From the NCBI GenBank assembly GCA_945919295.1, contig CAMEJC010000001.1, forward strand, positions 16,973 to 80,972: a stretch of DNA of 64,000 bases, written 5' to 3'. The position numbers and the translations under genes are program-made. Below the pieces are notes generated by a model, which ran no database searches, was not told the origin of the DNA, and was given only the letters and a program-made list of their open reading frames with translations. The DNA is from an uncultured Mycoplasmatota bacterium (GTDB lineage: Bacteria; Bacillota_I; Bacilli_A; RF39; UBA660). Of this stretch, positions 1 to 64,000 are shown piece after piece. The first letter of the stretch is position 1. The number at the start of each line of letters is the position of its first letter.

Positions 1-60
1 AATCTCAAAAATTTGTTGTATATTTGCATTGTAGGAATGTTTTTATAATTAAATTAAAAA

Positions 61-288
61 TTGATCATTATGAAAAAACAAAGTTTCAAAGAATGGTTGC
101 ACGAACCAGATGAAGAAGGAGCAACAGGAGAAATGGTTGTTGGGTTTTCGTTTTTGATACCAATAGTCACTTTCATACTAGCCTGTATCGGGACAAGAAC
201 TATTGAGTTTTGCATACTCCCTATTGCTTTTGTGGTACAAGGTTTGTATGTTCTATTGTTTTATTTGTTTAATAGTAAATCCAAATGA
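61..288 (+). CDS. small hydrophobic hypothetical protein
   Basis: 75-aa ORF with hydrophobic stretches; follows a promoter-like element at the window start (1-40). Confidence 0.35.
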   Translation: MIIMKKQSFKEWLHEPDEEGATGEMVVGFSFLIPIVTFILACIGTRTIEFCILPIAFVVQGLYVLLFYLFNSKSK

Positions 289-1019
289 TAGAAATGAAAA
301 TATATAATGGAGATTGTTTAGAGGTAATGAAAAACATACCAGATAAATCAGTTGATTTGGTTTTATGTGATTTACCTTATGGAACTACAAATTGCTCATG
401 GGATGTAATTATACCATTTGATAAACTTTGGGAACAATATAACAGAATAGTTAAAAACAATGGTGCAATTGTTTTGTTTGAACAAGAACCATTTTCATCA
501 TTGTTAAGATGTTCTAATTTAAAAGATTATAGATATGATATTTACTGGGAAAAAGAACGCATAACCAATATAATGCAGGTTAAGAAACGTGTAGGTAAAA
601 CGGTTGAAACAATATCTGTATTCTATAAAAATCAACCAACATACAACCCACAAATGGTTAAATATGATGGTCCTAAACGCTCAAATAAAGTTAAGAATGG
701 CAAACTTGGAAAACTTATTGATGATGCAAATGATAAAAAAGTTACAGAATACAATGATACAGGATTAAGATATCCTACACAAGTATGGAAATTCAAACGT
801 GACATTTTGACATCTAATCTTCATCCAACTCAAAAACCTGTATTGTTGCTTGAAGAACTTATAAAAACATTCACAAACGAAGGTGATGTTGTTTTAGATA
901 ACTGCATGGGGTCAGGTAGTACAGGCGTTGCATGTAAAAATACAAATAGAAATTTCATTGGCATTGAATTAGATAAAACTTATTTTGATATAGCAAAAAA
1001 TAGAATTGAAAACAACTAA
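285..1019 (+). CDS. DNA methyltransferase, beta-class (N6-adenine/N4-cytosine)
   Basis: N-terminal DLPY (motif IV, DPPY variant); C-terminal HPTQKP and LDNCMGSGSTGVACKNTNRNFIGIE (motif I FxGxG). Confidence 0.75.
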   Translation: MIEMKIYNGDCLEVMKNIPDKSVDLVLCDLPYGTTNCSWDVIIPFDKLWEQYNRIVKNNGAIVLFEQEPFSSLLRCSNLKDYRYDIYWEKERITNIMQVKKRVGKTVETISVFYKNQPTYNPQMVKYDGPKRSNKVKNGKLGKLIDDANDKKVTEYNDTGLRYPTQVWKFKRDILTSNLHPTQKPVLLLEELIKTFTNEGDVVLDNCMGSGSTGVACKNTNRNFIGIELDKTYFDIAKNRIENN

Positions 1020-1056
1020 TAAATTATTTTTTATATATTTATATAAATGATTTTTT

Positions 1057-1878
1057 ATGCAAGAAAAATGTGAATTATATTTAGGTAATTGTGTTGATGT
1101 ATTATCAAAATTAATAAATGATGGAATACAAGTTGATTTAACTATAACATCACCGCCGTATGATAATATATTAACATATCAAGGTACTTGTACTTGGAAT
1201 TTTGACATATTTAAAGAAATTGCTAATAAATTATACCAAATAACAAAAGATGGTTGTGTTGTCGTGTGGGTTGTTGGTGATCAAATAATAAACGGTTCAA
1301 AATCACTTACATCTTTTAAGCAAGCATTATATTTTCAAGAAATAGGTTTCAAGTTTCATGATGATATTATATTTGAAAAAAATTCACCATCTTTTCCACC
1401 AAAAAGAACATCTAAACGTTATGGTAATATATATGAACATATGTTCGTTTTAGTAAAAGGTAGAAACATACGTAATGATATTACATTGATTGCTGATAAA
1501 CCAAATAAATATGCTGGCTTATCTTCTTGGGGCAATTGTAATCATTATGATAAAAATGGTAACATTATAAATGGTAAAAAAATTGAAAATATACCAGATT
1601 TTAGTTTAAGAAATAATATATGGAAATATACAGTTGGTTGTAATAAAGATAAAAAATTCGGAAAACACCCTGCTGTATTTCCTGAACAACTTGTTCTTGA
1701 CCATTTGTTATCTTGGTCTGTTGAAAATGATTTAGTTCTTGACCCTTTCATGGGAAGTGGAACGACTGGAAAAGTATCATTATTGAATAACAGAAAATTT
1801 ATAGGTATTGAATTATGTGATACTTATTTTAATCAAGCCAAAGAACGAATTAATTTTTATAAAAACACTTTTTTATAA
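1057..1878 (+). CDS. DNA methyltransferase (SPPY motif; N4-cytosine or N6-adenine, beta-class)
   Basis: TSPPYDN motif IV near N-term; C-terminal FPEQL and LDPFMGSGTTGK plus NRKFIGIEL motif I. Confidence 0.75.
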   Translation: MQEKCELYLGNCVDVLSKLINDGIQVDLTITSPPYDNILTYQGTCTWNFDIFKEIANKLYQITKDGCVVVWVVGDQIINGSKSLTSFKQALYFQEIGFKFHDDIIFEKNSPSFPPKRTSKRYGNIYEHMFVLVKGRNIRNDITLIADKPNKYAGLSSWGNCNHYDKNGNIINGKKIENIPDFSLRNNIWKYTVGCNKDKKFGKHPAVFPEQLVLDHLLSWSVENDLVLDPFMGSGTTGKVSLLNNRKFIGIELCDTYFNQAKERINFYKNTFL

Positions 1879-1925
1879 ACAAAATTAAGCCATATATTAA
1901 AAATTTGTTGTATCTTTGCAGTATG
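1871..1925 (+). promoter_or_regulatory. class-A conserved promoter/leader element
   Basis: TTTTATAAACAAAATTAAGCCATATATTAAAAATTTGTTGTATCTTTGCAGTATG; contains TATCTTTG (TAnnTTTG) and a TATATT -10-like box; more than 28 copies in the window. Confidence 0.6.
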
Positions 1926-1974
1926 AAATAAAAAAAATAGGAAAATTATATAATAACTAAAAAAAATAGAAATT

Positions 1975-3351
1975 ATGAAAACTTTATCTCAATCAAAACA
2001 CATGTCTCATGAGTACTGTTGTACTATTGTTAAAATTGGCGAGGTTAAACCTATTGACGGTTCTGACTTTTTAGGTCAAGTTCTTGTGGAAGGTAGAACT
2101 ATTGTTGTTAGAAAAGATGAAATTCACGAGGGTGATATTTTGTTTTATGTTCAAAATGAATCTCAAATTAATAGAGATTTTACTTTTGTTAATAATTTAT
2201 TTGATGATAAAACATTAAATTATGATACATCACAAAAAGGATATATCAATAAGAATTGCCGTATAAGAATGGTTAAATTAAGAGGTGTTTTATCTATGGG
2301 ATTCTTATTTAGCGTTTCTTGTATGAAAAAATGGTATCCTAATTTCGATGTCGATATCAGCCAACATATTGGTGAGGATTTTGATACTGTAAATGGTGAG
2401 TTATTTGTTAAAGCTTATGTCCCACCTGTTAAAGAGTCTAATGTTAATCGAAATAAAAGTAAAAACAATAACTTAAATAAAATAGATTGTCTTATTCCTG
2501 GTAAATTTCAATTACATTATGATACACAACAACTGAATCGTAATATGGATAAAATTCAACCTAATGATGTAGTTTCTATTTCAGTTAAAATGCACGGAAC
2601 TTCTATTGTTATTGGTAATGTTTTGACTAAATATCCTAAATTTAATGGCCTATATTTTAAATTATTCCCATATTTACCTAAATTTCTAAAGTTTTATAAA
2701 GAAAAATATACTGTTATTTATTCTTCTCGAACTGTCATAAAAAATAGAAATATTAACCCTAAAGTAAAAGATGGTTATTATAGTAAAGATGTTTGGGGTG
2801 AATATTATGAACTACTTAAAAATTATATACCTGAAAATATGACAATTTATGGTGAAATTGTTGGATATGTCGGTGGTACTAACACTATGATACAAAAAGG
2901 TTATGATTATGGATGCAAACCAGGTGAAAATAAATTAATGATATATCGTATATCCACTGAAGATGAAACAGGTAAAAAATATGAGTGGAATGTGTCTGAT
3001 GTTTATGATTTCACTTTATTATTGAAAGATAAAGTTGAACTAAAAGATAAAATACACCCTATTGATATATTATATCACGGTACATTAAAAAACCTATATG
3101 AAGACGTTTCTATTACTACACATTGGAGCGAAAATGTTTTAGAAAAATTGAAAAATGATATAACATTCGGAATGGAACAAGACGAACCTATGTGTAGAAA
3201 TAAAGTACCAAGAGAAGGATTTTGTCTTAGAATCGATAATGATATTATTGATGAATGTTTTAAATTAAAATGTTTAAAATTCTTAAATAGAGAAAGTAAA
3301 CTCATTGATGATGGTGTTATTGATGATTTTGAAATGCAAGAACGTTATTAA
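1975..3351 (+). CDS. RNA ligase, Rnl2/Rnl5-like (N-terminal extra domain plus nucleotidyltransferase)
   Basis: KMHGTS matches ligase motif I KxHGT of Rnl2-type enzymes; REGFCLRID (motif IV-like) and KLKCLK (motif V-like) follow; about 190-aa N-terminal extension. Confidence 0.55.
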   Translation: MKTLSQSKHMSHEYCCTIVKIGEVKPIDGSDFLGQVLVEGRTIVVRKDEIHEGDILFYVQNESQINRDFTFVNNLFDDKTLNYDTSQKGYINKNCRIRMVKLRGVLSMGFLFSVSCMKKWYPNFDVDISQHIGEDFDTVNGELFVKAYVPPVKESNVNRNKSKNNNLNKIDCLIPGKFQLHYDTQQLNRNMDKIQPNDVVSISVKMHGTSIVIGNVLTKYPKFNGLYFKLFPYLPKFLKFYKEKYTVIYSSRTVIKNRNINPKVKDGYYSKDVWGEYYELLKNYIPENMTIYGEIVGYVGGTNTMIQKGYDYGCKPGENKLMIYRISTEDETGKKYEWNVSDVYDFTLLLKDKVELKDKIHPIDILYHGTLKNLYEDVSITTHWSENVLEKLKNDITFGMEQDEPMCRNKVPREGFCLRIDNDIIDECFKLKCLKFLNRESKLIDDGVIDDFEMQERY

Positions 3352-3353
3352 TT

Positions 3354-3941
3354 ATGATGATTAGTAAAAGATTAAATGTTGATGATATGTGCAAAAATAA
3401 GAGATGGTATAAAAAAGTAAAAGACTTTTTTGTATACAGCATTGGTTTGAATGTAAGAGATTGGTGGAATAGTATAAAATGGTATTTTAGTAATTTGAAG
3501 CGTTTTCAACCAGTGATTAAATCGTGGCGTTACTGGGATTATCAATATCAAGTTGATTTGTTTGTTTTCGGACTCAAGCAATTGGCGGATGCAATCGATA
3601 GATATGGACATGAAGAAGATGTATCACGCAAAAAAAAGGTTGCTGCAATTAAATCACTTATTGCCGAAATTGAACGTGATTATCAAGATGATGTGGATAG
3701 CCGTAATGAAGATTCTTATGCAAAATATTATGAGAGATACTATGCCGCACTGAAGAGAACGCGTAAAGCACATTATGACAAGATATTCAAACTGATTATC
3801 GGTCAGGACGAATACAAACTACATCAGATGGTCAAAGCCAAGTACGAAGCGTTATCTGAAGAAGAAAAAGAAAAATTCGATTATTTTTCCTCGTATGTAG
3901 AATTGTTCGACGGTTCTGGAATAGAAGGATGGTGGGATTAA
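3354..3941 (+). CDS. hypothetical protein
   Basis: 195-aa ORF; no class-A promoter, so probably co-transcribed with the ligase; visibly higher G+C than its flanks. Confidence 0.45.
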   Translation: MMISKRLNVDDMCKNKRWYKKVKDFFVYSIGLNVRDWWNSIKWYFSNLKRFQPVIKSWRYWDYQYQVDLFVFGLKQLADAIDRYGHEEDVSRKKKVAAIKSLIAEIERDYQDDVDSRNEDSYAKYYERYYAALKRTRKAHYDKIFKLIIGQDEYKLHQMVKAKYEALSEEEKEKFDYFSSYVELFDGSGIEGWWD

Positions 3942-4023
3942 AAAAATGAAAAACTTGAAATGGTGGCTTCAAAAAATTGTTATTGTAGAATGTCGAACTA
4001 TTATAAATCACAACAATTAGGAT

Positions 4024-4734
4024 ATGAAGATATTTGCTTGGTCAGACGGACATGGTGAGTTTCCACATAAATGGGAAAAAGAAGAACATGTCGACGTAGT
4101 TATAATAGCAGGTGATATTGTCCCATTGCATATTCAACGGGATCCAGAATCATCTTTGAATTGGTTTGAGAGTGAGTTCTTTGATTATGTCAGAAAGGTA
4201 AACGCAGATAAAGTTATACTCGTTGCAGGTAATCATGATTTTATGTTTGAGTATTTCGATAAGAGTTTTATTCTTTCCGAAATAAAGATGCACTCGTTAG
4301 ATGACAAACTTATCTATCTACAGGATGATATGTATGAGTATGGTGGTGAAAAGTTCTATGGAACACCTTGGATTGCCGACCTTCGGAATTGGGCATTCTA
4401 TGCAGAAGACTTGTATGAGAAATTCAGTCATATTCAAACAGGCACAACAATCCTTATAACACATATGCCTCCACATGTGATGAGTGTAGGTTCAACTTAT
4501 CCGTTTGATGATTTTAAGGGTTATCCACAAGAACGCAACTACGGAAGTTTTGCGTTGGCAAACAGAATGACTGAACTTCCGAATCTGAAACTAAATTTCT
4601 GCGGCCATGTCCACACTGGAACACACGGTGGTGTAAAACACGGAAACTGCACTATATACAACGTATCTATCAAAAATGAAGATTATGACAATGTCTATAA
4701 TCAAACTTATGTGGATACGGAAGAATTGATTTAA
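4024..4734 (+). CDS. calcineurin-like metallophosphoesterase
   Basis: SDGHGE, IIAGDIV and LVAGNHDF motifs of the MPP superfamily. Confidence 0.65.
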   Translation: MKIFAWSDGHGEFPHKWEKEEHVDVVIIAGDIVPLHIQRDPESSLNWFESEFFDYVRKVNADKVILVAGNHDFMFEYFDKSFILSEIKMHSLDDKLIYLQDDMYEYGGEKFYGTPWIADLRNWAFYAEDLYEKFSHIQTGTTILITHMPPHVMSVGSTYPFDDFKGYPQERNYGSFALANRMTELPNLKLNFCGHVHTGTHGGVKHGNCTIYNVSIKNEDYDNVYNQTYVDTEELI

Positions 4735-4855
4735 AATATAAATTCAATAATAATTTTTTTTATTATGTATAGTGAATATAATTCAATATAATTTAATATA
4801 ATAACTCATCATAAATATAACAAAAACAACTTTACATTTATACTATATAAATTGA

Positions 4856-6136
4856 ATGAAAACAATTAAGCTTAAAATAATGAACTCAATTGATTTGGAT
4901 TATGAGTTGAGGACTTATAATTCTGTGGTTCATTTTGCTTATAATCGTTTTCATGATGATAGTTCTGTTAAAGAGAAAGATGTCAGGTCTCAAGTAAATC
5001 AACTATTCAAAGGCAAGTTGAACTCATGGTTATTACAATGTGCTATCAAAGATGGTAAGTCAATACAGGAAAGAAATGAAAGTAAAAAAGTTATTTTTGG
5101 AGGCAAGTCATTGTATAAAAGGTATTTAAGAAAACTTATAGACAAAGAAGAATTCAACAAACAAAGACAACTTCCAATATCAAGTCAAGGTGAAATGTTA
5201 CGAAAAGGCAATAGAATGTTTGACTTTCACTTTGATAATCAATCACTTGTCTTTAAAGTATCAAAAAAGAAACACGTAGATATTAAATTAGGCAATATTC
5301 ATAGAAATCTTCAGAAAGAACTTAATAAACTCAATGAGTTATGCTATGATAAAAAGGCAACCATTTCGATAAAATTGAATAATGACTATATTTGGATAAC
5401 TTATGATGAGAAATTACTATGTAATCCAGTGAAATTCAATGAGTTGAAAGATAATAGAATCCTTGGATTAGATCTAAATCCTAATTATATTGGTTTGTCT
5501 GTTATTGAATTTGACAAAGAAGACAATTTTCAAGTTTTATATAAGCAAGTCTTTGACTTAAAGAAAATTACAGATAAAAATGCGTCAAAGAATAAAAGAC
5601 AATATGAGATAATCAAGATATGTCATACAATAAATAGTCTTATAAATTACTGGAAATGTAAGAAACTCTCTATAGAAGATTTGAATATAAAATCAAGCGA
5701 TAAAGGACAAGGGAAAAACTTTAATAGACTGTGTAATAATGTATGGGACAGGACATTAGTGTCTAATAAACTATTGATATTGAGTAATATATATGGGTAT
5801 GGACTTGTTAAAGTGAATCCTGTATACTCAAGTTTCATAGGTAATTTAGTTTATTGTGATTCAGAAACACCAGATATGGTTGCCGCTTCAATAGAAATAG
5901 CAAGAAGATCATATAAAAAATACGAAAAGAATTGGTTTTATCCTATCTTTGACATAGATTGTTTAGATGAGCAATGGAAGCAAACACTGACAGGAGTTAA
6001 AGATTGGAAAAACGCATTCTTAAAAATTAAAAACTCTAAAGTGAAATATAGAGTTCTGCTTAATGACATCGTTCAAAATGCAGTTTTCAGTAAATTCAAT
6101 AGAAAAAGCAAAGTTATTGTATATTCATTTGCATAA
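4856..6136 (+). CDS. TnpB/Cas12-like RuvC nuclease lacking the zinc finger
   Basis: N-term KTIKLKI...LRTYNSVVHFAYNRF matches the TnpB WED/N-terminal signature; RuvC-I ILGLDLNPNYIGLSV; RuvC-II LSIEDLNIK; KVNPVYSSF then ETPDMVAASIEIARR (RuvC-III, cf. DxNAAxNI) with no CxxC pairs between. Confidence 0.6.
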   Translation: MKTIKLKIMNSIDLDYELRTYNSVVHFAYNRFHDDSSVKEKDVRSQVNQLFKGKLNSWLLQCAIKDGKSIQERNESKKVIFGGKSLYKRYLRKLIDKEEFNKQRQLPISSQGEMLRKGNRMFDFHFDNQSLVFKVSKKKHVDIKLGNIHRNLQKELNKLNELCYDKKATISIKLNNDYIWITYDEKLLCNPVKFNELKDNRILGLDLNPNYIGLSVIEFDKEDNFQVLYKQVFDLKKITDKNASKNKRQYEIIKICHTINSLINYWKCKKLSIEDLNIKSSDKGQGKNFNRLCNNVWDRTLVSNKLLILSNIYGYGLVKVNPVYSSFIGNLVYCDSETPDMVAASIEIARRSYKKYEKNWFYPIFDIDCLDEQWKQTLTGVKDWKNAFLKIKNSKVKYRVLLNDIVQNAVFSKFNRKSKVIVYSFA

Positions 6137-6162
6137 CTTTTTATTGAATTTATATTTTAAAA

Positions 6163-6593
6163 TGAAGTACTACAGATATTCGGAAGAAGACATACGTGAT
6201 ATTCTGAACGCCAAAGATAAAAGAGAACTGATGGGGGTGTGGAATAGAATAAATGAGAATGGTTTGATGATAACCTGCTCGGCATGTAAGAATGACTATC
6301 CGTATTTCGAGAGTCCTGTTTTGAAAGATGAAGTTTGGAAGAACGTCACCACATACTATAACTTGCATGATGGATGTATAATGCGTGCAGCATCTGTTCC
6401 GCAGGAAATCAACGCATCGAAAATATATAAGTTAAAGATGCTTATGAATGTGCGCACAAGCAATACAGAAGTATGTGTTTGCAGGAAATGTATGGAAAAA
6501 GCGCTTGGGCATCCTCTTCATGAAAGTGATTTGAATGCCGTTGTTCCAATGAACAAAAAGATTATTAATGAATTGAAGATGACTTCTGCTTAA
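6163..6593 (+). CDS. Cys-rich (zinc-ribbon-like) hypothetical protein
   Basis: Start moved to MKYYRYSEED just after the TnpB-like stop; contains CSACKND and CVCRKCMEKALGH cysteine clusters; coding-like, higher G+C. Confidence 0.4.
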
Positions 6594-6654
6594 TTTGTGG
6601 ATGTCATTTTGCAAATTATGCTATACAAAATGCACTTTTTTTGAATTTTTCTTC

Positions 6655-6702
6655 AAAAAAATTTGGTTGTTTAAAAAAATTGTAGTATCTTTGCAGTGTG
6701 AA
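6655..6702 (+). promoter_or_regulatory. class-A promoter (variant) upstream of the MmeI-like gene
   Basis: AAAAATTGTAGTATCTTTGCAGTGTG. Confidence 0.5.
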
Positions 6703-6742
6703 ATTGGATGTTAAAAACATAGATTATTAACAAGTTAATTTA

Positions 6743-9235
6743 TTGTTATTTATGAGTAAAAGCAAGTTTTTTGAAAAAATAAAAGAAGCTAAAATAGAGC
6801 GTACGGTAGAGGATGTTTATAATGAGGGAATCAACCTCTATTTTCCGACAGACAAAATCATTGAATACCCATTTTCTTGTGACGGATTCGTTGACACAAA
6901 AACCGATAATGGAAAAGTTTTGAAACTAATCATTGAATACAAGTTCAATGAAATAATGTCTAACAGAGTAGCTCGGGCGAAGGTGCTTGTTCAGGTTGTC
7001 TATTACATCAAGAGGTTCGAGCAGAACGGTATGATTCTTCCGAATGTGTGTATGGTAGGCGATAAGGATGAGTGTTTCGTTATGCACACAAACGAACTTC
7101 TCAAATATCTTGATGAGAGTGTTGATTGGTCAATTTCACCATCAAACGCTGCCGCTTCAAACCCTGATTTGGTTCTTAAGATGTCACAAGACGCAAATAT
7201 AAATCCGTTTATCTTTGAAGTCAATGAGGATTTCAGTTTCAAATCTGTTGCCGATAAAATCAAAGATTTGGCAGATAACATTCAAAGATATGTTCGAGTA
7301 ACAGAACATAACCTATCAAAGATTTTCGACTACTTCTGTAAGAATGTTTTGAAGGAAAAAACAAAATTGAGTGCTCATGACATGGTTGAAATCTTTATGG
7401 GTGTTATCGGTGATAAAATGAATTATTTTCAACACCCAAGCAACCCTAATGTTCTTGTTTGCAAAGGAAAGAACGTGAATATGGATGAAAATGCGTTCAA
7501 GTCTTTTTTCGGATATTTTGACCGAAACTATACACCACAAGAAACTATGCGTCTTAACGGGATTGCCGATAGACTTATAATAGAAGCCGACAGACGAAAA
7601 AGTGGTGATTTTTGGACACCTACAATATTCGTTGACTATGCTCACGATATGATTTCAAAAGCTCTCGGTGAAGATTGGAAAGAAAAGTATGTTGTGTGGG
7701 ACAACTGTTGCGCATCACTTAACCTTACGAGAGATTACAAGTTCGGTGAACTATACTGCTCAACCCTTTATCAAAGTGAACTAAACATCGGTGCTGAATA
7801 TAACCCAGAAGCAACAAAGTTTCAATTTGACTTCCTAAATGATGAGATTGTTGGTAAAAATTCTTTGCTCGGAGTGTATAATGATAAACTACCGAAAGGG
7901 CTGAAGGACGCACTTATCAATAACAAACCTATTGTGTTCTTTTTGAACCCTCCTTATGCTACAAGTGCAACATTTACTGCTACAAATCAAAAGACTGATG
8001 GCTGCTGTGACAATATGGTTGCTGAAATGATGCGTAATGACAAACTCGACCTTGCATGCCGTAATATGATAACTCAATTCCTTTATCGTATTATTAGAAT
8101 TAAAAATGAATTTAATTTAACTAATTGTCATATAGCACTTTTTACAAATCCAAACTTTATTTGTGCTAATAGTTTTACTATGTTCAGAAACCTTTTCTTT
8201 GAAAACTTCAAATATGATAATGGTATTTACTTTAATGCAAGCCACTTTGCTGATGTTAGCGACAAATGGGGTATTGCTTTTGAAATTTGGCACAATGGAA
8301 CACAAACTGATAGAGATAACTTTATTCATAAAGTTGTTGAAGTTGAAAATGGTGAAATTGTTGATAAATTTGACAAAGGTATTTACAACTGCGATAATGC
8401 AATTAATACAAGTGAATGGATTAGAGAGATTGATGTATCAAAAACGAAAATTGATTTACCAATACTTAAAAGTGGTATAAATCAATTTGAAAATCCAAAA
8501 AACAAAAAAATTGGTCATTTAACAGATGACGCTATCGGTTGCTATTATCACGTTGCAAGTGATGTTTATCATTCAGCAACTTATGTGGCATTATTTACTG
8601 CTAATTGCTCTCATCCAAGCGGTAAATGGGGTATCACTAAAAATAACTTCGATAGGATAATGGTAACATTTGCCGCTAGAAAATTGGTAAATGATTGTTG
8701 GTACAACGACAAAGATATTTTCATTGCTCCTAACACCGAACACCCTGCATACAATGAGTTTGTGAACGACAGTTTGATTTATAGTCTGTTTCATTCATCA
8801 TCAAACCAATCTTCACTCCGTAATGTTGATTACAAGGGAAAGAAGTGGGACATCAAAAATGAGTTCTTTTGGTTGTCAAATAAAGAGATTGAAAGTCTTG
8901 CTAACACAAATGGATTCACACAAACCTACAATGATGCAAGAACTTCAAAAGAAAGATATGTTTACAACAAACTACAAACCATAACATTATCACCTGAAGC
9001 ACAAGCAGTCTTGGACAAGGCAAATGAGATAGTTAGAAACACATTCAAATATCGTGAAATATTCGACCAAGAACACCCCGAATATCAGATTATGAATTTT
9101 GATTGTGGATGGTATCAAATCAAAGCTGTTGCAAAGCAATATGCCAAATCAGATTATGATGAGTTTGTCAAGTTATTCAAGGCGTTAGAAAACAAAATGC
9201 GTCCAATGGTCTATACGCTTGGTTTTTTGAGATAA
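6743..9235 (+). CDS. MmeI-like Type IIL/IIG restriction-modification fusion enzyme (PD-ExK nuclease plus gamma-class N6-adenine MTase)
   Basis: N-term GFVDTKTDNGKVLKLIIEYK (PD-(D/E)xK, cf. MmeI GFVD...IEMK); GDFWTPTIFVDYAHDMI (motif X); VWDNCCASLNL (degenerate motif I); FLNPPYATS (motif IV NPPY); long C-terminal TRD-like region; preceded by a class-A promoter. Confidence 0.5.
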   Translation: MLFMSKSKFFEKIKEAKIERTVEDVYNEGINLYFPTDKIIEYPFSCDGFVDTKTDNGKVLKLIIEYKFNEIMSNRVARAKVLVQVVYYIKRFEQNGMILPNVCMVGDKDECFVMHTNELLKYLDESVDWSISPSNAAASNPDLVLKMSQDANINPFIFEVNEDFSFKSVADKIKDLADNIQRYVRVTEHNLSKIFDYFCKNVLKEKTKLSAHDMVEIFMGVIGDKMNYFQHPSNPNVLVCKGKNVNMDENAFKSFFGYFDRNYTPQETMRLNGIADRLIIEADRRKSGDFWTPTIFVDYAHDMISKALGEDWKEKYVVWDNCCASLNLTRDYKFGELYCSTLYQSELNIGAEYNPEATKFQFDFLNDEIVGKNSLLGVYNDKLPKGLKDALINNKPIVFFLNPPYATSATFTATNQKTDGCCDNMVAEMMRNDKLDLACRNMITQFLYRIIRIKNEFNLTNCHIALFTNPNFICANSFTMFRNLFFENFKYDNGIYFNASHFADVSDKWGIAFEIWHNGTQTDRDNFIHKVVEVENGEIVDKFDKGIYNCDNAINTSEWIREIDVSKTKIDLPILKSGINQFENPKNKKIGHLTDDAIGCYYHVASDVYHSATYVALFTANCSHPSGKWGITKNNFDRIMVTFAARKLVNDCWYNDKDIFIAPNTEHPAYNEFVNDSLIYSLFHSSSNQSSLRNVDYKGKKWDIKNEFFWLSNKEIESLANTNGFTQTYNDARTSKERYVYNKLQTITLSPEAQAVLDKANEIVRNTFKYREIFDQEHPEYQIMNFDCGWYQIKAVAKQYAKSDYDEFVKLFKALENKMRPMVYTLGFLR

Positions 9236-9265
9236 AAAATTCAACAACTCTAAAATAAAATATAA

Positions 9266-9682
9266 TTGACAGGTAAAACACACATAACAAGCGGTATAGC
9301 ATTATCATTATTAATTTGCAATAATTTTGTTTCTTTTATATTGGTTTTAGTAGGATTAATATTACCTGATATCGACCATAATAATAGTACATTAGGAAAG
9401 ATAATATCTATTATTTCTAAAATTTTAAAACATAGAGGAATAATGCACTCTATTTGGTTACCTTTAATATTATTATTTATTAATAAGCCAATATTCTATG
9501 GATATTGTTTACATTTGATGCTCGATATATTAACTAAAAATGGCATTAAACCACTTAATCCTATATTTAATTTTTCTATAAAAATACCTTTAATAAAAAC
9601 AGGTGGTGTTTTTGAAAAAATGATTTTTTATTTAATAATTTTTTCAATTTTTATTATTTGTTTAACAAAATGTATTTTATAA
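9266..9682 (+). CDS. membrane protein (YdjM/DUF457-like metal-dependent hydrolase fold?)
   Basis: Multiple TM segments; ILPDIDHNNS motif. Confidence 0.4.
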   Translation: MTGKTHITSGIALSLLICNNFVSFILVLVGLILPDIDHNNSTLGKIISIISKILKHRGIMHSIWLPLILLFINKPIFYGYCLHLMLDILTKNGIKPLNPIFNFSIKIPLIKTGGVFEKMIFYLIIFSIFIICLTKCIL

Positions 9683-9728
9683 ACAAAATTAACCCATATA
9701 TTAAAATATTTTTGTACTTTTGCGGTGT
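9675..9728 (+). promoter_or_regulatory. class-A promoter
   Basis: TTTTATAAACAAAATTAACCCATATATTAAAATATTTTTGTACTTTTGCGGTG. Confidence 0.55.
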
Positions 9729-9805
9729 TAAATGACAACCTATGTATTTTGGTTATTAAAATAATTTTTGTATATTTGTAATGATAACAAATTAAATTTA
9801 GTATT

Positions 9806-10036
9806 ATGGCAAAATTAATTAATGTATATAAGGGAATGGTCCTTACTCCCGAAGAGGAGAGAGAGATGTTTGTTGAAACATTCAAGTATCTTGATAAGAA
9901 GTTAGAAAAATTTCTTTCAAGTAAGTATTTTGATAAACTCTATGAAGAAGATGAGTTTATTGGTGCCGCAGTAGAAGATGCAGCAACCAGAGTATCACAA
10001 ATGATTGATTATTGTGAAAGTGGTTTTTGGGATTAA
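9806..10036 (+). CDS. hypothetical protein
   Basis: 76-aa acidic ORF downstream of class-A promoter 9675-9728. Confidence 0.4.
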   Translation: MAKLINVYKGMVLTPEEEREMFVETFKYLDKKLEKFLSSKYFDKLYEEDEFIGAAVEDAATRVSQMIDYCESGFWD

Positions 10037-10041
10037 TAGTT

Positions 10042-10419
10042 ATGTCTATGGATACAAAAGTTAATGTGGGAAAAAGTAGTAGTTTCCTAAAAAGAGTATT
10101 TGGAGTTACGTCAATGGAGAAATCAGTTAACCATGTTTATACTACATTTAAAGGTGGTTATGGTTCATATAATCTTGGTATGACCTATTGGGATTATTTT
10201 TGTTTATGGGGGCATTTAAGGATTCGTTATGATGAAACAGATTTAATTGATGGATGGAAACATATTAGTATACATGGATATAGAAATGGATATACATACA
10301 CGCCTGTTAAAAAATTGTTGTGGACTTTTAAGCATCATATTGCGTTTAATAATAAATGGCCATTTATAAAAATTGGTTTCCATAGAATATGGCCGTTGTA
10401 TGATAAAGAAAAATTTTGA
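10042..10419 (+). CDS. hypothetical protein
   Basis: Start moved to MSMDTK to avoid overlapping the upstream stop. Confidence 0.4.
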   Translation: MSMDTKVNVGKSSSFLKRVFGVTSMEKSVNHVYTTFKGGYGSYNLGMTYWDYFCLWGHLRIRYDETDLIDGWKHISIHGYRNGYTYTPVKKLLWTFKHHIAFNNKWPFIKIGFHRIWPLYDKEKF

Positions 10420-10426
10420 TAAAATT

Positions 10427-11197
10427 ATGGATATGACAAAAGAGGAAAAAATAAATAATTCAAATGTAATTAAAAATATTTCTTATGATCAAAAAGAAAT
10501 ATTATTTAATGTGATGAAGTTATATAATAATGGTGAGCCTTTTGATTGTGATATAACAGCTTCATCATTAAAATTTTATGAACAAAAAAAGAATGATAAA
10601 TATTTTATACCTGAACCAAAATATTTATTTGATGTTTATCCACAATTTGATAAAATACAAAAAATAACACCTTTTAATAAAATACCATTAGAAGATGGTT
10701 CAATTAAATCAATTGTCGTTGATTTACCTTTCGTAATATGTCCTAAAACATGTGCTTCAATGAAAAGGGATAATAAAGAAAATAAAAAAAGTTGTATAAT
10801 AGCAAATAGATTTAGTTCTTGGTATCCATATATGGAAGGGTATGAAAATATGTATTGGTGGATGAATGAATGTAATCGTGTATTAGCTGATGGCGGTATA
10901 ATCTGTTGGAAAATGCAAGACACTATTAGTGCTAGTATATATCATAGTTTCATTGAATTTTGTAAAATTTGTGGACAAGATGTTGGTTTATATTTAATAG
11001 ATGAGTTCTTCTTGGAGGCTAAATCACGCTTAATAAGCGCACCAAAAATGAAACAACAACAACATAGTAGAAAATACACATCAAGTTTCATTGTTCTAAA
11101 AAAAGACATTAAAAACGGAAATAAATATTCACCATTAAAAATACTAGAACAATGTAAAAAAAATGTTTTTGAAGGTAAAACATACGAATTTAAATAA
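10427..11197 (+). CDS. hypothetical protein, possible degenerate DNA MTase (DLPF)
   Basis: Start at MDMTKEEK just after the upstream stop; IVVDLPF resembles MTase motif IV, but no clear FxGxG motif. Confidence 0.3.
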   Translation: MDMTKEEKINNSNVIKNISYDQKEILFNVMKLYNNGEPFDCDITASSLKFYEQKKNDKYFIPEPKYLFDVYPQFDKIQKITPFNKIPLEDGSIKSIVVDLPFVICPKTCASMKRDNKENKKSCIIANRFSSWYPYMEGYENMYWWMNECNRVLADGGIICWKMQDTISASIYHSFIEFCKICGQDVGLYLIDEFFLEAKSRLISAPKMKQQQHSRKYTSSFIVLKKDIKNGNKYSPLKILEQCKKNVFEGKTYEFK

Positions 11198-11203
11198 AAT
11201 TTT

Positions 11204-11892
11204 ATGGAAATAAAATTATATAAAGGTGATTGTTTTGATTTATTAAAACAAATAAAAAATAACACTATTGATTTAGTATTAATTGACCCACCTTACGAAG
11301 TTTCCAGAGATACTAACTTCGCAAAAGGAAAAATAAAAGGTACTGATGTAGATAGATTTAGAGTATCAATGAATTTTGGTGATTGGGATAATAACTTTAC
11401 TGGGTTAGACATTGTAATTAAAGAATGTTATAGAATATTAAAAAAAGGCGGAACATTAATATGTTTCTACGATTTATGGAAAATTACTGTTCTTAAAGAA
11501 TATTTTGAAACAGCAAAGTTTAATCAAATAAGGTTTATTGAATGGATAAAAACAAATCCTGTACCATTAAACAGTATAATAGCAGAGAAATTGCATTAGT
11601 TGGTGTAAAAGGTGGAAAACCAACATTTAATTCTGAATACGATAATGGTATATATAAGCATCCTATTTGCCATGATAAAGATAGGTTTCATCCAACACAA
11701 AAACCACTATCTTTGATTGAAGAGTTGGTGTTAAAACATTCAAATGAAGGTGATTTAGTCCTTGATTGTTTCATGGGAAGTGGTACAACAGGTGTTGCTT
11801 GTAAAAAATTAAATAGAAATTTCATAGGAATGGAAATTAATGAAACTTATTTCAATAAAGCAAAAGAACGAATTGTAAACAAAAATATGTAA
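11204..11892 (+). pseudogene. frameshifted beta-class DNA methyltransferase (paralog of 285-1019)
   Basis: N-part has IDPPYE; C-part has HPTQKP and LDCFMGSGTTGVACKKLNRNFIGMEI; the two parts are in different frames and overlap at 11542-11599; the alignment to 285-1019 is continuous across the shift. Confidence 0.6.
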
Positions 11893-11897
11893 ATAGT

Positions 11898-12158
11898 ATG
11901 ACAGCAAAGGAGTATATATTACAACAAGTCGATAAACTTACGACTATGTTTGACGGAATAGAGTTGCGCTATGCGTATGACCAAATGGCAAATTTTCATA
12001 TTATTGAAGTAACACCGGAATCCATTCGTAGAGGAAACGAAGACTTTGTTAATCAAGAGTATGAAATAGACAAAGAGTTTTCGGAATTATTCCCTGATGA
12101 AGATTTGTTGATAACGGAACCAACTGCATTGACAGTATCTGTGCCGACAGAATATTAA
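11898..12158 (+). CDS. hypothetical acidic protein
   Basis: 86-aa ORF. Confidence 0.4.
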   Translation: MTAKEYILQQVDKLTTMFDGIELRYAYDQMANFHIIEVTPESIRRGNEDFVNQEYEIDKEFSELFPDEDLLITEPTALTVSVPTEY

Positions 12159-12260
12159 AATATTTGGTTGTCATGAAGTACCATAAAAAAAACCTTCTTC
12201 GCATTAGCATATGCGAAAATTGGCTTGACTTTTTCAAAAGTTTTTCAAGAATGAACAAAC

Positions 12261-12318
12261 TTTTATTTTTTTTTATAAACAAATTTAACTCATATATTAA
12301 AAATTTGTTGTACTTTTG
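12261..12318 (+). promoter_or_regulatory. class-A promoter
   Basis: TTTTATAAACAAATTTAACTCATATATTAAAAATTTGTTGTACTTTTGTTGTATC. Confidence 0.55.
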
Positions 12319-12354
12319 TTGTATCAAAGTAAAACAATTAAAATTAAGTTCATT

Positions 12355-13563
12355 ATGCGTAGATATATTAAAAATTTTTTAAGATCAAGAGGTGTTGTTG
12401 AATATAGTGAACAAATGATATATATGGGTTCATTAAAACGTGATGTGCCTAATTTACGTCTAAACAATGACAGATTTATGGTTGCTGCTTTGAGAATGTT
12501 ATTTGATGGTGAACTATCTAATGATGAAGATAAACGCTCATTAAATGTAATTCTTAAACATATTAATAATTGTGGTCAGGTATATAATTATAACTATAAC
12601 CTTAATGGGTTAAAATTAAGTGAGTTGTCTAATAAATATATTGATGAAATAAAATTAAATTCAGAAAACGATAAGGAACGTAGTGCAAAAACAAAACGTT
12701 GTAATGGTAATGGTTATAAGATTATTCCAATTTACTCTTTTGAAGAAGCAAAACAATATAGTAAATATACTGAATGGTGTGTAACTAAAGAATTAGATGA
12801 TTTTAAAGATTACACTAAATGTGGTAATAAGCTTTATTTTTGTTTGAAAGATGGTTTTGAACAAGTTCAACGTAATGACGATGGAGCACCATTGAATGAA
12901 TATGGCTTATCGATGCTTGCTGTTTTAGTCGTTTATAATGGAGATTTGTCTATTATATCAACTAGATATAATCATGAACATAACGGTGAGAATAATGACA
13001 ACTTAATAACTGTTGAACAATTGGAAAATGTTCTTGATGTTAATTTTTATGATATATTTAAACCATATACTACTGAAGAAATGGATGAACTTGGCATTAT
13101 CTTAATTAACCAAGCTCAATCTCTACTTGATAGTGGTAAAGAACCAAGTGAGGTTTTTGAAACTTGTTATGAGTTTTCTGAAGGGTTTGCTGTTGTGTTC
13201 TTAAATAATAAAACTAATTATATTGATACGAATCATAAGTTATTATTACCTAATCAATGGCTTGATTTTTGCTGTAATTTTAAAGAAGGATTTGGACAAG
13301 TTGAAATTGATCATAAATGGAATTTTATTAATGCTAATGGAGAATTATTATCCCAAAATCAATGGTTTGATACTTGTTTTAGTTTTTCTGAAGGGTTTGC
13401 TGTTGTTAGGCTAAATAATAAATATAATTTCCTAAAAACTAATGGAGAATTATTATCACCGAATCAATGGTTTGATAAAATTCGTGATTTTGAAGAAGGT
13501 TTTGCTGAAGTTGAATTAAACAATAAAAGATATAAAATTAATACTAAAGGTGAATTGTTGTAA
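12355..13563 (+). CDS. WG-like beta-repeat protein (paralog A)
   Basis: Start at MRRYIKNF by paralogy with 13651; C-terminal 4 repeats of roughly EGFAxVxLNNKYNFIxxNGELLSPNQWFD (WG-repeat-like); class-A promoter 12261-12318. Confidence 0.55.
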   Translation: MRRYIKNFLRSRGVVEYSEQMIYMGSLKRDVPNLRLNNDRFMVAALRMLFDGELSNDEDKRSLNVILKHINNCGQVYNYNYNLNGLKLSELSNKYIDEIKLNSENDKERSAKTKRCNGNGYKIIPIYSFEEAKQYSKYTEWCVTKELDDFKDYTKCGNKLYFCLKDGFEQVQRNDDGAPLNEYGLSMLAVLVVYNGDLSIISTRYNHEHNGENNDNLITVEQLENVLDVNFYDIFKPYTTEEMDELGIILINQAQSLLDSGKEPSEVFETCYEFSEGFAVVFLNNKTNYIDTNHKLLLPNQWLDFCCNFKEGFGQVEIDHKWNFINANGELLSQNQWFDTCFSFSEGFAVVRLNNKYNFLKTNGELLSPNQWFDKIRDFEEGFAEVELNNKRYKINTKGELL

Positions 13564-13577
13564 TTTGAAAAAAATCA

Positions 13578-13626
13578 TTAACATAGAAATCGTTCATTTA
13601 GAAATTTTATTGTATCTTTGCAGAGT
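13578..13626 (+). promoter_or_regulatory. class-A promoter (variant)
   Basis: ATTTTATTGTATCTTTGCAGAGT. Confidence 0.5.
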
Positions 13627-13650
13627 AAAATTTAAACAATAGTTATCTAT

Positions 13651-15513
13651 ATGAGAAGATATGTAAAAAGATACTTAATGTCAAAAGGGATTTCTGATTA
13701 TAATGAACAAATGAAATACACTGGTTCATTACAACATGATATTCCTAATCTACACCTTGATAAATCAAAATTCCTACTTGCTGCCTTGAGATTGTATTTT
13801 GGGGGTGAGTTGAATAGTGAAGAAAATGTACGTTCATTAGATACGGTACTTAAGTACATCAATAAAGGTAATCATACAAATGAGTATGATTATAACCTTA
13901 ATGGGTTATCATTAATAGAACTATCTAATAAGTATAAGAACGATATACGTCAAGACTCTGAAAACGACAGAAAACGCAGTGAATTAGTTAAACGTAGCAA
14001 TAATGGTGGTTACAACATTATTCCTATTAATTCCTTTGAAGAAGCAAGTAAATATTCTAAATACACATCTTGGTGTGTGACACAGGATAAAAATGCGTTT
14101 GATAGTTATACAAGAGGTGGTAGTAGATTTTATTTTTGTTTAAAACAAGGTTTTGAAAGTGTTGAGCAAGATAATAACGGTGCTCCATTAAATGCTTATG
14201 GCTTATCAATGATAGCAGTGAATGTTGATATGAATGGTGATTTGACAAGAATTACTACAAGATACAATCATGAGTTTAATGGTGAGAATAATAATGGTTT
14301 ATGTACTGTTGAGCAATTGGAAGATGCACTTGATGTTAATTTTTATCAGGTATTTAAACCATATACGAGAGAGGTGTTACATTCTATGGGAATAGTGTTG
14401 TTTGATGAGGTTCAAGATTTGCTTGATAGTGGTAAAGACCCAAAAAAGTTATTTGATAGTGTCGATAAATTTTATGAGGGTTTTGCAATAGTTAAATTAA
14501 ATGATAAATATAATGATAAATATAATTTTATAGATACAAAAAGTAATTTATTATTACCAAATCAATGGTTTGACTGGTGTAGTGATTTTAAAGAAGGTTT
14601 TGCTATTGTTGAATTAAATGGTAAGTATAATTTTATAGATATAAATTGTGAAATATTATCATCAAATCAATGGTATGATTATTGTTTCAATTTCAGAGAA
14701 GGTTTTGCAATAGTTAAATTAAATGATAAATATAATTTTATAGATATAAATTGTGAAATATTATCATCAAATCAATGGTTTGACTCTGCTTGTGGTTTTA
14801 AAGATGGATTTGCACGAGTTAATTTAAAAGGTAAATTTAATTTTATAGATAGAAATGGTGAAATATTATCACCAAATCAGTGGTTTGATGATTGTGGAAA
14901 TTTTCATGAAGGTTTTGTAAGAGTTGGATTAAATGGTAAGTTTAATTTTATTGACACTAATGGTAAGTTATTATTACCAAATCAGTGGTTTACGAACGTA
15001 TATGATTTTCATGAAGGATTTGCACGAGTTAATTTAAAAGCTAAATTGAATTTTATAAATAAAAAAGGTGAGTTATTGTCCAAAAATCAGTGGTTTGATT
15101 ATTGTAGAAAATTTAATGATGGTTTTTCTGGCGTTTTTTTAAATGATAAATGGAATTTTATAGACACTAATGGTAAGTTATTATCACCTAATCAATGGTT
15201 TGATGAGGTTTATGATTTTGAAGATGATTATGCGAGAGTTAAATTAAATGATAAGTATAATTTTATTGACACAAAAGGTAAGATATTGTCACCTAATAAA
15301 TGGTTTGATTATGTTTTTAGTTTTGATGGTGGTTTTGCTGTTGTTAGGCTAAATAATAAATATAATTTCCTAAAAACTAATGGTGAATTATTATCACCAA
15401 ATCAATGGTTTGATAAGTGTAGTTCGTTTCGTAACGGATTTTCTGATATTAAAATAGACGATAAATTGTTTAAAATTAATAAAGATGGAGAAATATTATC
15501 TAATGAAAAATAA
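13651..15513 (+). CDS. WG-like beta-repeat protein (paralog B, about 12 repeats)
   Basis: N-terminal 270 aa homologous to 12355-13563; about 12 tandem roughly 30-aa repeats; class-A promoter 13578-13626. Confidence 0.6.
   Translation: MRRYVKRYLMSKGISDYNEQMKYTGSLQHDIPNLHLDKSKFLLAALRLYFGGELNSEENVRSLDTVLKYINKGNHTNEYDYNLNGLSLIELSNKYKNDIRQDSENDRKRSELVKRSNNGGYNIIPINSFEEASKYSKYTSWCVTQDKNAFDSYTRGGSRFYFCLKQGFESVEQDNNGAPLNAYGLSMIAVNVDMNGDLTRITTRYNHEFNGENNNGLCTVEQLEDALDVNFYQVFKPYTREVLHSMGIVLFDEVQDLLDSGKDPKKLFDSVDKFYEGFAIVKLNDKYNDKYNFIDTKSNLLLPNQWFDWCSDFKEGFAIVELNGKYNFIDINCEILSSNQWYDYCFNFREGFAIVKLNDKYNFIDINCEILSSNQWFDSACGFKDGFARVNLKGKFNFIDRNGEILSPNQWFDDCGNFHEGFVRVGLNGKFNFIDTNGKLLLPNQWFTNVYDFHEGFARVNLKAKLNFINKKGELLSKNQWFDYCRKFNDGFSGVFLNDKWNFIDTNGKLLSPNQWFDEVYDFEDDYARVKLNDKYNFIDTKGKILSPNKWFDYVFSFDGGFAVVRLNNKYNFLKTNGELLSPNQWFDKCSSFRNGFSDIKIDDKLFKINKDGEILSNEK
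14478..14779. repeat. exact internal DNA repeats inside the WG-repeat gene (about 39 bp and 49 bp exact copies)
   Basis: GAGGGTTTTGCAATAGTTAAATTAAATGATAAATATAAT at 14478 and 14700; TATAATTTTATAGATATAAATTGTGAAATATTATCATCAAATCAATGGT at 14626 and 14731. Confidence 0.75.
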
Positions 15514-15677
15514 TGATGATATAATGACATTAGCACTAAAGGCTGTTAGGAAGAAAAATAGGGAAGACGAAATTAAATATTTCGGAAAATCTATCTCATA
15601 TTGTACAGTCTTTAAAAATAAAAAAAAATATTGCAGAAAAATTAAACATAAAAATAATTAAACATTAAAATAATAAT

Positions 15678-16553
15678 ATGGAAAATATTAATCTATTTAA
15701 AAATAATGATTTAGATATTTTTATCTATAGTCATATACCTTTTAAACCTGTTACTAATGACCATACTTATAAGATTTTAACTAATTCAAAATGTAAATCA
15801 AGTGATTTCAATACTGACCTCGAAATTTTCAGAGATTATTATGGAGATAATATTTCTAATAACAATCTAATGTATAATGAATATTGTGGTTTATATTGGA
15901 TTTACAAAAATTATCCAATTAAAAAATATATTGGATTAAATCATTATAGAAGAATATACACTACTGATAATGGTGAAGTTTTAGAACACGATAAATTACC
16001 TTCTGTTGATAAAATATTTGAAAATCACGATATAATTCTAAATAAACCTCTACAACTTAGAATGTTTAATGGTATGGATAGAGGTGGTGAATTATTTAAT
16101 AATTATGATTGGTATAAATGTTGGCATAATATTGATGACCTAAATCTTTTGGGTGATATAATAAATGATTTATACCCTAATCTAATGGATGGATATCAAA
16201 GTATGTTAAATAAAACTTATTTATACCCTTCATCTATGTTCATTATGAAACGTGATGACTTCATAAAGTATTGTGATTTTATTTTCAATGTATTAAATGA
16301 ATTTAGAATCAGAAGATGTTTTTATAATACTAATGATTGCATAAAATATGTACAAGAACATAGCGATTTATATATAAAGAAAGAAAAAGGACACGATTAC
16401 TATGACGTGGAAAAACAATCAAGAATTATTGGATACATCGCAGAAAGAGCACTTGCAACTTACTTAATGCACGGTGGAGATAACTCAATTGAAAGTAAAG
16501 CAAAAATATTTAACTGGGCTTTAATACCTGAAAAATATTGGAAAATAAACTAA
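15678..16553 (+). CDS. hypothetical protein (DUF4422-like putative glycosyltransferase?)
   Basis: N-term DIFIYSHIPFKP resembles the DUF4422 start pattern; weak. Confidence 0.35.
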   Translation: MENINLFKNNDLDIFIYSHIPFKPVTNDHTYKILTNSKCKSSDFNTDLEIFRDYYGDNISNNNLMYNEYCGLYWIYKNYPIKKYIGLNHYRRIYTTDNGEVLEHDKLPSVDKIFENHDIILNKPLQLRMFNGMDRGGELFNNYDWYKCWHNIDDLNLLGDIINDLYPNLMDGYQSMLNKTYLYPSSMFIMKRDDFIKYCDFIFNVLNEFRIRRCFYNTNDCIKYVQEHSDLYIKKEKGHDYYDVEKQSRIIGYIAERALATYLMHGGDNSIESKAKIFNWALIPEKYWKIN

Positions 16554-16620
16554 TTATAATAATATTTTATTTTTAATGATCAAAATAATTTTGTATATTT
16601 AATAAAAAACTAATAGTGAT

Positions 16621-17196
16621 ATGAATCTTCCTGAAGACATTAAAATTTTCAACTTTAATAAGTTTAAAAAATTTCTTGAAAAACTTTTCGGACAAGAAAC
16701 TACTTGTCAATTATTAAATAATCTTGGTACACAAGATGATATCATTAATGCAAGTTTCGCAATTAAAAATGATAATGGACTCGCATATAATGGTTCTTTA
16801 CTTAATACTATTTTTGAATTAGCTGATTATGCTGATAAATTAAATGAACTTCTACCTGATAATGTTAAAATAGATAAATCAAAAATTTATAAGGTTTGCT
16901 TATTACAACATATCGGTAAAGTAAAAATGTATGAACCTAATGATAATTCATGGGAAGTTGAAAAAAGAGGATTATTATATAAATTTTCAAACTCAAATAA
17001 CACTCTAAAACTCGGAGAAATTTCATCATTAATTGCTCTTAATTCAGGAATTAAATTATCTGAAGATGAATTTGAAAGCATTAGAGTACTAGATAAAATT
17101 AAAGAAAACGACGATTCTATAAAATATTTCTTATCTCCTCTTTCTACTATTATTAAACAAGCTAATGAACTTATATATTTAATACATAAAAAATAA
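16621..17196 (+). CDS. hypothetical protein
   Basis: 191-aa ORF. Confidence 0.45.
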   Translation: MNLPEDIKIFNFNKFKKFLEKLFGQETTCQLLNNLGTQDDIINASFAIKNDNGLAYNGSLLNTIFELADYADKLNELLPDNVKIDKSKIYKVCLLQHIGKVKMYEPNDNSWEVEKRGLLYKFSNSNNTLKLGEISSLIALNSGIKLSEDEFESIRVLDKIKENDDSIKYFLSPLSTIIKQANELIYLIHKK

Positions 17197-17332
17197 TATA
17201 TATATACAAATACGGAAATAATGTCATATAATATTTTCAATAATATGTAATTTTGTCATATAATTATATGTGGCTTATAATTTGAAGTTATATCTTTATA
17301 TAAAAATAACTAATTTTTAAAATAAAAAAAAT

Positions 17333-18433
17333 ATGGATTTAAAAAAATTATCAAAAACTGAACTCGGAAAATTATTAACTATCATTAGTGATGAAATCGT
17401 TAAAGATGAAATTAGACAAGAATTATTAACTAGATCACTCGATGATAAACAAACAAAAAATGAAACTGTAAGTGATGATGACTTTGAAACTCATGAGAAC
17501 TCTGAAACTAAAGCAGATGTGGATACTGAAGTTGATGAGAAGACTGAAACACATGTAGAAAATAAAACAGATACAGAACCTGATGGTGATGTAGATTATG
17601 ATGCTTGTGAAAGCCTGATGTATAATGATTGTGAATTATATAAATATTTTTATAAAACAACAGTTGAGAATAATAGTACATTTGAGTTACCTTTAACATA
17701 TTTACATCTGTATAAATATAATACTAAAACTCATAAATATATTCACATTACTTCTGTATCTTATTCAAATAATGCTGTTAGAAAAACTTTTGAATCTGGA
17801 TATACAGTAAACTTAATAAAAGAAGTGAATGACCTAATTGAAATTACTGAAGAGGAATATAATAACTTATTGTATGAAAAAGATAAAGAAGAATCTAACA
17901 AAAAAGTTATTTATCCTAAAGGTACAACTTTAATCGCTGTTGAAAAATTATTTAGTGGTACTTATATTACAGTTGATATTGTAAAATTATTATCTGATGT
18001 ATATGATATTAATCAACATTGTAATTGCTCTGTATTAACTATTCAATTAGGAACTAAAAGTGATGGCACTATTGAATTTTTAACTCAAGCGGTTTCTAAA
18101 AACAAAAAGATTAAATTAGATGATTCTTATTTGAAAATCGACTCTAAGGCCTTTGACAAATCTTTTGATATTTGCCTTAATTGCTTAATCGATATTCTAA
18201 ATAATGCTAATGTAAAATTTAATGATAAAAAGAATAATATTAAAAAGTATCACGTATTTGACAAATATGATAAAAATATCGATAATCTAAATGATAATAC
18301 AAATAATGTATCTACAACACAAAATATCAATGTAACATATAAAAATAAAAACTTATTTGATGATATGTTTAATAACATTGATGTGTATATTAAATATTAT
18401 AACGAACTTTTCAAAAAACTTTCAAAATTTTAA
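17333..18433 (+). CDS. hypothetical protein (acidic N-terminus)
   Basis: 366-aa ORF. Confidence 0.45.
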   Translation: MDLKKLSKTELGKLLTIISDEIVKDEIRQELLTRSLDDKQTKNETVSDDDFETHENSETKADVDTEVDEKTETHVENKTDTEPDGDVDYDACESLMYNDCELYKYFYKTTVENNSTFELPLTYLHLYKYNTKTHKYIHITSVSYSNNAVRKTFESGYTVNLIKEVNDLIEITEEEYNNLLYEKDKEESNKKVIYPKGTTLIAVEKLFSGTYITVDIVKLLSDVYDINQHCNCSVLTIQLGTKSDGTIEFLTQAVSKNKKIKLDDSYLKIDSKAFDKSFDICLNCLIDILNNANVKFNDKKNNIKKYHVFDKYDKNIDNLNDNTNNVSTTQNINVTYKNKNLFDDMFNNIDVYIKYYNELFKKLSKF

Positions 18434-18504
18434 TACTGTTTCTATATGTATTGATTGGGAAAATTAAAAGAATTAATTTATAAATAAAAATAAAATATTG
18501 TGTT

Positions 18505-19497
18505 ATGAATAATTTAATGAATTGGGCGGAGAGAGAGTGCCGTCTTGCTTGTAAAAAAGAGAATCCAGATTATGATTTCGACAGTAACGTGTTCGACTAC
18601 GGATGCTCGTGTTATAAATCCGCACTTAAAGCATATAATTCCCTAATGGAAGATGGGCATAGTGGTAGCAGTTTCGGGTTTACAAAGAATATACTTATTA
18701 AGTTGATGGATAGGCAACCATTAACTCCTATTACTGATGATGATTTCTTTAGCGTAGAGAGAGGGACTGAAGCATATCCGTTGGAGTCGGACGAGTATCT
18801 TAAAGAGCGTGGTTTGAAGTCTCACTATCAATGTCCGAGAATGTCAAGTCTGTTCAGAGAGGAGACGTTGGATGGAAAGATTAGTTACCATGACATTGAT
18901 AGAGCATATTTTGTAAATATAGAGGATCCGTCTGATACGTATACTAGTTGGGATAGATTTCTCGATGATATGTTTCCTATAACAATGCCATATGTTCCTG
19001 AAAGAGGTAAGTATAAAATATATGCCCAAACGTTTCTTGCCGATAAGAATAATGGTGATTTTGACACAAAGGGAATCTTGTATTTAATAACTCCATCAGG
19101 AGAAAAGGTTGATATAGGAATATATCTAACAGAAAAGGACGGAAAGATGGTTAATATAACAAAAGATGAGTATGAGCAACTTCTTCTTAAACGTGTAGAT
19201 AAACTCAATGCGAAAATTGCTAATGAGTTAATATGGACTCTCATAAGTAATAGTACTTCTGATAAAGAAATAAGCCGACGCGAAAAGTTATATGATGCTC
19301 GTTCAAAAGAATTGAAGGAAAGAGATATTAAAGAACTCAGTAAGTTATGTGAGTTTTTCTGCAATCCTGATAATTACAAATATAACAATTTCGGTATGCA
19401 CCAATCATTGTGTAAGGGAGAAAAGGAGAAATATGAAAACGTTCCTGAACTTGTAGAAATAGCAGAATATTTGGATGGAATATTGAAATCTTTATGA
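18505..19497 (+). CDS. hypothetical protein
   Basis: 330-aa ORF followed by terminator 19589-19628. Confidence 0.45.
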   Translation: MNNLMNWAERECRLACKKENPDYDFDSNVFDYGCSCYKSALKAYNSLMEDGHSGSSFGFTKNILIKLMDRQPLTPITDDDFFSVERGTEAYPLESDEYLKERGLKSHYQCPRMSSLFREETLDGKISYHDIDRAYFVNIEDPSDTYTSWDRFLDDMFPITMPYVPERGKYKIYAQTFLADKNNGDFDTKGILYLITPSGEKVDIGIYLTEKDGKMVNITKDEYEQLLLKRVDKLNAKIANELIWTLISNSTSDKEISRREKLYDARSKELKERDIKELSKLCEFFCNPDNYKYNNFGMHQSLCKGEKEKYENVPELVEIAEYLDGILKSL

Positions 19498-19588
19498 TTA
19501 TGGAAACATGGTTTTGTTGGTGATATCATACATATTGATTGGGGAAAATAATTATTATATTTCCCCTTTTTTTGTATAGAATTATATA

Positions 19589-19628
19589 GGAGTTAGCAAC
19601 GAAATATGTGACTAACTCCTTATTTTTT
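19589..19628 (+). terminator. rho-independent terminator
   Basis: GGAGTTAGCAACGAAATATGTGACTAACTCC hairpin followed by TTATTTTTT. Confidence 0.6.
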
Positions 19629-19644
19629 GAAAAAGTTGATTAAA

Positions 19645-19688
19645 AAATTGTATATTTAAAATAAAAGTACTATCTTTGCAAATAGTTT
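19645..19688 (+). promoter_or_regulatory. class-A promoter (variant)
   Basis: AAAAGTACTATCTTTGCAAATAG. Confidence 0.45.
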
Positions 19689-19824
19689 ACATTTTTATAC
19701 ACAAACAATTACGAATATAAGTAAAAACGTATTTAAAATAATAAGAAAAGAACTAAAGAAGATAATAAAAGAGTCGTTAGAGAAAACACTTCATTCTGCC
19801 TCTAATAGAATACATCTTTTTGAA

Positions 19825-20304
19825 ATGGCAACAATCGGGGTACAAAAGTGTGGAAAAGATACTTACTCCATTCAAATACATGGTGCGTCTACCGCTGATA
19901 AACCCATACCACATATACATATCTATAAGTATAATGATAACACTAAAAAACAGTTTAATTTCGAAATATCATTAATTGATTTAGTTTCTAAAGACCAAAT
20001 CACTTTAATTCGTCAGTTAGATAGAGAAAAGAATATCAATCATAAGAATAGAGATAAATGTTCATGGCAAGGCTATAATGATATATATAATTGTTTGAGA
20101 AGTTATTTATTTGGTGAAGTTCAGTCGAGACTCTATAAAGGAATATGTGTCGATAACCTTGATGCCGCTATCTATGCTTGGAATCAAGAAACTGATATGC
20201 TCAAAACAAATGATGGTGGAAATCCAATGAAAGAATGGATTGATGCAAAGGGTATTCAAATATTACCTGAATATCAAAAATATTTTGAACAAAAAAGAAT
20301 TTAA
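19825..20304 (+). CDS. hypothetical protein (DUF4160-like?)
   Basis: PIPHIHIY resembles the DUF4160 HxPPHFH motif; followed by terminator 20311-20347. Confidence 0.4.
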   Translation: MATIGVQKCGKDTYSIQIHGASTADKPIPHIHIYKYNDNTKKQFNFEISLIDLVSKDQITLIRQLDREKNINHKNRDKCSWQGYNDIYNCLRSYLFGEVQSRLYKGICVDNLDAAIYAWNQETDMLKTNDGGNPMKEWIDAKGIQILPEYQKYFEQKRI

Positions 20305-20310
20305 AAAATG

Positions 20311-20347
20311 AAACCGCCAAATATCTTGACGGTTTTGTTTTATTTTT
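20311..20347 (+). terminator. rho-independent terminator
   Basis: AAACCG...CGGTTT stem followed by TGTTTTATTTTT. Confidence 0.5.
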
Positions 20348-20594
20348 AATCAATTTTATGTATATTTGTATTATTATTATGATATATTTTATTACTTTTT
20401 TAATTCATATATCGTGACTTTTTATTGGAATGAGTAATGAAAAGTTTTTTTTAGAAAACTTATTTATTGTTTTTAACCTGAATCACTCTTATAATAGAGA
20501 CTTTAACTCATTCTTAATATAAGAAATAATTATACGTTTTTATATCATTTTTTAGGCGTATATTAAAATAATCTTTCTTAACTTTTTTTATGTT

Positions 20595-21398
20595 ATGTAC
20601 AAATTAAAAAATATTGCTTATTATGATAACTTAAAAAAAACTTTTAATAAACACTATTCAATCATTACTCGAAAATATATTAATAGAAAAAATATTGGTA
20701 CTACTTCATTTCTATTCTATAAATATAACCCTTCTTCGATTAACGACTTCTTCATTAAATATATTAATGACCCTTCACCTTTTTTTAATAAAAATAATTC
20801 TACTGGACATTTATTCCACGGTAGAAATATTAAACAACTTAATGATATCGCTTTTAATTGTTGGAAAGAGATAAATAATAAAAACATAAGTCAAAATATG
20901 TGTCTTGACATTATTATTAACCACACTATTATTGAAACTTATGTAGGACTAAAAGCCGAACTTTTTATTAGAAATTTAATAATAAAACAAAATAAATTCA
21001 ATGTAAAAAATACTTATGGTTTCCTAGATGCTAATTGCGGTGTTGACCTTATTATTAATAATAAAAATAATGATATGCCTATTTTCTTCTTACAAATTAA
21101 ACCTAATACTTTCTTCGCTAATACTATATATAATACGCAACTATTGGAAGATAAATTAGCTCTATTTGATAAACAAAAAAATCTTAATCAATTCATTAAG
21201 GATAATAATATCATTACTAAATATAATGATACATTATTCCTTATTTATAACGCTTATCAGTTAAAATATAATAATAAACTTCTATGGCTTAACTTTAATG
21301 ATAATTTTAAATTTAATCTAAAACAACTTATTAATGATAAGGCTCAAACTATTATTGACATCAATAACATAAATAATTATAAACAAATTACTCTATAA
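20595..21398 (+). CDS. hypothetical protein (possible PD-(D/E)xK-like)
   Basis: 267-aa Asn-rich ORF; GVDLI...FLQIK pattern. Confidence 0.35.
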   Translation: MYKLKNIAYYDNLKKTFNKHYSIITRKYINRKNIGTTSFLFYKYNPSSINDFFIKYINDPSPFFNKNNSTGHLFHGRNIKQLNDIAFNCWKEINNKNISQNMCLDIIINHTIIETYVGLKAELFIRNLIIKQNKFNVKNTYGFLDANCGVDLIINNKNNDMPIFFLQIKPNTFFANTIYNTQLLEDKLALFDKQKNLNQFIKDNNIITKYNDTLFLIYNAYQLKYNNKLLWLNFNDNFKFNLKQLINDKAQTIIDINNINNYKQITL

Positions 21399-21850
21399 TA
21401 TTATTCATCTAATAGTAGTTTTTCGTTAAAAAATTTATTGACTCTTTATGAACTTTTATGGGTATGGGACTGCCCCTTGCATTAATTTTACCAATTTTTT
21501 TCAAAATTTTAAAAAAATAATTAAAACGCTATAATTACTTACAATTTGTAAGTTTACCCCTTGTGCATAACTTTCAATTTGTAAGTAAAACACCTCAAAA
21601 AGTTTTAATTTGTTAGAATTTTAACATTTAGCATATAATTACAACATAAAAATATTATTAAAGTTACATTTTTCAATTAAAATAGTCATTTTACTTTCAA
21701 TTTATAATTATACCACATGTATATAATTTACGATTTGTAATTAAAAGTGGTATAATTCTTATAAATTGTTATTTTAGTTAAGAAATAAAATCATAATATA
21801 ATGTTAATTTTTTTATTGTTATGACGTATTTATAGTAAAAAGTAATAATT

Positions 21851-24325
21851 ATGGAAAATTATATATATAAGAAAAAACGTAATAGTATCGATAAAATTTA
21901 TTCGAAAAGTGATGCTCAGACCTATAATATAGGTTTGTCATTAGAAGAAAAAATAAAAATGGGTGTAGTATTACCTGATTTTGAATTTAATCAAAAAAAG
22001 AAAATGCGATTTGGTAATATAGTATTAAAATATACCCCAACAACACCAATAAGAGTAGTTAAAAATGATGGTGTTTATTATGATGGTGCCTATTATGGAC
22101 ATAATACAGTTGAAAGATTATTTGAATGTACACATAATATAATTAGAGATATATATGGTTTTACTGATACAGGTGAGTTTGATGTTAATGTTGCTTCAGA
22201 AACAAGTGGTGAAAGTATTAGTGTAGAACCAAGAGTAGGACTTGTTGGTTATGCTTTTGACTTTTCAATAAACTATCAACAAATGGGTAATTATGGATTA
22301 GGTAATTTAGTAATAAAACCCTATAAATATTTTGTTATGTTAAAAAACCCACAAGATTTTCAATATGATTCACTATTTCTTCAATATTATGATGAAACAA
22401 CTAATACTTGGAATGATATTGAAAAGGAAGCACAAAGTTATTATATAAATAGTAGTAATGAAATATGTTTTTATATACCATTAAAAGCAAAGCGTAAATT
22501 ACGAATTGGTATTAGTGGATATTCAACTTATGATGCTGATTTTTTAGCATATATACGAAATGTGCGTAATAAATTAAAAGTATTTCAAAAATTTGAAATT
22601 GTTGGTATACTTAATCCTGATAGTTTTAATAAATATGCAGATAAATTCATTAATGGTAGAGGAGTATTTTTTAGCGAGAATAAAAATTGGTATTATATAA
22701 ATATAGACGATTTAGATAATATTAGAGTTAAAAAAGATAAATGGGTATATGATAATAATACAAGATACCATTATGGGTTAACAACAAAAAGCGGTATTAA
22801 AAATGGAGCTATATATTATAGAACTTGTAATCAAAATAATAATGAAATGCAGAATAGTACAGTATTTCCATTTTTAAATGATGGTAGTTATTATACATAT
22901 TGTAAAAGAAAGAATAATTTTAATTGGAAAAAGTTAAAATTTGATAAAGATTGTTTGATTGAACAATGTTTAACATTAACTTATAATTCTAATAAATATA
23001 CGTTTAACCATTCTTTAACAAAGAAAGCAAAAAATAAAAAAGTTGCATATATTTCATTTATTGGTACAGATATAATAGATGTTTTATATATAGATTTATT
23101 ACCAGATAGCATAGATGATGGTTTTACACCAACAGTTTATGATATGAATAATAATATTGTTACAGGTGTTATTCATATAACTTTTGATATTAAAAAATTA
23201 TTAAATTATTCAAGAGATATTTCTTCTTCAAGCAATAAAGTTAATTACATAGATGTTATTAAACCATATAATGGTAAATATGCTTATTTTAAGTATAATA
23301 TCATTTCAAGTAATACATATGGTTTGTATAATATTACTAAAAATTTTCAAAGATATTTAGATTATAAAGAAGTTCCTGAAAATTTAAATCATTTGAAAGG
23401 TTATAAGCCTCTTCCTGGTTTTAGAAAATTATTACCCCCCCCCCAAAGTAATGTGGTGGCTATCAGGCGTTTACTATTTAGGCAGGATGCGACAGTCAAT
23501 GGAATCAGTTATTCAAGTTTAAGCAGTAGTAAGTTATTACAATTAGATAAATTTGAATGTTTAAAAAACATTAATTCTGAATCTATTGTTTATAATGGTC
23601 AAAAATGTTATGTGTGGAGGAAAATAGAGGATTATGATAGAACTGAAACATATAACAATTATGAAAACGATAATGATGATAGAGAACATATATATACTCC
23701 TAATGGTGATGATAGTATTATTTTAACAAACACATTAGATATTACATTACCTTTTAATATAAATAGTGAAGAATTTGTTACATCTTTAGTTATTACAAAT
23801 TCAAATATTATTGGTGAATCATATGTTAGTGAAACATTAGTAAAACCTTGTATTGCTAAAATAGATGAGTATGCTGATGGTCATGAGATATTATATATGT
23901 TGAATTGCTATTGTCAAATTTTTAATAGACAACATACTGAAAGTTTAATTACAGAATTAGGCGAAGATAATAGAACACCTGTAGATTTTATTAATTATAC
24001 AGGAAATATTGTTGAATATAATGGACAAAAGTGTTTTGCTTGGAATAGATATGACCCAGGTGATTTTTTCTATAATGAAAAAATATTAACAAATACATTG
24101 TTTATAAATATGCCAATTGATGACTCGTCACCTGAACTTGTTGCACAAGTTATCATTGATGATATGTCAGAATCATGGCCAAGAACTTATTTTATTGATG
24201 GAGCTTTCAGACATATATTTGATTATGGCAATCCTGATAGTATTCAATATGATGAAACACAGTTATATAGTGATAAATTATTGAAATTTGTTAAAAATGA
24301 TGTTGGAGTATGGGTATTAGCGTAA
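21851..24325 (+). CDS. large hypothetical protein (candidate virion/host-interaction protein) with internal C10 tract
   Basis: 824-aa ORF with no class-A promoter; contains the C10 homopolymer 23435-23444 (encodes PPPQ). Confidence 0.5.
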   Translation: MENYIYKKKRNSIDKIYSKSDAQTYNIGLSLEEKIKMGVVLPDFEFNQKKKMRFGNIVLKYTPTTPIRVVKNDGVYYDGAYYGHNTVERLFECTHNIIRDIYGFTDTGEFDVNVASETSGESISVEPRVGLVGYAFDFSINYQQMGNYGLGNLVIKPYKYFVMLKNPQDFQYDSLFLQYYDETTNTWNDIEKEAQSYYINSSNEICFYIPLKAKRKLRIGISGYSTYDADFLAYIRNVRNKLKVFQKFEIVGILNPDSFNKYADKFINGRGVFFSENKNWYYINIDDLDNIRVKKDKWVYDNNTRYHYGLTTKSGIKNGAIYYRTCNQNNNEMQNSTVFPFLNDGSYYTYCKRKNNFNWKKLKFDKDCLIEQCLTLTYNSNKYTFNHSLTKKAKNKKVAYISFIGTDIIDVLYIDLLPDSIDDGFTPTVYDMNNNIVTGVIHITFDIKKLLNYSRDISSSSNKVNYIDVIKPYNGKYAYFKYNIISSNTYGLYNITKNFQRYLDYKEVPENLNHLKGYKPLPGFRKLLPPPQSNVVAIRRLLFRQDATVNGISYSSLSSSKLLQLDKFECLKNINSESIVYNGQKCYVWRKIEDYDRTETYNNYENDNDDREHIYTPNGDDSIILTNTLDITLPFNINSEEFVTSLVITNSNIIGESYVSETLVKPCIAKIDEYADGHEILYMLNCYCQIFNRQHTESLITELGEDNRTPVDFINYTGNIVEYNGQKCFAWNRYDPGDFFYNEKILTNTLFINMPIDDSSPELVAQVIIDDMSESWPRTYFIDGAFRHIFDYGNPDSIQYDETQLYSDKLLKFVKNDVGVWVLA
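23435..23444. repeat. C10 homopolymer inside CDS 21851-24325
   Basis: ATTACCCCCCCCCCAAAG. Confidence 0.9.
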
Positions 24326-24759
24326 AGAATGATATTATTAAGATACCTATAGGTAGTCAGGTATTTTTTTCTTGTTATGATGATTATGTTAGTCATGATA
24401 TGGATTATATTATATTTGAAAGTAATCCATCATTATTCAAATTATTTATGATTGCAAGAGGTAAAGGTAATGATTGCTTTCATTATAAAATGATGAGCAA
24501 GGAGGAATTTATTAAAATTGAATTAGAACATTGTAATAGTTTACATATGGTTGCAGGTAAATTCCTAATACCTGAACTATTAAATTATTTTAATATATCA
24601 TTAGAGGAAATTAAACAATTTGAATATTATTTCAAAAATATGGATGATAAACATAAATATGAGGAAATAATATATAACGCATATATAACAAATAATTCAT
24701 TCACATTAACAGATGAACAAAGACTATCTGCATATATGGAATATAAAAAGTATAGATAA
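24310..24759 (+). CDS. hypothetical protein
   Basis: 149-aa ORF overlapping the upstream gene by 16 nt. Confidence 0.4.
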   Translation: MGISVKNDIIKIPIGSQVFFSCYDDYVSHDMDYIIFESNPSLFKLFMIARGKGNDCFHYKMMSKEEFIKIELEHCNSLHMVAGKFLIPELLNYFNISLEEIKQFEYYFKNMDDKHKYEEIIYNAYITNNSFTLTDEQRLSAYMEYKKYR

Positions 24760-24792
24760 AAAAAAAGAGAGCTTAAATATATATCTTTAAGC
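24758..24792 (-). terminator. rho-independent terminator (minus strand; boundary between + and - blocks)
   Basis: GCTTAAA...TTTAAGC hairpin; the A9 run on + is a T9 run on the minus strand. Confidence 0.45.
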
Positions 24793-24888
24793 CAATGCTG
24801 ACTAAAACTTATATCTTTTACGCTCTCTCTTATCATCTCTGACAATAATAAATATAAATTAACTAATAAAAAGTTACAAAAAACAGGA

Positions 24889-24930
24889 AAAAAATTAAAA
24901 AAAAATAGTACCTATAATTTTTAGGTACTC
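24889..24930 (-). terminator. rho-independent terminator (minus strand)
   Basis: AGTACCTATAATTTTTAGGTACT hairpin with a T-run on the minus strand. Confidence 0.5.
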
Positions 24931-24962
24931 AAAAGAGTCTATAATATATAAAATGAGTAGAA

Positions 24963-25238
24963 TTATTGTTTATTTAATTTATCAATAATTTTATTCATTT
25001 TTTTTAATAGATTGTTAATAGAATAGGCGTAAACAAGTTTAGAATTATTGTTATTAGAGTTGATGTAAGTTTTAAGGGCGTTTTCACCAACAGTAGTAAT
25101 GTAATTATCATAATTTATCCATGTGTTATTATTATTTAAATTAAAAAACATTACAGAATAAATTTTTTTATGTTTACCTTTTTTTTGATTGAAATTGTTT
25201 ATGATTTCATCAGTTATAAAATTTTTTAGATTATTCAT
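24963..25238 (-). CDS. hypothetical protein
   Basis: 91-aa ORF. Confidence 0.4.
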   Translation of the reverse strand: MNNLKNFITDEIINNFNQKKGKHKKIYSVMFFNLNNNNTWINYDNYITTVGENALKTYINSNNNNSKLVYAYSINNLLKKMNKIIDKLNKQ

Positions 25239-25250
25239 AGAATTAAGATA

Positions 25251-25493
25251 TTAAAATTGTTCGAGTCCATATTTTTTAATAAACGAAATAGTTCTATTTT
25301 CAGCGATTTCGACAGCGGTTTTATATTTATAAAGGTTATTACCGTTATTATCGATCCAGTTTACTACTCCGATATGTTTATTGAAAGGTTTAGTCATAAT
25401 AATATTGAAGTCAATAGAGTTATTATTATTTCTAATCCATTTCATAATTATTTCTATTTCATTTTCAGCATAAAAGAATTTATAAATATCCAT
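25251..25493 (-). CDS. hypothetical protein
   Basis: 80-aa ORF. Confidence 0.4.
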   Translation of the reverse strand: MDIYKFFYAENEIEIIMKWIRNNNNSIDFNIIMTKPFNKHIGVVNWIDNNGNNLYKYKTAVEIAENRTISFIKKYGLEQF

Positions 25494-25496
25494 AAA

Positions 25497-26081
25497 TTAT
25501 TTAGTTTTAAGAGGTATTTGTATATTAATTCCAGCGCATGCGTTGAATCCCATTTTATTATTAAGTGAGAAGTCGAAGTTAAATCCAACATATTTAGAAA
25601 TAGGTAACATTATAGTAATAAATCCTCCATACATATTACCTGTGAAAATATCATTAGAAAATAATGCATTACTTTTAGTTTCGAGAGTTAATAGATTATA
25701 TTCTTTTTCTGAGACATTAGATTTACCAATCATAGGTCCAATAACGAAGTATTTTGATATCATTATACCTGCTCTAATATTCCATAGAGGTAAAGGTATA
25801 TTATATTTGTTACCGTTTTCTTTTAACACGAATCCTTTAGGAATATAATATCCATCAAAACCTGCTGTAAAACCGAGAATGCCATTACCATGATAATATA
25901 ATGATACGCCATAAGTAAAAGCGTCATAGTTAAATCCATAACCAAATCGAGTTGATAGGCCAACAGCACCATAGTTTTTACTTTTATTACGTTGATAACT
26001 ACTATCGATAGTATAAGTTTCAGCAATAGCTACATTAGTAGCAATTAAAAGAGTTAAAATAGGAATAATAAATTTTTTCAT
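25497..26081 (-). CDS. outer-membrane beta-barrel protein (OmpX/Ail/Lom- or OmpA-like)
   Basis: Signal peptide MKKFIIPILTLLIATNVAIA; alternating hydrophobic beta-strand pattern, aromatic girdles, about 194 aa. Confidence 0.5.
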   Translation of the reverse strand: MKKFIIPILTLLIATNVAIAETYTIDSSYQRNKSKNYGAVGLSTRFGYGFNYDAFTYGVSLYYHGNGILGFTAGFDGYYIPKGFVLKENGNKYNIPLPLWNIRAGIMISKYFVIGPMIGKSNVSEKEYNLLTLETKSNALFSNDIFTGNMYGGFITIMLPISKYVGFNFDFSLNNKMGFNACAGINIQIPLKTK

Positions 26082-26123
26082 AATAGTAAAATTTTAGATA
26101 ATTAACAAAATAATAATATATAC

Positions 26124-26333
26124 TTATTTTTTAGTATTTTTCTTTTGTTTTTTTATTGTTTTAGAACGTTTTTTACGTCTATTAGTAGCGTTCATAGCTC
26201 TATCTATATCGTGAAAATACCCAATAGGTTTATTGAGTTCATTTAACACAATATAAAAAACCTCACCCTGATTAGTTGTAATCTCTTGAAGAGATTTTGT
26301 GTTTTTTCGATAAATAATTCTTACATTGTTCAT
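26124..26333 (-). CDS. hypothetical protein with basic C-tail
   Basis: 69 aa; C-term RRKKRSKTIKKQKKNTKK; class-A promoter 26357-26412. Confidence 0.4.
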   Translation of the reverse strand: MNNVRIIYRKNTKSLQEITTNQGEVFYIVLNELNKPIGYFHDIDRAMNATNRRKKRSKTIKKQKKNTKK

Positions 26334-26356
26334 ATTATTAAATAATTATTTTTTTT

Positions 26357-26412
26357 AGTACTGCAAAATTAGTAAAAAGTTTTGATATGTAATCAAATTT
26401 TGTTTATAAAAA
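26357..26412 (-). promoter_or_regulatory. class-A promoter
   Basis: Reverse complement reads TTTTATAAACAAAATTTGATTACATATCAAAACTTTTTACTAATTTTGCAGTACTA. Confidence 0.5.
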
Positions 26413-26436
26413 AATTTAAGTCAAAATCAATATTGC

Positions 26437-26484
26437 CAAATAAAACAAAAAAGTTGAGATGTTATCTATATTTGTTTATAAAAA
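26437..26484. repeat. 47-bp direct repeat (copy 1) flanking the MTase gene
   Basis: CAAATAAAACAAAAAAGTTGAGATGTTATCTATATTTGTTTATAAAA; second copy at 28200-28246 with 2 mismatches. Confidence 0.7.
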
Positions 26485-26534
26485 AAGTCACCATATATTA
26501 TTATATATGATGACAATTTATTAAAGAGTAGTTA

Positions 26535-28124
26535 TTATTTTTGTTTTAAGTGAAAAATAATTTCAGAATAAGCCTTTTTATTTTTTTCAGTTCTATTAAG
26601 AACAGGTCTTTTGAATTGTTCTACAATTTTCATTCCTGCTTTTTCTGCTATAGTTGGATAAAGATTATATTTGTCGTTAGCTACTAAAAAGACATCATAA
26701 TCATCGGCCAGGTATTGTTTGCAATTATTAAGAACATCCGAAATACCTTCGATGTATGACAGTTGAGCTTCTAATTTTTGTCCTTTGAATAATGGTCCTA
26801 TTTCAAGTTCATCGTTACGCTTAAACCCAAACAAATCGTAGGCATAAGCATGTTGTTCATGATAATCTATTAAACCCACATAAGGTGGTGATGAAAAAAT
26901 GCCCTTTATTTTCTTTGATTTAACTAAGTCGGCAAAATCTTGGTTCGTTGATTTCAATTGATCAATAATGTTAATTGACCGACTATCTCCTGTTATACAA
27001 TATTGATAAGTGTTGGTTCTGAGTGCATCAAAAATCTGTAACCTTTTAATGGTATCCTTTGTATAAGTTTCCCACCATTTCAGAATAGAGAATAAAGGTT
27101 TGCACATTTTGCCATGTTTATGACAATAATATGTAGTTGTAACAGGTTCTAATAAAGTAGCCAAATCAGCATGTGTAGTAGCACGACAGCTACGAATTGT
27201 TCGACTTAATATAACGCTAATTATCTTTTTAGTTGAAGACTTTTGAATCTCTTTTATCTTCTCAAATACAAAATCAATCTCTGCTCTTACATTTGGGAAA
27301 TACCATTTGTCAAGAAATGTTTCGTTTTTATCTTGTCGAAGTTTTATTCCATATTTATTTACAATATCATTATAGGTATCAAGAAATTTTTTTTCATAGA
27401 CTACAGAATATTCTTTTTCGTTTATTTCTTTTTGTTGTAATCTGTACTTGTAATCGGGAACAGGGAAATATAAGTTGTTGAACTCATTAAGTTTTTGAGT
27501 TAGTTCATCATCAAAATCACGAATATGAGATTCAAAAACAAATTGTTTTAGTGCCTCTGTTATTCTTTTTGTTTCCTTAATAACATCTGAAATGTCATAT
27601 TTCATTACTTTACAATTGCCGATTAAGGCATTGAAAGCAGAAACATCTATGCCTATTGCATGAAGACCCATTTCACAAGCTTGAACCATTGTTGTTCCAC
27701 TTCCAGAAAAAGGGTCTAAAACTATATCACCTTTTTGAAAATAAACATCTTTTTTGAAGTTGTCAGTATGGTCGTCTAAAAAGTATTCTACCAACTGAGG
27801 GATATATTTTCCTTTATAAGGATGTAATCTATGTACGTGTTTGGTTGTGTCAGTTTCTTTTAGATTATCAAATGATAAAGCCCAATTCAAATCGTTTCCC
27901 AATTTTTCTTTCCATTCAACTTCTCTTTTTCCTTTAGCTGATTCATAATATGATACTAAATCTGCTTTACTAATCATTGTAGAGCCATTTTCTACATATT
28001 TTTTTACTTTTCCATATTGAACAAGGTACATAATATTGGATGTGGTAACATTTTTGCCTGTAAAATCAGTTGCAAATAAAGATGCTTCTTTGATTGTTAT
28101 TAAATCTTTTAAGTTATTTGTCAT
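26535..28124 (-). CDS. DNA methyltransferase (motif I before motif IV; N6A/N4C)
   Basis: VLDPFSGSGTT (motif I), then a long insert, then FSSPPY (motif IV); flanked by near-identical 47-bp direct repeats. Confidence 0.7.
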   Translation of the reverse strand: MTNNLKDLITIKEASLFATDFTGKNVTTSNIMYLVQYGKVKKYVENGSTMISKADLVSYYESAKGKREVEWKEKLGNDLNWALSFDNLKETDTTKHVHRLHPYKGKYIPQLVEYFLDDHTDNFKKDVYFQKGDIVLDPFSGSGTTMVQACEMGLHAIGIDVSAFNALIGNCKVMKYDISDVIKETKRITEALKQFVFESHIRDFDDELTQKLNEFNNLYFPVPDYKYRLQQKEINEKEYSVVYEKKFLDTYNDIVNKYGIKLRQDKNETFLDKWYFPNVRAEIDFVFEKIKEIQKSSTKKIISVILSRTIRSCRATTHADLATLLEPVTTTYYCHKHGKMCKPLFSILKWWETYTKDTIKRLQIFDALRTNTYQYCITGDSRSINIIDQLKSTNQDFADLVKSKKIKGIFSSPPYVGLIDYHEQHAYAYDLFGFKRNDELEIGPLFKGQKLEAQLSYIEGISDVLNNCKQYLADDYDVFLVANDKYNLYPTIAEKAGMKIVEQFKRPVLNRTEKNKKAYSEIIFHLKQK

Positions 28125-28199
28125 ATTATAAAATAGTTGGTTTATACTTTATAAATATATAATTTTTTTAGTGAAAAAATGAGTGAAGATTTATATCAT

Positions 28200-28246
28200 C
28201 AAATAAAACAAAAAAGTCGAGATATTATCTATATTTGTTTATAAAA
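28200..28246. repeat. 47-bp direct repeat (copy 2) flanking the MTase gene
   Basis: CAAATAAAACAAAAAAGTCGAGATATTATCTATATTTGTTTATAAAA. Confidence 0.7.
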
Positions 28247-28332
28247 TAAATAATAGTCATATTTATGAGTTTTTTTTATTAGTTAAAATCTATTTATTAT
28301 AGATAATAATCAATTTTAAATAATATGAAATA

Positions 28333-29490
28333 ATGAAAATAAATAGAAAAGAATTTTTTAACTTATTATCAGAAAGTGTAAGAGAAGTATGTTATAAACA
28401 TAATTTAATTAATGAATATGCTTTTGATTCGAATGAGAACGATGTTGTTCAAATTCCATTTAAGGAACAATTAGATGAATTTGAATTAACTGATAATGGT
28501 AATTTACCTCAAGATGGAGAATCACACACTCCTGAACAAATAGCAATTAGAATGGTATTAGCAGGAAAAGAATCATTAGAAAATGGTTCACGTCCATCAC
28601 CTGTAATAACTAATGTAGATAAATGGTGGTGGGGTGATTATGGCCAGGAAAACAGACCATCATTGCAATATGGTAAAATATCATTTAAGTTTGGTGATGA
28701 GATTGAAACAATTAATGTTAATGGTAGACTTTATGATTTAGATAATTTAATAAGTAGAGCAATAAAAGACGTAGAGAGAGCACCATTAGACGATATGCCA
28801 CATACAGATGAAGAGATATTCAATCACTTATCATTATGTGTAGATTCTGGAATAGGTTCATTTACAACTGATACTGAATATTGGTTTTTAGGTAAAAATA
28901 CGGATACTAAACCTGTTATTCCAACTGATTTAAGTAATGTAATCGTTTCTTTATATGTTTATGATGATACACATGAGGTTTATGTAGGAACATTGTCTCT
29001 TAACTTGGAATATCGTTCATTTAACGATTTACACGATTTAAGAATGAGAGGTCAAAAAATGTTAGAAAATGGTTTAGAAAATTATCAAAATGAAGAAGAT
29101 GAAGATTCTATAAAATTAGAATATAGAGGTGAAGTTTATGCAACATTCACTAAAGACGAAATTTCTTCATTAAAACCAAGAGAAGGACTTAAAAAAATGT
29201 CAGACTTTAATGGAGATAAATTAATTTCTGCAATAAAATTCATTAAAGAATTAGGAAACGGTGGTATAAATTCTTTAAGAAATAAATTCAAAGAAACTAT
29301 TAAAACTGAAGAACAAAAGAAAGAAGTTTATAAAGAATATGCTGATATTCTAAACTATATTACATTTGCTACTAAAGAAAAATATGGAAATAAATCTAAT
29401 GAATATGATAGAGTAAAAATCTTAATTAACAACATTAAAAATATTATTTCCGTTAACCTTAAACGATTAGACATTAATAACAATGAATAA
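28333..29490 (+). CDS. hypothetical protein
   Basis: 385-aa ORF; a lone + strand gene inside the - strand region; terminator 29503-29536. Confidence 0.45.
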   Translation: MKINRKEFFNLLSESVREVCYKHNLINEYAFDSNENDVVQIPFKEQLDEFELTDNGNLPQDGESHTPEQIAIRMVLAGKESLENGSRPSPVITNVDKWWWGDYGQENRPSLQYGKISFKFGDEIETINVNGRLYDLDNLISRAIKDVERAPLDDMPHTDEEIFNHLSLCVDSGIGSFTTDTEYWFLGKNTDTKPVIPTDLSNVIVSLYVYDDTHEVYVGTLSLNLEYRSFNDLHDLRMRGQKMLENGLENYQNEEDEDSIKLEYRGEVYATFTKDEISSLKPREGLKKMSDFNGDKLISAIKFIKELGNGGINSLRNKFKETIKTEEQKKEVYKEYADILNYITFATKEKYGNKSNEYDRVKILINNIKNIISVNLKRLDINNNE

Positions 29491-29502
29491 TATATAAAAA
29501 AA

Positions 29503-29536
29503 AATAGTCAACATTAATTTGCTGACTATTTTTTTA
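29503..29536 (+). terminator. rho-independent terminator
   Basis: ATAGTCAACATTAATTTGCTGACTAT hairpin plus TTTTTTT. Confidence 0.55.
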
Positions 29537-29539
29537 TTG

Positions 29540-29611
29540 TGTTCCTATTGGGATTCGAACCCAAATTTTAAGTTTAGAAGACTCATGTTCTATCCCTTGA
29601 ACTATAGGAAC
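29540..29611 (-). tRNA. tRNA-Arg(TCT)
   Basis: Hand-folded cloverleaf: acceptor GTTCCTA/TAGGAAC, D-arm GTTC/GAAC, anticodon arm TGAGT-CTTCTAA-ACTTA (anticodon TCT), T-arm GGGTTCGAATCCC. Confidence 0.8.
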
Positions 29612-29618
29612 AAAAATA

Positions 29619-29825
29619 TTATACTATATAATTAGCACAATGTTCAATAAATGAATCTATATATTTATCATCATAAAAACAATCAATATTATCTTTAAAT
29701 TGTACCATTCTTGCTACTCCGTAATATTTGTCTATATAATTAAATACAAACTGTCCATCACGCCAATCTTTAGGTTTATTTTTAAGAGCACCCATTACTT
29801 CTTCTTTAAGTTTACTTACTAACAT
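29619..29825 (-). CDS. hypothetical protein
   Basis: 68-aa ORF. Confidence 0.35.
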   Translation of the reverse strand: MLVSKLKEEVMGALKNKPKDWRDGQFVFNYIDKYYGVARMVQFKDNIDCFYDDKYIDSFIEHCANYIV

Positions 29826-29936
29826 ATTTAATCAATTTTTTTAAAATTTGTTCTTTCAAAAATAAAAATCTTATCATATATATTATAATAAAATATTCTA
29901 TATTTTCAAGGATTTAAGTTATTTATTTTTAATAAA

Positions 29937-30323
29937 TTATTCTAATACCTTGGTGAATTTTTTTATAGTCTTGTCACTACTATCTTTGTACATAAATGTT
30001 TCCTTACTAAGAAAAAGTATTCTGTGATATACTTTCTTGTCAGCTATTCTAATTATAATATAGAATTGCCCCAAGAGTGGTTTTTTCACCAACGTCCATT
30101 CGAACTTTTGTGCTTCGTCTTCGGTTACATCGTCGGCTGTGTCCCATGTAGTGTAGGTGTGGTCAGAGGAATAAGTTTCGTACAAAGTACCCAATTGCCA
30201 TTTGCCAATAATCAACGCCTCGTCTAAATTGTCGTCGTTTTTAGTACAACTGCTAAACAGGCACACTGCTAACAACAAACAGATATTTGAAAAGAAAAGT
30301 GTTTTTTTCATTGTTTTATTCAT
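29937..30323 (-). CDS. lipoprotein (Bacteroidota-type surface-export signal)
   Basis: Signal peptide ending LFSSC followed by TKNDDNLDE (Cys plus acidic LES-like motif). Confidence 0.5.
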   Translation of the reverse strand: MNKTMKKTLFFSNICLLLAVCLFSSCTKNDDNLDEALIIGKWQLGTLYETYSSDHTYTTWDTADDVTEDEAQKFEWTLVKKPLLGQFYIIIRIADKKVYHRILFLSKETFMYKDSSDKTIKKFTKVLE

Positions 30324-30751
30324 ACATATATGTTATATATTACTTTACATACATTATTTACATCACTCTTTGTAAACTTAGTAGTATTGTATTTACAATC
30401 AAAGTTCCAACCAACCTCTTCAGGTGCTCCTTTTAAGTCTATTAGGTTGTTCTCACTACAATCAAATCCTCCTCCTACCTTTTTCGGTGCACCTTTTAAT
30501 GTTTTTAAGTTATTTACGGAGCAATCAAAATCTCCTTTTACTTCTTTTGGTACCCCTTTAAGTGACGTAAGATTGTTATAATTACAACAGAAGTTACCAT
30601 TAACTACTCCAAATTTGATGTAATTAGGAAAATTAATAAGATTATTATTTACTAAAATCACATCTCCATCTACATCAACTTCTCCTTTGTCGTTGATTGT
30701 ATAATTTGTAATATTATATTGTTTCAACCAATTTTCAATTTGTGTCTTCAT
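30320..30751 (-). CDS. small LRR-repeat protein (family with 32870 and 43824)
   Basis: Start set at MKTQIENWLKQY by paralogy; NNLTSLKGxPKxVxGxFDCS repeats of about 22 aa; the ORF-track extension MQYQNKKQMFNLLKE is read from the promoter/leader. Confidence 0.5.
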   Translation of the reverse strand: MKTQIENWLKQYNITNYTINDKGEVDVDGDVILVNNNLINFPNYIKFGVVNGNFCCNYNNLTSLKGVPKEVKGDFDCSVNNLKTLKGAPKKVGGGFDCSENNLIDLKGAPEEVGWNFDCKYNTTKFTKSDVNNVCKVIYNIYV

Positions 30752-30789
30752 AATAAATTCCCTTTCTTTTAATAGGTTAAACATTTGTT

Positions 30790-30852
30790 TTTTGTTTTGG
30801 TACTGCAAAGGTACGACAAATATTTCATATCGTAGCTAATTTTGTTTATAAA
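30790..30852 (-). promoter_or_regulatory. class-A promoter plus conserved leader
   Basis: Reverse complement reads TTTTATAAACAAAATTAGCTACGATATGAAATATTTGTCGTACCTTTGCAGTACCAAAACAAAAAACAAATG. Confidence 0.6.
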
Positions 30853-31165
30853 AATAAAGCTAAAAAATATTCGATTTAAGGCATTTAATTTTGGTTAGAC
30901 AATAATTTTATCATCAGAATATAGAAAGTGCCTCAGAACTTAAAAGAAGTGGCAAAAAATCGATTTTTACAATCTTCTTACCACTTATTTTAAATAAAAA
31001 CAAAATATTTTGTATTCTGCCGTTGATTTTACTTCATCCTATTTATTGATTGAATCACAATACTTGCTTGCAATTACTTTTGCTTGTTCGTCGTTGTTAG
31101 CAAATATATATAAACATATATAATCGGATATCTGAACAGCATATCGTTTTTCTTTTTCCATAATT

Positions 31166-31663
31166 TTAGTTCATCAATATAATCAACACAAAAATAACAA
31201 AAAGTACAATCAAAATAAAATACCTTATGATACCCCATAGAATATTATTTGGGTAGAATTGTAACCCATCTGGATAAATCACATGTGTCCCATACTTATC
31301 AATGTCGGTCAGAGTTTCTCGCAACTTCATAAGTGTGTTTGTTTTCTCAAGAGTAGAAGTACTATCTGAAAGATTAAGCAACTCATTGCGAGATGCACAC
31401 AGATTATTATACCAATACTCAACATCCTCGTCAGGTGTATTATATAATACAGATGTATAACCAGATGTATAACCTTTTGCCTCTGCATACTGAATAGCGG
31501 CGTCCAACTCTTTGACTGCCAACTCAACAGTGTTTGCATTAGCAGCTCGTTCCAGACGCCCAGAACAATTCTGTCTAAAATCAATGCGCTTGTAAATAAC
31601 TGCACATGCTCCAACAAGCATTAACAATGTTAGAAAAATAACTGTAATTTGTTTCAAACTCAT
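31166..31663 (-). CDS. membrane protein (N- and C-terminal TM)
   Basis: 165 aa; TM helices at both ends; G+C higher than neighbours. Confidence 0.45.
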   Translation of the reverse strand: MSLKQITVIFLTLLMLVGACAVIYKRIDFRQNCSGRLERAANANTVELAVKELDAAIQYAEAKGYTSGYTSVLYNTPDEDVEYWYNNLCASRNELLNLSDSTSTLEKTNTLMKLRETLTDIDKYGTHVIYPDGLQFYPNNILWGIIRYFILIVLFVIFVLIILMN

Positions 31664-31684
31664 GTTTTATATTTTAAAAGTTAA

Positions 31685-32014
31685 TTAATTGTCCATTTCT
31701 TTCTGAAGTTTAATGATCTTCTCGACCCACTCTGCATATTCTTCTGCATAATTACGTACTTCGTGATAACCGTAAGAATGACCTACCTCCCACGCCTGAC
31801 TAACTACAATTTGAGCCTGTTCGTAACTCATTTTATACTCTCCTGAAATTTCTTTTGTAAGGTTATCAAGAAAAGTCTCTTTCTCTGACTGCGCACGACG
31901 ACGTTCCTCCTCGCGGATTTGTCGGGCTTCTTCATCAAATTTTTCTTTTTGTTTTAGAACTTGCACTTCCCAAGCTGTTCTACGAGACTCAAGTTCTTTC
32001 ATTCTTTCATTCAT
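31685..32014 (-). CDS. coiled-coil hypothetical protein
   Basis: 109 aa, rich in charged heptads. Confidence 0.4.
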   Translation of the reverse strand: MNERMKELESRRTAWEVQVLKQKEKFDEEARQIREEERRRAQSEKETFLDNLTKEISGEYKMSYEQAQIVVSQAWEVGHSYGYHEVRNYAEEYAEWVEKIIKLQKEMDN

Positions 32015-32045
32015 AATGTAATCTCCTTTTTATTGAATTTATATT

Positions 32046-32717
32046 TTATTCCCAATTTTTATAATATTCATTACAATCATTAGCTGTCCCTAAAAGATGT
32101 TCGTTTCCTTCATATGGAATACATTGTTTGCCCGAATTACCACCTAATACATGGAAAAAGTTGTCACTAAAAAATCCAAATATTGCTGCTTCCCAAATAC
32201 ATTTACTATCAAGTCTTACTAACACTTTACTCTCAAATGGTTTCAACGTGGTGATGTCGAATTTAGTTTTTTCTAAAGTTTTGGTTTTGGCATCCCAATG
32301 ATAATTATTTTCTTTAAGAATATCAAATAATTTTTGTTTTTCTTCTTCAGTTGCAAACCGTATTTCAGAAATATGTTCTTTATCACAAAGTGGTGAATCA
32401 TTTATATATATAGAAGTATCAAATGTGCAAATAGGAACTGCTACATATTTATAAATGTATCTCTTATTTTCATTTTCTTTGAAAATAAAGATCCAACTAT
32501 TAAGAGATGTAACAAACAATATATCACCATCTTTAAACTCGGACTCAATTAATTTATCCGAATTTTTTGGTTTTACTCGATAGTTGAAGTTTTTCCAATC
32601 CCATAAAGGTTCTATATTCATATCTGTCCATTTATTAGGAATAGCACCATAAATTTGAATTTGCTCACCTCTCTCGTAAGCTTGCATGATTTCAATTTTC
32701 TCTTTTGTTGTTGCCAT
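32046..32717 (-). CDS. hypothetical protein, family A (MQAYERGE...CIPYEGNEHLLGT)
   Basis: Shares N-term TKEKIEIMQAYERGE, internal IRFATEEEKQKLFD and C-term CIPYEGNEHLLGTxxDCxxYYKNWE with 33392, 35621 and 48077. Confidence 0.5.
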   Translation of the reverse strand: MATTKEKIEIMQAYERGEQIQIYGAIPNKWTDMNIEPLWDWKNFNYRVKPKNSDKLIESEFKDGDILFVTSLNSWIFIFKENENKRYIYKYVAVPICTFDTSIYINDSPLCDKEHISEIRFATEEEKQKLFDILKENNYHWDAKTKTLEKTKFDITTLKPFESKVLVRLDSKCIWEAAIFGFFSDNFFHVLGGNSGKQCIPYEGNEHLLGTANDCNEYYKNWE

Positions 32718-32761
32718 AATAGTTTTTCTTTATTTTAATAGATTAAACATTTGTTTTTTGA

Positions 32762-32818
32762 TTTCGAGTACAAAGGTACAACAAATGTTTCATATAGTAA
32801 CTAATTTTGTTTATAAAA
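32762..32818 (-). promoter_or_regulatory. class-A promoter
   Basis: Same consensus (…GTACCTTTGTACTCG). Confidence 0.55.
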
Positions 32819-32869
32819 TTGAGGATAAAAAAAGTTGAACCCATTATCAAGTAAATCATAATAGTGTTT

Positions 32870-33388
32870 TCACACAAGTATCTTATCTTTTACTTTACAC
32901 ACCTTCCTCACATCTTCCTCTGAGAAAATTGACAAATTAGTCCTATTATAGTTACAAACAAACATTCCTCGAACCACTTTCGGAGCACCTTCTAATGACG
33001 TGAGACGATTAAAACTACAATAAAAGTCTTCTCCGACATTTTTAGGTGATCCTTCAAGTGATGTGAGCTGATTACCACTACAGCTAAAAAATCCTTTAAC
33101 CTCTTTAGGAGCCTCTTCAAGAGATGTAAGCTGATTACCACTACAACTAAAATATCCTTTAACTTTTTTTGGTGCTCCTTTAAGAGAGGTGAGACCAATA
33201 TAAGAACAATCGAAGTACCCATTAACAGTACCAAACTGTATAAACGTAGGAAACCTCGTAAGATTACGACTACTTAAATCTACACTTCCGTTTACATCTA
33301 TCTCACAGTTGGTATTGATGGTATAGTTTTTTATACCATACTTCTTTAGCCATCTTTTGGCTAACCATTTTTTAATTAGAGTTTTCAT
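32870..33388 (-). CDS. small LRR-repeat protein
   Basis: MKTLIKKWLAKRWLKKYGIKNYTIN N-term; GNQLTSLEEAPKEVKGFFSCS repeats. Confidence 0.5.
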   Translation of the reverse strand: MKTLIKKWLAKRWLKKYGIKNYTINTNCEIDVNGSVDLSSRNLTRFPTFIQFGTVNGYFDCSYIGLTSLKGAPKKVKGYFSCSGNQLTSLEEAPKEVKGFFSCSGNQLTSLEGSPKNVGEDFYCSFNRLTSLEGAPKVVRGMFVCNYNRTNLSIFSEEDVRKVCKVKDKILV

Positions 33389-33391
33389 ATC

Positions 33392-34219
33392 TTATTCCCA
33401 ATTTTTATAAAATTTATCACAATCGTCTCTTGTACCCAAGAGATGTTCATTTCCTTCATAAGGAATACATTGTCTCAAGCAAGTGCCTCCTACTATACAA
33501 TATGGTGTAAGATTATTTTTTATATAATATCCAAATATAGCAGGTTTCCAAGGATAACCATAATTATGTCTTACTAACACTTTAGTCTCAAATGGTATCA
33601 AATCATTAGTGTCAAATTTGTTAGGAATCAATTCATAATTATCTTGTTCTTTAATATCAATCATTTTTCCTATTATTTCATTTATTCCATCTAGATTGTA
33701 TACTCCACCACCACATACGTTTGATAAAAAGGATGATACTTTATAAGTATTCCCATTTAATTTATGTCTAATCCTATCACCAGCCTTAAACTTTGGCTTA
33801 ATTAAAATTTCTAAAGTTTTAGTTTCGTCATTCCAATGAAAACCATTTGCTTTAATGCAATCAAATAGTTTTTGTTTTTCTTCTTCAGTAGCAAAACGAA
33901 TTTTAGAAACTTTAAAACCAAGTGGTGAATCAGTTATAAATACCGAAGAATCAGTTGTGCAAGCAGAAACTGCTACATATTGATATATGTATTCCTTATT
34001 TTCATTTTCTTTGTAGATAAAAATCCAACTATGAGTATCTTCAAGAAACAATATATCTCCATCATGAAACTTTGATTTTACTCGATAGTCGGTATTTAAC
34101 CAATCCCACGTCGGAATAAACGCGTCAATCCATTTTCCGCCATTTCGTTTGAGCTCTATCTTCTCGCCTCTTTCGTAGGCTTGCATGATTTCGATTTTCT
34201 CTTTTGTTGTTTTTGCCAT
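33392..34219 (-). CDS. hypothetical protein, family A
   Basis: MAKTTKEKIEIMQAYERGE ... CIPYEGNEHLLGTRDDCDKFYKNWE. Confidence 0.5.
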   Translation of the reverse strand: MAKTTKEKIEIMQAYERGEKIELKRNGGKWIDAFIPTWDWLNTDYRVKSKFHDGDILFLEDTHSWIFIYKENENKEYIYQYVAVSACTTDSSVFITDSPLGFKVSKIRFATEEEKQKLFDCIKANGFHWNDETKTLEILIKPKFKAGDRIRHKLNGNTYKVSSFLSNVCGGGVYNLDGINEIIGKMIDIKEQDNYELIPNKFDTNDLIPFETKVLVRHNYGYPWKPAIFGYYIKNNLTPYCIVGGTCLRQCIPYEGNEHLLGTRDDCDKFYKNWE

Positions 34220-34260
34220 AATAGTTTTTATTTATTACTATGATTATTTTATCTTTATTC

Positions 34261-34542
34261 TTATTTTCCTCTATTAAACATTTTTTTAATAGAATTTTTA
34301 ATTAAACACCATAAAGTTGGTATAAACGCTTCACATGGTTTCTGTAAAGGAACATTACGACTATTAAATATATAATCTTTTGCGATGCAATGATATCTTG
34401 GATAACGTGTATTAGAACTTGGCGATAAATAAGTCTCGCCTGGAAAATGGCTCAAATTACTACAGTTTTTACAATTTAATGAGTAATCTTCATAATTTTG
34501 ACTTTTCATAATAATTTCCATTTCTTTTAATAGGTTAAACAT
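34261..34542 (-). CDS. Cys-rich hypothetical protein
   Basis: 93 aa; N-term MFNLLKEMEIIM comes from the conserved leader, so MKSQNY is an alternative start; no full promoter upstream. Confidence 0.4.
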   Translation of the reverse strand: MFNLLKEMEIIMKSQNYEDYSLNCKNCSNLSHFPGETYLSPSSNTRYPRYHCIAKDYIFNSRNVPLQKPCEAFIPTLWCLIKNSIKKMFNRGK

Positions 34543-34874
34543 TTTTTAATTTCAAGTTTTCCTTCATCAATTGTTTCAATAGTTAATTCTATTCTATTTT
34601 TACATCCTCCACAAAGTCCTATAATACACCCATCAAGAAGTGTCTCTGATATATTACATGCAGGTAGTCTTAATTTATATACATCTTTATCACAAGATGG
34701 TTTCCCCCAAAGACCTGTTTTCCAAAAATAATCTCTACTATTTTTTATTTGCTTTAAAAAGCGTTCATTTACTTCACAATAATCATACGAAGAAAAAACA
34801 ATTTCTTTTGCGTCAGTATTAAAATTTCTGGTGATTGTTCTTGTTAATACAAATAATTGTTTATTGCTTTGCAT
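34527..34874 (-). CDS. hypothetical protein (LRLPAC motif)
   Basis: 115 aa; shares the YxLRLPAC motif with 34879-35079. Confidence 0.4.
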   Translation of the reverse strand: MQSNKQLFVLTRTITRNFNTDAKEIVFSSYDYCEVNERFLKQIKNSRDYFWKTGLWGKPSCDKDVYKLRLPACNISETLLDGCIIGLCGGCKNRIELTIETIDEGKLEIKKCLTY

Positions 34875-34878
34875 ATTC

Positions 34879-35079
34879 TTATTCTCCTTTATCTAAAATT
34901 ATATCTGATATACTACATGCACATGCTGGTAGCCTTAATGGATATACAAATTCAGCATCTATTGTATGAGCGCTAAATTCAACTCTATTCCGAGGGACAT
35001 CAATATTTACTATTCTACCTTTTATTGAGCCATCTTCATTTTGTACCCAATCTCCTATCTTTAACTCATTCACTTTCAT
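34879..35079 (-). CDS. hypothetical protein (LRLPAC motif)
   Basis: 66-aa ORF. Confidence 0.4.
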   Translation of the reverse strand: MKVNELKIGDWVQNEDGSIKGRIVNIDVPRNRVEFSAHTIDAEFVYPLRLPACACSISDIILDKGE

Positions 35080-35083
35080 ATTT

Positions 35084-35533
35084 TTATTCTCCTTTCTCTA
35101 AAATCTTTTCAAGTGCTTTATTGATACCAGCTTCTTGAGCTTCTTCATAAGTAATATAAGATATTGGACTACCTAACCAAAATTTATCTCCATGTAATAA
35201 AATATTATATATATAAGCACTCATATCTGAATTAGGAGATATCTCAATATGGGTATTTTTTACCTCTCTCAACCATCTTTGTGCTACATCGAGAGTTGGT
35301 GTTGAAACAAAATTAGTAGTCTTTTTTTGATTTATGAAAGCATAAAATAAATTATCACTACCTCCTTTTTCAAAATCTTTTCTTGGCATGTTCCAATTAA
35401 AATACTTGTCATACTTATAAATTTTTTTTGATTTCCCAATATAACAAGTTTCACTTTCCCAATCAAAACCTGCTTTTTTTAATATTTTTGCTACTTCAAG
35501 CGATACATAGCATTCATGATTTACTGTTTCCAT
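35084..35533 (-). CDS. hypothetical protein, family B (METVNHECYVSLEVAK...ILEKGE)
   Basis: Paralog of 36115 and 49478; conserved APTLDVAQRWLREV and YEEAQEAGI(N/K)KALExILEKGE. Confidence 0.5.
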   Translation of the reverse strand: METVNHECYVSLEVAKILKKAGFDWESETCYIGKSKKIYKYDKYFNWNMPRKDFEKGGSDNLFYAFINQKKTTNFVSTPTLDVAQRWLREVKNTHIEISPNSDMSAYIYNILLHGDKFWLGSPISYITYEEAQEAGINKALEKILEKGE

Positions 35534-35620
35534 AATAAAAATACTTTATTTTAATAGGTTAAATATTTGTCTTAATTTCTAATCTAAAGATACGATTTTT
35601 TGATATAACTTAAAAACTGA

Positions 35621-36037
35621 TTATTTTTCAGTCAAAATTTGTTTCCCACATGGTGTGTTATCAAGAAACACATAATCATCAAACATTTTACATACATGAT
35701 TTAATTCATCACGAATGCCATTCATTACCAAAAGAACTCTTCCTTGTGAATCTACGAATGCACAACATACTACTCCAGTGTTTGTACTCTTAACTTCAAC
35801 TCCATGTTCTTTTTGTGCCTCCAAAAACTCATACGGAGTATCAAACGGAATATACTTTGGTTTTGGTTTTACACGATAATCTGCATATCCCCAATTCCAC
35901 ATTGGATTCTCGCATAATGTCCACTCGCCATGGTTGTAATTTTCTATCAGCTCACCTCTCTCGTAGGCTTGCATAATTTCAATTTTTTCTCTTATAGTTT
36001 TCATAATAGTTTTCATTTCTTTTAATAGGTTAAACAT
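35621..36037 (-). CDS. hypothetical protein, family A (short)
   Basis: IREKIEIMQAYERGE after the leader-derived MFNLLKEMKTIM; the true start may be M8 or M12. Confidence 0.45.
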   Translation of the reverse strand: MFNLLKEMKTIMKTIREKIEIMQAYERGELIENYNHGEWTLCENPMWNWGYADYRVKPKPKYIPFDTPYEFLEAQKEHGVEVKSTNTGVVCCAFVDSQGRVLLVMNGIRDELNHVCKMFDDYVFLDNTPCGKQILTEK

Positions 36038-36049
36038 CCGTTTTTTGAT

Positions 36050-36105
36050 TTCAAGTACAAAGGTACAACAAATAGTTCATATAGTAACTAATTTTGTTTA
36101 TAAAT
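36050..36105 (-). promoter_or_regulatory. class-A promoter
   Basis: Same consensus. Confidence 0.55.
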
Positions 36106-36114
36106 CTATCATTT

Positions 36115-36519
36115 TTATTCTCCTTTCTCTAAAATTAGTTCCAATGCTTTCTTGATACCAATTTCTTGAGCTTCTTCATAAGTATAGAAATCTTCTTCAT
36201 AAACACCATCTTCTAAACTTTGATGTTGTTTAGTAATTCTAAACATCCAAGACTCTTGTGATGATGAAAAGATTGTTATATGTAAATGATGTACTTCCCT
36301 CAACCATCTTTGTGCAACATCGAGAGTTGGTGCAGAATATTGTTCCATATACGATGGTGCAGAACTTTGATTCATAACAACAAGGTGTTCTCTGTAAACT
36401 GAATATGGATAGAAAACTCCATGTTGATAATATGCTGTTCCTTCCCAATCAAATCCTGCTTCTTTTAATAGTTTCGCTACTTCTAAAGATACGTAGTATT
36501 CGTGATTTGTTGTTTTCAT
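36115..36519 (-). CDS. hypothetical protein, family B
   Basis: MKTTNHEYYVSLEVAKLLKEAGFDWE ... ILEKGE. Confidence 0.5.
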   Translation of the reverse strand: MKTTNHEYYVSLEVAKLLKEAGFDWEGTAYYQHGVFYPYSVYREHLVVMNQSSAPSYMEQYSAPTLDVAQRWLREVHHLHITIFSSSQESWMFRITKQHQSLEDGVYEEDFYTYEEAQEIGIKKALELILEKGE

Positions 36520-37064
36520 TATTGTTCCATTTGTTTAGTGAATTGAAATAAATTCATTTTACATGTCACTTCACCCGTTCTCGGATGAATATAAGTAGCA
36601 TATTCTTGAAATAATTTCCAAGCTCGTTGAAGGTCTATCGCATGTTGATCTTGTACAGCTACCTTGCAAATTTGTAATAATCGTTCTCTATCTTGTGAAT
36701 CGTTAGCATATTGATCTATAATAGATTCTATCCTATCTTTTATTTTCTTATCATAAGAGGTTTGAAAAAGATCTTCTATATAAAGACAATGCACTCGACA
36801 CCAACGTATAAGCTTTTTCAAGGACATCTCTGTGTATCCCCCATTACCAAAATAAACCCTTAGATGAGTCCAACAACGACTGAAATGTGAAGAAAAAGCC
36901 TGATAATAATTTATACCAAATCTTTGCACATCGGAAAAGTATATACCCTGATGATAGGAACTCTGAATATATGCTTTCAGAACCTCAATCATTCTTTTGT
37001 CTTTGGTAGTTGTGCTGATAATATGATTAATTATCTGTGTGGATTTATACTCTTTTGTTTTCAT
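36519..37064 (-). CDS. hypothetical protein
   Basis: 181 aa; noticeably higher G+C. Confidence 0.45.
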   Translation of the reverse strand: MKTKEYKSTQIINHIISTTTKDKRMIEVLKAYIQSSYHQGIYFSDVQRFGINYYQAFSSHFSRCWTHLRVYFGNGGYTEMSLKKLIRWCRVHCLYIEDLFQTSYDKKIKDRIESIIDQYANDSQDRERLLQICKVAVQDQHAIDLQRAWKLFQEYATYIHPRTGEVTCKMNLFQFTKQMEQ

Positions 37065-37091
37065 AACTAATATTTTATAAGTTAATTATTT

Positions 37092-37334
37092 CTAATTACA
37101 AGTCATTAACACTTCTATAGTATCTCCTACATTGTATAACACATATTCTGATTCTGTAGCAGGACACGATATTTTTTCACCATCACTGCATTGTAAAATG
37201 AAGTAATACTTATTACTTGAAATTGTGTGATAAATACACTTTTTATCTAATATCACACAATTATCTTTTACACATGCAGTTAAAAGAAATACTAATAGTA
37301 AGCATAATAGAATAGTTATAAATTTATTTTTCAT
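37092..37334 (-). CDS. small lipoprotein
   Basis: Signal peptide LLCLLLVFLLTAC followed by VKDN. Confidence 0.45.
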   Translation of the reverse strand: MKNKFITILLCLLLVFLLTACVKDNCVILDKKCIYHTISSNKYYFILQCSDGEKISCPATESEYVLYNVGDTIEVLMTCN

Positions 37335-37510
37335 ATAATTAAAGTCTTTTAATCATGATACATATTAATTACTTTACTTGTAATTGCCATTCTTCTTCAA
37401 AATCTTTTGGAACAATACCTAATTGCGATAATGTTCCTGCGAGTGTAAAATCTAATGATTCTTTATTATAAAGCTCTCTTATATTTACAACTCTTAAGTT
37501 TGTTTTCAAA

Positions 37511-37954
37511 TCATTTATTAAAATTATACATTCCTTCAGGTGCTTCAATTGCGAGTCCTTTTTCAATAAGACCTCTGTAATCAAAATGTCGCTTATTTAA
37601 GTAGTCAAGTAAAAACGCCATATCATCAATAGAGATACTATTCCCTAAATGAATATCGTCTATTAAATTAAATTTTCCTGAATAAATTCTTGTAAAATCG
37701 TATGGTAAATGCTCCTGTAAAAATCCAAATTCTTCATCTGTCATACTTTTCATTGGACGAAGATACGGTTGACAGTCTGTTAATTTTACTTCAATAGGGT
37801 ATCCTCCTGCTCCTAGAACATAAATTTTTTCACTTTGGTGCATTACAAACAATTTCCAAGGATCATCTTCGTATTTTACTTTCAACTTTACATAATATGG
37901 AAACCTTCCACAAAGGTCTTTCCTTAATAAATTATGTTTTTCGTCTTCTGTCAT
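37511..37954 (-). CDS. hypothetical protein, family C (MTxEEK...HFDYRGLIEKGLA)
   Basis: Five-member family (also 38384, 47441, 50433, 53859) with conserved PYGV, KPYLRPM.SMT.EE and HFDYRGLIEKGLA motifs. Confidence 0.5.
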   Translation of the reverse strand: MTEDEKHNLLRKDLCGRFPYYVKLKVKYEDDPWKLFVMHQSEKIYVLGAGGYPIEVKLTDCQPYLRPMKSMTDEEFGFLQEHLPYDFTRIYSGKFNLIDDIHLGNSISIDDMAFLLDYLNKRHFDYRGLIEKGLAIEAPEGMYNFNK

Positions 37955-37971
37955 AGTTTAATATGAATTTA

Positions 37972-38379
37972 TTATAAGTCATAATTATTTTTAATATAAC
38001 TTAACAAGATGTTCAAATCATCTTGTTTCATATCTTCAATAAAGCTTTCAAAAGGGTTTATTACTTTTAACGCCTTTCGTCTAACATCAGAATTTACCAC
38101 AGCATCAGTTACTTCTTCTACTGCCTCATCTACTGTATTATAGGAATCAGTATAATCAACATCAACAAAATCATAGTCTTCATATCCATATTCCTTACCT
38201 TTAATGGTCATACTAACAATAGATAACGGAACTTCTAATTTATTATTATATACATAATATTGCATATTAAAAGTAGTTCCATTATATATCAATAATATCT
38301 CTGAATCTCCTAATATATCAATATCAATTCCAAGACTATTACATCTAGTTTTCAATTTATCCAAAAATTCTTTTTCCAT
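37972..38379 (-). CDS. hypothetical protein
   Basis: 135-aa ORF. Confidence 0.45.
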   Translation of the reverse strand: MEKEFLDKLKTRCNSLGIDIDILGDSEILLIYNGTTFNMQYYVYNNKLEVPLSIVSMTIKGKEYGYEDYDFVDVDYTDSYNTVDEAVEEVTDAVVNSDVRRKALKVINPFESFIEDMKQDDLNILLSYIKNNYDL

Positions 38380-38383
38380 AAGC

Positions 38384-38845
38384 CTAATAAATATTTAATT
38401 CTGTTGCATCAATTGCGAGTTCTTTTTCAATAAGGCCACGATAGTCGAAATGATGAGCATTAAGCCAATCGACTATAACAGATGATGCTATATATTCAAG
38501 AACTTCGCCTTCATTTATATTCGATGATAAAGACTCTTGTATATTCGATGATAAAGACTCTTGAAGTTGTTTATCTAAAGCTTTACCAAAATATTCTTCA
38601 CTTATATGTTCTAATTCTCTCTTCTCTTCTTCTGTCATACTAATCATTGGACGAAGATAAGGTTTAAATTCTTCAATTCTAACTGAAGTACCAGCATGTA
38701 CTTCTTTTCTTAAATCCAATCCATATAGATTTTCAGGACCCCAATCTTTTTCTTCTAAGAAAGGATATTCTACGCGTATTTTGACCCCATACGGCAATCT
38801 TGAACTGAGATCTTTAATCAATAATTCTTTTTCTTCTTGTGTCAT
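38384..38845 (-). CDS. hypothetical protein, family C
   Basis: Contains an internal 21-bp tandem duplication encoding LQESLSSNIQESLSSNI. Confidence 0.5.
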   Translation of the reverse strand: MTQEEKELLIKDLSSRLPYGVKIRVEYPFLEEKDWGPENLYGLDLRKEVHAGTSVRIEEFKPYLRPMISMTEEEKRELEHISEEYFGKALDKQLQESLSSNIQESLSSNINEGEVLEYIASSVIVDWLNAHHFDYRGLIEKELAIDATELNIY

Positions 38846-38853
38846 AGTTAAAT

Positions 38854-39132
38854 CTACTTTTTCATTTCTTTTTTTAAATCTTCATACATATCATCAAACC
38901 ATTGTTCAAATTCGCAAGTCATATAGTAATCGTGTATATTATTTTTTAGCCACTCGCAAACATTGTCAATGAGTTTTTCTTTCTCTTGTACGAATTGTTT
39001 ATCTTTCCATTTTGCCATGTCCATTGCAGAATCATAACATTCTTCTTCTGAATATTTATGGCTTGCACCACCTTCACCATAAAATTCTCTATTAAATCTT
39101 GCAATTTCATATGCTTTTTCTTCGTTTGTCAT
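38854..39132 (-). CDS. hypothetical protein, family D
   Basis: MAKWKDKQFVQEKEKLIDNVCEW is paralogous to 51553-51816. Confidence 0.45.
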   Translation of the reverse strand: MTNEEKAYEIARFNREFYGEGGASHKYSEEECYDSAMDMAKWKDKQFVQEKEKLIDNVCEWLKNNIHDYYMTCEFEQWFDDMYEDLKKEMKK

Positions 39133-39157
39133 AATATTAATTTTTTAAGTTAATTAG

Positions 39158-39244
39158 TACCACCAGTGGGATTCGAACCCACACGGACATTACTGCCCAA
39201 CGGATTTTAAGTCCGTCTTGTCTGCCTAGTTCCAACATGGTGGC
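39158..39244 (-). tRNA. tRNA-Leu(TAA)
   Basis: 87 nt; acceptor GCCACCA/TGGTGGT; anticodon arm ACGGA-CTTAAAA-TCCGT (anticodon TAA); long variable arm; T-arm GTGGGTTCGAATCCCAC. Confidence 0.85.
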
Positions 39245-39257
39245 TTATTCATTTTAT

Positions 39258-39533
39258 TTATTTTCTATCACCTATATATTCAACCAATGACTTCATATCA
39301 CGAACTAATTCATCTTTTACCCATGCCTTATCAGCATCGCCACTTAAAGCCATTACTACATCCCGATAACTCAAAATACGACGTTCAGGGTCAGGATGAA
39401 TAGACATTAAAAATGGGTCATCTAATTTATGGCTCAATAGGTCTTTAAAAACTAATTCCATTATCGAAAGTAATACTGAATCATATTCACTACTATTCTC
39501 TTTTTTCCAAATAATAAAATCTTCGTTACTCAT
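39258..39533 (-). CDS. hypothetical protein
   Basis: 91-aa ORF. Confidence 0.4.
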   Translation of the reverse strand: MSNEDFIIWKKENSSEYDSVLLSIMELVFKDLLSHKLDDPFLMSIHPDPERRILSYRDVVMALSGDADKAWVKDELVRDMKSLVEYIGDRK

Positions 39534-39565
39534 ATTATAACTTTTTTTCTATTTCAACAAAATAA

Positions 39566-40174
39566 TTATAAAATTCGTTTACCAATTTTTATTTTCTTTG
39601 CTACAACTTTAGAATCAAATTCATGCCTTTCATCAGAAACTCCTTCAAGCTCAACCTCATGAACAACTATTTCTTTTCCTAAATCTCCATAATAGTAGCT
39701 AAATACATCAGTTAGACTTAAACAAGCGTGAAAACCTTGTTTACATAATAGAGGTTTACCTTTAATTTTATAAGTCTTACCTTCTTCATATTGAAAACCA
39801 CGACAAGTCATATTTGAATTAAATACTTTATATGCTTTGCATTTACCTTCAACTACTTCTTGTGTTTCATAGGTTGTATTACCAATAATTACACTTTTTA
39901 AATTGTTACAAATATCGAAAGCAAATCCTTCAATACTCGTTACTGAATTTGGAATTGTAATAGAAGTAAGATTTAAACAGTCTTTAAACGCACAACGTCC
40001 AATTTCCGTTATTGAGTTAGGTAGAGTAATAGAAGTAAGTAAGGTGCAACCACAGAATGCATAATATCCGATGCTTGTATATCCATCAATCATATCAGAA
40101 GTAATAACTTCTAATTTATCTAATCCAAGTTTTTCTATAAGTACTCTTGTTAATACTTTTTCTTCATTTTCCAT
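39566..40174 (-). CDS. BspA-type leucine-rich repeat protein
   Basis: YAFCGCTLLTSITLPNSITEIGRCAF... matches LRR_5/BspA repeats; C-terminal domain shared with 44270-45016. Confidence 0.55.
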   Translation of the reverse strand: MENEEKVLTRVLIEKLGLDKLEVITSDMIDGYTSIGYYAFCGCTLLTSITLPNSITEIGRCAFKDCLNLTSITIPNSVTSIEGFAFDICNNLKSVIIGNTTYETQEVVEGKCKAYKVFNSNMTCRGFQYEEGKTYKIKGKPLLCKQGFHACLSLTDVFSYYYGDLGKEIVVHEVELEGVSDERHEFDSKVVAKKIKIGKRIL

Positions 40175-40245
40175 AATAACTAAATTTATTCTAAAAGTTT
40201 TTTACATGATAAATTAATGGAGTTCCGTCATCATATTTATAGTTG

Positions 40246-40330
40246 CGGAGGCTGTAGGATTCGAACCTACGGTACCTATTGGTACGGCGATTTTCAAGAC
40301 CGCTGGATTAAACCACTCTCCCAAACCTCC
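40246..40330 (-). tRNA. tRNA-Ser(TGA)
   Basis: 85 nt; anticodon arm GCGGT-CTTGAAA-ATCGC (anticodon TGA); long variable arm; T-arm GTAGGTTCGAATCCTAC. Confidence 0.85.
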
Positions 40331-40419
40331 ATATTATGGCTACTTTTATTTTCACACTGCAAAGATAATATATTTTTTTGAGATATAAAACAATTTTGTT
40401 TATAAAAATAGATTATCTT

Positions 40420-40776
40420 TTATTTTATTCTTTTTCCGAGTTTAATAGTAAATACCAATTTGTCTGGCGGTGCTCCCCATTCAGGTTTTCCTTTTCCTAT
40501 CAGAACACTTTTAAATTCAAACATCATTGTTCTCTTGGTGTATCCGTAAGAGAACTTGACAGCATCGTACTTATAGAAATTATATAGTTTTGTTTGTATG
40601 CAATTTTCACAGCAGTTATTTATACAATCAATAAACATATCTCCACTTACCCAATTATCACACAACCGTTTTATCCAATACGGTTTAATCTCTCGGTACT
40701 CTTCGGGTTTTTCGCCACTTTCTATCATTTCGTACCATTTCTTTTTGAGTGGTAAGTATAATATTTTCATTTCCAT
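40420..40776 (-). CDS. hypothetical protein (ASCH/PUA-like N-term?)
   Basis: LPLKKKWYEMIESGEKPEEYREIK resembles the ASCH domain start; Cys-rich middle. Confidence 0.35.
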   Translation of the reverse strand: MEMKILYLPLKKKWYEMIESGEKPEEYREIKPYWIKRLCDNWVSGDMFIDCINNCCENCIQTKLYNFYKYDAVKFSYGYTKRTMMFEFKSVLIGKGKPEWGAPPDKLVFTIKLGKRIK

Positions 40777-40778
40777 AT

Positions 40779-41081
40779 TTAAAATAATGTTTGTTGTTGT
40801 AATGTTACTTTGTATCTATTTGGTCGTTGTGTACCAAGATAAATGATATACGGACAATCATTTTGTTGTGTTGCTTCGTAAGACTTCTGCCGTATAGTGT
40901 TGTTACCTTGACCAATATATTGTGTTAAAATATCTTCTTGAATTTTGCAACGTATCTTTGTATAAGTGTCGTTCTTTGCATTGTATCGACAGCCTTTTAC
41001 GCAGTTGTCGCAGTTCATATTCATCCAAGCACCAAATTCAGAACCATTGCTGAAACAAGGTTTATTGCAGTCCTTTTTCAT
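40779..41081 (-). CDS. Cys-rich hypothetical protein
   Basis: Start set at MKKDCNKPCF; the upstream extension is non-coding-like. Confidence 0.4.
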   Translation of the reverse strand: MKKDCNKPCFSNGSEFGAWMNMNCDNCVKGCRYNAKNDTYTKIRCKIQEDILTQYIGQGNNTIRQKSYEATQQNDCPYIIYLGTQRPNRYKVTLQQQTLF

Positions 41082-41296
41082 TTTTCTATCTCCTTGAAAA
41101 TTACTTCCTTTCTGTCTATTCGTAAGTAACAACTACATTCACCTGTTATTTTATGTTTTTCATAACAGTCAACATTAATATCCTTCAAATAGCAACCTTT
41201 ACAAACCCTTGCAATATCTTTATTCTCAATAGATTGCTCAACAACTTCAAGAGTTGTACCGTTGTAGTCAAATCTTTCTCCAATTTTTCGTTCCAT
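41078..41296 (-). CDS. hypothetical protein
   Basis: Start at MERKIGERFDYNGTTLEV, adjacent to the upstream stop; CKGCY motif. Confidence 0.4.
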   Translation of the reverse strand: MERKIGERFDYNGTTLEVVEQSIENKDIARVCKGCYLKDINVDCYEKHKITGECSCYLRIDRKEVIFKEIEK

Positions 41297-41297
41297 A

Positions 41298-41531
41298 TCA
41301 AAAAAGTTTAGTTTGTGTATCATTGGGGTTTGGCTCTTGCAATATTTCTGCAAATTTATCTTCTGGTATATCAGCTTCTGTTCTGCAACCATGCTCAATA
41401 CCATCATTAACCATTCGTCTGACCTGTGCATCAGTCATAGGCTTTCCGTTGTAAGTGAAGTATCCATACAAGTTCTTACTCCAACAGTTTCTTTTAAAAC
41501 CTTTTAGATTTGTTTTCAAAGTTACTTCCAT
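41298..41531 (-). CDS. hypothetical protein
   Basis: 77-aa ORF. Confidence 0.4.
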   Translation of the reverse strand: MEVTLKTNLKGFKRNCWSKNLYGYFTYNGKPMTDAQVRRMVNDGIEHGCRTEADIPEDKFAEILQEPNPNDTQTKLF

Positions 41532-41573
41532 AAGCTTATAAGTTAAGATTTGTTTGTCAAAATTTTAAATTTT

Positions 41574-42167
41574 TTATTCACACACAGGACGTACTGACAA
41601 TCCAGTGTATCTAGGAGTCATATAGATTTCAATTATTGATTTATTGAAATCAAACGATTCTGAATAATCAGGTTCATAATATGCTTTATTTATCCAATAA
41701 CTGCCATATTTATCTTTATATTGCACACAATCGTATTGTTTCGAGCCTGAAAATGGTAAAAATATTTTATTACCATTTATTTTACTTGTAACATTATAAC
41801 CTGAAACACCATTAATTGTTTCAACTTCAAACGTACATTTAGTTGTTAGTTCAAACCATTCATTATATTTTGGTATGCGCCATGAACCACCCCATTTAAC
41901 GTGCGCAGCATCGTCTTCAGATTCAAGTATCATTTTATTGTCTTTATCATTGTATTTGTCAATAATAAACCGCTTTGTTTCATTATTTAATTGATACCAT
42001 TTATATGTTTCAAAATTATATATATCCTTTGGCTCTGTTTCGCCCCAAGCAAAATAATCGCCATACTCCTCGGGCGAGGAAGCACCCACGTTGCAAGTAG
42101 CCCATTTTACACTCAAGCCTAAATCAACGTATTCGTGGTTATTTTCAATATTCTGTTTCATTATCAT
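41574..42167 (-). CDS. Fibrobacter-succinogenes-major-paralogous-domain (TIGR02145/FISUMP)-like protein
   Basis: VDLGLSVKWATCNVGA...YFAWGE...WRIPKYNEWFEL...GLSVRPV pattern typical of TIGR02145/DUF1566-type domains. Confidence 0.5.
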   Translation of the reverse strand: MIMKQNIENNHEYVDLGLSVKWATCNVGASSPEEYGDYFAWGETEPKDIYNFETYKWYQLNNETKRFIIDKYNDKDNKMILESEDDAAHVKWGGSWRIPKYNEWFELTTKCTFEVETINGVSGYNVTSKINGNKIFLPFSGSKQYDCVQYKDKYGSYWINKAYYEPDYSESFDFNKSIIEIYMTPRYTGLSVRPVCE

Positions 42168-42180
42168 AAACTCCTATAAA

Positions 42181-42513
42181 TTATAAATTCATAATTCTTT
42201 TCTCTATTTCTTTGTCAAGCATCTTTGCTGTTATCGACTTGATATAATCAGGAATAACGTCTTCATTACAATCAAAACATATTGAAGAATCACTTATTAC
42301 AGCAACGTCAATAACGTAATCAACAGGTTGGCTACATTGAAAATCAACGTCGTAATAGTATTCGTGATGCCCTTCAGTATGGAGTGTGTTTCCATAACCA
42401 ATAAAAACATCATCAACTTCCAATTCAACGTCGATTACTTGATCTTTTTCAAATACATCTACTTGTTCAATGTATTTGTCGATTATTTTTTCGATGATTT
42501 CTTCTATTCCCAT
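42181..42513 (-). CDS. acidic hypothetical protein
   Basis: 110 aa; leader AAAAAAGGAGACAATTATG; N-term MGIEE shared with small ORF 54878-55054. Confidence 0.45.
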   Translation of the reverse strand: MGIEEIIEKIIDKYIEQVDVFEKDQVIDVELEVDDVFIGYGNTLHTEGHHEYYYDVDFQCSQPVDYVIDVAVISDSSICFDCNEDVIPDYIKSITAKMLDKEIEKRIMNL

Positions 42514-42547
42514 AATTGTCTCCTTTTTTAGTTAATACTTGTTTTTG

Positions 42548-42606
42548 TTTTGGTACTGCAAAGGTACAACAAATTTATAATATACTACATAATTTTGTTT
42601 ATAAAA
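42548..42606 (-). promoter_or_regulatory. class-A promoter
   Basis: Same consensus, followed by the SD-type leader. Confidence 0.55.
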
Positions 42607-42753
42607 TTTTCTAACCTAAAATTGCCAACAATACCTATATCTTCAAATAAAACAAAAAAAATGATATAATAATGATTTTTGTTTATAAAAAAAATCTATA
42701 AACAAAAACCAAACATATATCTCTATGTAATATAGAAAAATGGTAAAAGTACG

Positions 42754-43152
42754 TCAATCAACCTTTTCCAATTTTATAGGTTCACCACTATCCTCGCAAG
42801 TTAAGGTTTCACCGAGATAAACATTCCATCCAATATCCTCATTCTTTGATCTATTAAGAATTACTTGATGATATATTTCACGATATAGATAATATGTTTC
42901 AGCAATGAATTTCCTTTGATTATCATTTGGACATGGACTTCCACTCCAACCATAACTTCCTCCACGTCCAAGGTCAGGAGCAATAAGAGGTTGAAGTTTT
43001 TCCAATTCTTCAATAATTTTTCTATACTCTTTGAGACAAACTGTTGAATTTGATAATTCTGTTTGACCTGCAATGAAACGACAACAATCCTCAACACATC
43101 TCGCAAGGAGCATTAACTGATGCTCTGTCAGTTCTATTCGCCATTTATTCAT
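42754..43152 (-). CDS. hypothetical protein
   Basis: 132 aa; higher G+C. Confidence 0.45.
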   Translation of the reverse strand: MNKWRIELTEHQLMLLARCVEDCCRFIAGQTELSNSTVCLKEYRKIIEELEKLQPLIAPDLGRGGSYGWSGSPCPNDNQRKFIAETYYLYREIYHQVILNRSKNEDIGWNVYLGETLTCEDSGEPIKLEKVD

Positions 43153-43168
43153 AATTCATGCATAGTTT

Positions 43169-43831
43169 TTATTGTTCAAAATCTTCTTCATAAAAATCAT
43201 TTTCTGTTAAATGTCGTGAATCAATTTTTATATTACCCCAATGTTCTAACACTGTTTTTACATTACTAGTAGGACTACATCCCAAAGCAATAGTAGTACA
43301 AAAGCGTTCTTTTTCTATATTAGTTTTATAAAAGTTATTTCGCTCTTTTAGAACTTCAAATACTTTATTGACAGCATCTTCTCCTATTTTATCTTTAAGA
43401 GGCATCTCTTTTTTGTAATCTCTATAACCAGGATGGAATCCATATTCGTCTGTATAAGATTTTTTATAATCATCTACAAAATATTCGTTGCTAATATCAT
43501 CTATGATTAAATCAAGATATTCCTGTCTATTATCTTTAATTTTATATGCTTCAAGATATTTATTTAAGATATAATGAAACTCCTCTTCTGATAAATAATA
43601 CCATTGATAAAATGGCTTATTAGTTCCTTTATACAATTCCATAAGTTTATTAAAGTCAGCAGAAGGCTGTGCTTTAGCATACATTTCCGTAAGACATTCT
43701 AATATAGCTTGTTCTATTACAGATGATCTATCAATTTTAAAATTTTTCTTTGACATATAATATAAAGTTAAAAAGTATCTACTTAATAAGTCGTTATTGT
43801 TAATATAGGCTCTAATAGTATATTCAGACAT
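43169..43831 (-). CDS. hypothetical protein
   Basis: 220-aa ORF. Confidence 0.45.
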   Translation of the reverse strand: MSEYTIRAYINNNDLLSRYFLTLYYMSKKNFKIDRSSVIEQAILECLTEMYAKAQPSADFNKLMELYKGTNKPFYQWYYLSEEEFHYILNKYLEAYKIKDNRQEYLDLIIDDISNEYFVDDYKKSYTDEYGFHPGYRDYKKEMPLKDKIGEDAVNKVFEVLKERNNFYKTNIEKERFCTTIALGCSPTSNVKTVLEHWGNIKIDSRHLTENDFYEEDFEQ

Positions 43832-44267
43832 ATATGTTATCTATCACTTTACATACTTTATTTACATCACTCATTGTAAACTTAGTGTTATTATAACTAC
43901 AATAAAAATTTATAACCAATTCAGGTGCGCCTTCTAATGATGTCAGTTTGTTGTTATTACAATAAAAATTTCCTATAATCTCTCTCGGTGATTCTTCTAG
44001 TGTCGTAAGTTTGTTATAGGCACAAATAAAGCTCCCTTCAACCTTTTTTGGACAACCTCTTAATGATGTCAGCTTATTGAAGCCACAATAAAAGTCTCCT
44101 TTAACAGTTCCGAACTGAATGTAAGAAGGAAACTCTGTAAGATCACAATCACTTAAACTAACGTCTCCATACACATCTATTGTATAATCATCATTGATAG
44201 TATAGTTTGTAATCTCATACTTCTTCAACCAACTTTTAATTAACCATTTTTTAATCAGTGTTTTCAT
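43824..44267 (-). CDS. small LRR-repeat protein
   Basis: MKTLIKKWLIKSWLKKYEITNYTIN; NKLTSLRGCPKKVEGSFIC repeats. Confidence 0.5.
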   Translation of the reverse strand: MKTLIKKWLIKSWLKKYEITNYTINDDYTIDVYGDVSLSDCDLTEFPSYIQFGTVKGDFYCGFNKLTSLRGCPKKVEGSFICAYNKLTTLEESPREIIGNFYCNNNKLTSLEGAPELVINFYCSYNNTKFTMSDVNKVCKVIDNIYV

Positions 44268-44269
44268 AA

Positions 44270-45016
44270 TTATAAAATTCGTTTACCAATAGTTATTTTC
44301 TTTGCTACAACTTTAGAATTATCTTCATCCCTTTCATCAGAAACTCCTTCAAGTTCTACCTCGTGAATAACAATATCTTTTCCAATTTCACCATAATAAT
44401 AGTCAAACACATCCAAAAGGTTCAAACAAGCGTGAAAACCTCTATTACACAATTTAGGTTCACAGTCAATCTCATAAGTCTTACCTTCTTCATATTGAAA
44501 ATCACAACAAGTTAAATCAGCCTTAAATGCTTTATATGCTTTACATTTACCATTTGTTACTTTTTGTATTTCATAGGTTTTATCTCCAATAACTATACTT
44601 TTTAATTTATAGCATCTGTAAAAAACACACTCTCCAATGCTTGTTACGGAGTTGCCGATGGTTACCGAAGTCAGGCCGAAGCAACCAGAGAACGCACCAT
44701 CTCCGATGCTCGTTACGCTGTTAGGAATCGTTACCGAAGTCAGGCCGCTACAACGGGAGAACGCACCATATCCGATGCTCGTTACGCTGTTCGGTATCGT
44801 TACTGATGTCAGACCGCTGCAATCATTGAACGCAGAACCTCCGATGCTCGTTACGCTGTTCGGTATCGTTATCGAAGTCAGGCCGCTGCAACCAGAGAAC
44901 GCATAAATTCCGATGCTTGTATATCTATCAAGCATATCAGAAGTAATAACTTCTAATTTATTTAAACCAAGTTTCTCTACAAGTTCAAATGTTAGTATTT
45001 TTTCCTCATTTTCCAT
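44270..45016 (-). CDS. BspA-type LRR protein with recently expanded 23-aa repeats
   Basis: Start MENEEKILT by paralogy with 39566; four near-identical 69-bp units at 44634-44909 encode SGLTSVTIPNSVTSIGxGAFSxC repeats; C-terminal domain shared with 39566. Confidence 0.55.
   Translation of the reverse strand: MENEEKILTFELVEKLGLNKLEVITSDMLDRYTSIGIYAFSGCSGLTSITIPNSVTSIGGSAFNDCSGLTSVTIPNSVTSIGYGAFSRCSGLTSVTIPNSVTSIGDGAFSGCFGLTSVTIGNSVTSIGECVFYRCYKLKSIVIGDKTYEIQKVTNGKCKAYKAFKADLTCCDFQYEEGKTYEIDCEPKLCNRGFHACLNLLDVFDYYYGEIGKDIVIHEVELEGVSDERDEDNSKVVAKKITIGKRIL
44634..44909. repeat. four tandem 69-bp near-identical repeats (LRR-coding), G+C-rich relative to the genome
   Basis: Anchors CCGATG/CCAATG at 44634, 44703, 44772, 44841 and 44910; period exactly 69. 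Confidence 0.8.
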
Positions 45017-45656
45017 TGTAACTAAATTTAATTTTTTTATTATTAAAATATTCAATAATTTCTTCAAGAGACCATAATTGTTTTTGTCCATCCCAACCAA
45101 CATCTAATCGTAAGTCATGACAATTTTCATTTATTTCATCAATCCTACCATGACAATGACCATGTAGCATTATAGAACCATGTTCCATTGACCACCAATC
45201 CAACATTGGAAAATGACAAAGGAATAGACGTTGTGTTTCATTAAGAAATTCAAATCTACTTTTTTTGCAATCTAAAAGATACATTTGTTTACAAGTAACC
45301 CAACCATGAATAGATTCTCCTGAACTATCGTGATTACCTTTAATTAAATGTTTCTTTCCATGCAGCTTATGGAAAATCTTTTGCGTCTCCTCTACGCCAT
45401 AAAAAGAGAAATCACCTAAGATATATACTTCATCTTTCTTATCAATTATACTATTCCATTTGTTAATAATAAAGCAATCCATTCGTTTAATTGCCTCATC
45501 CTCGCTAATTTCAGTATTAGTTGATAAGTCAGTATAAACCCATTTATCTTCTACCTTATCACATTTAACACCTATATCTGCACAACGCTTTGGTGTATAA
45601 TGTAATATATTTTTATGGCCAAAGTGGGTATCACTTGTAAAATATAATTTATTCAT
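45006..45656 (-). CDS. metallophosphoesterase (PP-lambda/calcineurin-like)
   Basis: SDTHFGH, YILGDFSFYG, KGNHD and HGHCHG motifs. Confidence 0.6.
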   Translation of the reverse strand: MNKLYFTSDTHFGHKNILHYTPKRCADIGVKCDKVEDKWVYTDLSTNTEISEDEAIKRMDCFIINKWNSIIDKKDEVYILGDFSFYGVEETQKIFHKLHGKKHLIKGNHDSSGESIHGWVTCKQMYLLDCKKSRFEFLNETQRLFLCHFPMLDWWSMEHGSIMLHGHCHGRIDEINENCHDLRLDVGWDGQKQLWSLEEIIEYFNNKKIKFSYNGK

Positions 45657-45661
45657 AATAA

Positions 45662-45865
45662 TTATTTTATAACTTCTAACTCCAATATTTCATATTTTTT
45701 TGGAGTATAATTATAGGGGTTCTTACGTATTTCTTCCATTAATCTTACTGCTTCTTGCTCTGCTATTTCTTTAGTTGAATATAGCTTTTTTATATACTCT
45801 CCAGCATAATAAAATTTATCACTTGCTTCTGGTCCGTAAATAATATGTATTTGATAGTACTTCAT
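45662..45865 (-). CDS. hypothetical protein
   Basis: 67 aa behind class-A promoter 45901-45958. Confidence 0.4.
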   Translation of the reverse strand: MKYYQIHIIYGPEASDKFYYAGEYIKKLYSTKEIAEQEAVRLMEEIRKNPYNYTPKKYEILELEVIK

Positions 45866-45900
45866 ATTTTTTTATTTTTAGTTAATACTTGTTTTTGTTT

Positions 45901-45958
45901 TGGTACTGCAAAGATACGACAAATATTTCATATATATGGAAACTTTGTTTATAAAAAA
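45901..45958 (-). promoter_or_regulatory. class-A promoter
   Basis: Same consensus. Confidence 0.55.
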
Positions 45959-46009
45959 AAATAAGGTTCAAACTAAAAACCTTAAAAATAAATTTTAATA
46001 ATTAAAAAA

Positions 46010-46100
46010 AGAGAACCTAACAGCGTGGTCGTTGCCTTGCACAATCACTGTTGCCCTTAATTTACTAAGGTCTCAGGGTTACTGGTTTGTTCTCTCCTAC
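46010..46100 (-). ncRNA. candidate structured RNA or extended terminator
   Basis: G+C-rich segment with long-range inverted repeat AGAGAAC...GTTCTCT and internal GTTGCC repeats; on the minus strand it is followed by T7. Confidence 0.25.
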
Positions 46101-46236
46101 TATTAACCCTTTTTCGGACAATAAATAAGCATACTCTATAAATCCTTAACATCAGGCAAACTAAACGAGTATGCACTATCAATATCATTTTCCATATATT
46201 AGATAGTAAGTTTATTTCAAAATATTATACGTTTAT

Positions 46237-47127
46237 CTATGATTCGCTTTTTTTCATTTCTGATTCTAATTCATCTAATCTAAATATTATATTAGCTTTA
46301 TCATTATTTAAATCTTTATGGCCAACCCAAAAAAGGTCATTAGGTAATGGTAATACGTTAGTATAAAGTTTAAATTTTCCCTTTATCCAATATGACTCAC
46401 CATTTTCATTATGTCCTTTATTGATTAAACTGAATCCTAAATTAACTAGTTCATTTGGTGTAATGTATTTTGACATCTCATCATTAGACCATTCTGTATG
46501 TGGATATAAATAATAATATGCTTTATTCAGATAACTTGGTTCTGTTAGCATATTCCAAGTAAATGAAGTATCAACAGTAATAACTTCAGTATTACCTTCA
46601 AATTTTCGAGTTTCTTTATTATATTCTCGACTTGATAATCTTACTTCAAGTTTGATTTTTTTATCAGGATCATTATCATCAAAGTAAGCTTTAAAATTAT
46701 ATGGACGTTTATCCCTTATTGTAGTTAAATTAATTTCTTCATGTTCAATTAATTTAATCACAAATAATCTAGATTCGATTGGAGTTACATAACATATATA
46801 ACCATCATACCAACCAATTGATGGGTTAAATTCAGGCAGTACTAAAAATTTAGGTATCTCTTTTAGTGAACCATCAACACAACCCTCATCATCACCATAA
46901 TCTTGAAGTATTTGAAGTTTAGTTTTAAGTTCACCTCCTGTTAATTCTATATTATTATAATAACCATTAACTTCCTCATCATACTCTTTTAATGGATATA
47001 CAAATGTTTTATCTAAAAAATTAGTTTGTATACCTTTCATTGGTATTTCTTGCTCAATTGTATTTTTATTAAATTCCATCACAACGATAGAATTAATATT
47101 CATTAAATCTTTTATTATATAATACAT
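46237..47127 (-). CDS. hypothetical protein
   Basis: 296-aa ORF. Confidence 0.45.
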   Translation of the reverse strand: MYYIIKDLMNINSIVVMEFNKNTIEQEIPMKGIQTNFLDKTFVYPLKEYDEEVNGYYNNIELTGGELKTKLQILQDYGDDEGCVDGSLKEIPKFLVLPEFNPSIGWYDGYICYVTPIESRLFVIKLIEHEEINLTTIRDKRPYNFKAYFDDNDPDKKIKLEVRLSSREYNKETRKFEGNTEVITVDTSFTWNMLTEPSYLNKAYYYLYPHTEWSNDEMSKYITPNELVNLGFSLINKGHNENGESYWIKGKFKLYTNVLPLPNDLFWVGHKDLNNDKANIIFRLDELESEMKKSES

Positions 47128-47143
47128 ATTAATTATTATTTAT

Positions 47144-47422
47144 TTAATTATTATTTAAATTATGTATAACCTCAATATCAATTGCTTTATTGTATTCTAC
47201 ACTAATTTCAGTTACTTTGTAACCGATGTTTCCGTTTTCAAAATCTAATAACGTATATTTTTCTACATCACTTATTATAAAAAATAGCGCAAAACATTCA
47301 ATAATGAATACCATAAAAATACTCACAAGAAATTGATATGCTTCCATTTTATTATAATAAACTCCTATATAAAAGACTGAAATGAGTCCTAATAGGCCAA
47401 GTGTTAATCCGATATGAATCAT
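47144..47422 (-). CDS. small membrane protein
   Basis: Two TM helices; paralog of 52769-53035. Confidence 0.45.
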   Translation of the reverse strand: MIHIGLTLGLLGLISVFYIGVYYNKMEAYQFLVSIFMVFIIECFALFFIISDVEKYTLLDFENGNIGYKVTEISVEYNKAIDIEVIHNLNNN

Positions 47423-47440
47423 AATTATTATTTGTTTAAA

Positions 47441-47845
47441 TTAAAAATTATACATTCCTTCAGGTGCTTCAACGGCTAACCCTTTTTCAATAAGACCTCT
47501 ATAATCAAAATGACGAGAATTAAGCCAATCAATGAATGACTCTGCATCACATGTATCTATTAAAGTATAATTAATGAAATCATTAAGTGTATCCCACTCC
47601 GAATAACCCCACTTGTATTTGATGTACTTCTTTTCTTCAGGAGTCATCGAAGATAATGGACGGAGATAAGGTCTTACTTGAGAAATAGTGTATAAATCGT
47701 TAGAGCCGTCATCAACGCTGACTTCCTCATACCAATTTACAGATTCCATCATTACCTTATGGTTTTCATCAACATTTACAATAACACCATAAGGTATTCT
47801 GCAAGAAAGGTCTTTAAGTAATAATTGTTTTTCTTTTTGTGTCAT
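47441..47845 (-). CDS. hypothetical protein, family C
   Basis: MTQKEKQLLLKDLSCRIPYGV...HFDYRGLIEKGLAVEAPEGMYNF. Confidence 0.5.
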   Translation of the reverse strand: MTQKEKQLLLKDLSCRIPYGVIVNVDENHKVMMESVNWYEEVSVDDGSNDLYTISQVRPYLRPLSSMTPEEKKYIKYKWGYSEWDTLNDFINYTLIDTCDAESFIDWLNSRHFDYRGLIEKGLAVEAPEGMYNF

Positions 47846-48076
47846 TTTTAACTTAATTTAAGTTCAACTTCTTCTTTTAGTTTGATACCGCAAAGGTACA
47901 ATAAGTTTTTCATATACTACATAATTTTGTTTATAAAAAAGACACACAAAACCTGTATAGGTGGCAATAGTAGTAAAAGATGTTCCTTCTCTAAAAATTT
48001 TACTTGGCTACTTATCCTTTACACTTATCAAGTAAATCACAATAAAATTGGAAAATCAGGACTTTGAATTTTGTTA

Positions 48077-48997
48077 TTACCAATTTTTATAAAAGTCATC
48101 ACAATCATTAGTTGTCCCTAATAGATGTTTATTTTCTTCGTAAGGGATACATTGTACATATACATGATTACCAGTAGCGTAATAATATCCTTCTTTTTGA
48201 AATCCAAAAAAATCTGCTACCCATTTCAATTCATCATCTTGACGCACAAGTACCTTATCAAAAGGTTTCAACGTGGTTATATCGAATTTGTTTGGAACTA
48301 ATTCCCAATCATTATCTTCATCAAAATAAATCTTGCCTATTTCATTGGCTATTTCTGTTTTATATAGGTAACACCCACATTCATGTACAACCTCCGTTAT
48401 CTTAACCTTATTACCTTCTTTATCTTGTACAACATCACCGACTTTGAATTTAAGCTTTCCCAGTATACCAACAACTCTCAAAGTCTTTGTATCAGCGTCC
48501 CAACGATAACCATTATCTTGAATTGCTTTGAATAGTTCCTGTTTTTCTTCTTCGGTAGCAAATTTTATTTCTTCATCTTTCAATGCGATACAACAGTTTT
48601 TACAAAACCCAACACGTATATATAGTACAAAATGAGATTTAACAAGTGTCGTATTTATTCTATTTTTATATATAAAGATAACTAAATTCCCGTTTACTTT
48701 ACCTGTACACACATCTCCATCCTTAAATGGTCGATGAAAGCCCTCCCAAGTGGTTTTACCTTTTGGGAAGATAACACATTTATGATATTGTGATTTATAA
48801 GTTTGTCCATATTTTGTTAATGTATTGGTAAAAATCATATTATTGTGTGTGATTGAAATTTTAATTGGATACATATTACTTTTAGTAATTTCCTCAAATT
48901 TTACTACTCCATTATAATTAGGACTATCCAACTCCATACCATTAGGACAATCTTTTAGAATCTCTGCTATATTTATTTTCTCTTCCATAATTATCAT
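48077..48997 (-). CDS. hypothetical protein, family A (long form)
   Basis: IKFATEEEKQELFKAIQDNGYRWDADTKTL and C-term CIPYEENKHLLGTTNDCDDFYKNW. Confidence 0.5.
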   Translation of the reverse strand: MIIMEEKINIAEILKDCPNGMELDSPNYNGVVKFEEITKSNMYPIKISITHNNMIFTNTLTKYGQTYKSQYHKCVIFPKGKTTWEGFHRPFKDGDVCTGKVNGNLVIFIYKNRINTTLVKSHFVLYIRVGFCKNCCIALKDEEIKFATEEEKQELFKAIQDNGYRWDADTKTLRVVGILGKLKFKVGDVVQDKEGNKVKITEVVHECGCYLYKTEIANEIGKIYFDEDNDWELVPNKFDITTLKPFDKVLVRQDDELKWVADFFGFQKEGYYYATGNHVYVQCIPYEENKHLLGTTNDCDDFYKNW

Positions 48998-49473
48998 ATA
49001 ATTTCATTAACTTTATCAAAATTAGGTTTAATATATTCAAGATGTGTGATAATGAAATGACACAAATCAGGAACTTCTACACCACTTGTTAAAATAAATA
49101 TTAGGTCATCATCACTTTCATAAGGATTACAAATAAGATAAATTTTGATAAGCTGTCCTACCGTCCAACAAGGAATATCAGTTTTTTTCAGTTTATCCTT
49201 AACTCCGCTCAAATCAATTCTTTCTCCATTTTCAATTGTATACGTTCCTGAAGGGTTAGTATGTCTTAACAGGGGTTCATCAAGATAATACGTTCCTTCT
49301 TTTGGACATTCATCTAATCCAGTATATGCTCCTGCACAAACATCTTTATATTGTAGTTTGTAGTACATATCTGCACTTTCTTTAGGTAATCCTAAATCTA
49401 TCAAATGCTTACTTTGTTCAATAGTTGTGTAATTTGGATCTTTAATAAGATCCAATGCTTGTAGTAAATTCAT
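48994..49473 (-). CDS. hypothetical protein
   Basis: 159 aa; ATGA overlap with the downstream gene. Confidence 0.45.
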   Translation of the reverse strand: MNLLQALDLIKDPNYTTIEQSKHLIDLGLPKESADMYYKLQYKDVCAGAYTGLDECPKEGTYYLDEPLLRHTNPSGTYTIENGERIDLSGVKDKLKKTDIPCWTVGQLIKIYLICNPYESDDDLIFILTSGVEVPDLCHFIITHLEYIKPNFDKVNEII

Positions 49474-49477
49474 TATA

Positions 49478-49873
49478 TTATTCTCCTTTCTCTAAAATCA
49501 TTTCAAGTGCTTTCTTGATACCAGCTTCTTGGGCTTCTTCGTAAAACCTGTATATATCAGTAGAATATCCAGATATATTAGTTTCTACACGTGCAATATA
49601 TTCTTTATCTGTAAGAAATTTTACAACAACAAAAACCTCATAGTTCTTTACTTCTCTCAACCATCTTTGTGCTACATCGAGAGTTGGTGCAAGCAAGCAA
49701 TAATCAAGTTTTAATATACTTTTTGCTTTTTTGTCATTATCTTCTAAATTCCACATATAATCATCTTCAACATAGCAAAAATGAATCATTTCACATTCCC
49801 AATCAAAACCTGCTTTTTTTAATAGTTTTGCTACTTCAAGCGATACGTAGCATTCGTGATTTACCGTTTCCAT
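49478..49873 (-). CDS. hypothetical protein, family B
   Basis: METVNHECYVSLEVAKLLKKAGFDWE ... ILEKGE. Confidence 0.5.
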   Translation of the reverse strand: METVNHECYVSLEVAKLLKKAGFDWECEMIHFCYVEDDYMWNLEDNDKKAKSILKLDYCLLAPTLDVAQRWLREVKNYEVFVVVKFLTDKEYIARVETNISGYSTDIYRFYEEAQEAGIKKALEMILEKGE

Positions 49874-49883
49874 AATTATTTTT

Positions 49884-50081
49884 TTATTGTTTCATTTTAT
49901 GATAAGGATGCCAACGATATGATGTATTGAAATCGGAACTATCCTCAATATATCCACAATGTGGGCACTTATAATACACTCTATTATGATATGCTGGCCA
50001 TGATTTACAATTATCAAATGACTTCAAGCATTTTGGACAAACTAATGGTGGTATATGTTCATATTCTTTCGTCATAATCAT
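49884..50081 (-). CDS. zinc-ribbon protein
   Basis: CPKC ... CPHC pairs. Confidence 0.45.
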   Translation of the reverse strand: MIMTKEYEHIPPLVCPKCLKSFDNCKSWPAYHNRVYYKCPHCGYIEDSSDFNTSYRWHPYHKMKQ

Positions 50082-50269
50082 TCTCTGTCAGTAGTAGATA
50101 TTCTATCTTTATTGAACCAATCTCCAACAATACATAAAGATGCTTTAGCAGTTTCTATAGGGGTGCCGTGTACCCAATATTCTATAATTATTTCGTATGC
50201 AACATTTGCTCCTATAACAAACCTGAAATAACCTTTACTTACTTCTGTCCAATTTTTTAATTCTTTCAT
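50078..50269 (-). CDS. hypothetical protein
   Basis: 63-aa ORF. Confidence 0.35.
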   Translation of the reverse strand: MKELKNWTEVSKGYFRFVIGANVAYEIIIEYWVHGTPIETAKASLCIVGDWFNKDRISTTDRE

Positions 50270-50432
50270 TTTAAAAATTATTATTATTTAATGTCAATAA
50301 CTTTTATTTCACCACATTTATGACAAATATAAATGTAATGATAATGTGAACCAAAATTATCTTCTTTCACAAGTTTCCATTCATGAAAACAAGCTTTCTT
50401 TAATAGTATTTTTTTAATTGCTTCCCACATAA

Positions 50433-50792
50433 TTAGTATATATTTAATCCTGTTGCATCAATTGCAAGTCCTTTTTCAATAAGTCCTCTATAATCGAAAT
50501 GGTTTTTGTTATAAAAATCTATTAGATTTGACTCATATCCAGGAATGTAATATTTACATATCTCATATTCTTCTTGCTCTTGTTCTTTGCTCATACTTGA
50601 CAAAGGAAATAAGTAAGGTTTTACATCAGAAATCGTATATACCTCGGTAGATACAATACCAACTTCAACTTCATAATACCAATTTACAGATTCCAGCACG
50701 TTATTATAGGTTCCATTAATATTTACAATAACACCATAAGGTATTCTGCAAGAAAGATCCTTTATTAAAAGCTCTTTATTTTCTTGTGTCAT
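50433..50792 (-). CDS. hypothetical protein, family C
   Basis: MTQENKELLIKDLSCRIPYGV ... HFDYRGLIEKGLAIDATGLNIY. Confidence 0.5.
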   Translation of the reverse strand: MTQENKELLIKDLSCRIPYGVIVNINGTYNNVLESVNWYYEVEVGIVSTEVYTISDVKPYLFPLSSMSKEQEQEEYEICKYYIPGYESNLIDFYNKNHFDYRGLIEKGLAIDATGLNIY

Positions 50793-50794
50793 AG

Positions 50795-51241
50795 TTATTT
50801 CTTATTAAAAAATTTATTAACTTTATAGTTTGCAAGTTTATAAGAATTGCCAAAACGTGTAGGAGCAACAAATCCAAGCTTGTACAATTTACGAGAATAA
50901 ACAGGAGGCATTAATGGTAATTTAGTACATTCAAAAGCAAAGAAATGTCTAATAGTGTATAATAAACATTCATTATAAGTAAGGTTATGCACGGTCATAC
51001 CTATAATAATGTTTTCATTCCAATCTTGTAATCTAATAGGTTTTGTAATTCCTTTTTTAACCAATTCATCTATATATGTTAATGCTATAGATATTGGATT
51101 ATTACAAGGTAGATAATCATCAAGAGTTAAGATTTTCTGTGCTTCTGTAATAATATTCATCTTGTTGTCAATAGGTTGATACCAATTCTTACACCAAAGA
51201 ATGAAGTTATTTAATTGTACTTCATTTTCCATAATCATCAT
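50795..51241 (-). CDS. hypothetical protein
   Basis: 148-aa ORF. Confidence 0.45.
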   Translation of the reverse strand: MMIMENEVQLNNFILWCKNWYQPIDNKMNIITEAQKILTLDDYLPCNNPISIALTYIDELVKKGITKPIRLQDWNENIIIGMTVHNLTYNECLLYTIRHFFAFECTKLPLMPPVYSRKLYKLGFVAPTRFGNSYKLANYKVNKFFNKK

Positions 51242-51287
51242 TTTTTAATATCAATGTGATGTTTGTAACACCAATTAACAAATTAAA

Positions 51288-51497
51288 TTAAGTGTGCCTG
51301 TAATAACCGCCCAAACATTTTTCATAACCAATTGCACAATAACACGGGTTCTTTCCGTTATTTAAATATTTAGCCATTAAAAATTCTTTTCCATCATCAG
51401 TAAATGTGCCAAATATTGTGTATTCCGTTCTACCAATTTTTATTTTGCTACCTGGGGTTAGCTTAATGTTGTTAAGATTTGTTAAATTCTTTTCCAT
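51288..51497 (-). CDS. hypothetical protein
   Basis: 69-aa ORF. Confidence 0.35.
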   Translation of the reverse strand: MEKNLTNLNNIKLTPGSKIKIGRTEYTIFGTFTDDGKEFLMAKYLNNGKNPCYCAIGYEKCLGGYYRHT

Positions 51498-51552
51498 ATT
51501 CCATGATTTTGGTTAAATTAAAACTTATACATTTTTTCAGGCAATTCAATGG

Positions 51553-51816
51553 CTAAATCTTCTTCAATGCTTTCTCGAAATCTTTGATTAATTCACCACT
51601 GCAATTGTAACCCACTAAATCTTTGAAATAAGGGGTCACCCATTCGCAAGCTTTGTCTATCAGTGCTTGCTTCTCTTTGGCAAACTGCTCGTCTTTCCAT
51701 TCTGCCATTTCCATTAATAATTTTTTAATAGTAACACGACTGCTCTCTGTGTAGATGATACCTAAGATGATACCTAATTCATCAACTAATGATTCTACTT
51801 TTTCTTCTTGTGTCAT
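51553..51816 (-). CDS. hypothetical protein, family D
   Basis: MAEWKDEQFAKEKQALIDKACEW. Confidence 0.45.
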   Translation of the reverse strand: MTQEEKVESLVDELGIILGIIYTESSRVTIKKLLMEMAEWKDEQFAKEKQALIDKACEWVTPYFKDLVGYNCSGELIKDFEKALKKI

Positions 51817-51915
51817 AGTTTAATTAATTTAAGTTCAACTTCTTCTTTTAGTTTGACACAGCAAAGGTACAAGAAAATTCTAATATACTACATAATTTTG
51901 TTTATAAAAAAATAG

Positions 51916-52593
51916 TACCACCAGTGGGATTCGAACCCACACGGACATTTCTGTCCAACTGTTTTTCATACCACGCTACGATACCATACACAAACAATCT
52001 TGTATTATTTTCTACTATGTTTTATATACACCTACAATTATATTCTCAGTGCGTTTATTCATAGCCCCAATTTCGGCTATTATTGTTGTGATATGTTACC
52101 ATAGTTACCTTGAATATGTGCATCAAAAAAAACATCCTTTCGGAATAGGCACCTCCCATCAAAACATCAAGGTGTTGTGGTATTTGGCTGTCTTTACCAT
52201 ATTGAAATTCTTCGAAGTAATAAAGAATCATGAATAACATTGGTTTTAATAAGGTTTTCCGTACCTTGATTCTTTATAATATCAACGTAGGTATCTCCCA
52301 TTCAGCCTGTACACAATTAAAGTAGAAGTTCACTTCATTATACCATTATAGAACTTTAATTGCTCGATGTAGTCCTTGCACATTATTGATTAGTGTCAGT
52401 AAATTATTGAAATTATTGTCTCCGCAGTGCGAATTAAGTCAAAATTAGGATTTCGATTACCGATTTCCATTTATTAACCCAATAATCTCTTAAAGGATTT
52501 CCACCGAAATTAGGAGATTATAACAAGGGTTGTTCACGCCTTGCCACTCAAATTCATTGAGTCAGTCTTGTCTTCCGTTTCCAACATGGTGGT
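51916..52593 (-). tRNA. split tRNA (Leu-like, long variable arm) interrupted in the anticodon loop by about 590 nt (candidate group I intron)
   Basis: 5' part 52559-52593 (ACCACCATGTTGG...GACTGACTC) and 3' part 51916-51966 (AAAACAGTTGGACAGAAATGTCCGTGTGGGTTCGAATCCCACTGGTGGTA) align to the intact tRNA-Leu copies; anticodon reconstructs as CAA if spliced after C34. Confidence 0.45.
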
Positions 52594-52682
52594 TTATTTC
52601 AATATTTCAAAGATTAGGTACTCATTTGAGTACTTTTAGTTTCACATTTCTGACTTTTACATATTAATAATTTAATTGTTAG

Positions 52683-52756
52683 TGCGCCCAACAGGACTTG
52701 AACCTGTAGCCTGCTGATTATGAGTCAGCTGCTCTAACCTATTGAGCTATAGGCGC
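52683..52756 (-). tRNA. tRNA-Met(CAT) (elongator, or Ile-lysidine type)
   Basis: 74 nt; acceptor GCGCCTA/TGGGCGC; anticodon arm GCTGA-CTCATAA-TCAGC; T-arm ACAGGTTCAAGTCCTGT. Confidence 0.8.
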
Positions 52757-52768
52757 TAGAAAATATTA

Positions 52769-53035
52769 CTATTTGTTTATTACTATAATATCTGTCGTCT
52801 TATTATTCTCGACATCGACATTTTTTACTTTATAGCTGATATCACCATTGTCATAGAATATCAGAGTTTCTTTCTCTGCTCCCTCATAAAATAACAATAT
52901 TCCGAAGGAAGCTGAAAGTACTAAAAGAACAAAACTAATGTATGAAGCTAAGCCATTCCATTTATTAATTAAAAACCCTACAGCAAGTGCTGCAACTATC
53001 GAGACAAAAATCATTATAAAACCAAAAATTAGCAT
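52769..53035 (-). CDS. small membrane protein (paralog of 47144)
   Basis: Two TM helices; C-term GDISYKVKNVDVENNKTTDIIVINK vs GNIGYKVTEISVEYNKAIDIEVIH. Confidence 0.45.
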   Translation of the reverse strand: MLIFGFIMIFVSIVAALAVGFLINKWNGLASYISFVLLVLSASFGILLFYEGAEKETLIFYDNGDISYKVKNVDVENNKTTDIIVINK

Positions 53036-53048
53036 AGATAGAATTGTT

Positions 53049-53417
53049 TTATTCCGTTAAACATGTAAAATCAAAATCACCACTTTCTACTTGTAAACGC
53101 TTTATCGTTTCTATGTCTTCTTTATAGAACTCGAAATTTGGTTCATACCGAAAATTTGGTGTTACACAAAGACCTGCATCAGTATCATCTTTTTGAACAC
53201 TCTTTGTAGCATCGCAAATTGACGATAAAATGCTTTCAAGTAGTCTTACTGCATCATCTTTCTTGGTCGCATCTCTTTCAAGTTCGTTAATTCTACTAAC
53301 TAACTTTTCAATAAGACGATTTACACTGGAAACACTATAAAAATGATCGTACTCCCTTCCGATTGGGCTGTTTCGATGGACTACCATCAACTCTTTCTTT
53401 GCGTCTTCTACTGTCAT
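53049..53417 (-). CDS. hypothetical protein
   Basis: 122-aa ORF. Confidence 0.45.
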   Translation of the reverse strand: MTVEDAKKELMVVHRNSPIGREYDHFYSVSSVNRLIEKLVSRINELERDATKKDDAVRLLESILSSICDATKSVQKDDTDAGLCVTPNFRYEPNFEFYKEDIETIKRLQVESGDFDFTCLTE

Positions 53418-53437
53418 AATACTTGATATTAAAATAA

Positions 53438-53839
53438 TTATTTTAGTTTTTTAAGTTCGTGTTCAATACACTCTCCTAACCAAGTACAACCATTATAAAA
53501 TTCAATAACATAATCGTATGTACCATCATTATTATCTTTCAAGAATGATATATCTTCAACTTCTATATCTTCAATAGTTTCGTAAATATTTCCCTTTATA
53601 TCATAGAACTTATTATCCATACCAAACTCATGACAAGTATCAAAAAATAGATATTCCCATGGTCCCATATTTCTACGAAATATAGATGTTTTTGATTGGA
53701 AATAAGCATCTTTAATGTCCTCTTCGCTTAACTTTGTAAACTTACGATATTGTTCTTCAAAAAACTTTTCAGTATTATTATCGTATTTTGACAAATCTAC
53801 TTTCTTAAATTTACCAATATGTTTTTCAAATTCACTCAT
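53438..53839 (-). CDS. hypothetical protein
   Basis: 133-aa ORF. Confidence 0.45.
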   Translation of the reverse strand: MSEFEKHIGKFKKVDLSKYDNNTEKFFEEQYRKFTKLSEEDIKDAYFQSKTSIFRRNMGPWEYLFFDTCHEFGMDNKFYDIKGNIYETIEDIEVEDISFLKDNNDGTYDYVIEFYNGCTWLGECIEHELKKLK

Positions 53840-53858
53840 AAATAATCTATTTTGTAGT

Positions 53859-54239
53859 TTAGTTATACATTTCTTCAGGTGCTTCGAGGGCTAATCCCTT
53901 TTCAATAAGTCCTCTGTAATCAAAATGACGAGAATTAAGCCAATCAAACATATCATACTTAAACCTTATATCAGCACCAGTAGTGTACTCTGACTGCAAT
54001 TCTAAAAACTCTTCAAACTTTTCACTTTCTTGCTCTGTCATACTAGACATTGGACGAAGATATGGTTTGCAATCCAACACTTTCAATCTATGATGTAGCA
54101 TATCATCAATCTCAACTTTTTCATCAGCTGTGTATTCACTATAAGGTTCAAAAGTTTTTCGTTTATATTGTACGATTAATCCGTAAGGCAACCTTGCACT
54201 GATTTCTTTAAGCAATAATTCGTTTTCTTCTTGTGTCAT
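53859..54239 (-). CDS. hypothetical protein, family C
   Basis: MTQEENELLLKEISARLPYGL ... HFDYRGLIEKGLALEAPEEMYN. Confidence 0.5.
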   Translation of the reverse strand: MTQEENELLLKEISARLPYGLIVQYKRKTFEPYSEYTADEKVEIDDMLHHRLKVLDCKPYLRPMSSMTEQESEKFEEFLELQSEYTTGADIRFKYDMFDWLNSRHFDYRGLIEKGLALEAPEEMYN

Positions 54240-54271
54240 AGTTCAATTATTAATTTTAGTTTAATAAATTG

Positions 54272-54358
54272 TACCACCAGTGGGATTTGAACCCACACGG
54301 ACATTACTGCCCAACGGATTTTAAGTCCGTCTTGTCTACCTAGTTCCAACATGGTGGC
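54272..54358 (-). tRNA. tRNA-Leu(TAA), second copy
   Basis: Near-identical to 39158-39244 with a few substitutions. Confidence 0.85.
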
Positions 54359-54464
54359 ATATTTCAAAGATTAGATACTCATTTGAGTACTTTTATTTTC
54401 ACACTGCAAAGATAATATTTTCTTTTGAGATATATAACAATTTTGTTTATAAAATTTATAGTTG

Positions 54465-54549
54465 CGGAGGCTGTAGGATTCGAACCTACGGTACCTATTG
54501 GTACGGCGATTTTCAAGACCGCTGGATTAAACCACTCTCCCAAACCTCC
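54465..54549 (-). tRNA. tRNA-Ser(TGA), second copy
   Basis: Identical or near-identical to 40246-40330. Confidence 0.85.
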
Positions 54550-54575
54550 ATATTAGAAACTCTTTTCTAATTTTG

Positions 54576-54648
54576 AGCCTCTTGTTGGACTCGAACCAAC
54601 GACCACGAGATTACAAATCAAGTGCTCTACCTACTGAGCTAAAAAGGC
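54576..54648 (-). tRNA. tRNA, probable Thr(TGT); anticodon stem imperfect
   Basis: 73 nt; acceptor GCCTTTT/AAGAGGC; D-arm AGCTCAGTAGGTAGAGC (Thr-like); loop TTTGTAA gives TGT; T-arm GTTGGTTCGAGTCCAAC; two mismatches in the anticodon stem. Confidence 0.5.
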
Positions 54649-54877
54649 TAATAATATCTTCAAGTATAAAAGATTCCCACATCTCCTCTATACTATTATC
54701 AAAGCATGTAATAGTGGTTTGCTACATGAATAGATTAATTACTTCTATTTTTTCTTTGAGAAGATATAATTTTTAAGTGTTTATTCACTATAATTAGAGG
54801 TTTTTATAGTTGTTTTCCTTCAACTATTTTCGCACTGCAAAGATAATCTATTTTTTTGATATAAACAACTATTTTTT

Positions 54878-55054
54878 TTAATAACACATATTCATTTCTT
54901 GAATCTTTTGAAATGATTCCCACTCAAAAGCCGCATCTATGATTTCTTGTTCATCGTCGATGTTTGCACACCCCATTTCATCATAGATTACATTTGCTTG
55001 GAACTCTGTAAATCCTTCGTTCATTATTATTTCTAATTTTTCTTCTATTCCCAT
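54878..55054 (-). CDS. small acidic hypothetical protein (58 aa, below the ORF-track threshold)
   Basis: MGIEEKLEIIMNEGFTEFQANVIYDEMGCANIDDEQEIIDAAFEWESFQKIQEMNMCY after leader AAAAAAAAGAGACAATTATG; N-term resembles 42181-42513. Confidence 0.35.
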   Translation of the reverse strand: MGIEEKLEIIMNEGFTEFQANVIYDEMGCANIDDEQEIIDAAFEWESFQKIQEMNMCY

Positions 55055-55325
55055 AATTGTCTCTTTTTTTTAGTCAATTATACATGCTCCTATAAAATCG
55101 CAATATTCAAGATTATTTTGTGGAATATTATCCGCAATTTTCTTCGCTTGATCCATTGCGTCTTCCTCATTTTCGGCCTTTACCGATACTTGCGCACAAA
55201 AGTCATAATGCACATTTACAACATATTCCTTGACTTCTCCTTTTTTAATAGGAAATACTTTTTTTGTTTTGGTGCTGCATATTTCATAAGCCCTCCTTTT
55301 TTAGTTAATCATAATTTGTTTGTTT

Positions 55326-55380
55326 TGGTACTGCAAAGGTACAACAAATATTTCATATAGTACTAATTTTGTTTATAAAA
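55326..55380 (-). promoter_or_regulatory. class-A promoter
   Basis: Same consensus. Confidence 0.55.
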
Positions 55381-55536
55381 TTTTTTCACATAAAGCCAAA
55401 TACTATATTATCAAATAAAACAAAAAAATAAACATACTAAATATTTTTGTTTATGAAAATATAAAATCTAAAATAAGGCACTTTTTAAGCGATTTAAGGA
55501 ACTTTCATTTGTAGATATATAATTTATCAAATAAAC

Positions 55537-55568
55537 AAAAAAAACACCATATAATTGATATATGGTGG
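55537..55568 (-). terminator. rho-independent terminator (minus strand)
   Basis: CACCATATAATTGATATATGGTG hairpin plus T8 on the minus strand. Confidence 0.6.
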
Positions 55569-55598
55569 TATTATTTATAATTATATATTGTTGTTCTA

Positions 55599-55838
55599 TT
55601 AAACTATGCAAAATACTGCACGTTTTTTACCCTCTTCTAATAGAGCCTTTAAGGCTTGTTTATAGGTATAAAATTTATTATATCCGTACTCATCACCATC
55701 TTGCAATCTATCTATTGCGAGTGAGTTCGTAGTTGTGAAAAAGTAATCTTTATTCCTATAAGTTATTTTCACTCTAAAATGGCCATAACTCTCAATACCC
55801 ATAAATTTCACTTTTTCTTGTAATTTTTTTGTGTTCAT
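55599..55838 (-). CDS. hypothetical protein
   Basis: 79-aa ORF followed by terminator 55537-55568. Confidence 0.4.
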   Translation of the reverse strand: MNTKKLQEKVKFMGIESYGHFRVKITYRNKDYFFTTTNSLAIDRLQDGDEYGYNKFYTYKQALKALLEEGKKRAVFCIV

Positions 55839-55894
55839 ATTACCTCCTTTTTAAGTAAAAAACTTATTTGTTTTTTGATTTTTATGCAAAGATA

Positions 55895-56161
55895 CTACAT
55901 TTTTTTTTCAAAACCTTTCTCTCGACTTTCCATATAGCCCATAGCTATTTTCTTCGTATCAAAAGAAGTTTCATATACACCATTGTGATATATGTCATAC
56001 ACTTTGATAAATGCACCTTTTCTTGTGTAGTAATTGTGGGTAACTGCGGACATTCCGTGTACACCATAACTACAAGACCATCGGCCATTAAAGTTAGTCG
56101 CAGGAACACAACCACGCTTTGACAAATCTACTCGATGTTTTTCCATTTCTAATGCTTGCAT
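55895..56161 (-). CDS. hypothetical protein
   Basis: Start set at MQALEMEK; the longer ORF-track form is read through the promoter. Confidence 0.4.
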   Translation of the reverse strand: MQALEMEKHRVDLSKRGCVPATNFNGRWSCSYGVHGMSAVTHNYYTRKGAFIKVYDIYHNGVYETSFDTKKIAMGYMESREKGFEKKM

Positions 56162-56374
56162 AGTTTTAGTTGTTTTAGTTGTTAGCAAATATTTGTTTTT
56201 TGATTTCGAGTACAAAGGTACGACAAAATTCTAACATACTACATAATTTCGTTTATAAAAAATCTATAAACAAAACCACACATAATATCAAAAAAATTTT
56301 TTTATTTGATAATATAGCCGAAAATAAAAAATAAAAAAACACTAACTTATTGTTAGTGTTTCATTTTACGAAAA

Positions 56375-56698
56375 TTATAGTGTTTTCAATTTATCCTTTA
56401 CATACGAAATAAATTCATCACCTACAATATATGACTTTGCACCAACATGCCAATTAATTGTTGTGTCGTTACTAAATCCACTATACTCTTTCCAATCGTA
56501 TATTGTTACTGAAAAGACCTCGTCAAATTCGTAAAGTTCAACAGCAAAATGCCATTCAAATTTGACTTTGTCATCGTTATAACTATTTGTTGGTTCACCA
56601 AATAACTCAATTATTTGGTTTTTAGTTGCAGGAAATTCACCAACATAAAATGTACCTACAATCTCTACATTAGAATCTTTTTCAACTCTTTTTATCAT
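56375..56698 (-). CDS. hypothetical protein
   Basis: Start set at MIKRVEKDS after leader AAAAAAGGAGGCATTATG. Confidence 0.4.
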   Translation of the reverse strand: MIKRVEKDSNVEIVGTFYVGEFPATKNQIIELFGEPTNSYNDDKVKFEWHFAVELYEFDEVFSVTIYDWKEYSGFSNDTTINWHVGAKSYIVGDEFISYVKDKLKTL

Positions 56699-56837
56699 AA
56701 TGCCTCCTTTTTTAGTTAATACTTGTTTTTGTTTTGATACTGCAAAGGTACAAAAAGGCTTTAACATACAGCATTATTTTGTTTATAAAAAAAGGCACAC
56801 AAATTGTGTACCTTTTAATTTTATATCACCGATTTGG

Positions 56838-57284
56838 TTAAAATTCGACTTTTTGTCGTTCAATCAAGAACTCGATGAAATTCATCAACATTTGTTGTTT
56901 TGATAGAATTTTATCTACCACATCATCGAGTTCTAAAATTTCCTCGATTTCCTCTTGTTCATCGCCGCAACCTACAATAACATAGTAGTTATTGCTATCT
57001 TTTTCTGAAAAGAGGTAATAGTCTTTCAACTTTTCAATTTCAAGTGAAACCGACAGGTTGTTGTCAATTCCGACCTCCACGAGTTTGCCAACGTTTTCGC
57101 GTGAATAGTCCATGAATTTGGTCGTTTTTGGCCAAAATTCAAATTTGTGCATAAAGGCGTTAATTTCGTCAGCAGACCACGCCAAAATTTCGTCTTTCAC
57201 AAGCGGTTTTACAACCGATTTTACGAGATTTGTGAGTTCGTTGTTGTTGAACATTGCCGAAATTACAAAATTTTTCATTTCCAT
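56838..57284 (-). CDS. hypothetical protein, family E
   Basis: MEMKNFVISAMF ... VKSVVKPLVKDEILAW is paralogous to 62246-62581. Confidence 0.45.
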   Translation of the reverse strand: MEMKNFVISAMFNNNELTNLVKSVVKPLVKDEILAWSADEINAFMHKFEFWPKTTKFMDYSRENVGKLVEVGIDNNLSVSLEIEKLKDYYLFSEKDSNNYYVIVGCGDEQEEIEEILELDDVVDKILSKQQMLMNFIEFLIERQKVEF

Positions 57285-57376
57285 AAGCCCTCCTTTTTTA
57301 AGTTGTTAATAAAATTGTTTGTTTATTTTGATACTGCAAAGGTACAATAAAATTCTAATATACTACATAATTTTGT

Positions 57377-57565
57377 TTATAAAAAACCTCCAATAGAAAG
57401 TAGGTCGTCCCAATTGTTTACTATAAAATAGTAAGCATCGTTTGATATTTCGCCATTAGCATTTAATGACCTCATATCGGACAAAATATCCTCACAATCA
57501 TCGTGTTGCTCACAAGAATTGTAAAACATTTTTACTTCCTTTGAATACTTTCTCAAACCTTTCAT
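57377..57565 (-). CDS. small hypothetical protein
   Basis: Start set at MKGLRKY after leader AAAAAGGGAGGTAATTATG. Confidence 0.35.
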   Translation of the reverse strand: MKGLRKYSKEVKMFYNSCEQHDDCEDILSDMRSLNANGEISNDAYYFIVNNWDDLLSIGGFL

Positions 57566-57602
57566 AATTACCTCCCTTTTTAAATTTATTTGTTTATTTT
57601 GA

Positions 57603-57660
57603 TACTGCAAAGGTACAATAAAATTCTAATATACTACATAATTTTGTTTATAAAAAAATC
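57603..57660 (-). promoter_or_regulatory. class-A promoter
   Basis: Same consensus. Confidence 0.55.
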
Positions 57661-57725
57661 CATAAACAAAACCACACATAATATCAAAAAAATTTTTTTA
57701 TTTGATGATATAGGCTATAAAATAA

Positions 57726-57757
57726 CAAAAAAATGGTCTTGTTTCACAACAAGACCA
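57726..57757 (-). terminator. rho-independent terminator (minus strand)
   Basis: GGTCTTGTTTCACAACAAGACC hairpin plus T-run. Confidence 0.6.
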
Positions 57758-57797
57758 CCCTAACAAAAATGAAAACTAAAAAAACATGGCAATATAA

Positions 57798-58406
57798 TCA
57801 TTCATCTTCTTCAAATTCATCTTCATCCCATTCAATGTCTTCATCAATTTCATAAATTACTTCTCCGTTTTCGCAAGAAATACCTTGATGAAAACCACAC
57901 CCATACTCATACCCATCCAATTCAAAAGACAATTTTGGATTTTCTTTGGCAATAGTAGTTACCCACATAAGTGGTGCGCACCACGCAGTGTCAAACACAC
58001 CTTTAACACAAAGAACACCATCGTCCTCATCCATGGATACACAATAATCAAACACTTTTGCGTCCCATTTGACACCTAATGTTTTTAAGTTGTAGGCATA
58101 CCAACCTACTGCACCATAAGTTTCTTTTTGGTGTTCAACAGCGGTATCATACCCCTTTGAGTATTTTTCATACTCATCATCGGTGTTGAAATAGTTTCTG
58201 TTCAATTTTCTATTTGTTGTATCATAATCAACAAACGTTTGTGGCATTGGCAACCAAGAACGCATTGTGATTTTGTCTTTATTGTTTTCAATGAACTCTA
58301 AAAGGCTTTCTTGGGTTTCTCCTTTGAAACCAACTTTTTTGAAGAAATCAAATATATCTTCCTTTTTCCCTTTAATTTGGATTGTGTCTTCACAATAATT
58401 CGGCAT
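57798..58406 (-). CDS. acidic hypothetical protein
   Basis: 202 aa; leader AAAAAAGGAGGGCTTATG. Confidence 0.45.
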   Translation of the reverse strand: MPNYCEDTIQIKGKKEDIFDFFKKVGFKGETQESLLEFIENNKDKITMRSWLPMPQTFVDYDTTNRKLNRNYFNTDDEYEKYSKGYDTAVEHQKETYGAVGWYAYNLKTLGVKWDAKVFDYCVSMDEDDGVLCVKGVFDTAWCAPLMWVTTIAKENPKLSFELDGYEYGCGFHQGISCENGEVIYEIDEDIEWDEDEFEEDE

Positions 58407-58502
58407 AAGCCCTCCTTTTTTAAGTTGTTAATAAAATTGTTTGTTTGTTTTGGTACTGCAAAGGTACAACAAGTTTTTCATATATATGGAAACTTTGTTT
58501 AT

Positions 58503-58532
58503 AAAAAAAAATAAGGGAATAAAATCCCCTTA
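58503..58532 (-). terminator. rho-independent terminator (minus strand)
   Basis: AAGGGAATAAAATCCCCTT hairpin plus T9. Confidence 0.55.
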
Positions 58533-58536
58533 TCTA

Positions 58537-58884
58537 TTATTCATAATGTTTATCCAAAACATCTATTATATCTATGCCAATTCCTATTATATCATAGAAA
58601 TCACTAATCTCTAATTCATAGACCTCCGCATAAGGCTCTGGCATAAACATTATTGTTAAATAGCCGTCTTCTATTCGTAATTCGACTATCTTTCCCTCTA
58701 CTACATTGTCAAATGCAATAGATGTAGCGTATATTATTTCATCATCATCCAATTTGATGTTGATGTTATTTATTTCTTTACAAATAACATTTATTAGTTT
58801 TCGCTCTTTATTGAGCAACTTATTGTAGTCTTTATTAAGACCTTTAATCTTTTCGATATTTTTTTTCATTTCAGTCGTTTTCAT
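58537..58884 (-). CDS. hypothetical protein
   Basis: 115-aa ORF. Confidence 0.45.
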   Translation of the reverse strand: MKTTEMKKNIEKIKGLNKDYNKLLNKERKLINVICKEINNINIKLDDDEIIYATSIAFDNVVEGKIVELRIEDGYLTIMFMPEPYAEVYELEISDFYDIIGIGIDIIDVLDKHYE

Positions 58885-59059
58885 ATTGCCTCCTTTTTTA
58901 ATAGTTAATACTTGTTTTTGTTTTGGTATTGCAAAGGTACAACAAGTTTATAATATACTACATAATTTTGTTTATAAAAATTTTTCACCTAAAATTGCCA
59001 ACAATACCTATATCTTCAAATAAAACAAAAAAATTGACATATAACTGAATTATGTTTAT

Positions 59060-59094
59060 AAAAAAATTGCTACCCAAATAATATTGAGTAGCAA
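59060..59094 (-). terminator. rho-independent terminator (minus strand)
   Basis: TTGCTACCCAAATAATATTGAGTAGCAA hairpin plus T7. Confidence 0.55.
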
Positions 59095-59129
59095 TCACCA
59101 AACATGTGTACAAATAAAAAAGGAGTAGT

Positions 59130-59987
59130 TTAATTCGCTTTTAAATATTCATTACATTTCAATGTATCAAATATCTGTGTAATTGTTTTACCATTATTTA
59201 ATTCATTGATGATATATGTCATATCTATTTTTATTTCATTTTTACCATCTCTACTATAATCTTGTACATATTTCATAAAGGTATTAAAGCCTTTTTTGAT
59301 TATTGTACTATCTTTATAGATAATAGTATTACTATCAAGTGTACAATCTTTTAATGATATTTTTTTACGACCCTTTTCTTTTGCTTTTTCAAGAAGTTTA
59401 GTAACCTCTTTATATGCTCTATTTTGGTCGCCCTCTGCTCCATACATTATTCGGTCTAAATTTGAGCCACTAATTACATCATCTTTTAATAAAGACGATA
59501 GTTTAGGGTCTAATTCCAAATATCCCAAATATCGAGATATTACACTTTGATTTTTACCCAATTTCTTGGCAACTTCACTTTGGGTTAAACCACATCTATC
59601 CATCAGTTTTTTTGCCAATACGCCCCATTCATAAGCATTAAACGGTTTGCCCTCATTTCTTAACGCTTGTTGAAGTAACAACTCCTCTTCGCTTGTACTT
59701 TTAGACAATAGTAAACTTGGAATACGTGCTATCTCAACACCTTCGTTTATGAGTTTCATTACCGCTCTATATCGACGTTCTCCATCGACTAATTTATATT
59801 TCTCAAACCCATCTTCATCAACGAAAGGTATTGTTGAGATTGGATTTAAAACTCCCTGCTCTTTAATTTGAGCCGCAAGTTCATCTATATCACCAAAGTT
59901 AGTTCGACTATTAAAGTCTTTAACTACCACGATGTTACGTGGGTCTATTTTAAATATTTCTCCTTTGATTGTCTTATTGTTTTCCAT
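59130..59987 (-). CDS. ParB-like nuclease/partition-family protein
   Basis: KLVDGERRYRAV ParB box plus HTH-like LTQSEVAKKLGKNQSVISRYL. Confidence 0.6.
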   Translation of the reverse strand: MENNKTIKGEIFKIDPRNIVVVKDFNSRTNFGDIDELAAQIKEQGVLNPISTIPFVDEDGFEKYKLVDGERRYRAVMKLINEGVEIARIPSLLLSKSTSEEELLLQQALRNEGKPFNAYEWGVLAKKLMDRCGLTQSEVAKKLGKNQSVISRYLGYLELDPKLSSLLKDDVISGSNLDRIMYGAEGDQNRAYKEVTKLLEKAKEKGRKKISLKDCTLDSNTIIYKDSTIIKKGFNTFMKYVQDYSRDGKNEIKIDMTYIINELNNGKTITQIFDTLKCNEYLKAN

Positions 59988-60063
59988 ATTTTTTTATTTT
60001 AATTTTAACACTGCAAAGATAATACTTTTTTTTTACCTATTTGATATTTTTGTTTATGAAAAA

Positions 60064-61005
60064 TTATATAACATCTTTTTGCTTAAAATATTGTTGCAAT
60101 TTTTGTATAGCAGTAAGTTTTATTCTATATATCATCTGTGTTGAACAATTAAATATTGTTGCAAGTTCCTCTGCACTTAATATCTTATTACCATTTAAAC
60201 CATAAAGATGTTCTATTATATACTTTTCCTTATAGCAAGTCGGTATAACACCATTTTTTAATCCTGATTTTTTTCCCTTAAAACGATTAATCTCTTGCTC
60301 ATAGTATTGATTTATCTCTTCAAGATAAACATTTTTATCCATTGAATAATCAATACATTCATCAATCATATCCTCATTCTCGTTTATTTGATACTCTATC
60401 TTGTCCCTCATACAAACTGAATCATCAACTTCATTAAAGCCATCTAATGACACAAAGGTGCTATTACTATGTTCTATACGTTGAATTTCATAACGTTTAA
60501 CATCAGGAAACTCATCTTCTATCATTTGCTCACTCGGATAATAACCATTTTCAACGTAAAATTTGTCTATAAACCTTTTAATTTGATAATTCAACGGCTT
60601 ACCATTCAATGATATTACACTACCATCAGAATTTCTCATCGTATAAGTCAAGATACATTTTATTGCATAAGAGAGAAAATTTATCGTTTGATTTTCAGTG
60701 TCATAAGTCTCTATCGCTTTAATTAAACCAAAATTTGCTTCTGACATAAAGTCAAAAAAATAATAATTATTGCAATACTTCTTGGCTAACATAAAGCATA
60801 ATGATTGAAATGATATTATCAATTTCTCTAACGATTTGTCTGATTTATCATTCTTCTCTTGAACATCCTTAATTAAAGGAATACATTCTGTTTGAGACAA
60901 TCTGTATTTCTTATTAAGGATTTTATTCAAGTATCTACCAAAATTTTCATTGCAAGATAAATTTAAATATTTACCTTGTACCTCATTAAAGTCTAAAAAT
61001 TTCAT
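60064..61005 (-). CDS. RNA polymerase sigma factor (sigma-70 family, phage-encoded)
   Basis: Region-2-like FMSEANFGLIKAIETYD; region-4 HTH LSAEELATIFNCSTQMIYRIKLTAIQKLQ. Confidence 0.55.
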   Translation of the reverse strand: MKFLDFNEVQGKYLNLSCNENFGRYLNKILNKKYRLSQTECIPLIKDVQEKNDKSDKSLEKLIISFQSLCFMLAKKYCNNYYFFDFMSEANFGLIKAIETYDTENQTINFLSYAIKCILTYTMRNSDGSVISLNGKPLNYQIKRFIDKFYVENGYYPSEQMIEDEFPDVKRYEIQRIEHSNSTFVSLDGFNEVDDSVCMRDKIEYQINENEDMIDECIDYSMDKNVYLEEINQYYEQEINRFKGKKSGLKNGVIPTCYKEKYIIEHLYGLNGNKILSAEELATIFNCSTQMIYRIKLTAIQKLQQYFKQKDVI

Positions 61006-61009
61006 AATA

Positions 61010-61309
61010 TTATATTTTCATTGTAAAACACAATCCATTGTCATCAACACTACCAACACTATCAACAACACTATAAACTTTCTTATTAAAGGCTGACCAT
61101 TCTAACTCTAAACCATTATCATATAATATTGTACAATAGTATAGATACTTATTCTTCATTTGGACTTTTATTTTGTCCAAACTTTCTTCGTCAAATAAAT
61201 AGACAGGTTCATCACTAGTCTCATACCATCTATCATCTATGTATGATAAATAACGAGATGATTTCTCGTTTTTTATTTTGCTTTTTGATAATTGTATTGC
61301 TATCTTCAT
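61010..61309 (-). CDS. hypothetical protein
   Basis: 99-aa ORF. Confidence 0.4.
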   Translation of the reverse strand: MKIAIQLSKSKIKNEKSSRYLSYIDDRWYETSDEPVYLFDEESLDKIKVQMKNKYLYYCTILYDNGLELEWSAFNKKVYSVVDSVGSVDDNGLCFTMKI

Positions 61310-61354
61310 ATTCTTAATATTTTTAGGTACTCGTTTGAGTATAATTTTTTTATT

Positions 61355-61651
61355 TCACTCTTTTACCTTATTTACTAATATTTTTAGTATCTTTAATAAA
61401 AGACTAGTGTCTTCTACTTTATCAATACTAACATAATAACCATCAATGAATACCTCACAAGTTGAATTGTAAGTTTTAACACCACTAATAGTAGTATTAA
61501 TTACTAACGTGTTAAATATCTTCAAATCACCTTCTTCTATTTCTTGTGTAGAAAGTAATTTGGATACTCCATGTATTGTATCTCTAATCTTTCGATTAAG
61601 ATAAAATACTTCTTTTTCAATTGTATTAATTTCTTTTTCTAATTCATTCAT
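61355..61651 (-). CDS. hypothetical protein
   Basis: 98 aa; leader AAAAAAGGAGGATTTATG. Confidence 0.4.
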   Translation of the reverse strand: MNELEKEINTIEKEVFYLNRKIRDTIHGVSKLLSTQEIEEGDLKIFNTLVINTTISGVKTYNSTCEVFIDGYYVSIDKVEDTSLLLKILKILVNKVKE

Positions 61652-61756
61652 AAATCCTCCTTTTTTAGTAACTAAACTTGTTTGTTTTGGTATTGCAAAG
61701 ATACAATAAGTTTTTCACTTATAATAAATTTTTGTTTATTAAATAATATCTCAATA

Positions 61757-61849
61757 TTAAGAAAATATTAATATTGATATTGCTGTACAAACTACTGGTA
61801 TTGACACAAATATGATACCATAAACAACATTGATTACTTTTTCATTCAT
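61757..61849 (-). CDS. 30-aa hydrophobic peptide
   Basis: MNEKVINVVYGIIFVSIPVVCTAISILIFS directly after leader AAAAAAGGAGGCAATTATG; the longer ORF-track version is promoter read-through. Confidence 0.3.
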   Translation of the reverse strand: MNEKVINVVYGIIFVSIPVVCTAISILIFS

Positions 61850-62245
61850 AATTGCCTCCTTTTTTAGTGTTAATAAATTTGTTTTGTTTTGATGCTGCAA
61901 AGGTACAATAACATTTTTATATACAGCATTATTTTGTTTATAAAAACATAAAACACAAAATAAGGCACTTTTAATGCGTTTTAAGGCACTTTGTTTTTTT
62001 ATGTATGTTTTATTGATTACATAAAAACAATGCAATACAAGTGAAATATGATAGTAATTTTAACGATATTAAAAAACAACATAATAAACATGGGTTTGTT
62101 TAAGTAAAAAATATCCACACAATTTTTTAGTGTTAAATACCTATATCTCCAAATAAAACAAAAAAATCAATATACAACTGATTTATGTTTATAAAAAAAA
62201 AGGCACACAAATTGTGTACCTTTTAATTTTAGATTAACGATTTGA

Positions 62246-62581
62246 TTAAAAATCGGATTTTTTTCTTTCAATCAAGATTTCAATGAATTTTACCAACATT
62301 TGTTGGTCATTTACTATCTTATCGGCCACTTTGTCAGTTTTAAGCGACCACACGTCGCGACCATAATCAATGAATTGAGACATTTCGTCCCAATAGTCCG
62401 CCATGAGGTCTTTTACCTCGTCTGGCGTCCACTCTGCCAATTCTTCTTTTATCATCGGTTTTACAACCGATTTCACAACATTAATGAGTTTGTTGCTGCC
62501 GAACATTTCAGCAATCATTTTCTCAATCTCTTTTTCGCTTTGAGCGAACATTGCAGCCATTACAAAATTTTTCATTTCCAT
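62246..62581 (-). CDS. hypothetical protein, family E
   Basis: Start set at MEMKNFVMAAMF by paralogy; the upstream MQYQNKKQMFNLLKKGVL is derived from promoter and leader. Confidence 0.45.
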   Translation of the reverse strand: MEMKNFVMAAMFAQSEKEIEKMIAEMFGSNKLINVVKSVVKPMIKEELAEWTPDEVKDLMADYWDEMSQFIDYGRDVWSLKTDKVADKIVNDQQMLVKFIEILIERKKSDF

Positions 62582-62624
62582 AAGTACTCCTTTTTTTAAT
62601 AGGTTAAACATTTGTTTTTTGTTT

Positions 62625-62680
62625 TGGTACTGCAAAGGTACAACAAGTTTTTCATATATATGGAAACTTTGTTTATAAAA
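62625..62680 (-). promoter_or_regulatory. class-A promoter
   Basis: Same consensus. Confidence 0.55.
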
Positions 62681-62711
62681 AAATCAACACACTATATAAT
62701 ATACCCCATCA

Positions 62712-62830
62712 AGTACCCCATCAAGTACCCCATCAAGACCCTCCCTATGTATCACCTCCCAATACCCTCCCTATGTATCCCCTACATATACCCTCCCCAT
62801 GTAACCCCCCCTATGTTTACCCTCCCACTT
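62712..62830. repeat. C-rich tandem/degenerate repeats (TACCCCATCAAG x3, then CCCTCCCTATGTATC-like units)
   Basis: Direct reading of the sequence; the complementary strand carries many GGGG/GGG tracts. Confidence 0.8.
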
Positions 62831-62983
62831 AGCCTGTTGTATATATGGGGGGCTACTCTTTCCATTAATTTTTTCAGAAAAAATCAGATGAATAAATAAG
62901 GGGGTACCCCCTAAAATCAAAAATAGGAAAGTTAAAAAAATTTTCCCAGAAAATTTTTGTGAAAAATCAAAAATGATATTAAG

Positions 62984-63016
62984 AAAAAAAAATAAGGTAG
63001 ATATAAATATCTACCA
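62984..63016 (-). terminator. rho-independent terminator downstream of thyX
   Basis: GGTAGATATAAATATCTACC hairpin plus T9 on the minus strand. Confidence 0.55.
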
Positions 63017-63228
63017 AATAATAAGATTATAATTTTAATGTTGTTATATATTTTTTTAGTGAAATAATTTTAATATAGATCCACCTATTAAATATTAAAA
63101 ATTTGTGATTAAAATATAGTTTATTAACAAAAAAATAAATAACGTTATAAAAACTAAAAATTATGAAAAATAAAGTGACGATAAAATAGTGCAATATTTT
63201 TTTGATTATTATCATAATAAATAGAATT

Positions 63229-64000
63229 TCAAATAAGTCCTCTATTCTGAAATTCATTCATTAGAGGCATAGCGAGTTCTTTAGCTTGCGGATGTGGAGC
63301 GCCAGTAGTGCCAATAGCTCTAAGGTTAAAGAAGTGTATCCAGTCTTTAACGAACATAGTTACGATAAGAGGCGAGTTAATAGCGCACGGCAAAATAGTT
63401 CTTGCTTGTTGTGGTTTCCAGTTAAAATTAGAAATTAGTTTATTATAAGCCCATTCACAAGTTTTAAGTGTAAAAAGCCATACATCGATTTCGTTCCAAT
63501 TATCGTTTATATTAAATTGTAGTTGATTACAAAGTTTAAGATAATAATCATCATTAAAGTTATCAATAACATTTTGTTGAATATTAAGCCAAGGTGGTAA
63601 AATAAATTTAATAGAGCCATTACCATTTTTTTCTTTAGTATAATTAATATACCTAGTAGATTCTCTATTAAAAGATCCTTTACGATGTCTTAAAAATTCT
63701 TCGCCAGTAAATCTATCAATAGTAAATTTTACGGTTATTCTTTTTTCGTGTTGAGATTTAGGTTCTGAAAGGAATCTAATATCTTCCATCCAATTATTTT
63801 CGAATAATACTCTAAAATTAGTAGTTATAAACACTTCATGAATTGAATTATTATTATCATTTCTATAAATACTATTTACGTGAGAATATTCATTATTTCT
63901 ATATTTAGAAGCGATAAAAGATACAACATCACCCCAATTATAATAGTCTGTAAAATCTTCAATAATATAATCAGAATGTTTACTAGAATTAAAATTATCT
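63229..64000 (-). CDS. thyX: flavin-dependent thymidylate synthase ThyX (5' end runs off the window)
   Basis: ThyX signature EEFLRHRKGSFNRESTRY (RHRxxxxxxxS); the frame stays open to the window edge; terminator hairpin 62984-63016 downstream. Confidence 0.6.
   Translation of the reverse strand, partial: DNFNSSKHSDYIIEDFTDYYNWGDVVSFIASKYRNNEYSHVNSIYRNDNNNSIHEVFITTNFRVLFENNWMEDIRFLSEPKSQHEKRITVKFTIDRFTGEEFLRHRKGSFNRESTRYINYTKEKNGNGSIKFILPPWLNIQQNVIDNFNDDYYLKLCNQLQFNINDNWNEIDVWLFTLKTCEWAYNKLISNFNWKPQQARTILPCAINSPLIVTMFVKDWIHFFNLRAIGTTGAPHPQAKELAMPLMNEFQNRGLI

What the first reader, a model, noticed from the sequence alone, without database searches (positions are those of the whole stretch)
4856..6136. 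Zinc-finger-less TnpB/Cas12-like RuvC nuclease encoded in a phage-like genome, with no TnpA
The 426-aa protein has the TnpB N-terminal signature (KxxKxxI ... YNxxxxFxYNrF) and all three RuvC catalytic motifs (GLDLN, IEDLN, PDMVAAsIEIARR). The segment between RuvC-II and RuvC-III lacks the CxxC...CxxC zinc finger that canonical TnpB/Cas12 carry, so KVNPVYSSF runs straight into the D-motif. I see no IS200/IS605 TnpA and no obvious terminal hairpin ends. The gene sits in an operon-like block with an RNA ligase and a phosphoesterase. A catalytically intact, domain-minimised RNA-guided nuclease candidate in a phage would be notable, whether it serves homing, anti-host or inter-phage competition. 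Its guide omega-RNA would be expected to overlap the 3' end of the gene and extend downstream.
Basis: partly seen in the sequence, partly recalled or inferred. Interest (0 to 1): 0.8.

Follow-up and report, generated by a model that had tools for sequence, protein, structure and literature searches.

The report
Zinc-finger-less phage TnpB element with guide RNA
The gene is a transposase-less copy of a small IS607-type mobile element that lives almost only in phages; it encodes a zinc-finger-less TnpB (the ancestor type of CRISPR-Cas12) and a conserved structured RNA that probably guides it, so it is a real but already catalogued kind of element.

Summary

The gene is not part of the RNA-ligase/phosphoesterase block. 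It is a 1.4-kb cassette (4761-6159) found at 86-91% identity in four unrelated phage contexts with identical boundaries. Two related phages (L119, L120) have the empty site.

The family is large (1008 clusters at 50% identity), multi-copy in huge phages and nearly absent from cellular genomes. In 11 of 91 loci an IS607-type serine-recombinase TnpA abuts the gene, so the window copy is a TnpA-less derivative. ISCaje4 of Campylobacter phage CP220 is a named relative.

The last ~215 nt of the ORF plus the 23-nt tail show suppressed synonymous change and fold into six covarying helices (94.5% paired vs 28-42% in controls). This ωRNA-like scaffold ends at the right end.

Zinc-finger-less and phage-borne TnpB branches are already reported. 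Verdict: a new member of a known kind. RNA-guided cleavage, TAM and guide are inferred, not shown.

The parts
4761..4766 (+). TATTAT at the left junction: either the first bases of the left end or a TAM-like target motif retained from the insertion site
   Evidence: Present at the left junction in all four unrelated contexts, preceded by unrelated DNA. The empty site in L119 already contains ...TTTTATTATTATG at this point. The exact breakpoint cannot be resolved within about 7 nt.
4761..4855 (+). Left end / 5' leader of the cassette (95 nt); its first ~60 nt are conserved within the clade
   Evidence: Homology with copies in L004, L085, L086 and L089 begins at 4760/4761. In other sub-lineages the leader is 35-225 nt, and the shortest are a TTGACA-N17-TATATT promoter-like block abutting the ATG. 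Promoter function is inferred.
4856..6136 (+). tnpB-like gene, 426 aa; WED/REC/RuvC architecture without a zinc finger; catalytic D206 (5471-5473), E274 (5675-5677), D340 (5873-5875)
5906..6136 (+). Part of the ORF (residues ~351-426) under extra nucleotide-level constraint
   Evidence: Identical-codon fraction at identical residues rises from 0.47-0.59 over residues 31-355 to 0.65-0.78 from residue ~351 onward (352 pairs among 76 ORFs).
5957..6089 (+). omega-RNA-like scaffold core. Helix 1: 5962-5969 with 5985-5991. Helix 2: 5971-5972 with 5980-5981 (near-invariant loop GAGCAAUGGAAGCAAAC). Helix 3: 6032-6038 with 6049-6055. Helix 4: 6056-6059 with 6080-6083. Helix 5: 6064-6067 with 6071-6074.
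   Evidence: RNAalifold on a plain MAFFT alignment. 94.5% of cells paired vs 28-42% when slid; 152 compensatory cells vs 50.5 +/- 8.0 in shuffles, 0/500. The covariance model R1 hits only this place in the window. In 34 distant copies not used to build R1, 25 of 26 pairs show compensatory change.
6091..6152 (+). Terminal hairpin spanning the stop codon (outer stem 6091-6103 with 6140-6152; lineage-specific inner stem)
   Evidence: Predicted in nearly all family members. 89.7% paired vs 34-57% when slid; 9 of 13 pairs compensatory; 0/500 shuffles. Found independently by RNAalifold. G.U pairs place it on the sense strand.
6153..6159 (+). Right-end terminus TATTTTA; homology with all other copies stops after 6159
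   Evidence: The same (G)TATTTTR terminus occurs in most sub-lineages.
6160..6179 (+). Candidate guide segment (flanking DNA transcribed after the scaffold); overlaps the start (ATG 6162) of the downstream 143-aa gene
   Evidence: Inference from TnpB/IS607 biology (PMC10690162). The same sequence from the ATG onward is present next to a T-rich motif in the empty sites of L119 and L120. Not shown experimentally.
4730..4752 (-). Reverse-complement copy of the right-end terminal 21 nt, in native flank DNA left of the insertion (unexplained)
   Evidence: 27-nt inverted repeat, arms 4730-4756 and 6135-6161, 93% complementary; exact 17-mer.
32026..32048 (+). Third exact copy (23 nt) of the right-end terminal sequence, in an intergenic spacer between two minus-strand genes (unexplained)

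Best explanation
Window 4761-6159 is a non-autonomous (TnpA-less) copy of an IS607-type insertion sequence from a lineage found almost only in phages. It encodes a 426-aa TnpB-family nuclease (WED, REC and RuvC lobes, intact D-E-D site). In this protein the zinc-finger/TNB insertion between RuvC-II and RuvC-III is replaced by a 13-residue linker, and a ~70-residue C-terminal extension follows RuvC-III. The same DNA that encodes that C-terminal extension, plus the 23-nt tail, folds in the sense transcript into a ~200-nt six-helix RNA that ends at the right end of the element. By analogy with characterised TnpB elements, this RNA is the omega-RNA scaffold, and transcription running into the flank supplies a ~16-20-nt guide. 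The RNP would then cut DNA in which a T-rich TAM (candidate TATTAT/TATTA) is joined directly to that flank sequence. That configuration is the unoccupied site, whether it arises by excision or sits in a co-infecting related phage, and recombinational repair from an occupied copy would reinstate or spread the element. New insertions at unrelated sites would need a serine-recombinase TnpA supplied in trans by full-length relatives. SHOWN: the protein fold and triad; absence of a zinc finger; cassette boundaries; empty sites; multi-copy and phage-restricted distribution; TnpA association in part of the family; the conserved RNA structure. INFERRED: RNA binding, guide use, TAM identity, DNA cleavage, homing, trans-mobilisation.
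Against: No Pfam TnpB model (OrfB_IS605, HTH_OrfB_IS605, Cas12f1-like_TNB) reaches threshold on this protein, and only 8 of 69 members give sub-threshold TNB hits. No TnpA lies in the 64-kb window, so current mobility of this copy is unproven. The terminal hairpin followed by UAUUUUA could act as a terminator, which would give transcripts without a guide. The single-sequence fold is no more stable than shuffles (z = -1.1). The TAM and exact breakpoint are unresolved: three reconstructions of the empty site fit about equally, and left-junction motifs differ between sub-lineages. The zinc finger/TNB domain contacts nucleic acid in characterised relatives, and it is not known that a protein without it still cleaves. 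No expression, binding or cleavage data exist.
Confidence: 0.75

Rival explanations
1. A domesticated, immobile phage gene: a TnpB derivative kept by the phage for its own benefit (for example cutting host or competitor DNA), working with the neighbouring RNA ligase and phosphoesterase.
For: There is no TnpA in the window. The gene lies downstream of a Metallophos gene in two different phage groups. Hundreds of database proteins of 85-100% identity, nearly all 426 aa, suggest purifying selection.
Against: The same cassette with identical ends sits in at least four unrelated contexts. Close relatives of this very phage lack it at a clean empty site. The two Metallophos genes are only 37% identical and the downstream genes are unrelated. 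A contig (L003) identical to the window over 2649-7456 diverges upstream of 2649, inside the RNA-ligase gene. Other phages carry several diverged copies.
Confidence: 0.08
2. The protein is a guide-independent RuvC-type nuclease (a resolvase or protein-guided homing endonuclease). The conserved 3' structure is then only an mRNA feature (terminator or stability element) or a recombinase-binding end.
For: The hairpin followed by UAUUUUA resembles an intrinsic terminator. RuvC resolvases are among the structural hits. The zinc finger/TNB domain is missing.
Against: The N-terminal 200 residues align with the WED/REC lobes of Cas12f and TnpB, giving 264-313 aligned residues against 111-144 for RuvC-type resolvases. 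The constrained RNA spans ~200 nt, with six helices and near-invariant loops, far more than a terminator needs. A serine recombinase acts on duplex DNA and would not select for compensatory base pairs with G.U wobbles.
Confidence: 0.1
3. A miniature phage CRISPR-Cas12 effector (type V) with a nearby array.
For: The best structural matches are Cas12f and Cas12k. Phages are known to carry compact type V systems (PMC12607003).
Against: No CRISPR-like array or spaced direct repeat was found in 1-12000 or anywhere near the gene. The gene travels as a 1.4-kb single-gene cassette. Part of the family is linked to IS607 TnpA.
Confidence: 0.01
4. A member of the described zinc-finger-less, virus-enriched TnpB major clade RIIIr-4 (Altae-Tran et al. 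2023).
For: It lacks the C4 zinc finger and occurs in viruses, as reported for RIIIr-4 (PMC10691335).
Against: RIIIr-4 is defined by replacement of the RuvC-III aspartate with histidine. Here D340 is invariant, in a canonical D-x-x-A-A context. The paper also says the zinc finger was lost in other large branches, and this lineage is more likely one of those. I could not place it on their tree.
Confidence: 0.15

Closest known systems
ISCaje4 of Campylobacter phage CP220 (ISfinder name; annotated 'IS200/IS605 family', TnpB plus a resolvase-like TnpA fragment)
   Same: 34% identity over 97% of the protein (E=3e-73). It has the same short linker in place of the zinc finger (PQYSSFIGNLVYRVHQLPDYVLASIEIGRR), is phage-borne, and has a serine-recombinase-type TnpA remnant directly upstream.
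   Different: The window copy has no TnpA remnant and belongs to a gut-phage clade. The covariance model of the 3' RNA did not reach E<=0.01 on the CP220 locus, so RNA conservation that far out is unproven.
IS607-family TnpB elements such as the C. botulinum IStron / IS607 (PMC10690162)
   Same: The order is serine-recombinase TnpA then TnpB. There are no terminal inverted repeats and no target-site duplication. TnpA-less copies occur alongside full ones. The omega-RNA overlaps the tnpB 3' end and stops at the right end. Insertion is next to a short motif that resembles the right-end terminus.
   Different: Characterised IS607 TnpBs keep the zinc finger and use G-rich TAMs (TGGG) with a GG core. 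Here the junctions are A/T-rich (TATTAT ... TATTTTA) and there is no zinc finger. There is also no group I intron.
ISDra2 / ISFba1 TnpB and Cas12f (solved RNP structures 8h1j, 8iaz, 8dzj, 8j12)
   Different: Sequence identity is 13-16%. The TNB/zinc-ribbon insertion is absent, and a conserved ~70-aa C-terminal extension (W384, K392, Y398, R399) is present instead.
Zinc-finger-less TnpB branches in the TnpB/Cas12 survey (RIIIr-4 and others; PMC10691335)
   Same: Loss of the C4 zinc finger in large, partly virus-specific branches is reported there.
   Different: RIIIr-4 has His in place of the RuvC-III Asp, whereas this family keeps Asp. The 3' RNA structure, phage restriction and empty sites shown here are not taken from that paper.
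Free-standing homing endonuclease genes of T4-like phages (Seg, Mob)
   Same: Single-gene selfish cassettes sit in intergenic spacers of phage genomes, and related phages lack them at the same site (PMC13565253).
   Different: Those enzymes recognise DNA through protein contacts and stay at syntenic sites. This cassette also occurs at unrelated sites and carries a candidate guide RNA.

Membership tests
TnpB (OMEGA nuclease of IS200/IS605/IS607 elements) | RNase H-like RuvC domain with a D-E-D catalytic triad in the order RuvC-I, II, III | tested here: met
   D206, E274 and D340 are invariant in 69/69 sequences. The RuvC-II glutamate aligns with that of Cas12f and an IS605 OrfB-type protein. 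Structural matches to RuvC, TnpB and Cas12.
TnpB (OMEGA nuclease of IS200/IS605/IS607 elements) | N-terminal WED and REC lobes giving whole-chain similarity to solved TnpB/Cas12f | tested here: met
TnpB (OMEGA nuclease of IS200/IS605/IS607 elements) | C4 zinc finger / TNB domain between RuvC-II and RuvC-III | tested here: not met
   The linker is 10-13 aa, there is no CxxC in 69/69 sequences, and no Cys column is conserved. The literature accepts zinc-finger-less TnpB branches (PMC10691335), so this feature is typical rather than obligatory.
TnpB (OMEGA nuclease of IS200/IS605/IS607 elements) | Match to curated TnpB profile HMMs (PF01385 OrfB_IS605, PF12323, PF07282; TIGR01766) | tested here: not met
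   No hit for this protein in Pfam, NCBIfam or PHROGs. 8 of 69 relatives give sub-threshold PF07282 hits. The precomputed tag is PF27229 SSO2105_N, which is absent from my local Pfam copy.
TnpB (OMEGA nuclease of IS200/IS605/IS607 elements) | Structured omega-RNA overlapping the 3' end of tnpB and ending at the transposon right end | tested here: met
   Met at the level of conserved structure: synonymous constraint and covariation, with the structure ending 7 nt before the mapped right end. Expression and protein binding are not testable here.
TnpB (OMEGA nuclease of IS200/IS605/IS607 elements) | TAM next to the left end, with a guide equal to the DNA just beyond the right end | tested here: inconclusive
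   TATTAT is present at all four left junctions and in the empty site. The breakpoint is ambiguous within ~7 nt, and no common motif was found across sub-lineages.
TnpB (OMEGA nuclease of IS200/IS605/IS607 elements) | RNA-guided double-strand DNA cleavage | not testable with these tools
   Needs biochemical or cellular interference assays.
IS607 family insertion sequence | Serine-recombinase TnpA immediately upstream of tnpB | tested here: not met
   Not met for the window copy: there is none in 64 kb. Met for the family: 11 of 91 loci, same strand, -19 to +53 nt from the ATG. The window copy is therefore a non-autonomous derivative.
IS607 family insertion sequence | No terminal inverted repeats, no target-site duplication, scarless empty site | tested here: met
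   The ends are unlike each other apart from T-rich termini. Occupied-versus-empty comparison shows no duplication beyond ambiguous 3-7-nt microhomology. Caveat: in this window the flank happens to carry an inverted copy of the right-end terminus.
IS607 family insertion sequence | Core dinucleotide shared by the target/TAM and the right-end terminus | tested here: inconclusive
   A TA core (TATTA|... and ...TTTTA|) is compatible with the junctions, but it is not distinguishable from alternatives.
TnpB clade RIIIr-4 (PMC10691335) | RuvC-III aspartate replaced by histidine | tested here: not met
   D340 is invariant in 69/69 sequences.
TnpB clade RIIIr-4 (PMC10691335) | No C4 zinc finger; represented in viruses | tested here: met
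   definition.
Type V CRISPR-Cas12 | Adjacent CRISPR array (and usually a tracrRNA or adaptation genes) | tested here: not met
   No arrays or spaced repeats near the gene. The neighbouring genes are unrelated phage genes.
TldR / catalytically dead TnpB derivatives | Loss of RuvC catalytic residues | tested here: not met
   The triad is invariant.
Fanzor / RuvC-II-rearranged TnpB | Catalytic Glu relocated to just before the zinc finger | tested here: not met

The most novel reading that the evidence does not exclude
The TnpA-less copies of this phage-restricted lineage act as RNA-guided homing and exclusion elements between co-infecting phages. The RNP, working without any zinc finger and using a C-terminal extension encoded by the same nucleotides that form its guide RNA scaffold, cuts the unoccupied allele of a related phage at a T-rich TAM. 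It thereby copies itself in or eliminates the competitor. This would be an RNA-guided analogue of the Seg/Mob homing endonucleases of T4, and a naturally zinc-independent, 426-aa programmable nuclease.
Probability: 0.35. Interest if true: 0.7.

Novelty: new member of a known kind. Interest (0 to 1): 0.45.

Why it matters
The result shows what the gene is, and also that it is not part of the phage's RNA-repair-like gene block. It documents three things for a lineage that curated TnpB profiles miss. First, the 3' end of the gene doubles as a conserved six-helix RNA. Second, the element has exact ends and natural empty sites. Third, the lineage is essentially confined to phages, including Lak megaphages and Campylobacter phages, and is mostly TnpA-less.

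If the nuclease is active, it is a compact, zinc-finger-free member of the TnpB family, probably with an A/T-rich TAM. That makes it a reasonable candidate for editor mining. It would also be a test case for what the zinc finger/TNB domain contributes.

The occupied and empty alleles in closely related phages give a concrete natural system for asking whether TnpB elements spread by RNA-guided homing during co-infection.

Tried and rejected
- Direct searches of the single protein against Pfam, PHROGs, NCBIfam and PDB sequences gave nothing beyond a weak RuvC hit.
- Megablast of 3000-9000 against GenBank phages found no match.
- A single-protein scan of IMG/VR found no close relative. The alignment-based scan was needed.
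- Rfam has no family for the RNA; the only hit was a sub-threshold TwoAYGGAY match at E=0.57.
- The sigma-70 promoter and terminator scan was uninformative: 19 sites against 13.7 expected.
- The single-sequence RNA fold was not significant, z=-1.1, so the case rests on covariation.
- Stop-codon recoding as the reason for short ORFs in 30-64 kb was rejected.
- A shared orthologous site in the window phage and the pig-gut phage was rejected: the Metallophos genes are 37% identical and the downstream genes unrelated.
- A general phage regulatory motif as the explanation for the extra right-end copies was not supported in related loci, but it is not excluded.
- A CRISPR association was rejected.
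- The AFDB fold library was unavailable.
- Exact-sequence look-ups gave no source names or accessions.
- I looked by eye for a pseudoknot between the UAUUUUA terminus and upstream A-rich segments; there was no convincing partner, and the terminal columns are too invariant to test covariation.
- I could not place the protein on the published TnpB tree.
Full report
**1. The observation**

Window 4856-6136 (+) is an ATG-initiated ORF of 426 aa. I aligned it with 68 homologues that are 30-49% identical to it. D206 (GLDLN), E274 (IEDLN) and D340 (TPDMVAAS) are invariant, as are E347 and R351, and no cysteine column is conserved. The stretch between the conserved ...P.YSS strand and D340 is 10-13 residues in all 69 sequences and never contains CxxC. 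The lack of a zinc finger is therefore a family trait and not a sequencing artefact. The window contains no serine-recombinase or Y1 TnpA and no second copy.

**2. What the protein is**

The single sequence matches no TnpB model in Pfam, PHROGs or NCBIfam. The only hint is a weak RuvC hit over residues 201-278. A profile built from the family hits only three PDB sequences: Cas12f, an 'IS605 OrfB' protein and Cas12b. All three align from the RuvC-II glutamate to the ...P.Y(T/S)S strand.

The protein therefore has the full WED/REC/RuvC architecture of TnpB and Cas12f. It lacks the zinc-ribbon/TNB insertion and has a conserved ~70-residue C-terminal extension (W384, K392, Y398, R399).

**3. It is a mobile cassette, not an operon member**

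Proteins 88-91% identical to this one lie in at least four unrelated contexts:
- after a Metallophos gene in this phage;
- after a distantly related (37% identical) Metallophos gene in pig-gut phage contigs;
- between a gene with no family match and a gene with a weak T4-gp15 (tail-completion) hit on a 198-kb contig;
- among small ORFs on an 87-kb contig.

At the DNA level, similarity to all of these starts at window 4760/4761 and stops at 6159 (86-91% identity). The flanks are unrelated.

Two metagenome contigs, L119 and L120, are about 86% identical to the window on both sides. In them the Metallophos gene is followed directly by the 143-aa gene across a ~20-29-nt spacer. These are clean empty sites. 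The insertion lies within ~10 nt of the downstream gene's ATG (6162).

TATTAT occurs at every left junction and is already present in the L119 empty site. It may therefore be a TAM-like target motif rather than transposon sequence, but three reconstructions of the breakpoint fit about equally well. A contig (L003) identical to the window over 2649-7456 diverges from it upstream of 2649, inside the RNA-ligase gene, so the ligase/phosphoesterase neighbourhood is incidental.

**4. The family**

An exhaustive search finds 1008 clusters at 50% identity. Most members carry the precomputed Pfam tag PF27229 'SSO2105_N', and JGI names some 'IS605 OrfB family transposase'.

Among GenBank phages, relatives occur in Lak megaphages (up to five places per genome), other uncultured huge phages, Campylobacter phages and a Thermus phage. 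The CP220 copy is annotated as ISCaje4 with a resolvase-like TnpA fragment. It is 34% identical to the window protein and equally lacks a zinc finger.

IMG/VR holds at least 189 loci, often several per contig. Paralogues within one genome share DNA only from ~35-225 nt upstream of the ATG to ~25-80 nt past the stop. In 185,579 species-representative genomes there are only 28 loci, nearly all on MAG contigs and several multi-copy on a single contig. The lineage is thus essentially phage-restricted.

In 11 of 91 loci a ~200-aa IS607-type serine recombinase sits on the same strand, -19 to +53 nt from the ATG. One locus has a Y1 TnpA 1.1 kb upstream. This is an IS607-type family in which most copies, including the window's, are TnpA-less.

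**5. The RNA**

Folding the region around the stop codon of each member shows a two-tier hairpin. Its left arm lies in the last ~45 nt of the ORF and its right arm follows the stop. A conserved (G)TATTTTR then ends the element.

On a MAFFT alignment of 24 copies, the 13-bp outer stem behaves as follows:
- 89.7% of cells are paired, against 34-57% when the partner columns are slid;
- 9 of 13 pairs carry compensatory double changes;
- 0 of 500 shuffles reach the observed covariation.

RNAalifold finds the same helix independently.

The codon-level analysis points the same way. For identical residues, the identical-codon fraction runs 0.47-0.59 over residues 31-355 and 0.60-0.63 over residues 1-35. 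It then rises to 0.65-0.78 from residue ~351 to the end (352 pairs among 76 ORFs).

RNAalifold on 31 copies of this ~260-nt region predicts six helices (31 pairs, 17 of them with compensatory changes). With controls, 94.5% of cells are paired against 28-42% when slid. There are 152 compensatory cells against 50.5 +/- 8.0 in shuffles, and 0 of 500 shuffles reach the observed value. The loop GAGCAAUGGAAGCAAAC is nearly invariant at the nucleotide level.

A covariance model of helices 1-5 hits only 5957-6089 in the window. It also hits the equivalent position in ~40 of 51 more distant loci. In the 34 matches at E<=0.001 among 33 of those loci, 25 of 26 pairs show compensatory change and 89.7% of cells are paired, against 24-44% when slid. 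That alignment was fitted to the model, so it leans towards the structure.

G.U pairs are frequent, which places the structure on the sense strand. IS607 elements move as double-stranded DNA (PMC10690162), so the structure is best read as RNA. Rfam has no matching family.

**6. Mechanism**

The anatomy matches the TnpB/omega-RNA design established for IS605 and IS607 elements (PMC10690162). The nuclease gene's 3' end doubles as the guide-RNA scaffold, which stops at the right end. The guide is the adjoining flank. The target is the TAM-plus-flank 'donor joint', that is, the empty site.

For this copy the candidate guide is 6160-~6179 (AAATGAAGTACTACAGATAT). From the ATG onward it is identical to the empty sites of L119 and L120. 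Spread to unrelated sites needs a TnpA in trans, and full-length relatives exist. RNA binding, TAM, cleavage and homing are all inferences.

The main internal doubt is that the terminal hairpin plus UAUUUUA might terminate transcription before any guide is made. It is also unknown whether a protein without the zinc finger/TNB domain cleaves DNA.

**7. Comparison and novelty**

The element works like an IS607-type TnpB element. It fails two typical TnpB features, the zinc finger and the curated HMM hits. It meets the structural, catalytic, RNA and, at family level, transposase criteria.

It is not RIIIr-4 as published, because that clade has His in place of the RuvC-III Asp. The same paper reports zinc-finger loss in other large branches and virus-specific branches. 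It is not a CRISPR effector, because there are no arrays. Phage-encoded TnpB is a known phenomenon.

I therefore rate it a new member of a known kind. What I add is the conserved RNA, the exact ends, the empty sites and the phage restriction of this lineage. My literature searches found no experimental work on this lineage.

**8. Unexplained**

Exact 21-23-nt copies of the right-end terminus occur twice more in the window. One is inverted, in the native flank at 4730-4752, and forms a 27-nt inverted repeat with the right end. The other is at 32026-32048, in a spacer between two minus-strand genes. They are absent from other positions of related loci. They might be a promoter-like phage motif (TATAAAT) that the hairpin arm resembles, a remnant of another copy, or a recombination site.

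Noticed in passing
window 4730-4752 and 32026-32048: Exact 21-23-nt copies of the element's right-end terminus (CTTTTTATTGAATTTATATTTTA) lie outside the element. One is inverted, in the left flank. The other is between two minus-strand genes, just upstream of an RBS and ATG. Exact copies of this length are not expected by chance.
   Followed up: partly
window 11204-11599 and 11542-11892 (+): Two overlapping-frame ORFs together make one N6/N4 DNA methyltransferase (DPPY motif in the first, TQKP...FMGSGTTG in the second). This could be a frameshift, a pseudogene or a programmed shift.
   Followed up: no
window 285-1019, 1057-1878, 10373-11197, 11204-11892, 26535-28124(-), 6743-9235: The window is unusually rich in DNA methyltransferase-like genes. 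The 830-aa ORF directly downstream of the element region (6743-9235) has an FFLNPPYA motif typical of N6-adenine methyltransferases but no Pfam or PHROG hit.
   Followed up: no
window 39157-40330 and 54271-54549 (-): A tRNA-Leu(taa) plus tRNA-Ser(tga) pair occurs twice, 15 kb apart. The window has seven tRNAs in all.
   Followed up: no
window ~29000-30500: Coding strand and GC skew both flip here: + strand genes with positive skew before, - strand genes with negative skew after. This could be a boundary between divergent modules or a replication landmark.
   Followed up: no
window 30000-64000 (-): This half has only short ORFs (all under 320 aa) and no recognisable structural genes. I tested stop-codon reassignment and it does not lengthen the ORFs, so these are simply many small genes.
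   Followed up: yes
window 12316-15513 (+): Two adjacent WG-repeat proteins contain 105-nt coding tandem repeats (up to 8.7 copies).
   Followed up: no
window 62702-62826: A C-rich 13/26-nt tandem repeat (CCCTCCCTATGTAT...) stands out in a 28% GC genome.
   Followed up: no
L004 4680-6482 and L089 5474-6697: Related pig-gut phages carry canonical zinc-finger TnpB genes (HTH_OrfB_IS605 + OrfB_IS605 + TNB) a few kb upstream of the zinc-finger-less cassette. In L004 the canonical TnpB is preceded by a Resolvase-type TnpA (a full IS607); in L089 no resolvase is called. Both contigs also have an nrdD region interrupted by intein, NUMOD3 or GIY-YIG genes. Two TnpB lineages therefore coexist in one phage genome.
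   Followed up: partly
L092-L094 (one 88.7-kb 'Clostridia' MAG contig), L100/L105 (360-kb 'Bacilli' MAG contig): Contigs binned as bacterial MAGs carry two or three diverged copies of this phage-restricted element and are probably mis-binned phage genomes.
   Followed up: no
L021, L022, L092, L094 left ends (about -36 to -1 of the ATG): In one sub-lineage the whole left end is a ~35-nt TTGACA-N17-TATATT promoter-like block ending 6-8 nt before the ATG. This implies a nearly leaderless mRNA.
   Followed up: no

Follow-up and report, generated by a model that had tools for sequence, protein, structure and literature searches.

A probable single-polypeptide restriction-modification enzyme, apparently of a family distinct from MmeI, on a contig of an uncultured Mycoplasmatota bacterium

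Single-chain restriction-modification enzymes of Types IIG and IIL methylate adenine in a SAM-dependent way and cut DNA at a fixed distance from their site. Type IIG restriction enzymes cleave at one site, whereas those of Type IIL need several sites and modify one strand. In the Type IIG class, enzymes of the Eco57I/BpuSI type (PDB 3s1s) combine an N-terminal PD-(D/E)xK nuclease with a gamma-class methyltransferase and a TRD. Among Type IIL enzymes, DrdV (PDB 7lo5/7lvv) is a single chain with an N-terminal nuclease, a connector, a gamma-class N6A methyltransferase and a C-terminal TRD (bioRxiv 10.1101/2021.01.06.425610). MmeI (PDB 5hr4) is built from five parts, namely the nuclease, spacer, methyltransferase, TRD and C-terminal region, and its catalytic residues are D70, E80 and K82 (PMC4833311). 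The gamma-class N6A methyltransferase core is also common to Type I HsdM (3ufb) and BREX PglX/BrxX (8q56, 9ewz), which lack an N-terminal nuclease and act in multi-protein systems. Here, we compare these enzymes with the product of a gene in a 64-kb stretch of DNA, hereafter the window. The gene probably encodes a stand-alone single-polypeptide restriction-modification enzyme of Type IIG/IIL layout. Judged by sequence, its family is distinct from the MmeI family proper and is missed by the standard libraries tested (Pfam, NCBIfam, PADLOC and PHROGs). We infer both catalytic activities, the cleavage mode and the biological target by analogy with the described enzymes.

The uninterrupted open reading frame spans positions 6743-9235 on the + strand, to which all coordinates within the gene refer. 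It contains 830 codons counted from a TTG, and the stop codon is at 9233-9235; residues are numbered here with the TTG at 6743 as residue 1. A database protein (P0001) is 100% identical to the product and is 827 residues long, so translation probably starts at the ATG at 6752; an exact-protein lookup with P0001 found no record. The single polypeptide of 830 residues proposed in the sequence-only reading is thus confirmed as a frame, with the 827-residue coding sequence (6752-9235) as its likely extent. An open frame of 830 codons in DNA of about 30% G+C does not arise by chance. Compared with the closest relative (L167), dN/dS is 0.04 across codons 1-402, the nuclease domain included, and 0.11-0.14 for the C-terminal part (0.11 across codons 658-827). 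The gene is therefore real and under strongly purifying selection. The proposed order of parts (nuclease motif, linker, methyltransferase motifs X-I-IV, variable recognition region and conserved C-terminal part) was verified in the sequence, and the strings quoted for it, CDGFVD...LKLIIEYK, RRKSGDFWTP, VVWDNCCASLNLT and FFLNPPYA, each lie at the place given.

The full-length AF2 model has a pLDDT of 77, and the confidence falls below 50 near motif X and downstream of both motif I and NPPY. Foldseek ranks the PDB matches to this model in the order DrdV (E 5e-6), MmeI (E 2e-4) and PglX/BrxX (E 3.5e-4 to 7e-4), followed by the solitary methyltransferases CamA, M.BseCI and M.TaqI; BpuSI is absent from the top 50 full-length matches. 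Among viral structures, an 'N-6 DNA methylase' of a phage matches best (E 1e-22). The DrdV and MmeI matches extend over almost the whole model. The alignment with DrdV covers 778 columns, and the two proteins have a common part order. However, the identity is 13%, with a TM-score of about 0.2 and an rmsd of more than 30 Å, which means that the model has another arrangement of the domains. DrdV is also longer, at 1029 residues compared with 827, and was not detected when the family sequence profile was searched against the PDB. The only match of that profile with E < 0.01 is Type I HsdM (3ufb, E 0.004), which covers motifs X, I and IV, and a phmmer search of the PDB with the single protein gave a chance match only.

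The N-terminal domain (residues 4-178, 6752-7276) is putatively assigned as a PD-(D/E)xK, RecB-like nuclease from conservation, hhalign and the domain model. This model has a pLDDT of 89 and an alpha-beta-beta-alpha-beta-beta core. Its best Foldseek match in the PDB (E 0.03) is not individually significant; about three-quarters of the top 50 matches are PD-(D/E)xK nucleases, including DrdV, RecU, Exo5, Cas4 and BpuSI. Conservation was counted in 151 diverse family members with a mean pairwise identity of about 34%. D47 (6881-6883) is found in 121/123, E65 and K67 (E65-Y-K67, 6935-6943) in 121/123 and 120/123, and Q84 and Y88 (Q84xxxY88, 6992-7006) in 120/123 and 119/122, which is about 98% conservation across the family. 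The invariant acidic residue is D47, in CDG, and D51 of GFVD varies; the PD-(D/E)xK-type motif recognized earlier holds, with its Asp moved four residues away from that of GFVD. In hhalign with the MmeI family, the ExK, Q84xxxY88 and LPNVCMVGD107 (7037-7063) segments are in register with E80-M-K82, Q94xxxY98 and LPRYVLVCD115, respectively, at a probability of 14-39% and E 3e-4 to 2e-3. The Asp-to-Glu spacing differs, being 18 residues in the window family and 10 in MmeI. The retention of D47, E65, K67, Q84 and Y88 in about 120 divergent lineages would be difficult to account for if the domain were not catalytic. The D/E/K residues, whose loss on alignment had been considered, are thus kept, and the alternative of a nuclease-dead orphan methyltransferase appears unlikely. 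Conservation of the nuclease motif does not by itself establish a link between cleavage and the recognition site.

For the connector between the nuclease and the methyltransferase (residues 179-272, 7277-7558), the AF2 model, whose confidence is low to moderate in this part, predicts a mixture of helices and strands. Its sequence is near-invariant in close relatives, and hhalign detects no similarity to the helical spacer of MmeI. The methyltransferase region (7559-7957), supported by profile matches and conservation, contains motif X (RRKSGDFWTP, 7592-7621), motif I (VVWDNCCASLNLT, 7691-7729) and motif IV (NPPY, 7946-7957), the last of which is NPPF in MmeI. These gamma-class motifs are present as proposed and conserved across the 151 members: G288 in 148/148, T292/P293 in 146/148, D320 in 146/150 and NPP in 148-149/149. 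The alignment with HsdM 3ufb includes all three, and that with the MmeI methyltransferase includes motifs X and I (hhalign probability 60%, E 8e-5). In a Pfam scan of 50 members, the Eco57I methyltransferase domain is matched weakly in two and N6_Mtase in one, and Eco57I has no match in the window protein. Position 324 of motif I is Ala in the window copy, to which it is unique, compared with Gly in 148/150, and the second motif I Gly position is Leu. Both replacements could weaken SAM binding in this copy. In 5/150 family clusters, an intein is inserted at the Cys of motif I, which marks the motif I loop as a constrained site.

Downstream of NPPY, a variable cassette (residues 406-660, 7958-8722) is defined by divergence from the closest relative and by mosaic sharing. 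The 255 residues show 42% identity and a dS of 1.75 relative to L167, whereas the flanks show 96-98% identity and a dS of 0.16-0.28. Even among about 475 relatives compared, the best identity of the cassette is 42.5%, and alternative cassettes are shared mosaically among close relatives. By these sequence comparisons the part after NPPY is swapped, in a pattern typical of specificity domains. The cassette presumably comprises the second half of the methyltransferase fold and a beta-rich TRD at roughly residues 520-650, a role suggested by its position and variability. The presumed TRD is about 130-150 residues long, compared with 205 in MmeI. Lastly, the conserved C-terminal domain (residues 661-830, 8723-9232; pLDDT 85-98) is mostly helical and includes NEFFW and WDCGWYQIK, and N706, R771, D787 and Q792 are retained by every one of 50 diverse members. 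With about 170 residues it is larger than the 94-residue counterpart in MmeI, and hhalign detects no similarity to either the MmeI TRD or the C-terminal bundle. It may serve as a scaffold, in dimerisation or as a DNA clamp.

These comparisons bear on whether the protein is a true member of the MmeI family, to which its nuclease motif had been called very close. The domain order is identical, the GFVD and ExK strings are alike, the nuclease cores fall in register in a weak hhalign alignment, and both families consist of solitary genes with swappable specificity regions. However, the MmeI Pfam domains PF20464, PF20465, PF20473, PF20466 and PF20467 are present in 120/120 of the MmeI relatives listed, and 0/5 of them are detected at E<=1 in the window protein. 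They are likewise missing from the Pfam families matched by 50 of its scanned relatives and from the precomputed Pfam assignments of the relatives listed for it. Whole-family hhalign gives a probability of 25% (E 8e-4) for the nuclease core only; domain by domain, the values are 39% for the N-terminus, 60% for the methyltransferase and below 1% for the spacer, TRD and C-terminus. The closeness is thus confined to two short cores, with no significant whole-length homology, an identity of about 10% in the structural alignment and a GFVD Asp that the window family does not conserve. At the level of sequence profiles we therefore reject membership in the MmeI family, which is extremely improbable, and retain the likeness of layout.

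Clustering at 50% identity divides the family into about 1,500 groups; its carriers are IMG/VR contigs of up to 673 kb, plasmids and bacterial genomes. The plasmids include L. salivarius UCC118 pMP118 (WP_011476642.1), L. helveticus FAM8627 pFAM8627 (WP_101871945.1) and Acinetobacter pYUSHP14-3. The RefSeq and plasmid copies are annotated 'hypothetical protein', the window protein has no significant match in Pfam, NCBIfam, PADLOC or PHROGs, and tblastn and megablast found no match in INPHARED phages. The gene is solitary on plasmids of 9-13 kb, and on small plasmids it adjoins toxin-antitoxin and replication genes. The genes next to it in cultured bacteria encode HsdS, a reverse transcriptase, a PLD nuclease or an HNH protein. 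A comparison of 163 loci revealed no conserved partner gene and, within 4 kb, no gene cluster shared across lineages, as expected for a one-protein system. Some relatives' genomes carry the entire gene within a 3.3-kb segment, which is bounded by 100-bp inverted repeats and inverts between them. Around the gene in the window, the inverted repeats found are weak (24 nt, 79%), so such inversion is not evident here.

The absence of partners also speaks to whether the gene belongs to a multi-gene methylation-based defence system of a BREX PglX-like, DISARM-like or Type ISP-like kind, as its Foldseek matches to PglX/BrxX could indicate. PglX nevertheless scores below DrdV and MmeI and lacks the N-terminal nuclease motif of the window protein. 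PADLOC returns 0 families at E<=1, and the scanned window neighbours include no helicase, PglZ or BrxC-like gene. A better match to PglX or DISARM methyltransferases, which had been named as an outcome that would count against a fusion enzyme, was accordingly not found, and we regard a multi-gene system as very improbable.

The five other methyltransferases that had been counted in the window were all located, at 285-1019, 1057-1878, 10373-11197 (weak), 11204-11892 (frameshifted) and 26535-28124 (- strand); they may provide self-protection, as had been proposed. The gene block also holds a Tad3 homologue, an RNA ligase and phosphoesterases. With five further methyltransferases on the element, a purely protective role is conceivable, in which the protein acts as an anti-restriction methyltransferase that shields the element from host restriction by methylating its DNA. 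Its cassette swaps would then track variable host specificities, and the nuclease-fold domain would serve in DNA binding, oligomerisation or an unrelated nuclease task. The setting, with many orphan methyltransferases and counter-defence genes nearby, is consistent with this role, as are fold relatives that include CamA, M.BseCI, M.TaqI and the phage 'N-6 DNA methylases'. In addition, some relatives, found in Bacteroidales and on plasmids of B. thuringiensis, have no counterpart of residues 1 to about 270, which shows that the methyltransferase-TRD module is able to exist by itself. However, the near-complete conservation of the five nuclease residues, the low dN/dS that spans the nuclease domain and the bifunctional nature of the best structural matches all argue against protection as the only function, which we judge to be unlikely. 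A single-polypeptide restriction-modification enzyme remains the preferred assignment.

Regarding the carrier, the 64-kb window of the 83.6-kb contig contains no phage structural genes. The basis for the phage label given in the sequence-only reading is that non-structural genes have PHROG matches and that IMG/VR contigs contain relatives, and these suggest a phage origin of the window. For the short minus-strand open reading frames, stop-codon recoding was rejected as the reason because recoding of TAG or TGA does not lengthen them.

Upstream of the gene, a promoter-like element (6662-6695, +) consists of a TTTG box at 6662-6665, a gap of about 20 nt and TATCTTTGCA at 6686-6695, about 57 nt upstream of the ATG at 6752. 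It resembles the Bacteroidota -33/-7 consensus, TTTG / TAnnTTTG. The TAnnTTTGCA box occurs in 25 copies in the window compared with 6.3 expected, a number reached in 0/100 shuffles, and 24 of these copies point the same way as the genes around them; a longer 22-mer form occurs in eight copies compared with 0 expected. The complete two-box Bacteroidota pattern is not enriched in the window (4 compared with 4.1 expected), and the enrichment lies only in the -7-like box with GCA. The box is a real recurrent element, which bears out that part of the earlier proposal of a promoter belonging to the gene; promoter function of the element at 6662-6695 is suggested by its sequence.

By analogy with MmeI and DrdV, the methyltransferase-TRD module would bind an asymmetric site and flip out the target adenine (PMC4833311; bioRxiv 10.1101/2021.01.06.425610). 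The flipped adenine would be methylated, marking the DNA of the carrier element, or else the DNA would be cut. A host-type promoter would drive the gene, the element's own DNA would be protected by methylation, and unmodified DNA of the host or of rival elements would be cut. Recombination that exchanges the cassette between its conserved flanks would alter the specificity. We tentatively raise the possibility that the family is a major lineage, previously unrecognised, of nucleases in which a single protein couples cleavage to methylation. It would be specialised for mobile elements, huge phages and plasmids among them, and used offensively against host and rival DNA, with specificity re-assorted across elements by swapping a cassette of about 255 codons between near-identical flanks.

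If active, these proteins would form a third sequence-distinct single-chain restriction-modification lineage beside the MmeI-like and Eco57I/BpuSI-like enzymes. Single-chain enzymes are those with specificity easiest to re-engineer, and some 1,500 clusters with naturally shuffled cassettes could provide many new specificities, both for cutting and for methylation; should the lineage be as broad as proposed, it would be an untapped source of them. Since the family is missed by Pfam, NCBIfam, PADLOC and PHROGs, it would have been overlooked when the defence and counter-defence genes of huge phages and plasmids were inventoried. The finding thus bears on whether large phages may use restriction-like nucleases as weapons, and not only evade host restriction.

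The gene occupies positions 6743–9235 of the plus strand, 830 codons counted from TTG (residue 1). The database protein that is 100% identical to it has 827 aa; thus, the ATG at 6752 is the most likely translation start. The ORF location and all of the strings quoted in the sequence-only reading are present in the window, with D47-G48 at 6881–6886, E65-Y-K67 at 6935–6943, RRKSGDFWTP at 7592–7621, VVWDNCCASLNLT at 7691–7729 and NPPY at 7946–7957, all on the plus strand. Compared with its closest relative, on the pig-gut contig L167 (80% identity), dN/dS is 0.04 for aa 1–402 and 0.11 for aa 658–827, and by this measure the gene is maintained by selection. Upstream, TATCTTTGCA lies at 6686–6695, with TTTG 5′ of it at 6662–6665. 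The window contains 25 copies of the pattern TAnnTTTGCA versus 6.3 expected, and 24/25 follow the local gene direction. From this excess and orientation, the earlier idea that the gene has its own promoter of a recurrent class describes a real pattern and a putative promoter. The form TA(T/C)CTTTGCA is found on the plus strand in the first 20 kb (e.g. 1911–1920, 13613–13622 and 19671–19680) and on the minus strand beyond 26 kb (e.g. 40358–40367, 54405–54414 and 62631–62640), matching gene orientation, and the sole strand exception among the 25 sites is 3390–3399. The box upstream of the target gene resembles the Bacteroidota −7 element, and the recurrent box, looking like a promoter of this type, hints at the host.

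The nuclease site is highly conserved. An alignment of 50 diverse members, with a mean column identity of 34%, has D47, E65, Q84, R284, G288, T292, P293, N402 and P404 among its fully conserved positions; K67, Y88, D320, P403 and the Gly of column 324 are near-invariant. In a set of 151 sequences, counting only those with the region, D47 and E65 are each retained in 121/123, K67 and Q84 in 120/123, and Y88 in 119/122. The D...ExK...QxxxY arrangement is the signature of RecB-like PD-(D/E)xK nucleases. The GFVD Asp (D51), previously equated with MmeI D70, falls in a variable column (E 27, K 14, T 12, D 10), and the conserved acid is D47. Such near-perfect conservation weakens the alternative that the protein is a purely protective methyltransferase. 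When the nuclease domain was modelled separately (residues 4–208, pLDDT 89), the core was alpha-beta-beta-alpha-beta-beta, with D47 just ahead of strand 1, ExK closing strand 2 and QxxxY in the next helix. No single PDB match of this model is significant (best E 0.03); even so, PD-(D/E)xK nucleases make up about three quarters of the 50 best, including bunyavirus cap-snatching endonucleases, RecU, Exo5, Cas4, DXO/Rai1, EcoO109I, DrdV and BpuSI.

The methyltransferase follows the family consensus RRxxGxFxTP ... VVWDCAxGTxNLTRDY ... NPPY, and its motif order X-I-IV is that of the gamma class. The family profile matches the Type I HsdM 3ufb (E 0.004) over motifs X, I and IV, and Pfam recognizes Eco57I in 2/50 and N6_Mtase in 1/50 family members. 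At position 324 (7712–7714), the target has an Ala that is unique among the 151 sequences, with Gly in 148/150; A324 is also found in P0002, the closest relative (80% identity). Since M.TaqI is active with Ala at the equivalent position, A324 is a caveat on the target and not proof of inactivity. Motif I is also where inteins of 209–347 aa occur, all at one site (VVWDxx / C...GN / CGTxNL) equivalent to 7703–7711 (N321-C322-C323) in the window. They are carried by P0135, P0142, P0209, P0239 and P0275 and by the close relative P0106, that is, by 5/150 family clusters (33–55% identity to the target) plus P0106, and at least one contains a LAGLIDADG-like motif.

The full-length AlphaFold2 model (43-sequence input, pLDDT 77, pTM 0.68) has low confidence near motif X, past motif I and past NPPY. 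Its best PDB match is DrdV (E 5e-6, 778 columns), followed by MmeI (2e-4), PglX/BrxX (3.5e-4), CamA, M.BseCI and M.TaqI. TM-scores are low, about 0.2; thus, the modelled domains match those of PDB enzymes and their arrangement does not. Among viral structures, the highest-ranking one is annotated as a phage 'N-6 DNA methylase' (A0A8S5SDC8, E 1e-22, TM about 0.5).

To compare the target with MmeI directly, relatives were collected from an MmeI query identical to PDB 5hr4 over 919/919 residues. All 120/120 MmeI relatives among the matches listed carry PF20464, PF20465, PF20473, PF20466 and PF20467, whereas the target has no significant Pfam match. Profile–profile alignment of the two families covers the nuclease core only (probability 25%, E 8e-4), where the target ExK corresponds to MmeI E80-M-K82, Q84xxxY88 to Q94xxxY98 and LPNV..GD107 to LPRYVLVCD115. 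Domain by domain, hhalign relates the N-terminus (probability 39%, E 3e-4) and the methyltransferase over motifs X and I (probability 60%, E 8e-5), and finds no similarity between the families in the spacer, TRD or C-terminus. Because the match is limited to the nuclease core and motifs X and I, the target is a distant relative of MmeI and DrdV, predicted to work like them, and not a true MmeI-family member. True MmeI membership, tested as a rival reading, fails on the five Pfam domains and the profile–profile comparison.

Among close relatives, aa 1–405 and 661–830 are near-invariant, whereas aa 406–660 are hypervariable, with alternative versions distributed as a mosaic. Between the target and L167, this cassette is 42% identical (dS 1.75) and its flanks are 96–98% identical (dS 0.16–0.28). 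A divergent cassette between near-identical flanks indicates replacement by recombination and not fast drift. None of about 475 relatives compared exceeds 42.5% identity to the target cassette, so this cassette probably gives the enzyme its own specificity.

The target has no significant match in Pfam, NCBIfam, PADLOC or PHROGs, none in protein and DNA searches of 50,697 phage records, and none in a single-sequence search of the PDB. Sequence clustering nevertheless places it in a very large family: relatives form 2,439 clusters at 90% identity (E<=1e-3, among candidates scored), and at 50% identity there are 1,494 representatives, of which 620 score below 1e-30 and most are full length (800–870 aa). 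The relatives among the matches listed have neither a precomputed Pfam domain nor a name. Members occur in IMG/VR viral contigs, many of 200–673 kb, in MAGs and isolates of many phyla, and on plasmids of Lactobacillus, Ligilactobacillus, Virgibacillus, Acinetobacter and Fluviibacter, where those among the matches listed are annotated 'hypothetical protein'. Many of the more distant relatives (24–29% identity), in Bacteroidales and other MAGs (L054–L085) and on B. thuringiensis plasmids (H13–H20), align only from residues ~245–273 to 827, and either lack the nuclease and connector or have a different N-terminus; the methyltransferase–TRD–C-terminal module exists without the nuclease.

Within 4 kb of 163 loci, no conserved partner gene was found. 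This, together with the lack of a PADLOC match, argues against a second alternative, a BREX- or DISARM-type component. Individual neighbours are HsdS and a reverse transcriptase in Clostridium nigeriense, a PLD-family nuclease in Salinicoccus and an HNH protein in C. yunnanense; on small plasmids, toxin–antitoxin, partition and replication genes lie nearby. The five methyltransferases noted in the window are indeed five beta-class ORFs in the target's block, which also holds an RNA ligase, phosphoesterases, a Tad3 homologue, ParB, a sigma factor, thymidylate synthase and seven tRNAs. One beta-class N6/N4 enzyme (11204–11892, plus strand) is divided between two ORFs that overlap in different reading frames, with DPPY in 11204–11599 and the FMGSGTTG SAM-binding loop in 11542–11892. 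Programmed frameshifting, an assembly error or decay to a pseudogene by frameshift could account for this. The Tad3 (Thoeris inhibitor) homologue lies at 18505–19497 (plus strand; Pfam E 7e-22). A 267-aa ORF (20595–21398, plus strand) scores just below threshold against the MjaI restriction endonuclease (E 1.3e-4; 22.3 bits versus a cut-off of 22.7) and could be a further nuclease of the element. The minus strand has two copies of a tRNA-Leu(taa)/tRNA-Ser(tga) pair (39157–40330 and 54271–54549), and ORFs 39566–40174 and 44270–45103 share PHROG families, which suggests segmental duplication in this half. The many short ORFs of the minus strand are not accounted for by recoding of stop codons, and the 64 kb hold no phage structural gene. 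A phage origin is therefore plausible but not shown within the window.

Upstream of the target, a 426-aa ORF (4856–6136, plus strand) with TnpB/RuvC-like strings by eye and no Pfam or PHROG match is flanked by 27-nt inverted repeats (4730–4756 and 6135–6161, 93% complementary), next to a 176-aa Cys-rich ORF (6063–6593). Syntenic L167 has the order RNA ligase, 195 aa, metallophosphatase, 143 aa, target homologue. Since both ORFs appear absent there, judged from called-gene lengths, this stretch of the window looks inserted. Fragments of HTH_OrfB_IS605 are found close to the target homologue in L001–L005, five contigs from different metagenome samples (about 99.4–99.8% identical). In these, a 3.3-kb segment containing an 825-aa target homologue and a 60-aa ORF (L001:9218–12641 versus L002:9253–12641) has one orientation in L001 and L005 and the other in L002–L004, with the same flanks. 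The breakpoints coincide with 103-nt inverted repeats (L002:9212–9314 and 12539–12641, 91% complementary; more copies nearby), and L001 and L005 contain 964 bp more, including a gene for 271 aa. The segment is either invertible or a recombination polymorphism.

The best-supported reading, with its mechanism drawn by analogy, is an autonomous Type IIG/IIL-like restriction–modification enzyme. As in DrdV and MmeI, the methyltransferase–TRD module would bind an asymmetric site with the adenine flipped out, and methylation would compete with the assembly of several site-bound molecules (PMC4833311; bioRxiv 10.1101/2021.01.06.425610). A precedent comes from a review of jumbo phages (PMC7824862), which describes fusions of modification enzymes with restriction-fold nucleases that attack host or superinfecting DNA. 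This kind of system is known, and the family is covered by none of the libraries tested (Pfam, NCBIfam, PADLOC and PHROGs). The RefSeq plasmid copies examined are named 'hypothetical'. For the discovery of enzymes and for annotation the family is useful, and that it is so abundant in huge phages is mildly surprising.

Follow-up and report, generated by a model that had tools for sequence, protein, structure and literature searches.

The minus-strand region at 30-63 kb of the window (the whole analysed stretch of DNA, 64,000 nucleotides) holds the accessory genes of an uncultured phage, ∼84-87 kb in size, that was recovered from animal-gut metagenomes. Judged from other phages, it is probably an early region that serves host takeover. 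The reading that best explains the data, with a probability of about 0.65, is that this accessory region carries an array of Bacteroidota-type promoter cassettes that would be read by the host, and that these cassettes act as a contributing substrate for recombination.

A repeat search of the window identified a 67-nt family, whose 20 copies fall within 30791-62684, and the sequence TACCTTTGCAGTACC was matched 17 times (≤3 mismatches) compared to 0.87 expected. An HMM built from the copies found 26 modules, every one in the orientation of the downstream gene or tRNA, which bears out the repeated module described in the first-pass annotation; 21 of them are on the minus strand at 30.7-62.7 kb. 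That annotation had described the module for 30320-62680; outside this interval, four copies were found on the plus strand (at 1867, 6655, 9672 and 12268) and a fifth at 26349-26415. Cassettes range from 70 to 110 nt in length and show 75-97% identity, and the intergenic modules previously named as near-identical (56261-56330 and 57651-57720) share 90% identity over ∼160 columns (56190-56345 versus 57587-57745). Counting the G in the -7 box as -5, the consensus of the 26 copies comprises tTTTTATAAACAAAATTa (-53 to -36), TATaT (-30 to -26), TT.TtG, TAcCTTTG (-12 to -5) and CAGTa. Information content is highest at TAcCTTTG. The -7 box TAyCTTTG is invariant (TA[C/T/A][C/T]TTTG in 26/26 copies). 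It is accompanied by AT-rich elements and a leader, and upstream by the conserved block TTTATAAACAAAAT. The distance from the box to the start codon is 34-62 nt at every module that is directly followed by a protein gene. AAAAAAGGAGG is frequent in the leaders, and both leader forms quoted earlier were recovered, together with two more.

It had been proposed that a module precedes nearly every gene or gene pair. A module before nearly every gene is seen at 55.3-62.7 kb only; elsewhere there is one module per operon of 2-10 genes, and the ∼67 minus-strand genes compare with 21 modules. Nor does each module include a terminator hairpin as was claimed: a hairpin of ≤-7 kcal/mol with a T-run is present ≤150 nt upstream of just 9 of the 26 (compared to 24 of 300 random windows). 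Terminator-like sites are strongly enriched at 44-63.5 kb (29 versus 5.3 expected) and far more weakly at 24.5-44 kb (11 versus 5.1). The class B sequence does exist, but it is not a mere spacer: it occurs in six copies (0.16 expected) and is a conserved element by itself. The features at 54-63 kb are given below; S and L with a single digit denote spacer and leader subtypes, SD is Shine-Dalgarno, and variants are from seven related contigs, all metagenome assemblies.

62615-62689, minus: class A promoter module, S2, leader L3 with AAAAAAAGGAG, heading 62246-62581 (family E); nhmmer 61.6 bits, alignment
61880-61954, minus: class A module S4, SD leader, heading the small ORF 61757-61870; spacer S2 in contigs L012 and L013
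61678-61751, minus: module heading the operon 61355-61651 / 61010-61309 / sigma gene 60064-61005
60064-61005, minus: sigma-70-family sigma factor gene (TIGR02937, 43.9 bits, cutoff 42.9, residues 58-306; phrog_351, 1.9e-18; PDB SigA, 3e-7)
59998-60066, minus: class C-like module (TATCTTTGCAGTGTTAAAAT) heading the ParB-like gene 59130-59987
59003-59096, minus: terminator hairpin (59065-59096), then class B element (TTTATAAACAtaa...TTTTTGTTTTATTTGAAGATAT), which precedes module 58914-58988 in tandem
58914-58988, minus: class A module S1/L1, SD, heading 58537-58884; spacer S4-like in contig L010
58441-58535, minus: terminator hairpin (58509-58535) fused to class A module S2/L2, SD, heading 57798-58406; leader L1 in 4/4 covering relatives
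57590-57761, minus: hairpin 57730-57761, inverted upstream-element copy (57643-57669), class A module S1, SD, heading 57377-57565; spacer S4 in 4/4 covering relatives
57319-57391, minus: class A module S1/L2, SD, heading 56838-57284 (family E)
56724-56815, minus: hairpin (56791-56815) fused to class A module S4/L1, SD, heading 56375-56698
56194-56362, minus: hairpin 56336-56362, inverted upstream element, class A module S1
55874-56212, minus: window-only cassette (leader, 88-aa gene 55895-56161, degraded module), exactly between -7 boxes GTACCTTTG ... GTATCTTTG
55317-55567, minus: hairpin 55545-55567, motif GTTCCTTAAATCGC..AGTGCCTTATTTT, class B element (core 55405-55426), class A module S3, SD
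55078-55297, minus: segment deleted in contigs L010 and L012; flanks are SD-type leaders ACTAAAAAAGGAG / ACTAAAAAAAAGAG
54826-54880, minus: weak class C module preceding tRNA-Thr and tRNA-Ser (54464-54648)
54389-54456, minus: class C module S5 heading tRNA-Leu 54271-54358

The module reads as a predicted Bacteroidota primary-sigma promoter of the -7 type. Such promoters carry -33 TTTG / -7 TAnnTTTG, the latter revised to TAHHTTTG, with AT-rich motifs at -18 and -28 (PMC6847099). T-12, A-11, T-8, T-7, T-6 and G-5, with no G at -10/-9, correspond to the Flavobacterium johnsoniae description, and the module blocks near -28 (TATaT) and -18 (TT.TtG, -18 to -13) also fit it (PMC6847099). The textbook TTTG was not seen in the -33 region of the consensus of 26; the cassette further differs in its fixed CAGTA start region and in being conserved from -53 to ∼+20, far past the host consensus. 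In contig L002 (∼70% nucleotide identity) TTG-TACCTTTG-CA and the leader are kept, and the upstream block is different. The genome is also SD-poor: GGAG or GAGG was found upstream of 1/27 plus-strand and 13/63 minus-strand genes, and ∼85% of genes have no SD at all. Bacteroidetes have been reported to lack SD sequences (PMC6847099). The strong SDs in the module leaders are unexpected if the host is one of the Bacteroidia, because ribosomes of this group do not recognise them (PMC9976891).

In the favoured reading, transcription would start from an array of near-identical cassettes, each built of the upstream block, AT-rich elements, a perfect TAyCTTTG and a leader. The predicted start is the A of CAGTA. 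The leader spans 35-60 nt, with about half of the leaders ending in AAAAAAGGAGG-N5-ATG. An intrinsic-terminator hairpin before about one third of the cassettes would create short insulated operons. The promoter would most likely be read by the host primary sigma factor, given the consensus match, the near absence of SD in the rest of the genome and the modules in front of tRNA genes and the sigma operon. The host is probably a member of the Bacteroidota; we infer this, as we do promoter function, transcription start and early timing.

Two other readings of the promoter were weighed. That the modules are served by the phage sigma factor (60064-61005) and not by a host sigma, the region being middle or late, is unlikely. 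A genuine sigma-70-family gene is present in the region, conservation exceeds the minimal host consensus (upstream block, CAGTAcCAAAAC), and the module pattern occurs in 0 of 185,579 representative host genomes. However, the sigma gene is the third gene of the operon behind module 61678-61751 and would thus need its own product for expression, which makes it an unlikely driver of class A. The strongest-conserved element is the host-type -7 box, and the same module precedes tRNA genes and genes on both strands. A different specificity is more plausible for class B, whose box TTTATTTG carries T at -11, where A is otherwise near-invariant. It is very unlikely that the host lies outside the Bacteroidota and that the module combines a sigma-70-type promoter (TTTATA, 17 nt, TATATT/TATTAT), a transcribed leader/operator TTGTACCTTTGCAGTACC and GGAGG as an ordinary ribosome-binding site. 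TTTATA-17-TATTAT was matched at modules 58978 and 42605 (9/12 in a consensus scan), perfect SDs occur at canonical spacing, and some family-C contigs are in Firmicutes bins; yet sigma-70-like matches are not more frequent than in shuffled sequence (135 versus 120 and 144 versus 125), conservation is lowest at the putative -10, where subtypes interchange freely, SD is missing from ∼85% of genes, and L002 keeps the -7 box but neither the putative -35 nor the -10. The sigma-70 -35/-10 promoter was rejected in favour of the Bacteroidota -7 type.

The cargo genes include eight paralog families. Families A to E of the first-pass annotation and two LRR families were all recovered by blastp, and one more (47144/52769) was added; amino-acid identities are 29-57%.

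30320-54239, minus: cargo in eight paralog families, family E farther along the window (blastp, Pfam, PHROGs)
Family A, minus: 32046, 33392, 35621, 48077
Family B, minus: 35084, 36115, 49478
Family C, minus: 37511, 38384, 47441, 50433, 53859
Family D, minus: 38854, 51553
Family E, minus: 56838, 62246
Family F (additional), minus: 47144, 52769
LRR1, minus: 30320, 32870, 34261, 43824
LRR_5+DUF7666 (domains by Pfam), minus: 39566, 44270

No DNA match to deposited phages was found, and most proteins had no PHROG match. Cultured-phage homologues of family C are restricted to Cellulophaga phages, and other family-C loci have a T-run followed by TTG-TAtmTTTGCA before genes; both observations favour the promoter reading. 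The MAG bins with family C are a mixture of Bacteroidales and Firmicutes, which counts against the host assignment.

The 30.7-56.3 kb segment (25.6 kb) is truly hyperplastic. An unchanged gene order among relatives, which the first-pass annotation had named as refuting its idea, was not seen: pooled over the relatives, 29 indels or replacements were found. Contig NODE_110 aligns collinearly to the window (88-98% identity), with 15 gaps. Its 7.2-kb difference from contig JAIFIQ..83.1 could be a paralog assembly collapse. The modules and promoter-like elements below 54 kb are as follows.

51843-51917, minus: class A module S1/L4 heading 51553-51816 (family D); three different indels of three relatives start at 51798-51813
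47872-47947, minus: class A module S1/L4 heading 47441-47845 (family C); a NODE_110 replacement has its right breakpoint at the 5' edge of the module
45890-45983, minus: hairpin and class A module S2/L1, without SD, heading 45662-45865
42540-42706, minus: inverted upstream element, class B element (core 42637-42658) and class A module S1/L1, heading 42181-42513; spacer S3 in NODE_110
40342-40412, minus: class C module heading tRNA-Ser 40245-40330
36039-36107, minus: class A module S3/L3 heading 35621-36004 (family A fragment); missing in NODE_110, which lost 36442-35536 by recombination between family B paralogs
32752-32822, minus: class A module S3/L3 heading 32046-32717 (family A)
30788-30861, minus: class A module S3/L3 heading 30320-30751 (LRR family 1); the right breakpoint of a NODE_110 replacement (2.46 kb versus 0.73 kb) falls in the leader of the module
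28193-28214, minus: class B element core, sole promoter-like element upstream of the methyltransferase gene 26535-28124
26349-26514, minus: hairpin 26487-26514, class B element and module (26349-26415), outside the interval first annotated
1867-1934, plus: module heading the RNA ligase gene 1975-3351
6655-6703, 9672-9733 and 12268-12336, plus: other module copies

The modules exchange parts with one another. Their upstream halves and leaders combine as mosaics. Among close relatives the spacer subtype varies at 61905, 58939, 57615, 56750, 55341 and 42566, and the leader subtype at 58466, the same variants recurring in independent assemblies (e.g., L012 and L013). Orthologous module cores have 9.9% variable columns, compared to 4.1% in coding sequence and 7.9% at third codon positions, and their changes are clustered. 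Four junctions lie inside conserved module parts. The window-only cassette is a 337-nt insertion bounded by two -7 boxes and missing, with identical junctions, from NODE_110, JAIFIQ..83.1, L010, L011 and L012. The 55078-55297 deletion runs leader to leader. In place of 54389-54456, L010 has a class A module and a 60-aa ORF, with the junction inside TTTATAAACAAAATT of the upstream block. At module 61678-61751 relatives carry an extra 55 nt, an indel between two ATAAACAAAA copies. Natural variants show subtype exchanges between cassettes as well as several gene-cassette indels or replacements with junctions in the upstream block, -7 box or SD leader.

The cassettes are nevertheless a contributing recombination substrate and not the main engine of gene turnover, since most breakpoints are at ordinary gene boundaries or inside paralogs: 30 of 58 breakpoints are ≤25 nt from a gene or tRNA end (10.5 expected; p = 8e-9). 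As the cassettes are alike and the cargo genes paralogous, both offer homology for ectopic recombination. It is doubtful that the cassettes are the principal plasticity engine, the flanked genes excising as mini-circles and re-inserting at other cassettes, as in a full model of promoter-early stem-loop (PeSL) cassettes. Module anatomy, the four junctions, the mosaic pairing of upstream halves and leaders, the three independent events starting in the leader of module 51869 and inserted segments that carry their own modules (NODE_110 21926 and 22772; L010 8857) all agree with such an engine. Against it, 6-8 of the 29 events touch a module, compared to 4.2 expected under uniform placement (p = 0.24 for 6) and 7.8 if breakpoints merely fall at gene ends, an association that with 29 events is not statistically significant. 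Paralogous genes recombined with each other in at least five of the events, and the densest array (56.2-62.6 kb, 9 modules) has an identical gene order in 5/5 covering relatives. The opposite view, that selection on a purely regulatory repeat keeps the cassettes alike, that they have no role in recombination and that the exchanges are assembly artefacts, is hardly tenable. Assemblies do break at modules (L001 ends at 57558, NODE_110 at ∼6742) and the indel association is not significant, but several contigs were assembled with k = 141, which exceeds the length of the diverged modules (70-110 nt), the same switches turn up in separately sampled assemblies (L012 and L013; L010 to L013 at 57615), and five independent contigs lack the 337-nt insertion with identical junctions. 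Furthermore, spacer positions without consensus are identical between distant loci, which is not explained by selection for promoter function.

The first-pass annotation had likened the modules to the PeSLs of T4-type phages (Arbiol et al. 2010, PMC2839356; Comeau et al. 2014, PMC4122927), in which a stem-loop, an AT-rich stretch and a promoter are followed by Shine-Dalgarno and ATG (PMC4122927). The module is an analogue of these elements, and a role in shuffling ORFs is partly supported: anatomy and recombination at modules agree, whereas the part of main driver does not. Both are composite intergenic elements of ∼100 nt, present in many copies and concentrated among small ORFs with unknown function. 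Both also show ORF-level indels between close genomes with some junctions in the element, degraded 'half' elements and tandem promoter variants (class B here, PmSL in nt-1). In contrast, the phage lineage here is unrelated, the promoter follows the Bacteroidota -7 pattern instead of TTGACA-N17-TATAAT, the stem-loop accompanies about one third of the copies and has no conserved sequence, and indels are not significantly enriched at the element.

A further comparison is with other large phages, which have strong early promoter arrays and moron-type promoter-gene-terminator units. The window resembles these in its many similar, co-oriented promoters and short, putatively early operons of small accessory genes, and in single genes lying between their own promoter and terminator. 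It differs from them in that the repeats are long and similar enough for subtype exchange between loci, an exchange that population variants document directly.

A direct-repeat search of the window (29% G+C; genes on the plus strand up to ~29.5 kb and on the minus strand from ~29.5 kb to 64 kb) revealed a 67-nt family with 20 copies within 30791-62684, 13-15 of which extend to longer registers of 99-113 nt. The core, TACCTTTGCAGTACC, gave 17 matches (≤3 mismatches) compared to 0.87 expected. An HMM trained on the 20 repeat copies matched the window at 26 places, 21 of them on the minus strand at 30.7-62.7 kb, a 32-kb region containing ~67 mostly unknown ORFs. The first-pass annotation had placed the module within 30320-62680; its repetition there was borne out by the HMM, but not its confinement, since five copies lie outside, four of them on the plus strand.

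Modules outside 30320-62680 (HMM)
26349-26415, minus strand, module
1867, plus strand, module
6655, plus strand, module
9672, plus strand, module
12268, plus strand, module

Every copy is oriented like the gene or tRNA that follows it, and a promoter, leader and ATG were found in each copy ahead of a protein gene. The module had been described as preceding nearly every gene. This was not the case: there are 21 modules per ~67 genes, with one per gene or gene pair only at 55.3-62.7 kb. The near-identity of whole intergenic modules was reproduced, with 90% identity over ~160 columns between 56190-56345 and 57587-57745. The terminator hairpin, regarded as a constant part of the module, is enriched but facultative: a strong hairpin with a T-run was present ≤150 nt upstream of 9 of the 26 modules, compared to 8% of random windows.

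The 26 copies were aligned on the -7 box, with the box G set to -5. The consensus comprises (i) tTTTTATAAACAAAATTa (-53 to -36), (ii) TATaT (-30 to -26), (iii) TT.TtG (-18 to -13), and (iv) the box TAcCTTTG (-12 to -5), where information content is highest, followed by CAGTa and an A-rich leader. A variable spacer of ~20 nt separates the upstream block from the box. Spacers and leaders fall into discrete subtypes, which are paired as a mosaic; modules 51869 and 57615, for example, have the same spacer and leaders that are 45% alike.

Spacer and leader subtypes
Spacer S1: ATTATGTAGTATAT
Spacer S2: AGTTTCCATATATATG
Spacer S3: ATTAGyTACkATATG
Spacer S4: ATAATGCTGTAT
Spacer S5: ATTGTTwTATATCTC, upstream of tRNA-Ser 40245-40330 and tRNA-Leu 54271-54358
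Further spacer subtype: in the plus-strand modules
Leader L1: AAGTATTAACTAAAAAAGGAGG
Leader L2: CAATTTTATTAACAACTTAAAAAAGGAGG
Leader L3: CAAATGTTTAACCTATTAAAAGAAA
Leader L4: CTAAAAGAAGAAGTTGAACTTAAATTAA

The class B sequence, previously taken for a mere spacer of the module, turned out to be a separate conserved element (6 copies compared to 0.16 expected). It has the layout of the module (TTTATAAACA, ~25 nt, then TTTTTGTTTTATTTG), with T in place of A-11 in the box. At four sites it lies ~75 nt upstream of a class A module, while the element at 28193-28214 stands alone before a methyltransferase gene.

Three further features were observed in and around the modules. Leader L3 holds an ATG (ATGTTTAACCTATTAAAAGAA, MFNLLKE). 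In four cases the downstream gene continues its reading frame; in a fifth (32717) a stop codon ends the frame. This ATG could be an alternative start or a mere consequence of fixed leader length. The upstream block also has its own inverted copy ahead of it (TTGTTTATrGA-N6-8-TATAAACrAA; 3 matches compared to 0.00 expected), and the palindrome so formed could serve a dimeric DNA-binding protein as its operator or fold into a weak hairpin. Finally, a 33-nt motif with a direct repeat, GTGCCTTAAAwCGCwTwAAAAGTGCCTTATTTT (2 matches compared to 0 expected), closely precedes both the class B element 55405-55426 and the class A module 61880-61954.

Features associated with the modules
30752-30784, L3 leader with in-frame ATG
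34510-34542, L3 leader with in-frame ATG
36005-36037, L3 leader with in-frame ATG
62582-62611, L3 leader with in-frame ATG
42678-42705, minus strand, inverted upstream-block copy
56248-56273, minus strand, inverted upstream-block copy
57643-57669, minus strand, inverted upstream-block copy
55470-55502, minus strand, 33-nt direct-repeat motif
61957-61989, minus strand, 33-nt direct-repeat motif
near 30890, minus strand, partial copy of the 33-nt motif

In promoters of Flavobacterium johnsoniae, T-12, A-11, T-8, T-7, T-6 and G-5 are nearly invariant, positions -10/-9 are without G, and AT-rich motifs near -18 and -28 accompany a weak -33 element (PMC6847099). All 26 class A and C copies carry the -7 element TAHHTTTG with the same six bases. 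The Bacteroidota primary-sigma promoter, read by the host holoenzyme with a start ~5 nt past the box G, has either a -33 TTTG 19-21 nt upstream of the -7 element or AT-rich -18/-28 motifs. The modules have TATaT with its centre near -28 and TT.TtG from -18 to -13, and near -33 only TTA(T/G)G-like sequences or TTG were found. Matches to sigma-70-type -35/-10 elements in the window showed no excess over shuffled sequence. The genome is also poor in Shine-Dalgarno (SD) sequences (1 of 27 genes on the plus strand and 13 of 63 on the minus strand), and near-absence of SD is the Bacteroidota pattern (PMC6847099). The related metagenome contig L002 (~70% nucleotide identity) keeps TTG-TACCTTTG-CA, the leader and the SD, whereas its upstream block has diverged, and other metagenomic loci of paralog family C have a T-run and then TTG-TAtmTTTGCA before genes. 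The only homologues found in cultured phages belong to Cellulophaga phages (family C) and, distantly, to Bacillus, Salmonella and Klebsiella phages (sigma factors). Because the box and its surroundings fit, and in view of the SD-poor genome, the conservation in L002, the Cellulophaga-phage homologues and the family-C loci, we infer that the modules are probably promoters for the primary sigma factor of a Bacteroidota host. The MAG bin names of the family-C loci, a mixture of Bacteroidales and Firmicutes, are not decisive for the host.

The phage itself encodes a candidate for reading these promoters. The 313-aa product of 60064-61005 is a genuine sigma-70-family factor, and the first-pass annotation had suggested it as the driver of the class A promoter. 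However, its gene is the third of an operon behind module 61678-61751, and because its own operon is headed by a module, the phage factor is an unlikely driver of class A. Class B is, speculatively, a better candidate for a different sigma specificity, since T replaces the normally invariant A-11. Two other identities of the module were considered and rejected. Against a promoter for a phage RNA polymerase of the single-subunit type, no gene for such an enzyme was seen and the core is a host-type -7 box. For a MITE-type mobile element, the copies have no terminal inverted repeats and no target duplications, and their orientation is always tied to the downstream gene.

Seven related contigs from independent assemblies were reached via protein look-ups.

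Related contigs
NODE_110, ENA ERZ10407400, 87.2 kb
JAIFIQ010000083.1, GCA_019972935.1, 80.0 kb
L010-L014: ERZ27280500, ERZ28656920 (XIAO16), ERZ27280493, ERZ28613685 (MUNK18), ERR1135181

Exact protein matches assign the window to assembly GCA_019973115.1; contig JAIFIJ010001619.1 of that assembly is 100% identical to window 57558-64000 and its end falls inside a module. Ends inside modules were recorded for L001 (at window 57558) and NODE_110 (at window ~6742); as independent contigs end in modules, these repeats evidently break short-read assemblies of this phage. Beyond these relatives, a megablast search with 20 kb found no match among 50,697 phage records. Neither exact nor degenerate module patterns matched IMG/VR, GTDB representative genomes or JGI metagenomes, and the module is therefore specific to this lineage. 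The sigma protein had no relative in IMG/VR, the large proteins no PHROG or PDB match, and the 827-aa and 824-aa plus-strand proteins no PDB sequence match.

The region 30.7-56.3 kb is hyperplastic. NODE_110 follows window 24.8-55.9 kb collinearly, with 88-98% identity and 15 indels or replacements; measured against this contig alone, 15 events fall in ~31 kb of the region, compared to 4 in 21 kb of the plus-strand block (6.7-27.8 kb). One of these four concerns a Tad3 (Thoeris inhibitor) homologue that one genome has and the other lacks. The gene-order variation anticipated among relatives was thus observed: pooling all relatives gave 29 distinct indels or replacements within these 25.6 kb. 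Thirty of the 58 breakpoints lie ≤25 nt from a gene or tRNA end, compared to 10.5 expected (p = 8e-9), and turnover therefore proceeds by whole genes. NODE_110 (L003/L006) and JAIFIQ010000083.1 (L004/L007), which may come from the same sample, differ by 7.2 kb exactly between the two LRR_5+DUF7666 paralogs (window 39566-45103), either through a real deletion via paralog recombination or through assembly collapse.

The proposal that the cassettes are the units of shuffling holds in part. Four junctions fall squarely within conserved parts of a module: (a) a 337-nt cassette that only the window has (leader, 88-aa gene 55895-56161 and a degraded module) lies exactly between two -7 boxes, where five other contigs have a single hybrid module; (b) L010 and L012 lack ~210-220 nt, so that two SD-type leaders are joined; (c) L010 carries a class A module and a 60-aa ORF in place of the class C module before tRNA-Leu, with the junction within TTTATAAACAAAATT; and (d) at 61751, two ATAAACAAAA copies flank a 55-nt indel. 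Three relatives each show a different event that begins at 51798-51813, within the leader of module 51869 or immediately past it, and for two replacements the end coincides with a module edge or falls in a leader (47943, 30752). In genomes whose flanks are ~95% identical, the orthologous spacer subtype differs at 61905, 58939, 57615, 56750, 55341 and 42566, and the leader subtype at 58466; the same variants recur across assemblies of different samples. Variable columns amount to 9.9% in orthologous module cores, compared to 4.1% in coding sequence and 7.9% at third codon positions, and the changes in the cores form clustered tracts. The subtype switches and clustered changes are the signature of ectopic exchange or gene conversion among cassettes.

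A dominant role of the modules is nevertheless disfavoured, because few events touch them, paralogous genes recombine as well, and the densest module stretch has a conserved gene order. Only 6 of the 29 events touch a module zone, compared to 4.2 expected under uniform placement (p = 0.24) and 7.8 if breakpoints simply lie at gene ends; the count becomes 8 of 29 with two events located 15-18 nt inside the gene that follows module 51869. Recombination between paralogous genes accounts for at least five events, and at 56.2-62.6 kb no indel ≥60 nt was found in the five relatives covering this collinear stretch. The natural variants directly show promoter parts swapping between loci, and also that most turnover of gene units occurs at ordinary gene boundaries.

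Similar cassettes, the promoter-early stem-loops (PeSLs) of T4-type phages, are defined as a stem-loop, an AT-rich region and an early promoter, then SD and ATG; they cluster in hyperplastic regions and close to indels that distinguish near relatives (PMC4122927), and their excision as mini-circles was demonstrated experimentally (PMC2839356). The module resembles this definition in its anatomy, with SD in 8 of the 16 copies before protein genes, and it too is concentrated in a hyperplastic region of small ORFs. However, the PeSL promoter is of the sigma-70 early type (TTGACA-like, N17, TATAAT-like), whereas the core here is TAyCTTTG; PeSLs belong to T4-type myoviruses, whereas this phage is not T4-type; the stem-loop is facultative here; and the association of indels with modules is not significant. 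For these reasons membership in the PeSL family is not claimed, but in some documented events the module acts like a PeSL. The repeated feature is real and unusually clear; what the first-pass annotation saw is partly confirmed, and its PeSL-like interpretation partly supported. Cassettes as recombination substrates are documented in T4-type coliphages and vibriophages. The present phage, which is uncultured, gut-derived and unrelated to these, would widen the idea to another promoter grammar. For engineering, the modules would offer a ready set of strong, insulated candidates for Bacteroidota-type promoters with leaders.

The leaders carry an additional signal. A GGAG-type SD, always of the form AAAAAAGGAGG-N5-ATG, precedes 8 of the 16 genes directly behind a module, compared to 7 of 51 other genes, and is also found before two small ORFs behind modules 61905 and 55341. 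It is kept in relatives even where the remaining leader has been exchanged. This extended SD is nearly confined to class A leaders, and ~85% of the genes have no SD.

Examples of SD leaders
58885-58913
58407-58440
57285-57318
56699-56723
61652-61677

Bacteroidia ribosomes sequester the anti-SD, and mRNAs with a strong SD are translated mainly when bS21 is absent (PMC9976891, PMC13000453); strong SDs occur essentially only at rpsU or rpsR, which are read by bS21-less ribosomes (PMC9976891, PMC7797042, PMC13000453). As Bacteroidia ribosomes reportedly ignore SD sequences, strong SD leaders would be unexpected if the assignment to such a host is right. None of the 67 region proteins was identified as bS21. 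One conceivable explanation, to which we assign a probability of only about 0.15, is that the cassettes are portable units of transcription and translation signals. If the Bacteroidia rule on bS21 holds here, the near-perfect SDs of the class A leaders would direct a set of immediate-early genes to a special ribosome pool, or the phage would free the anti-SD during infection, and frequent cassette exchange would carry the combined signal from gene to gene. SD leaders in an SD-avoiding genome bear on the role of the retained anti-SD in Bacteroidia and on its exploitation by phages.

All paralog families proposed previously for the cargo genes were recovered by all-against-all blastp (29-57% identity), which added the family 47144/52769 and two LRR families, one of them carrying Pfam LRR_5 and DUF7666. 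Few of the 67 region proteins are recognisable: LRR_5/DUF7666 proteins, a ParB-like protein, the sigma factor, a ThyX fragment and a phosphoesterase. Family C (47441-47845 and paralogs; ~120-150 aa, with the motifs MTQEEK...PYLRPMSSMT...HFDYRGLIEKGLA) has >8000 metagenome homologues, often several copies per phage contig, and no Pfam domain or annotation. In its AlphaFold2 model (pLDDT 78.5), the N-terminus forms a helix, five strands make up a small sheet or barrel, and the C-terminus is helical; a Foldseek search of PDB gave nothing below E = 0.2, and therefore no function could be inferred. On the opposite arm, 18505-19497 (plus strand) matches Pfam Tad3, a type I Thoeris inhibitor (6.8e-22), and the whole gene (18467-19528) is missing from NODE_110. 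This arm also encodes three DNA methyltransferases, an RNA ligase, WG-repeat proteins and a DUF4422 protein. With eight paralog families, and Tad3 on the opposite arm, the region is a likely reservoir of host-takeover and counter-defence genes.

A G-rich repeat array (62702-62913, minus strand) is located upstream of module 62615-62689 in this 29% G+C genome. In it, a 12-nt unit (CTTGATGGGGTA, minus strand) is repeated 3.4 times and a 26-nt unit (...GGGAGGGT...) 2.7 times; it adjoins a GGGGGTACCCCC hairpin at 62897-62913, and lies 2.7 kb from the ParB-like gene. The array could represent iterons, a parS-like site or an origin.

Several tRNA loci were also unusual. Rfam searches of the whole window at gathering threshold, and of 51.8-52.8 kb and L011 at E ≤ 1, identified tRNAs only. 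A tRNA-Leu-like gene (51915-52650, minus strand) is split into two halves ~630 nt apart.

Halves of the split tRNA-Leu-like gene
near 52590, minus strand, 5' half, ACCACCATGTTGGAAACGGAAGACAAGACTGACTCAA
51915-51960, minus strand, 3' half, GTTGGACAGAAATGTCCGTGTGGGTTCGAATCCCACTGGTGGTAC

Only a 61-aa ORF lies between them; the interval is conserved in relatives, with a variable patch at 52393-52494, and matched no Rfam intron family and no group I intron model. The gene could be an intron-bearing tRNA or a recombination remnant. In L011 (9210-9704, compared to window 52682-52756), tRNA-Ile(tat) and an inserted HNH_3 endonuclease gene (134 aa) replace tRNA-Met(cat); an HNH insertion inside tRNA-Met was rejected, as ARAGORN placed the HNH gene after an intact tRNA-Ile(tat). 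Finally, tRNA-Ser(tga) and tRNA-Leu(taa) are duplicated (39157-40330 and 54271-54549). Over 99 nt, the two tRNA-Leu regions share 95% identity, and one tRNA of each pair lies behind a class C module (tRNA-Ser 40245-40330 and tRNA-Leu 54271-54358).
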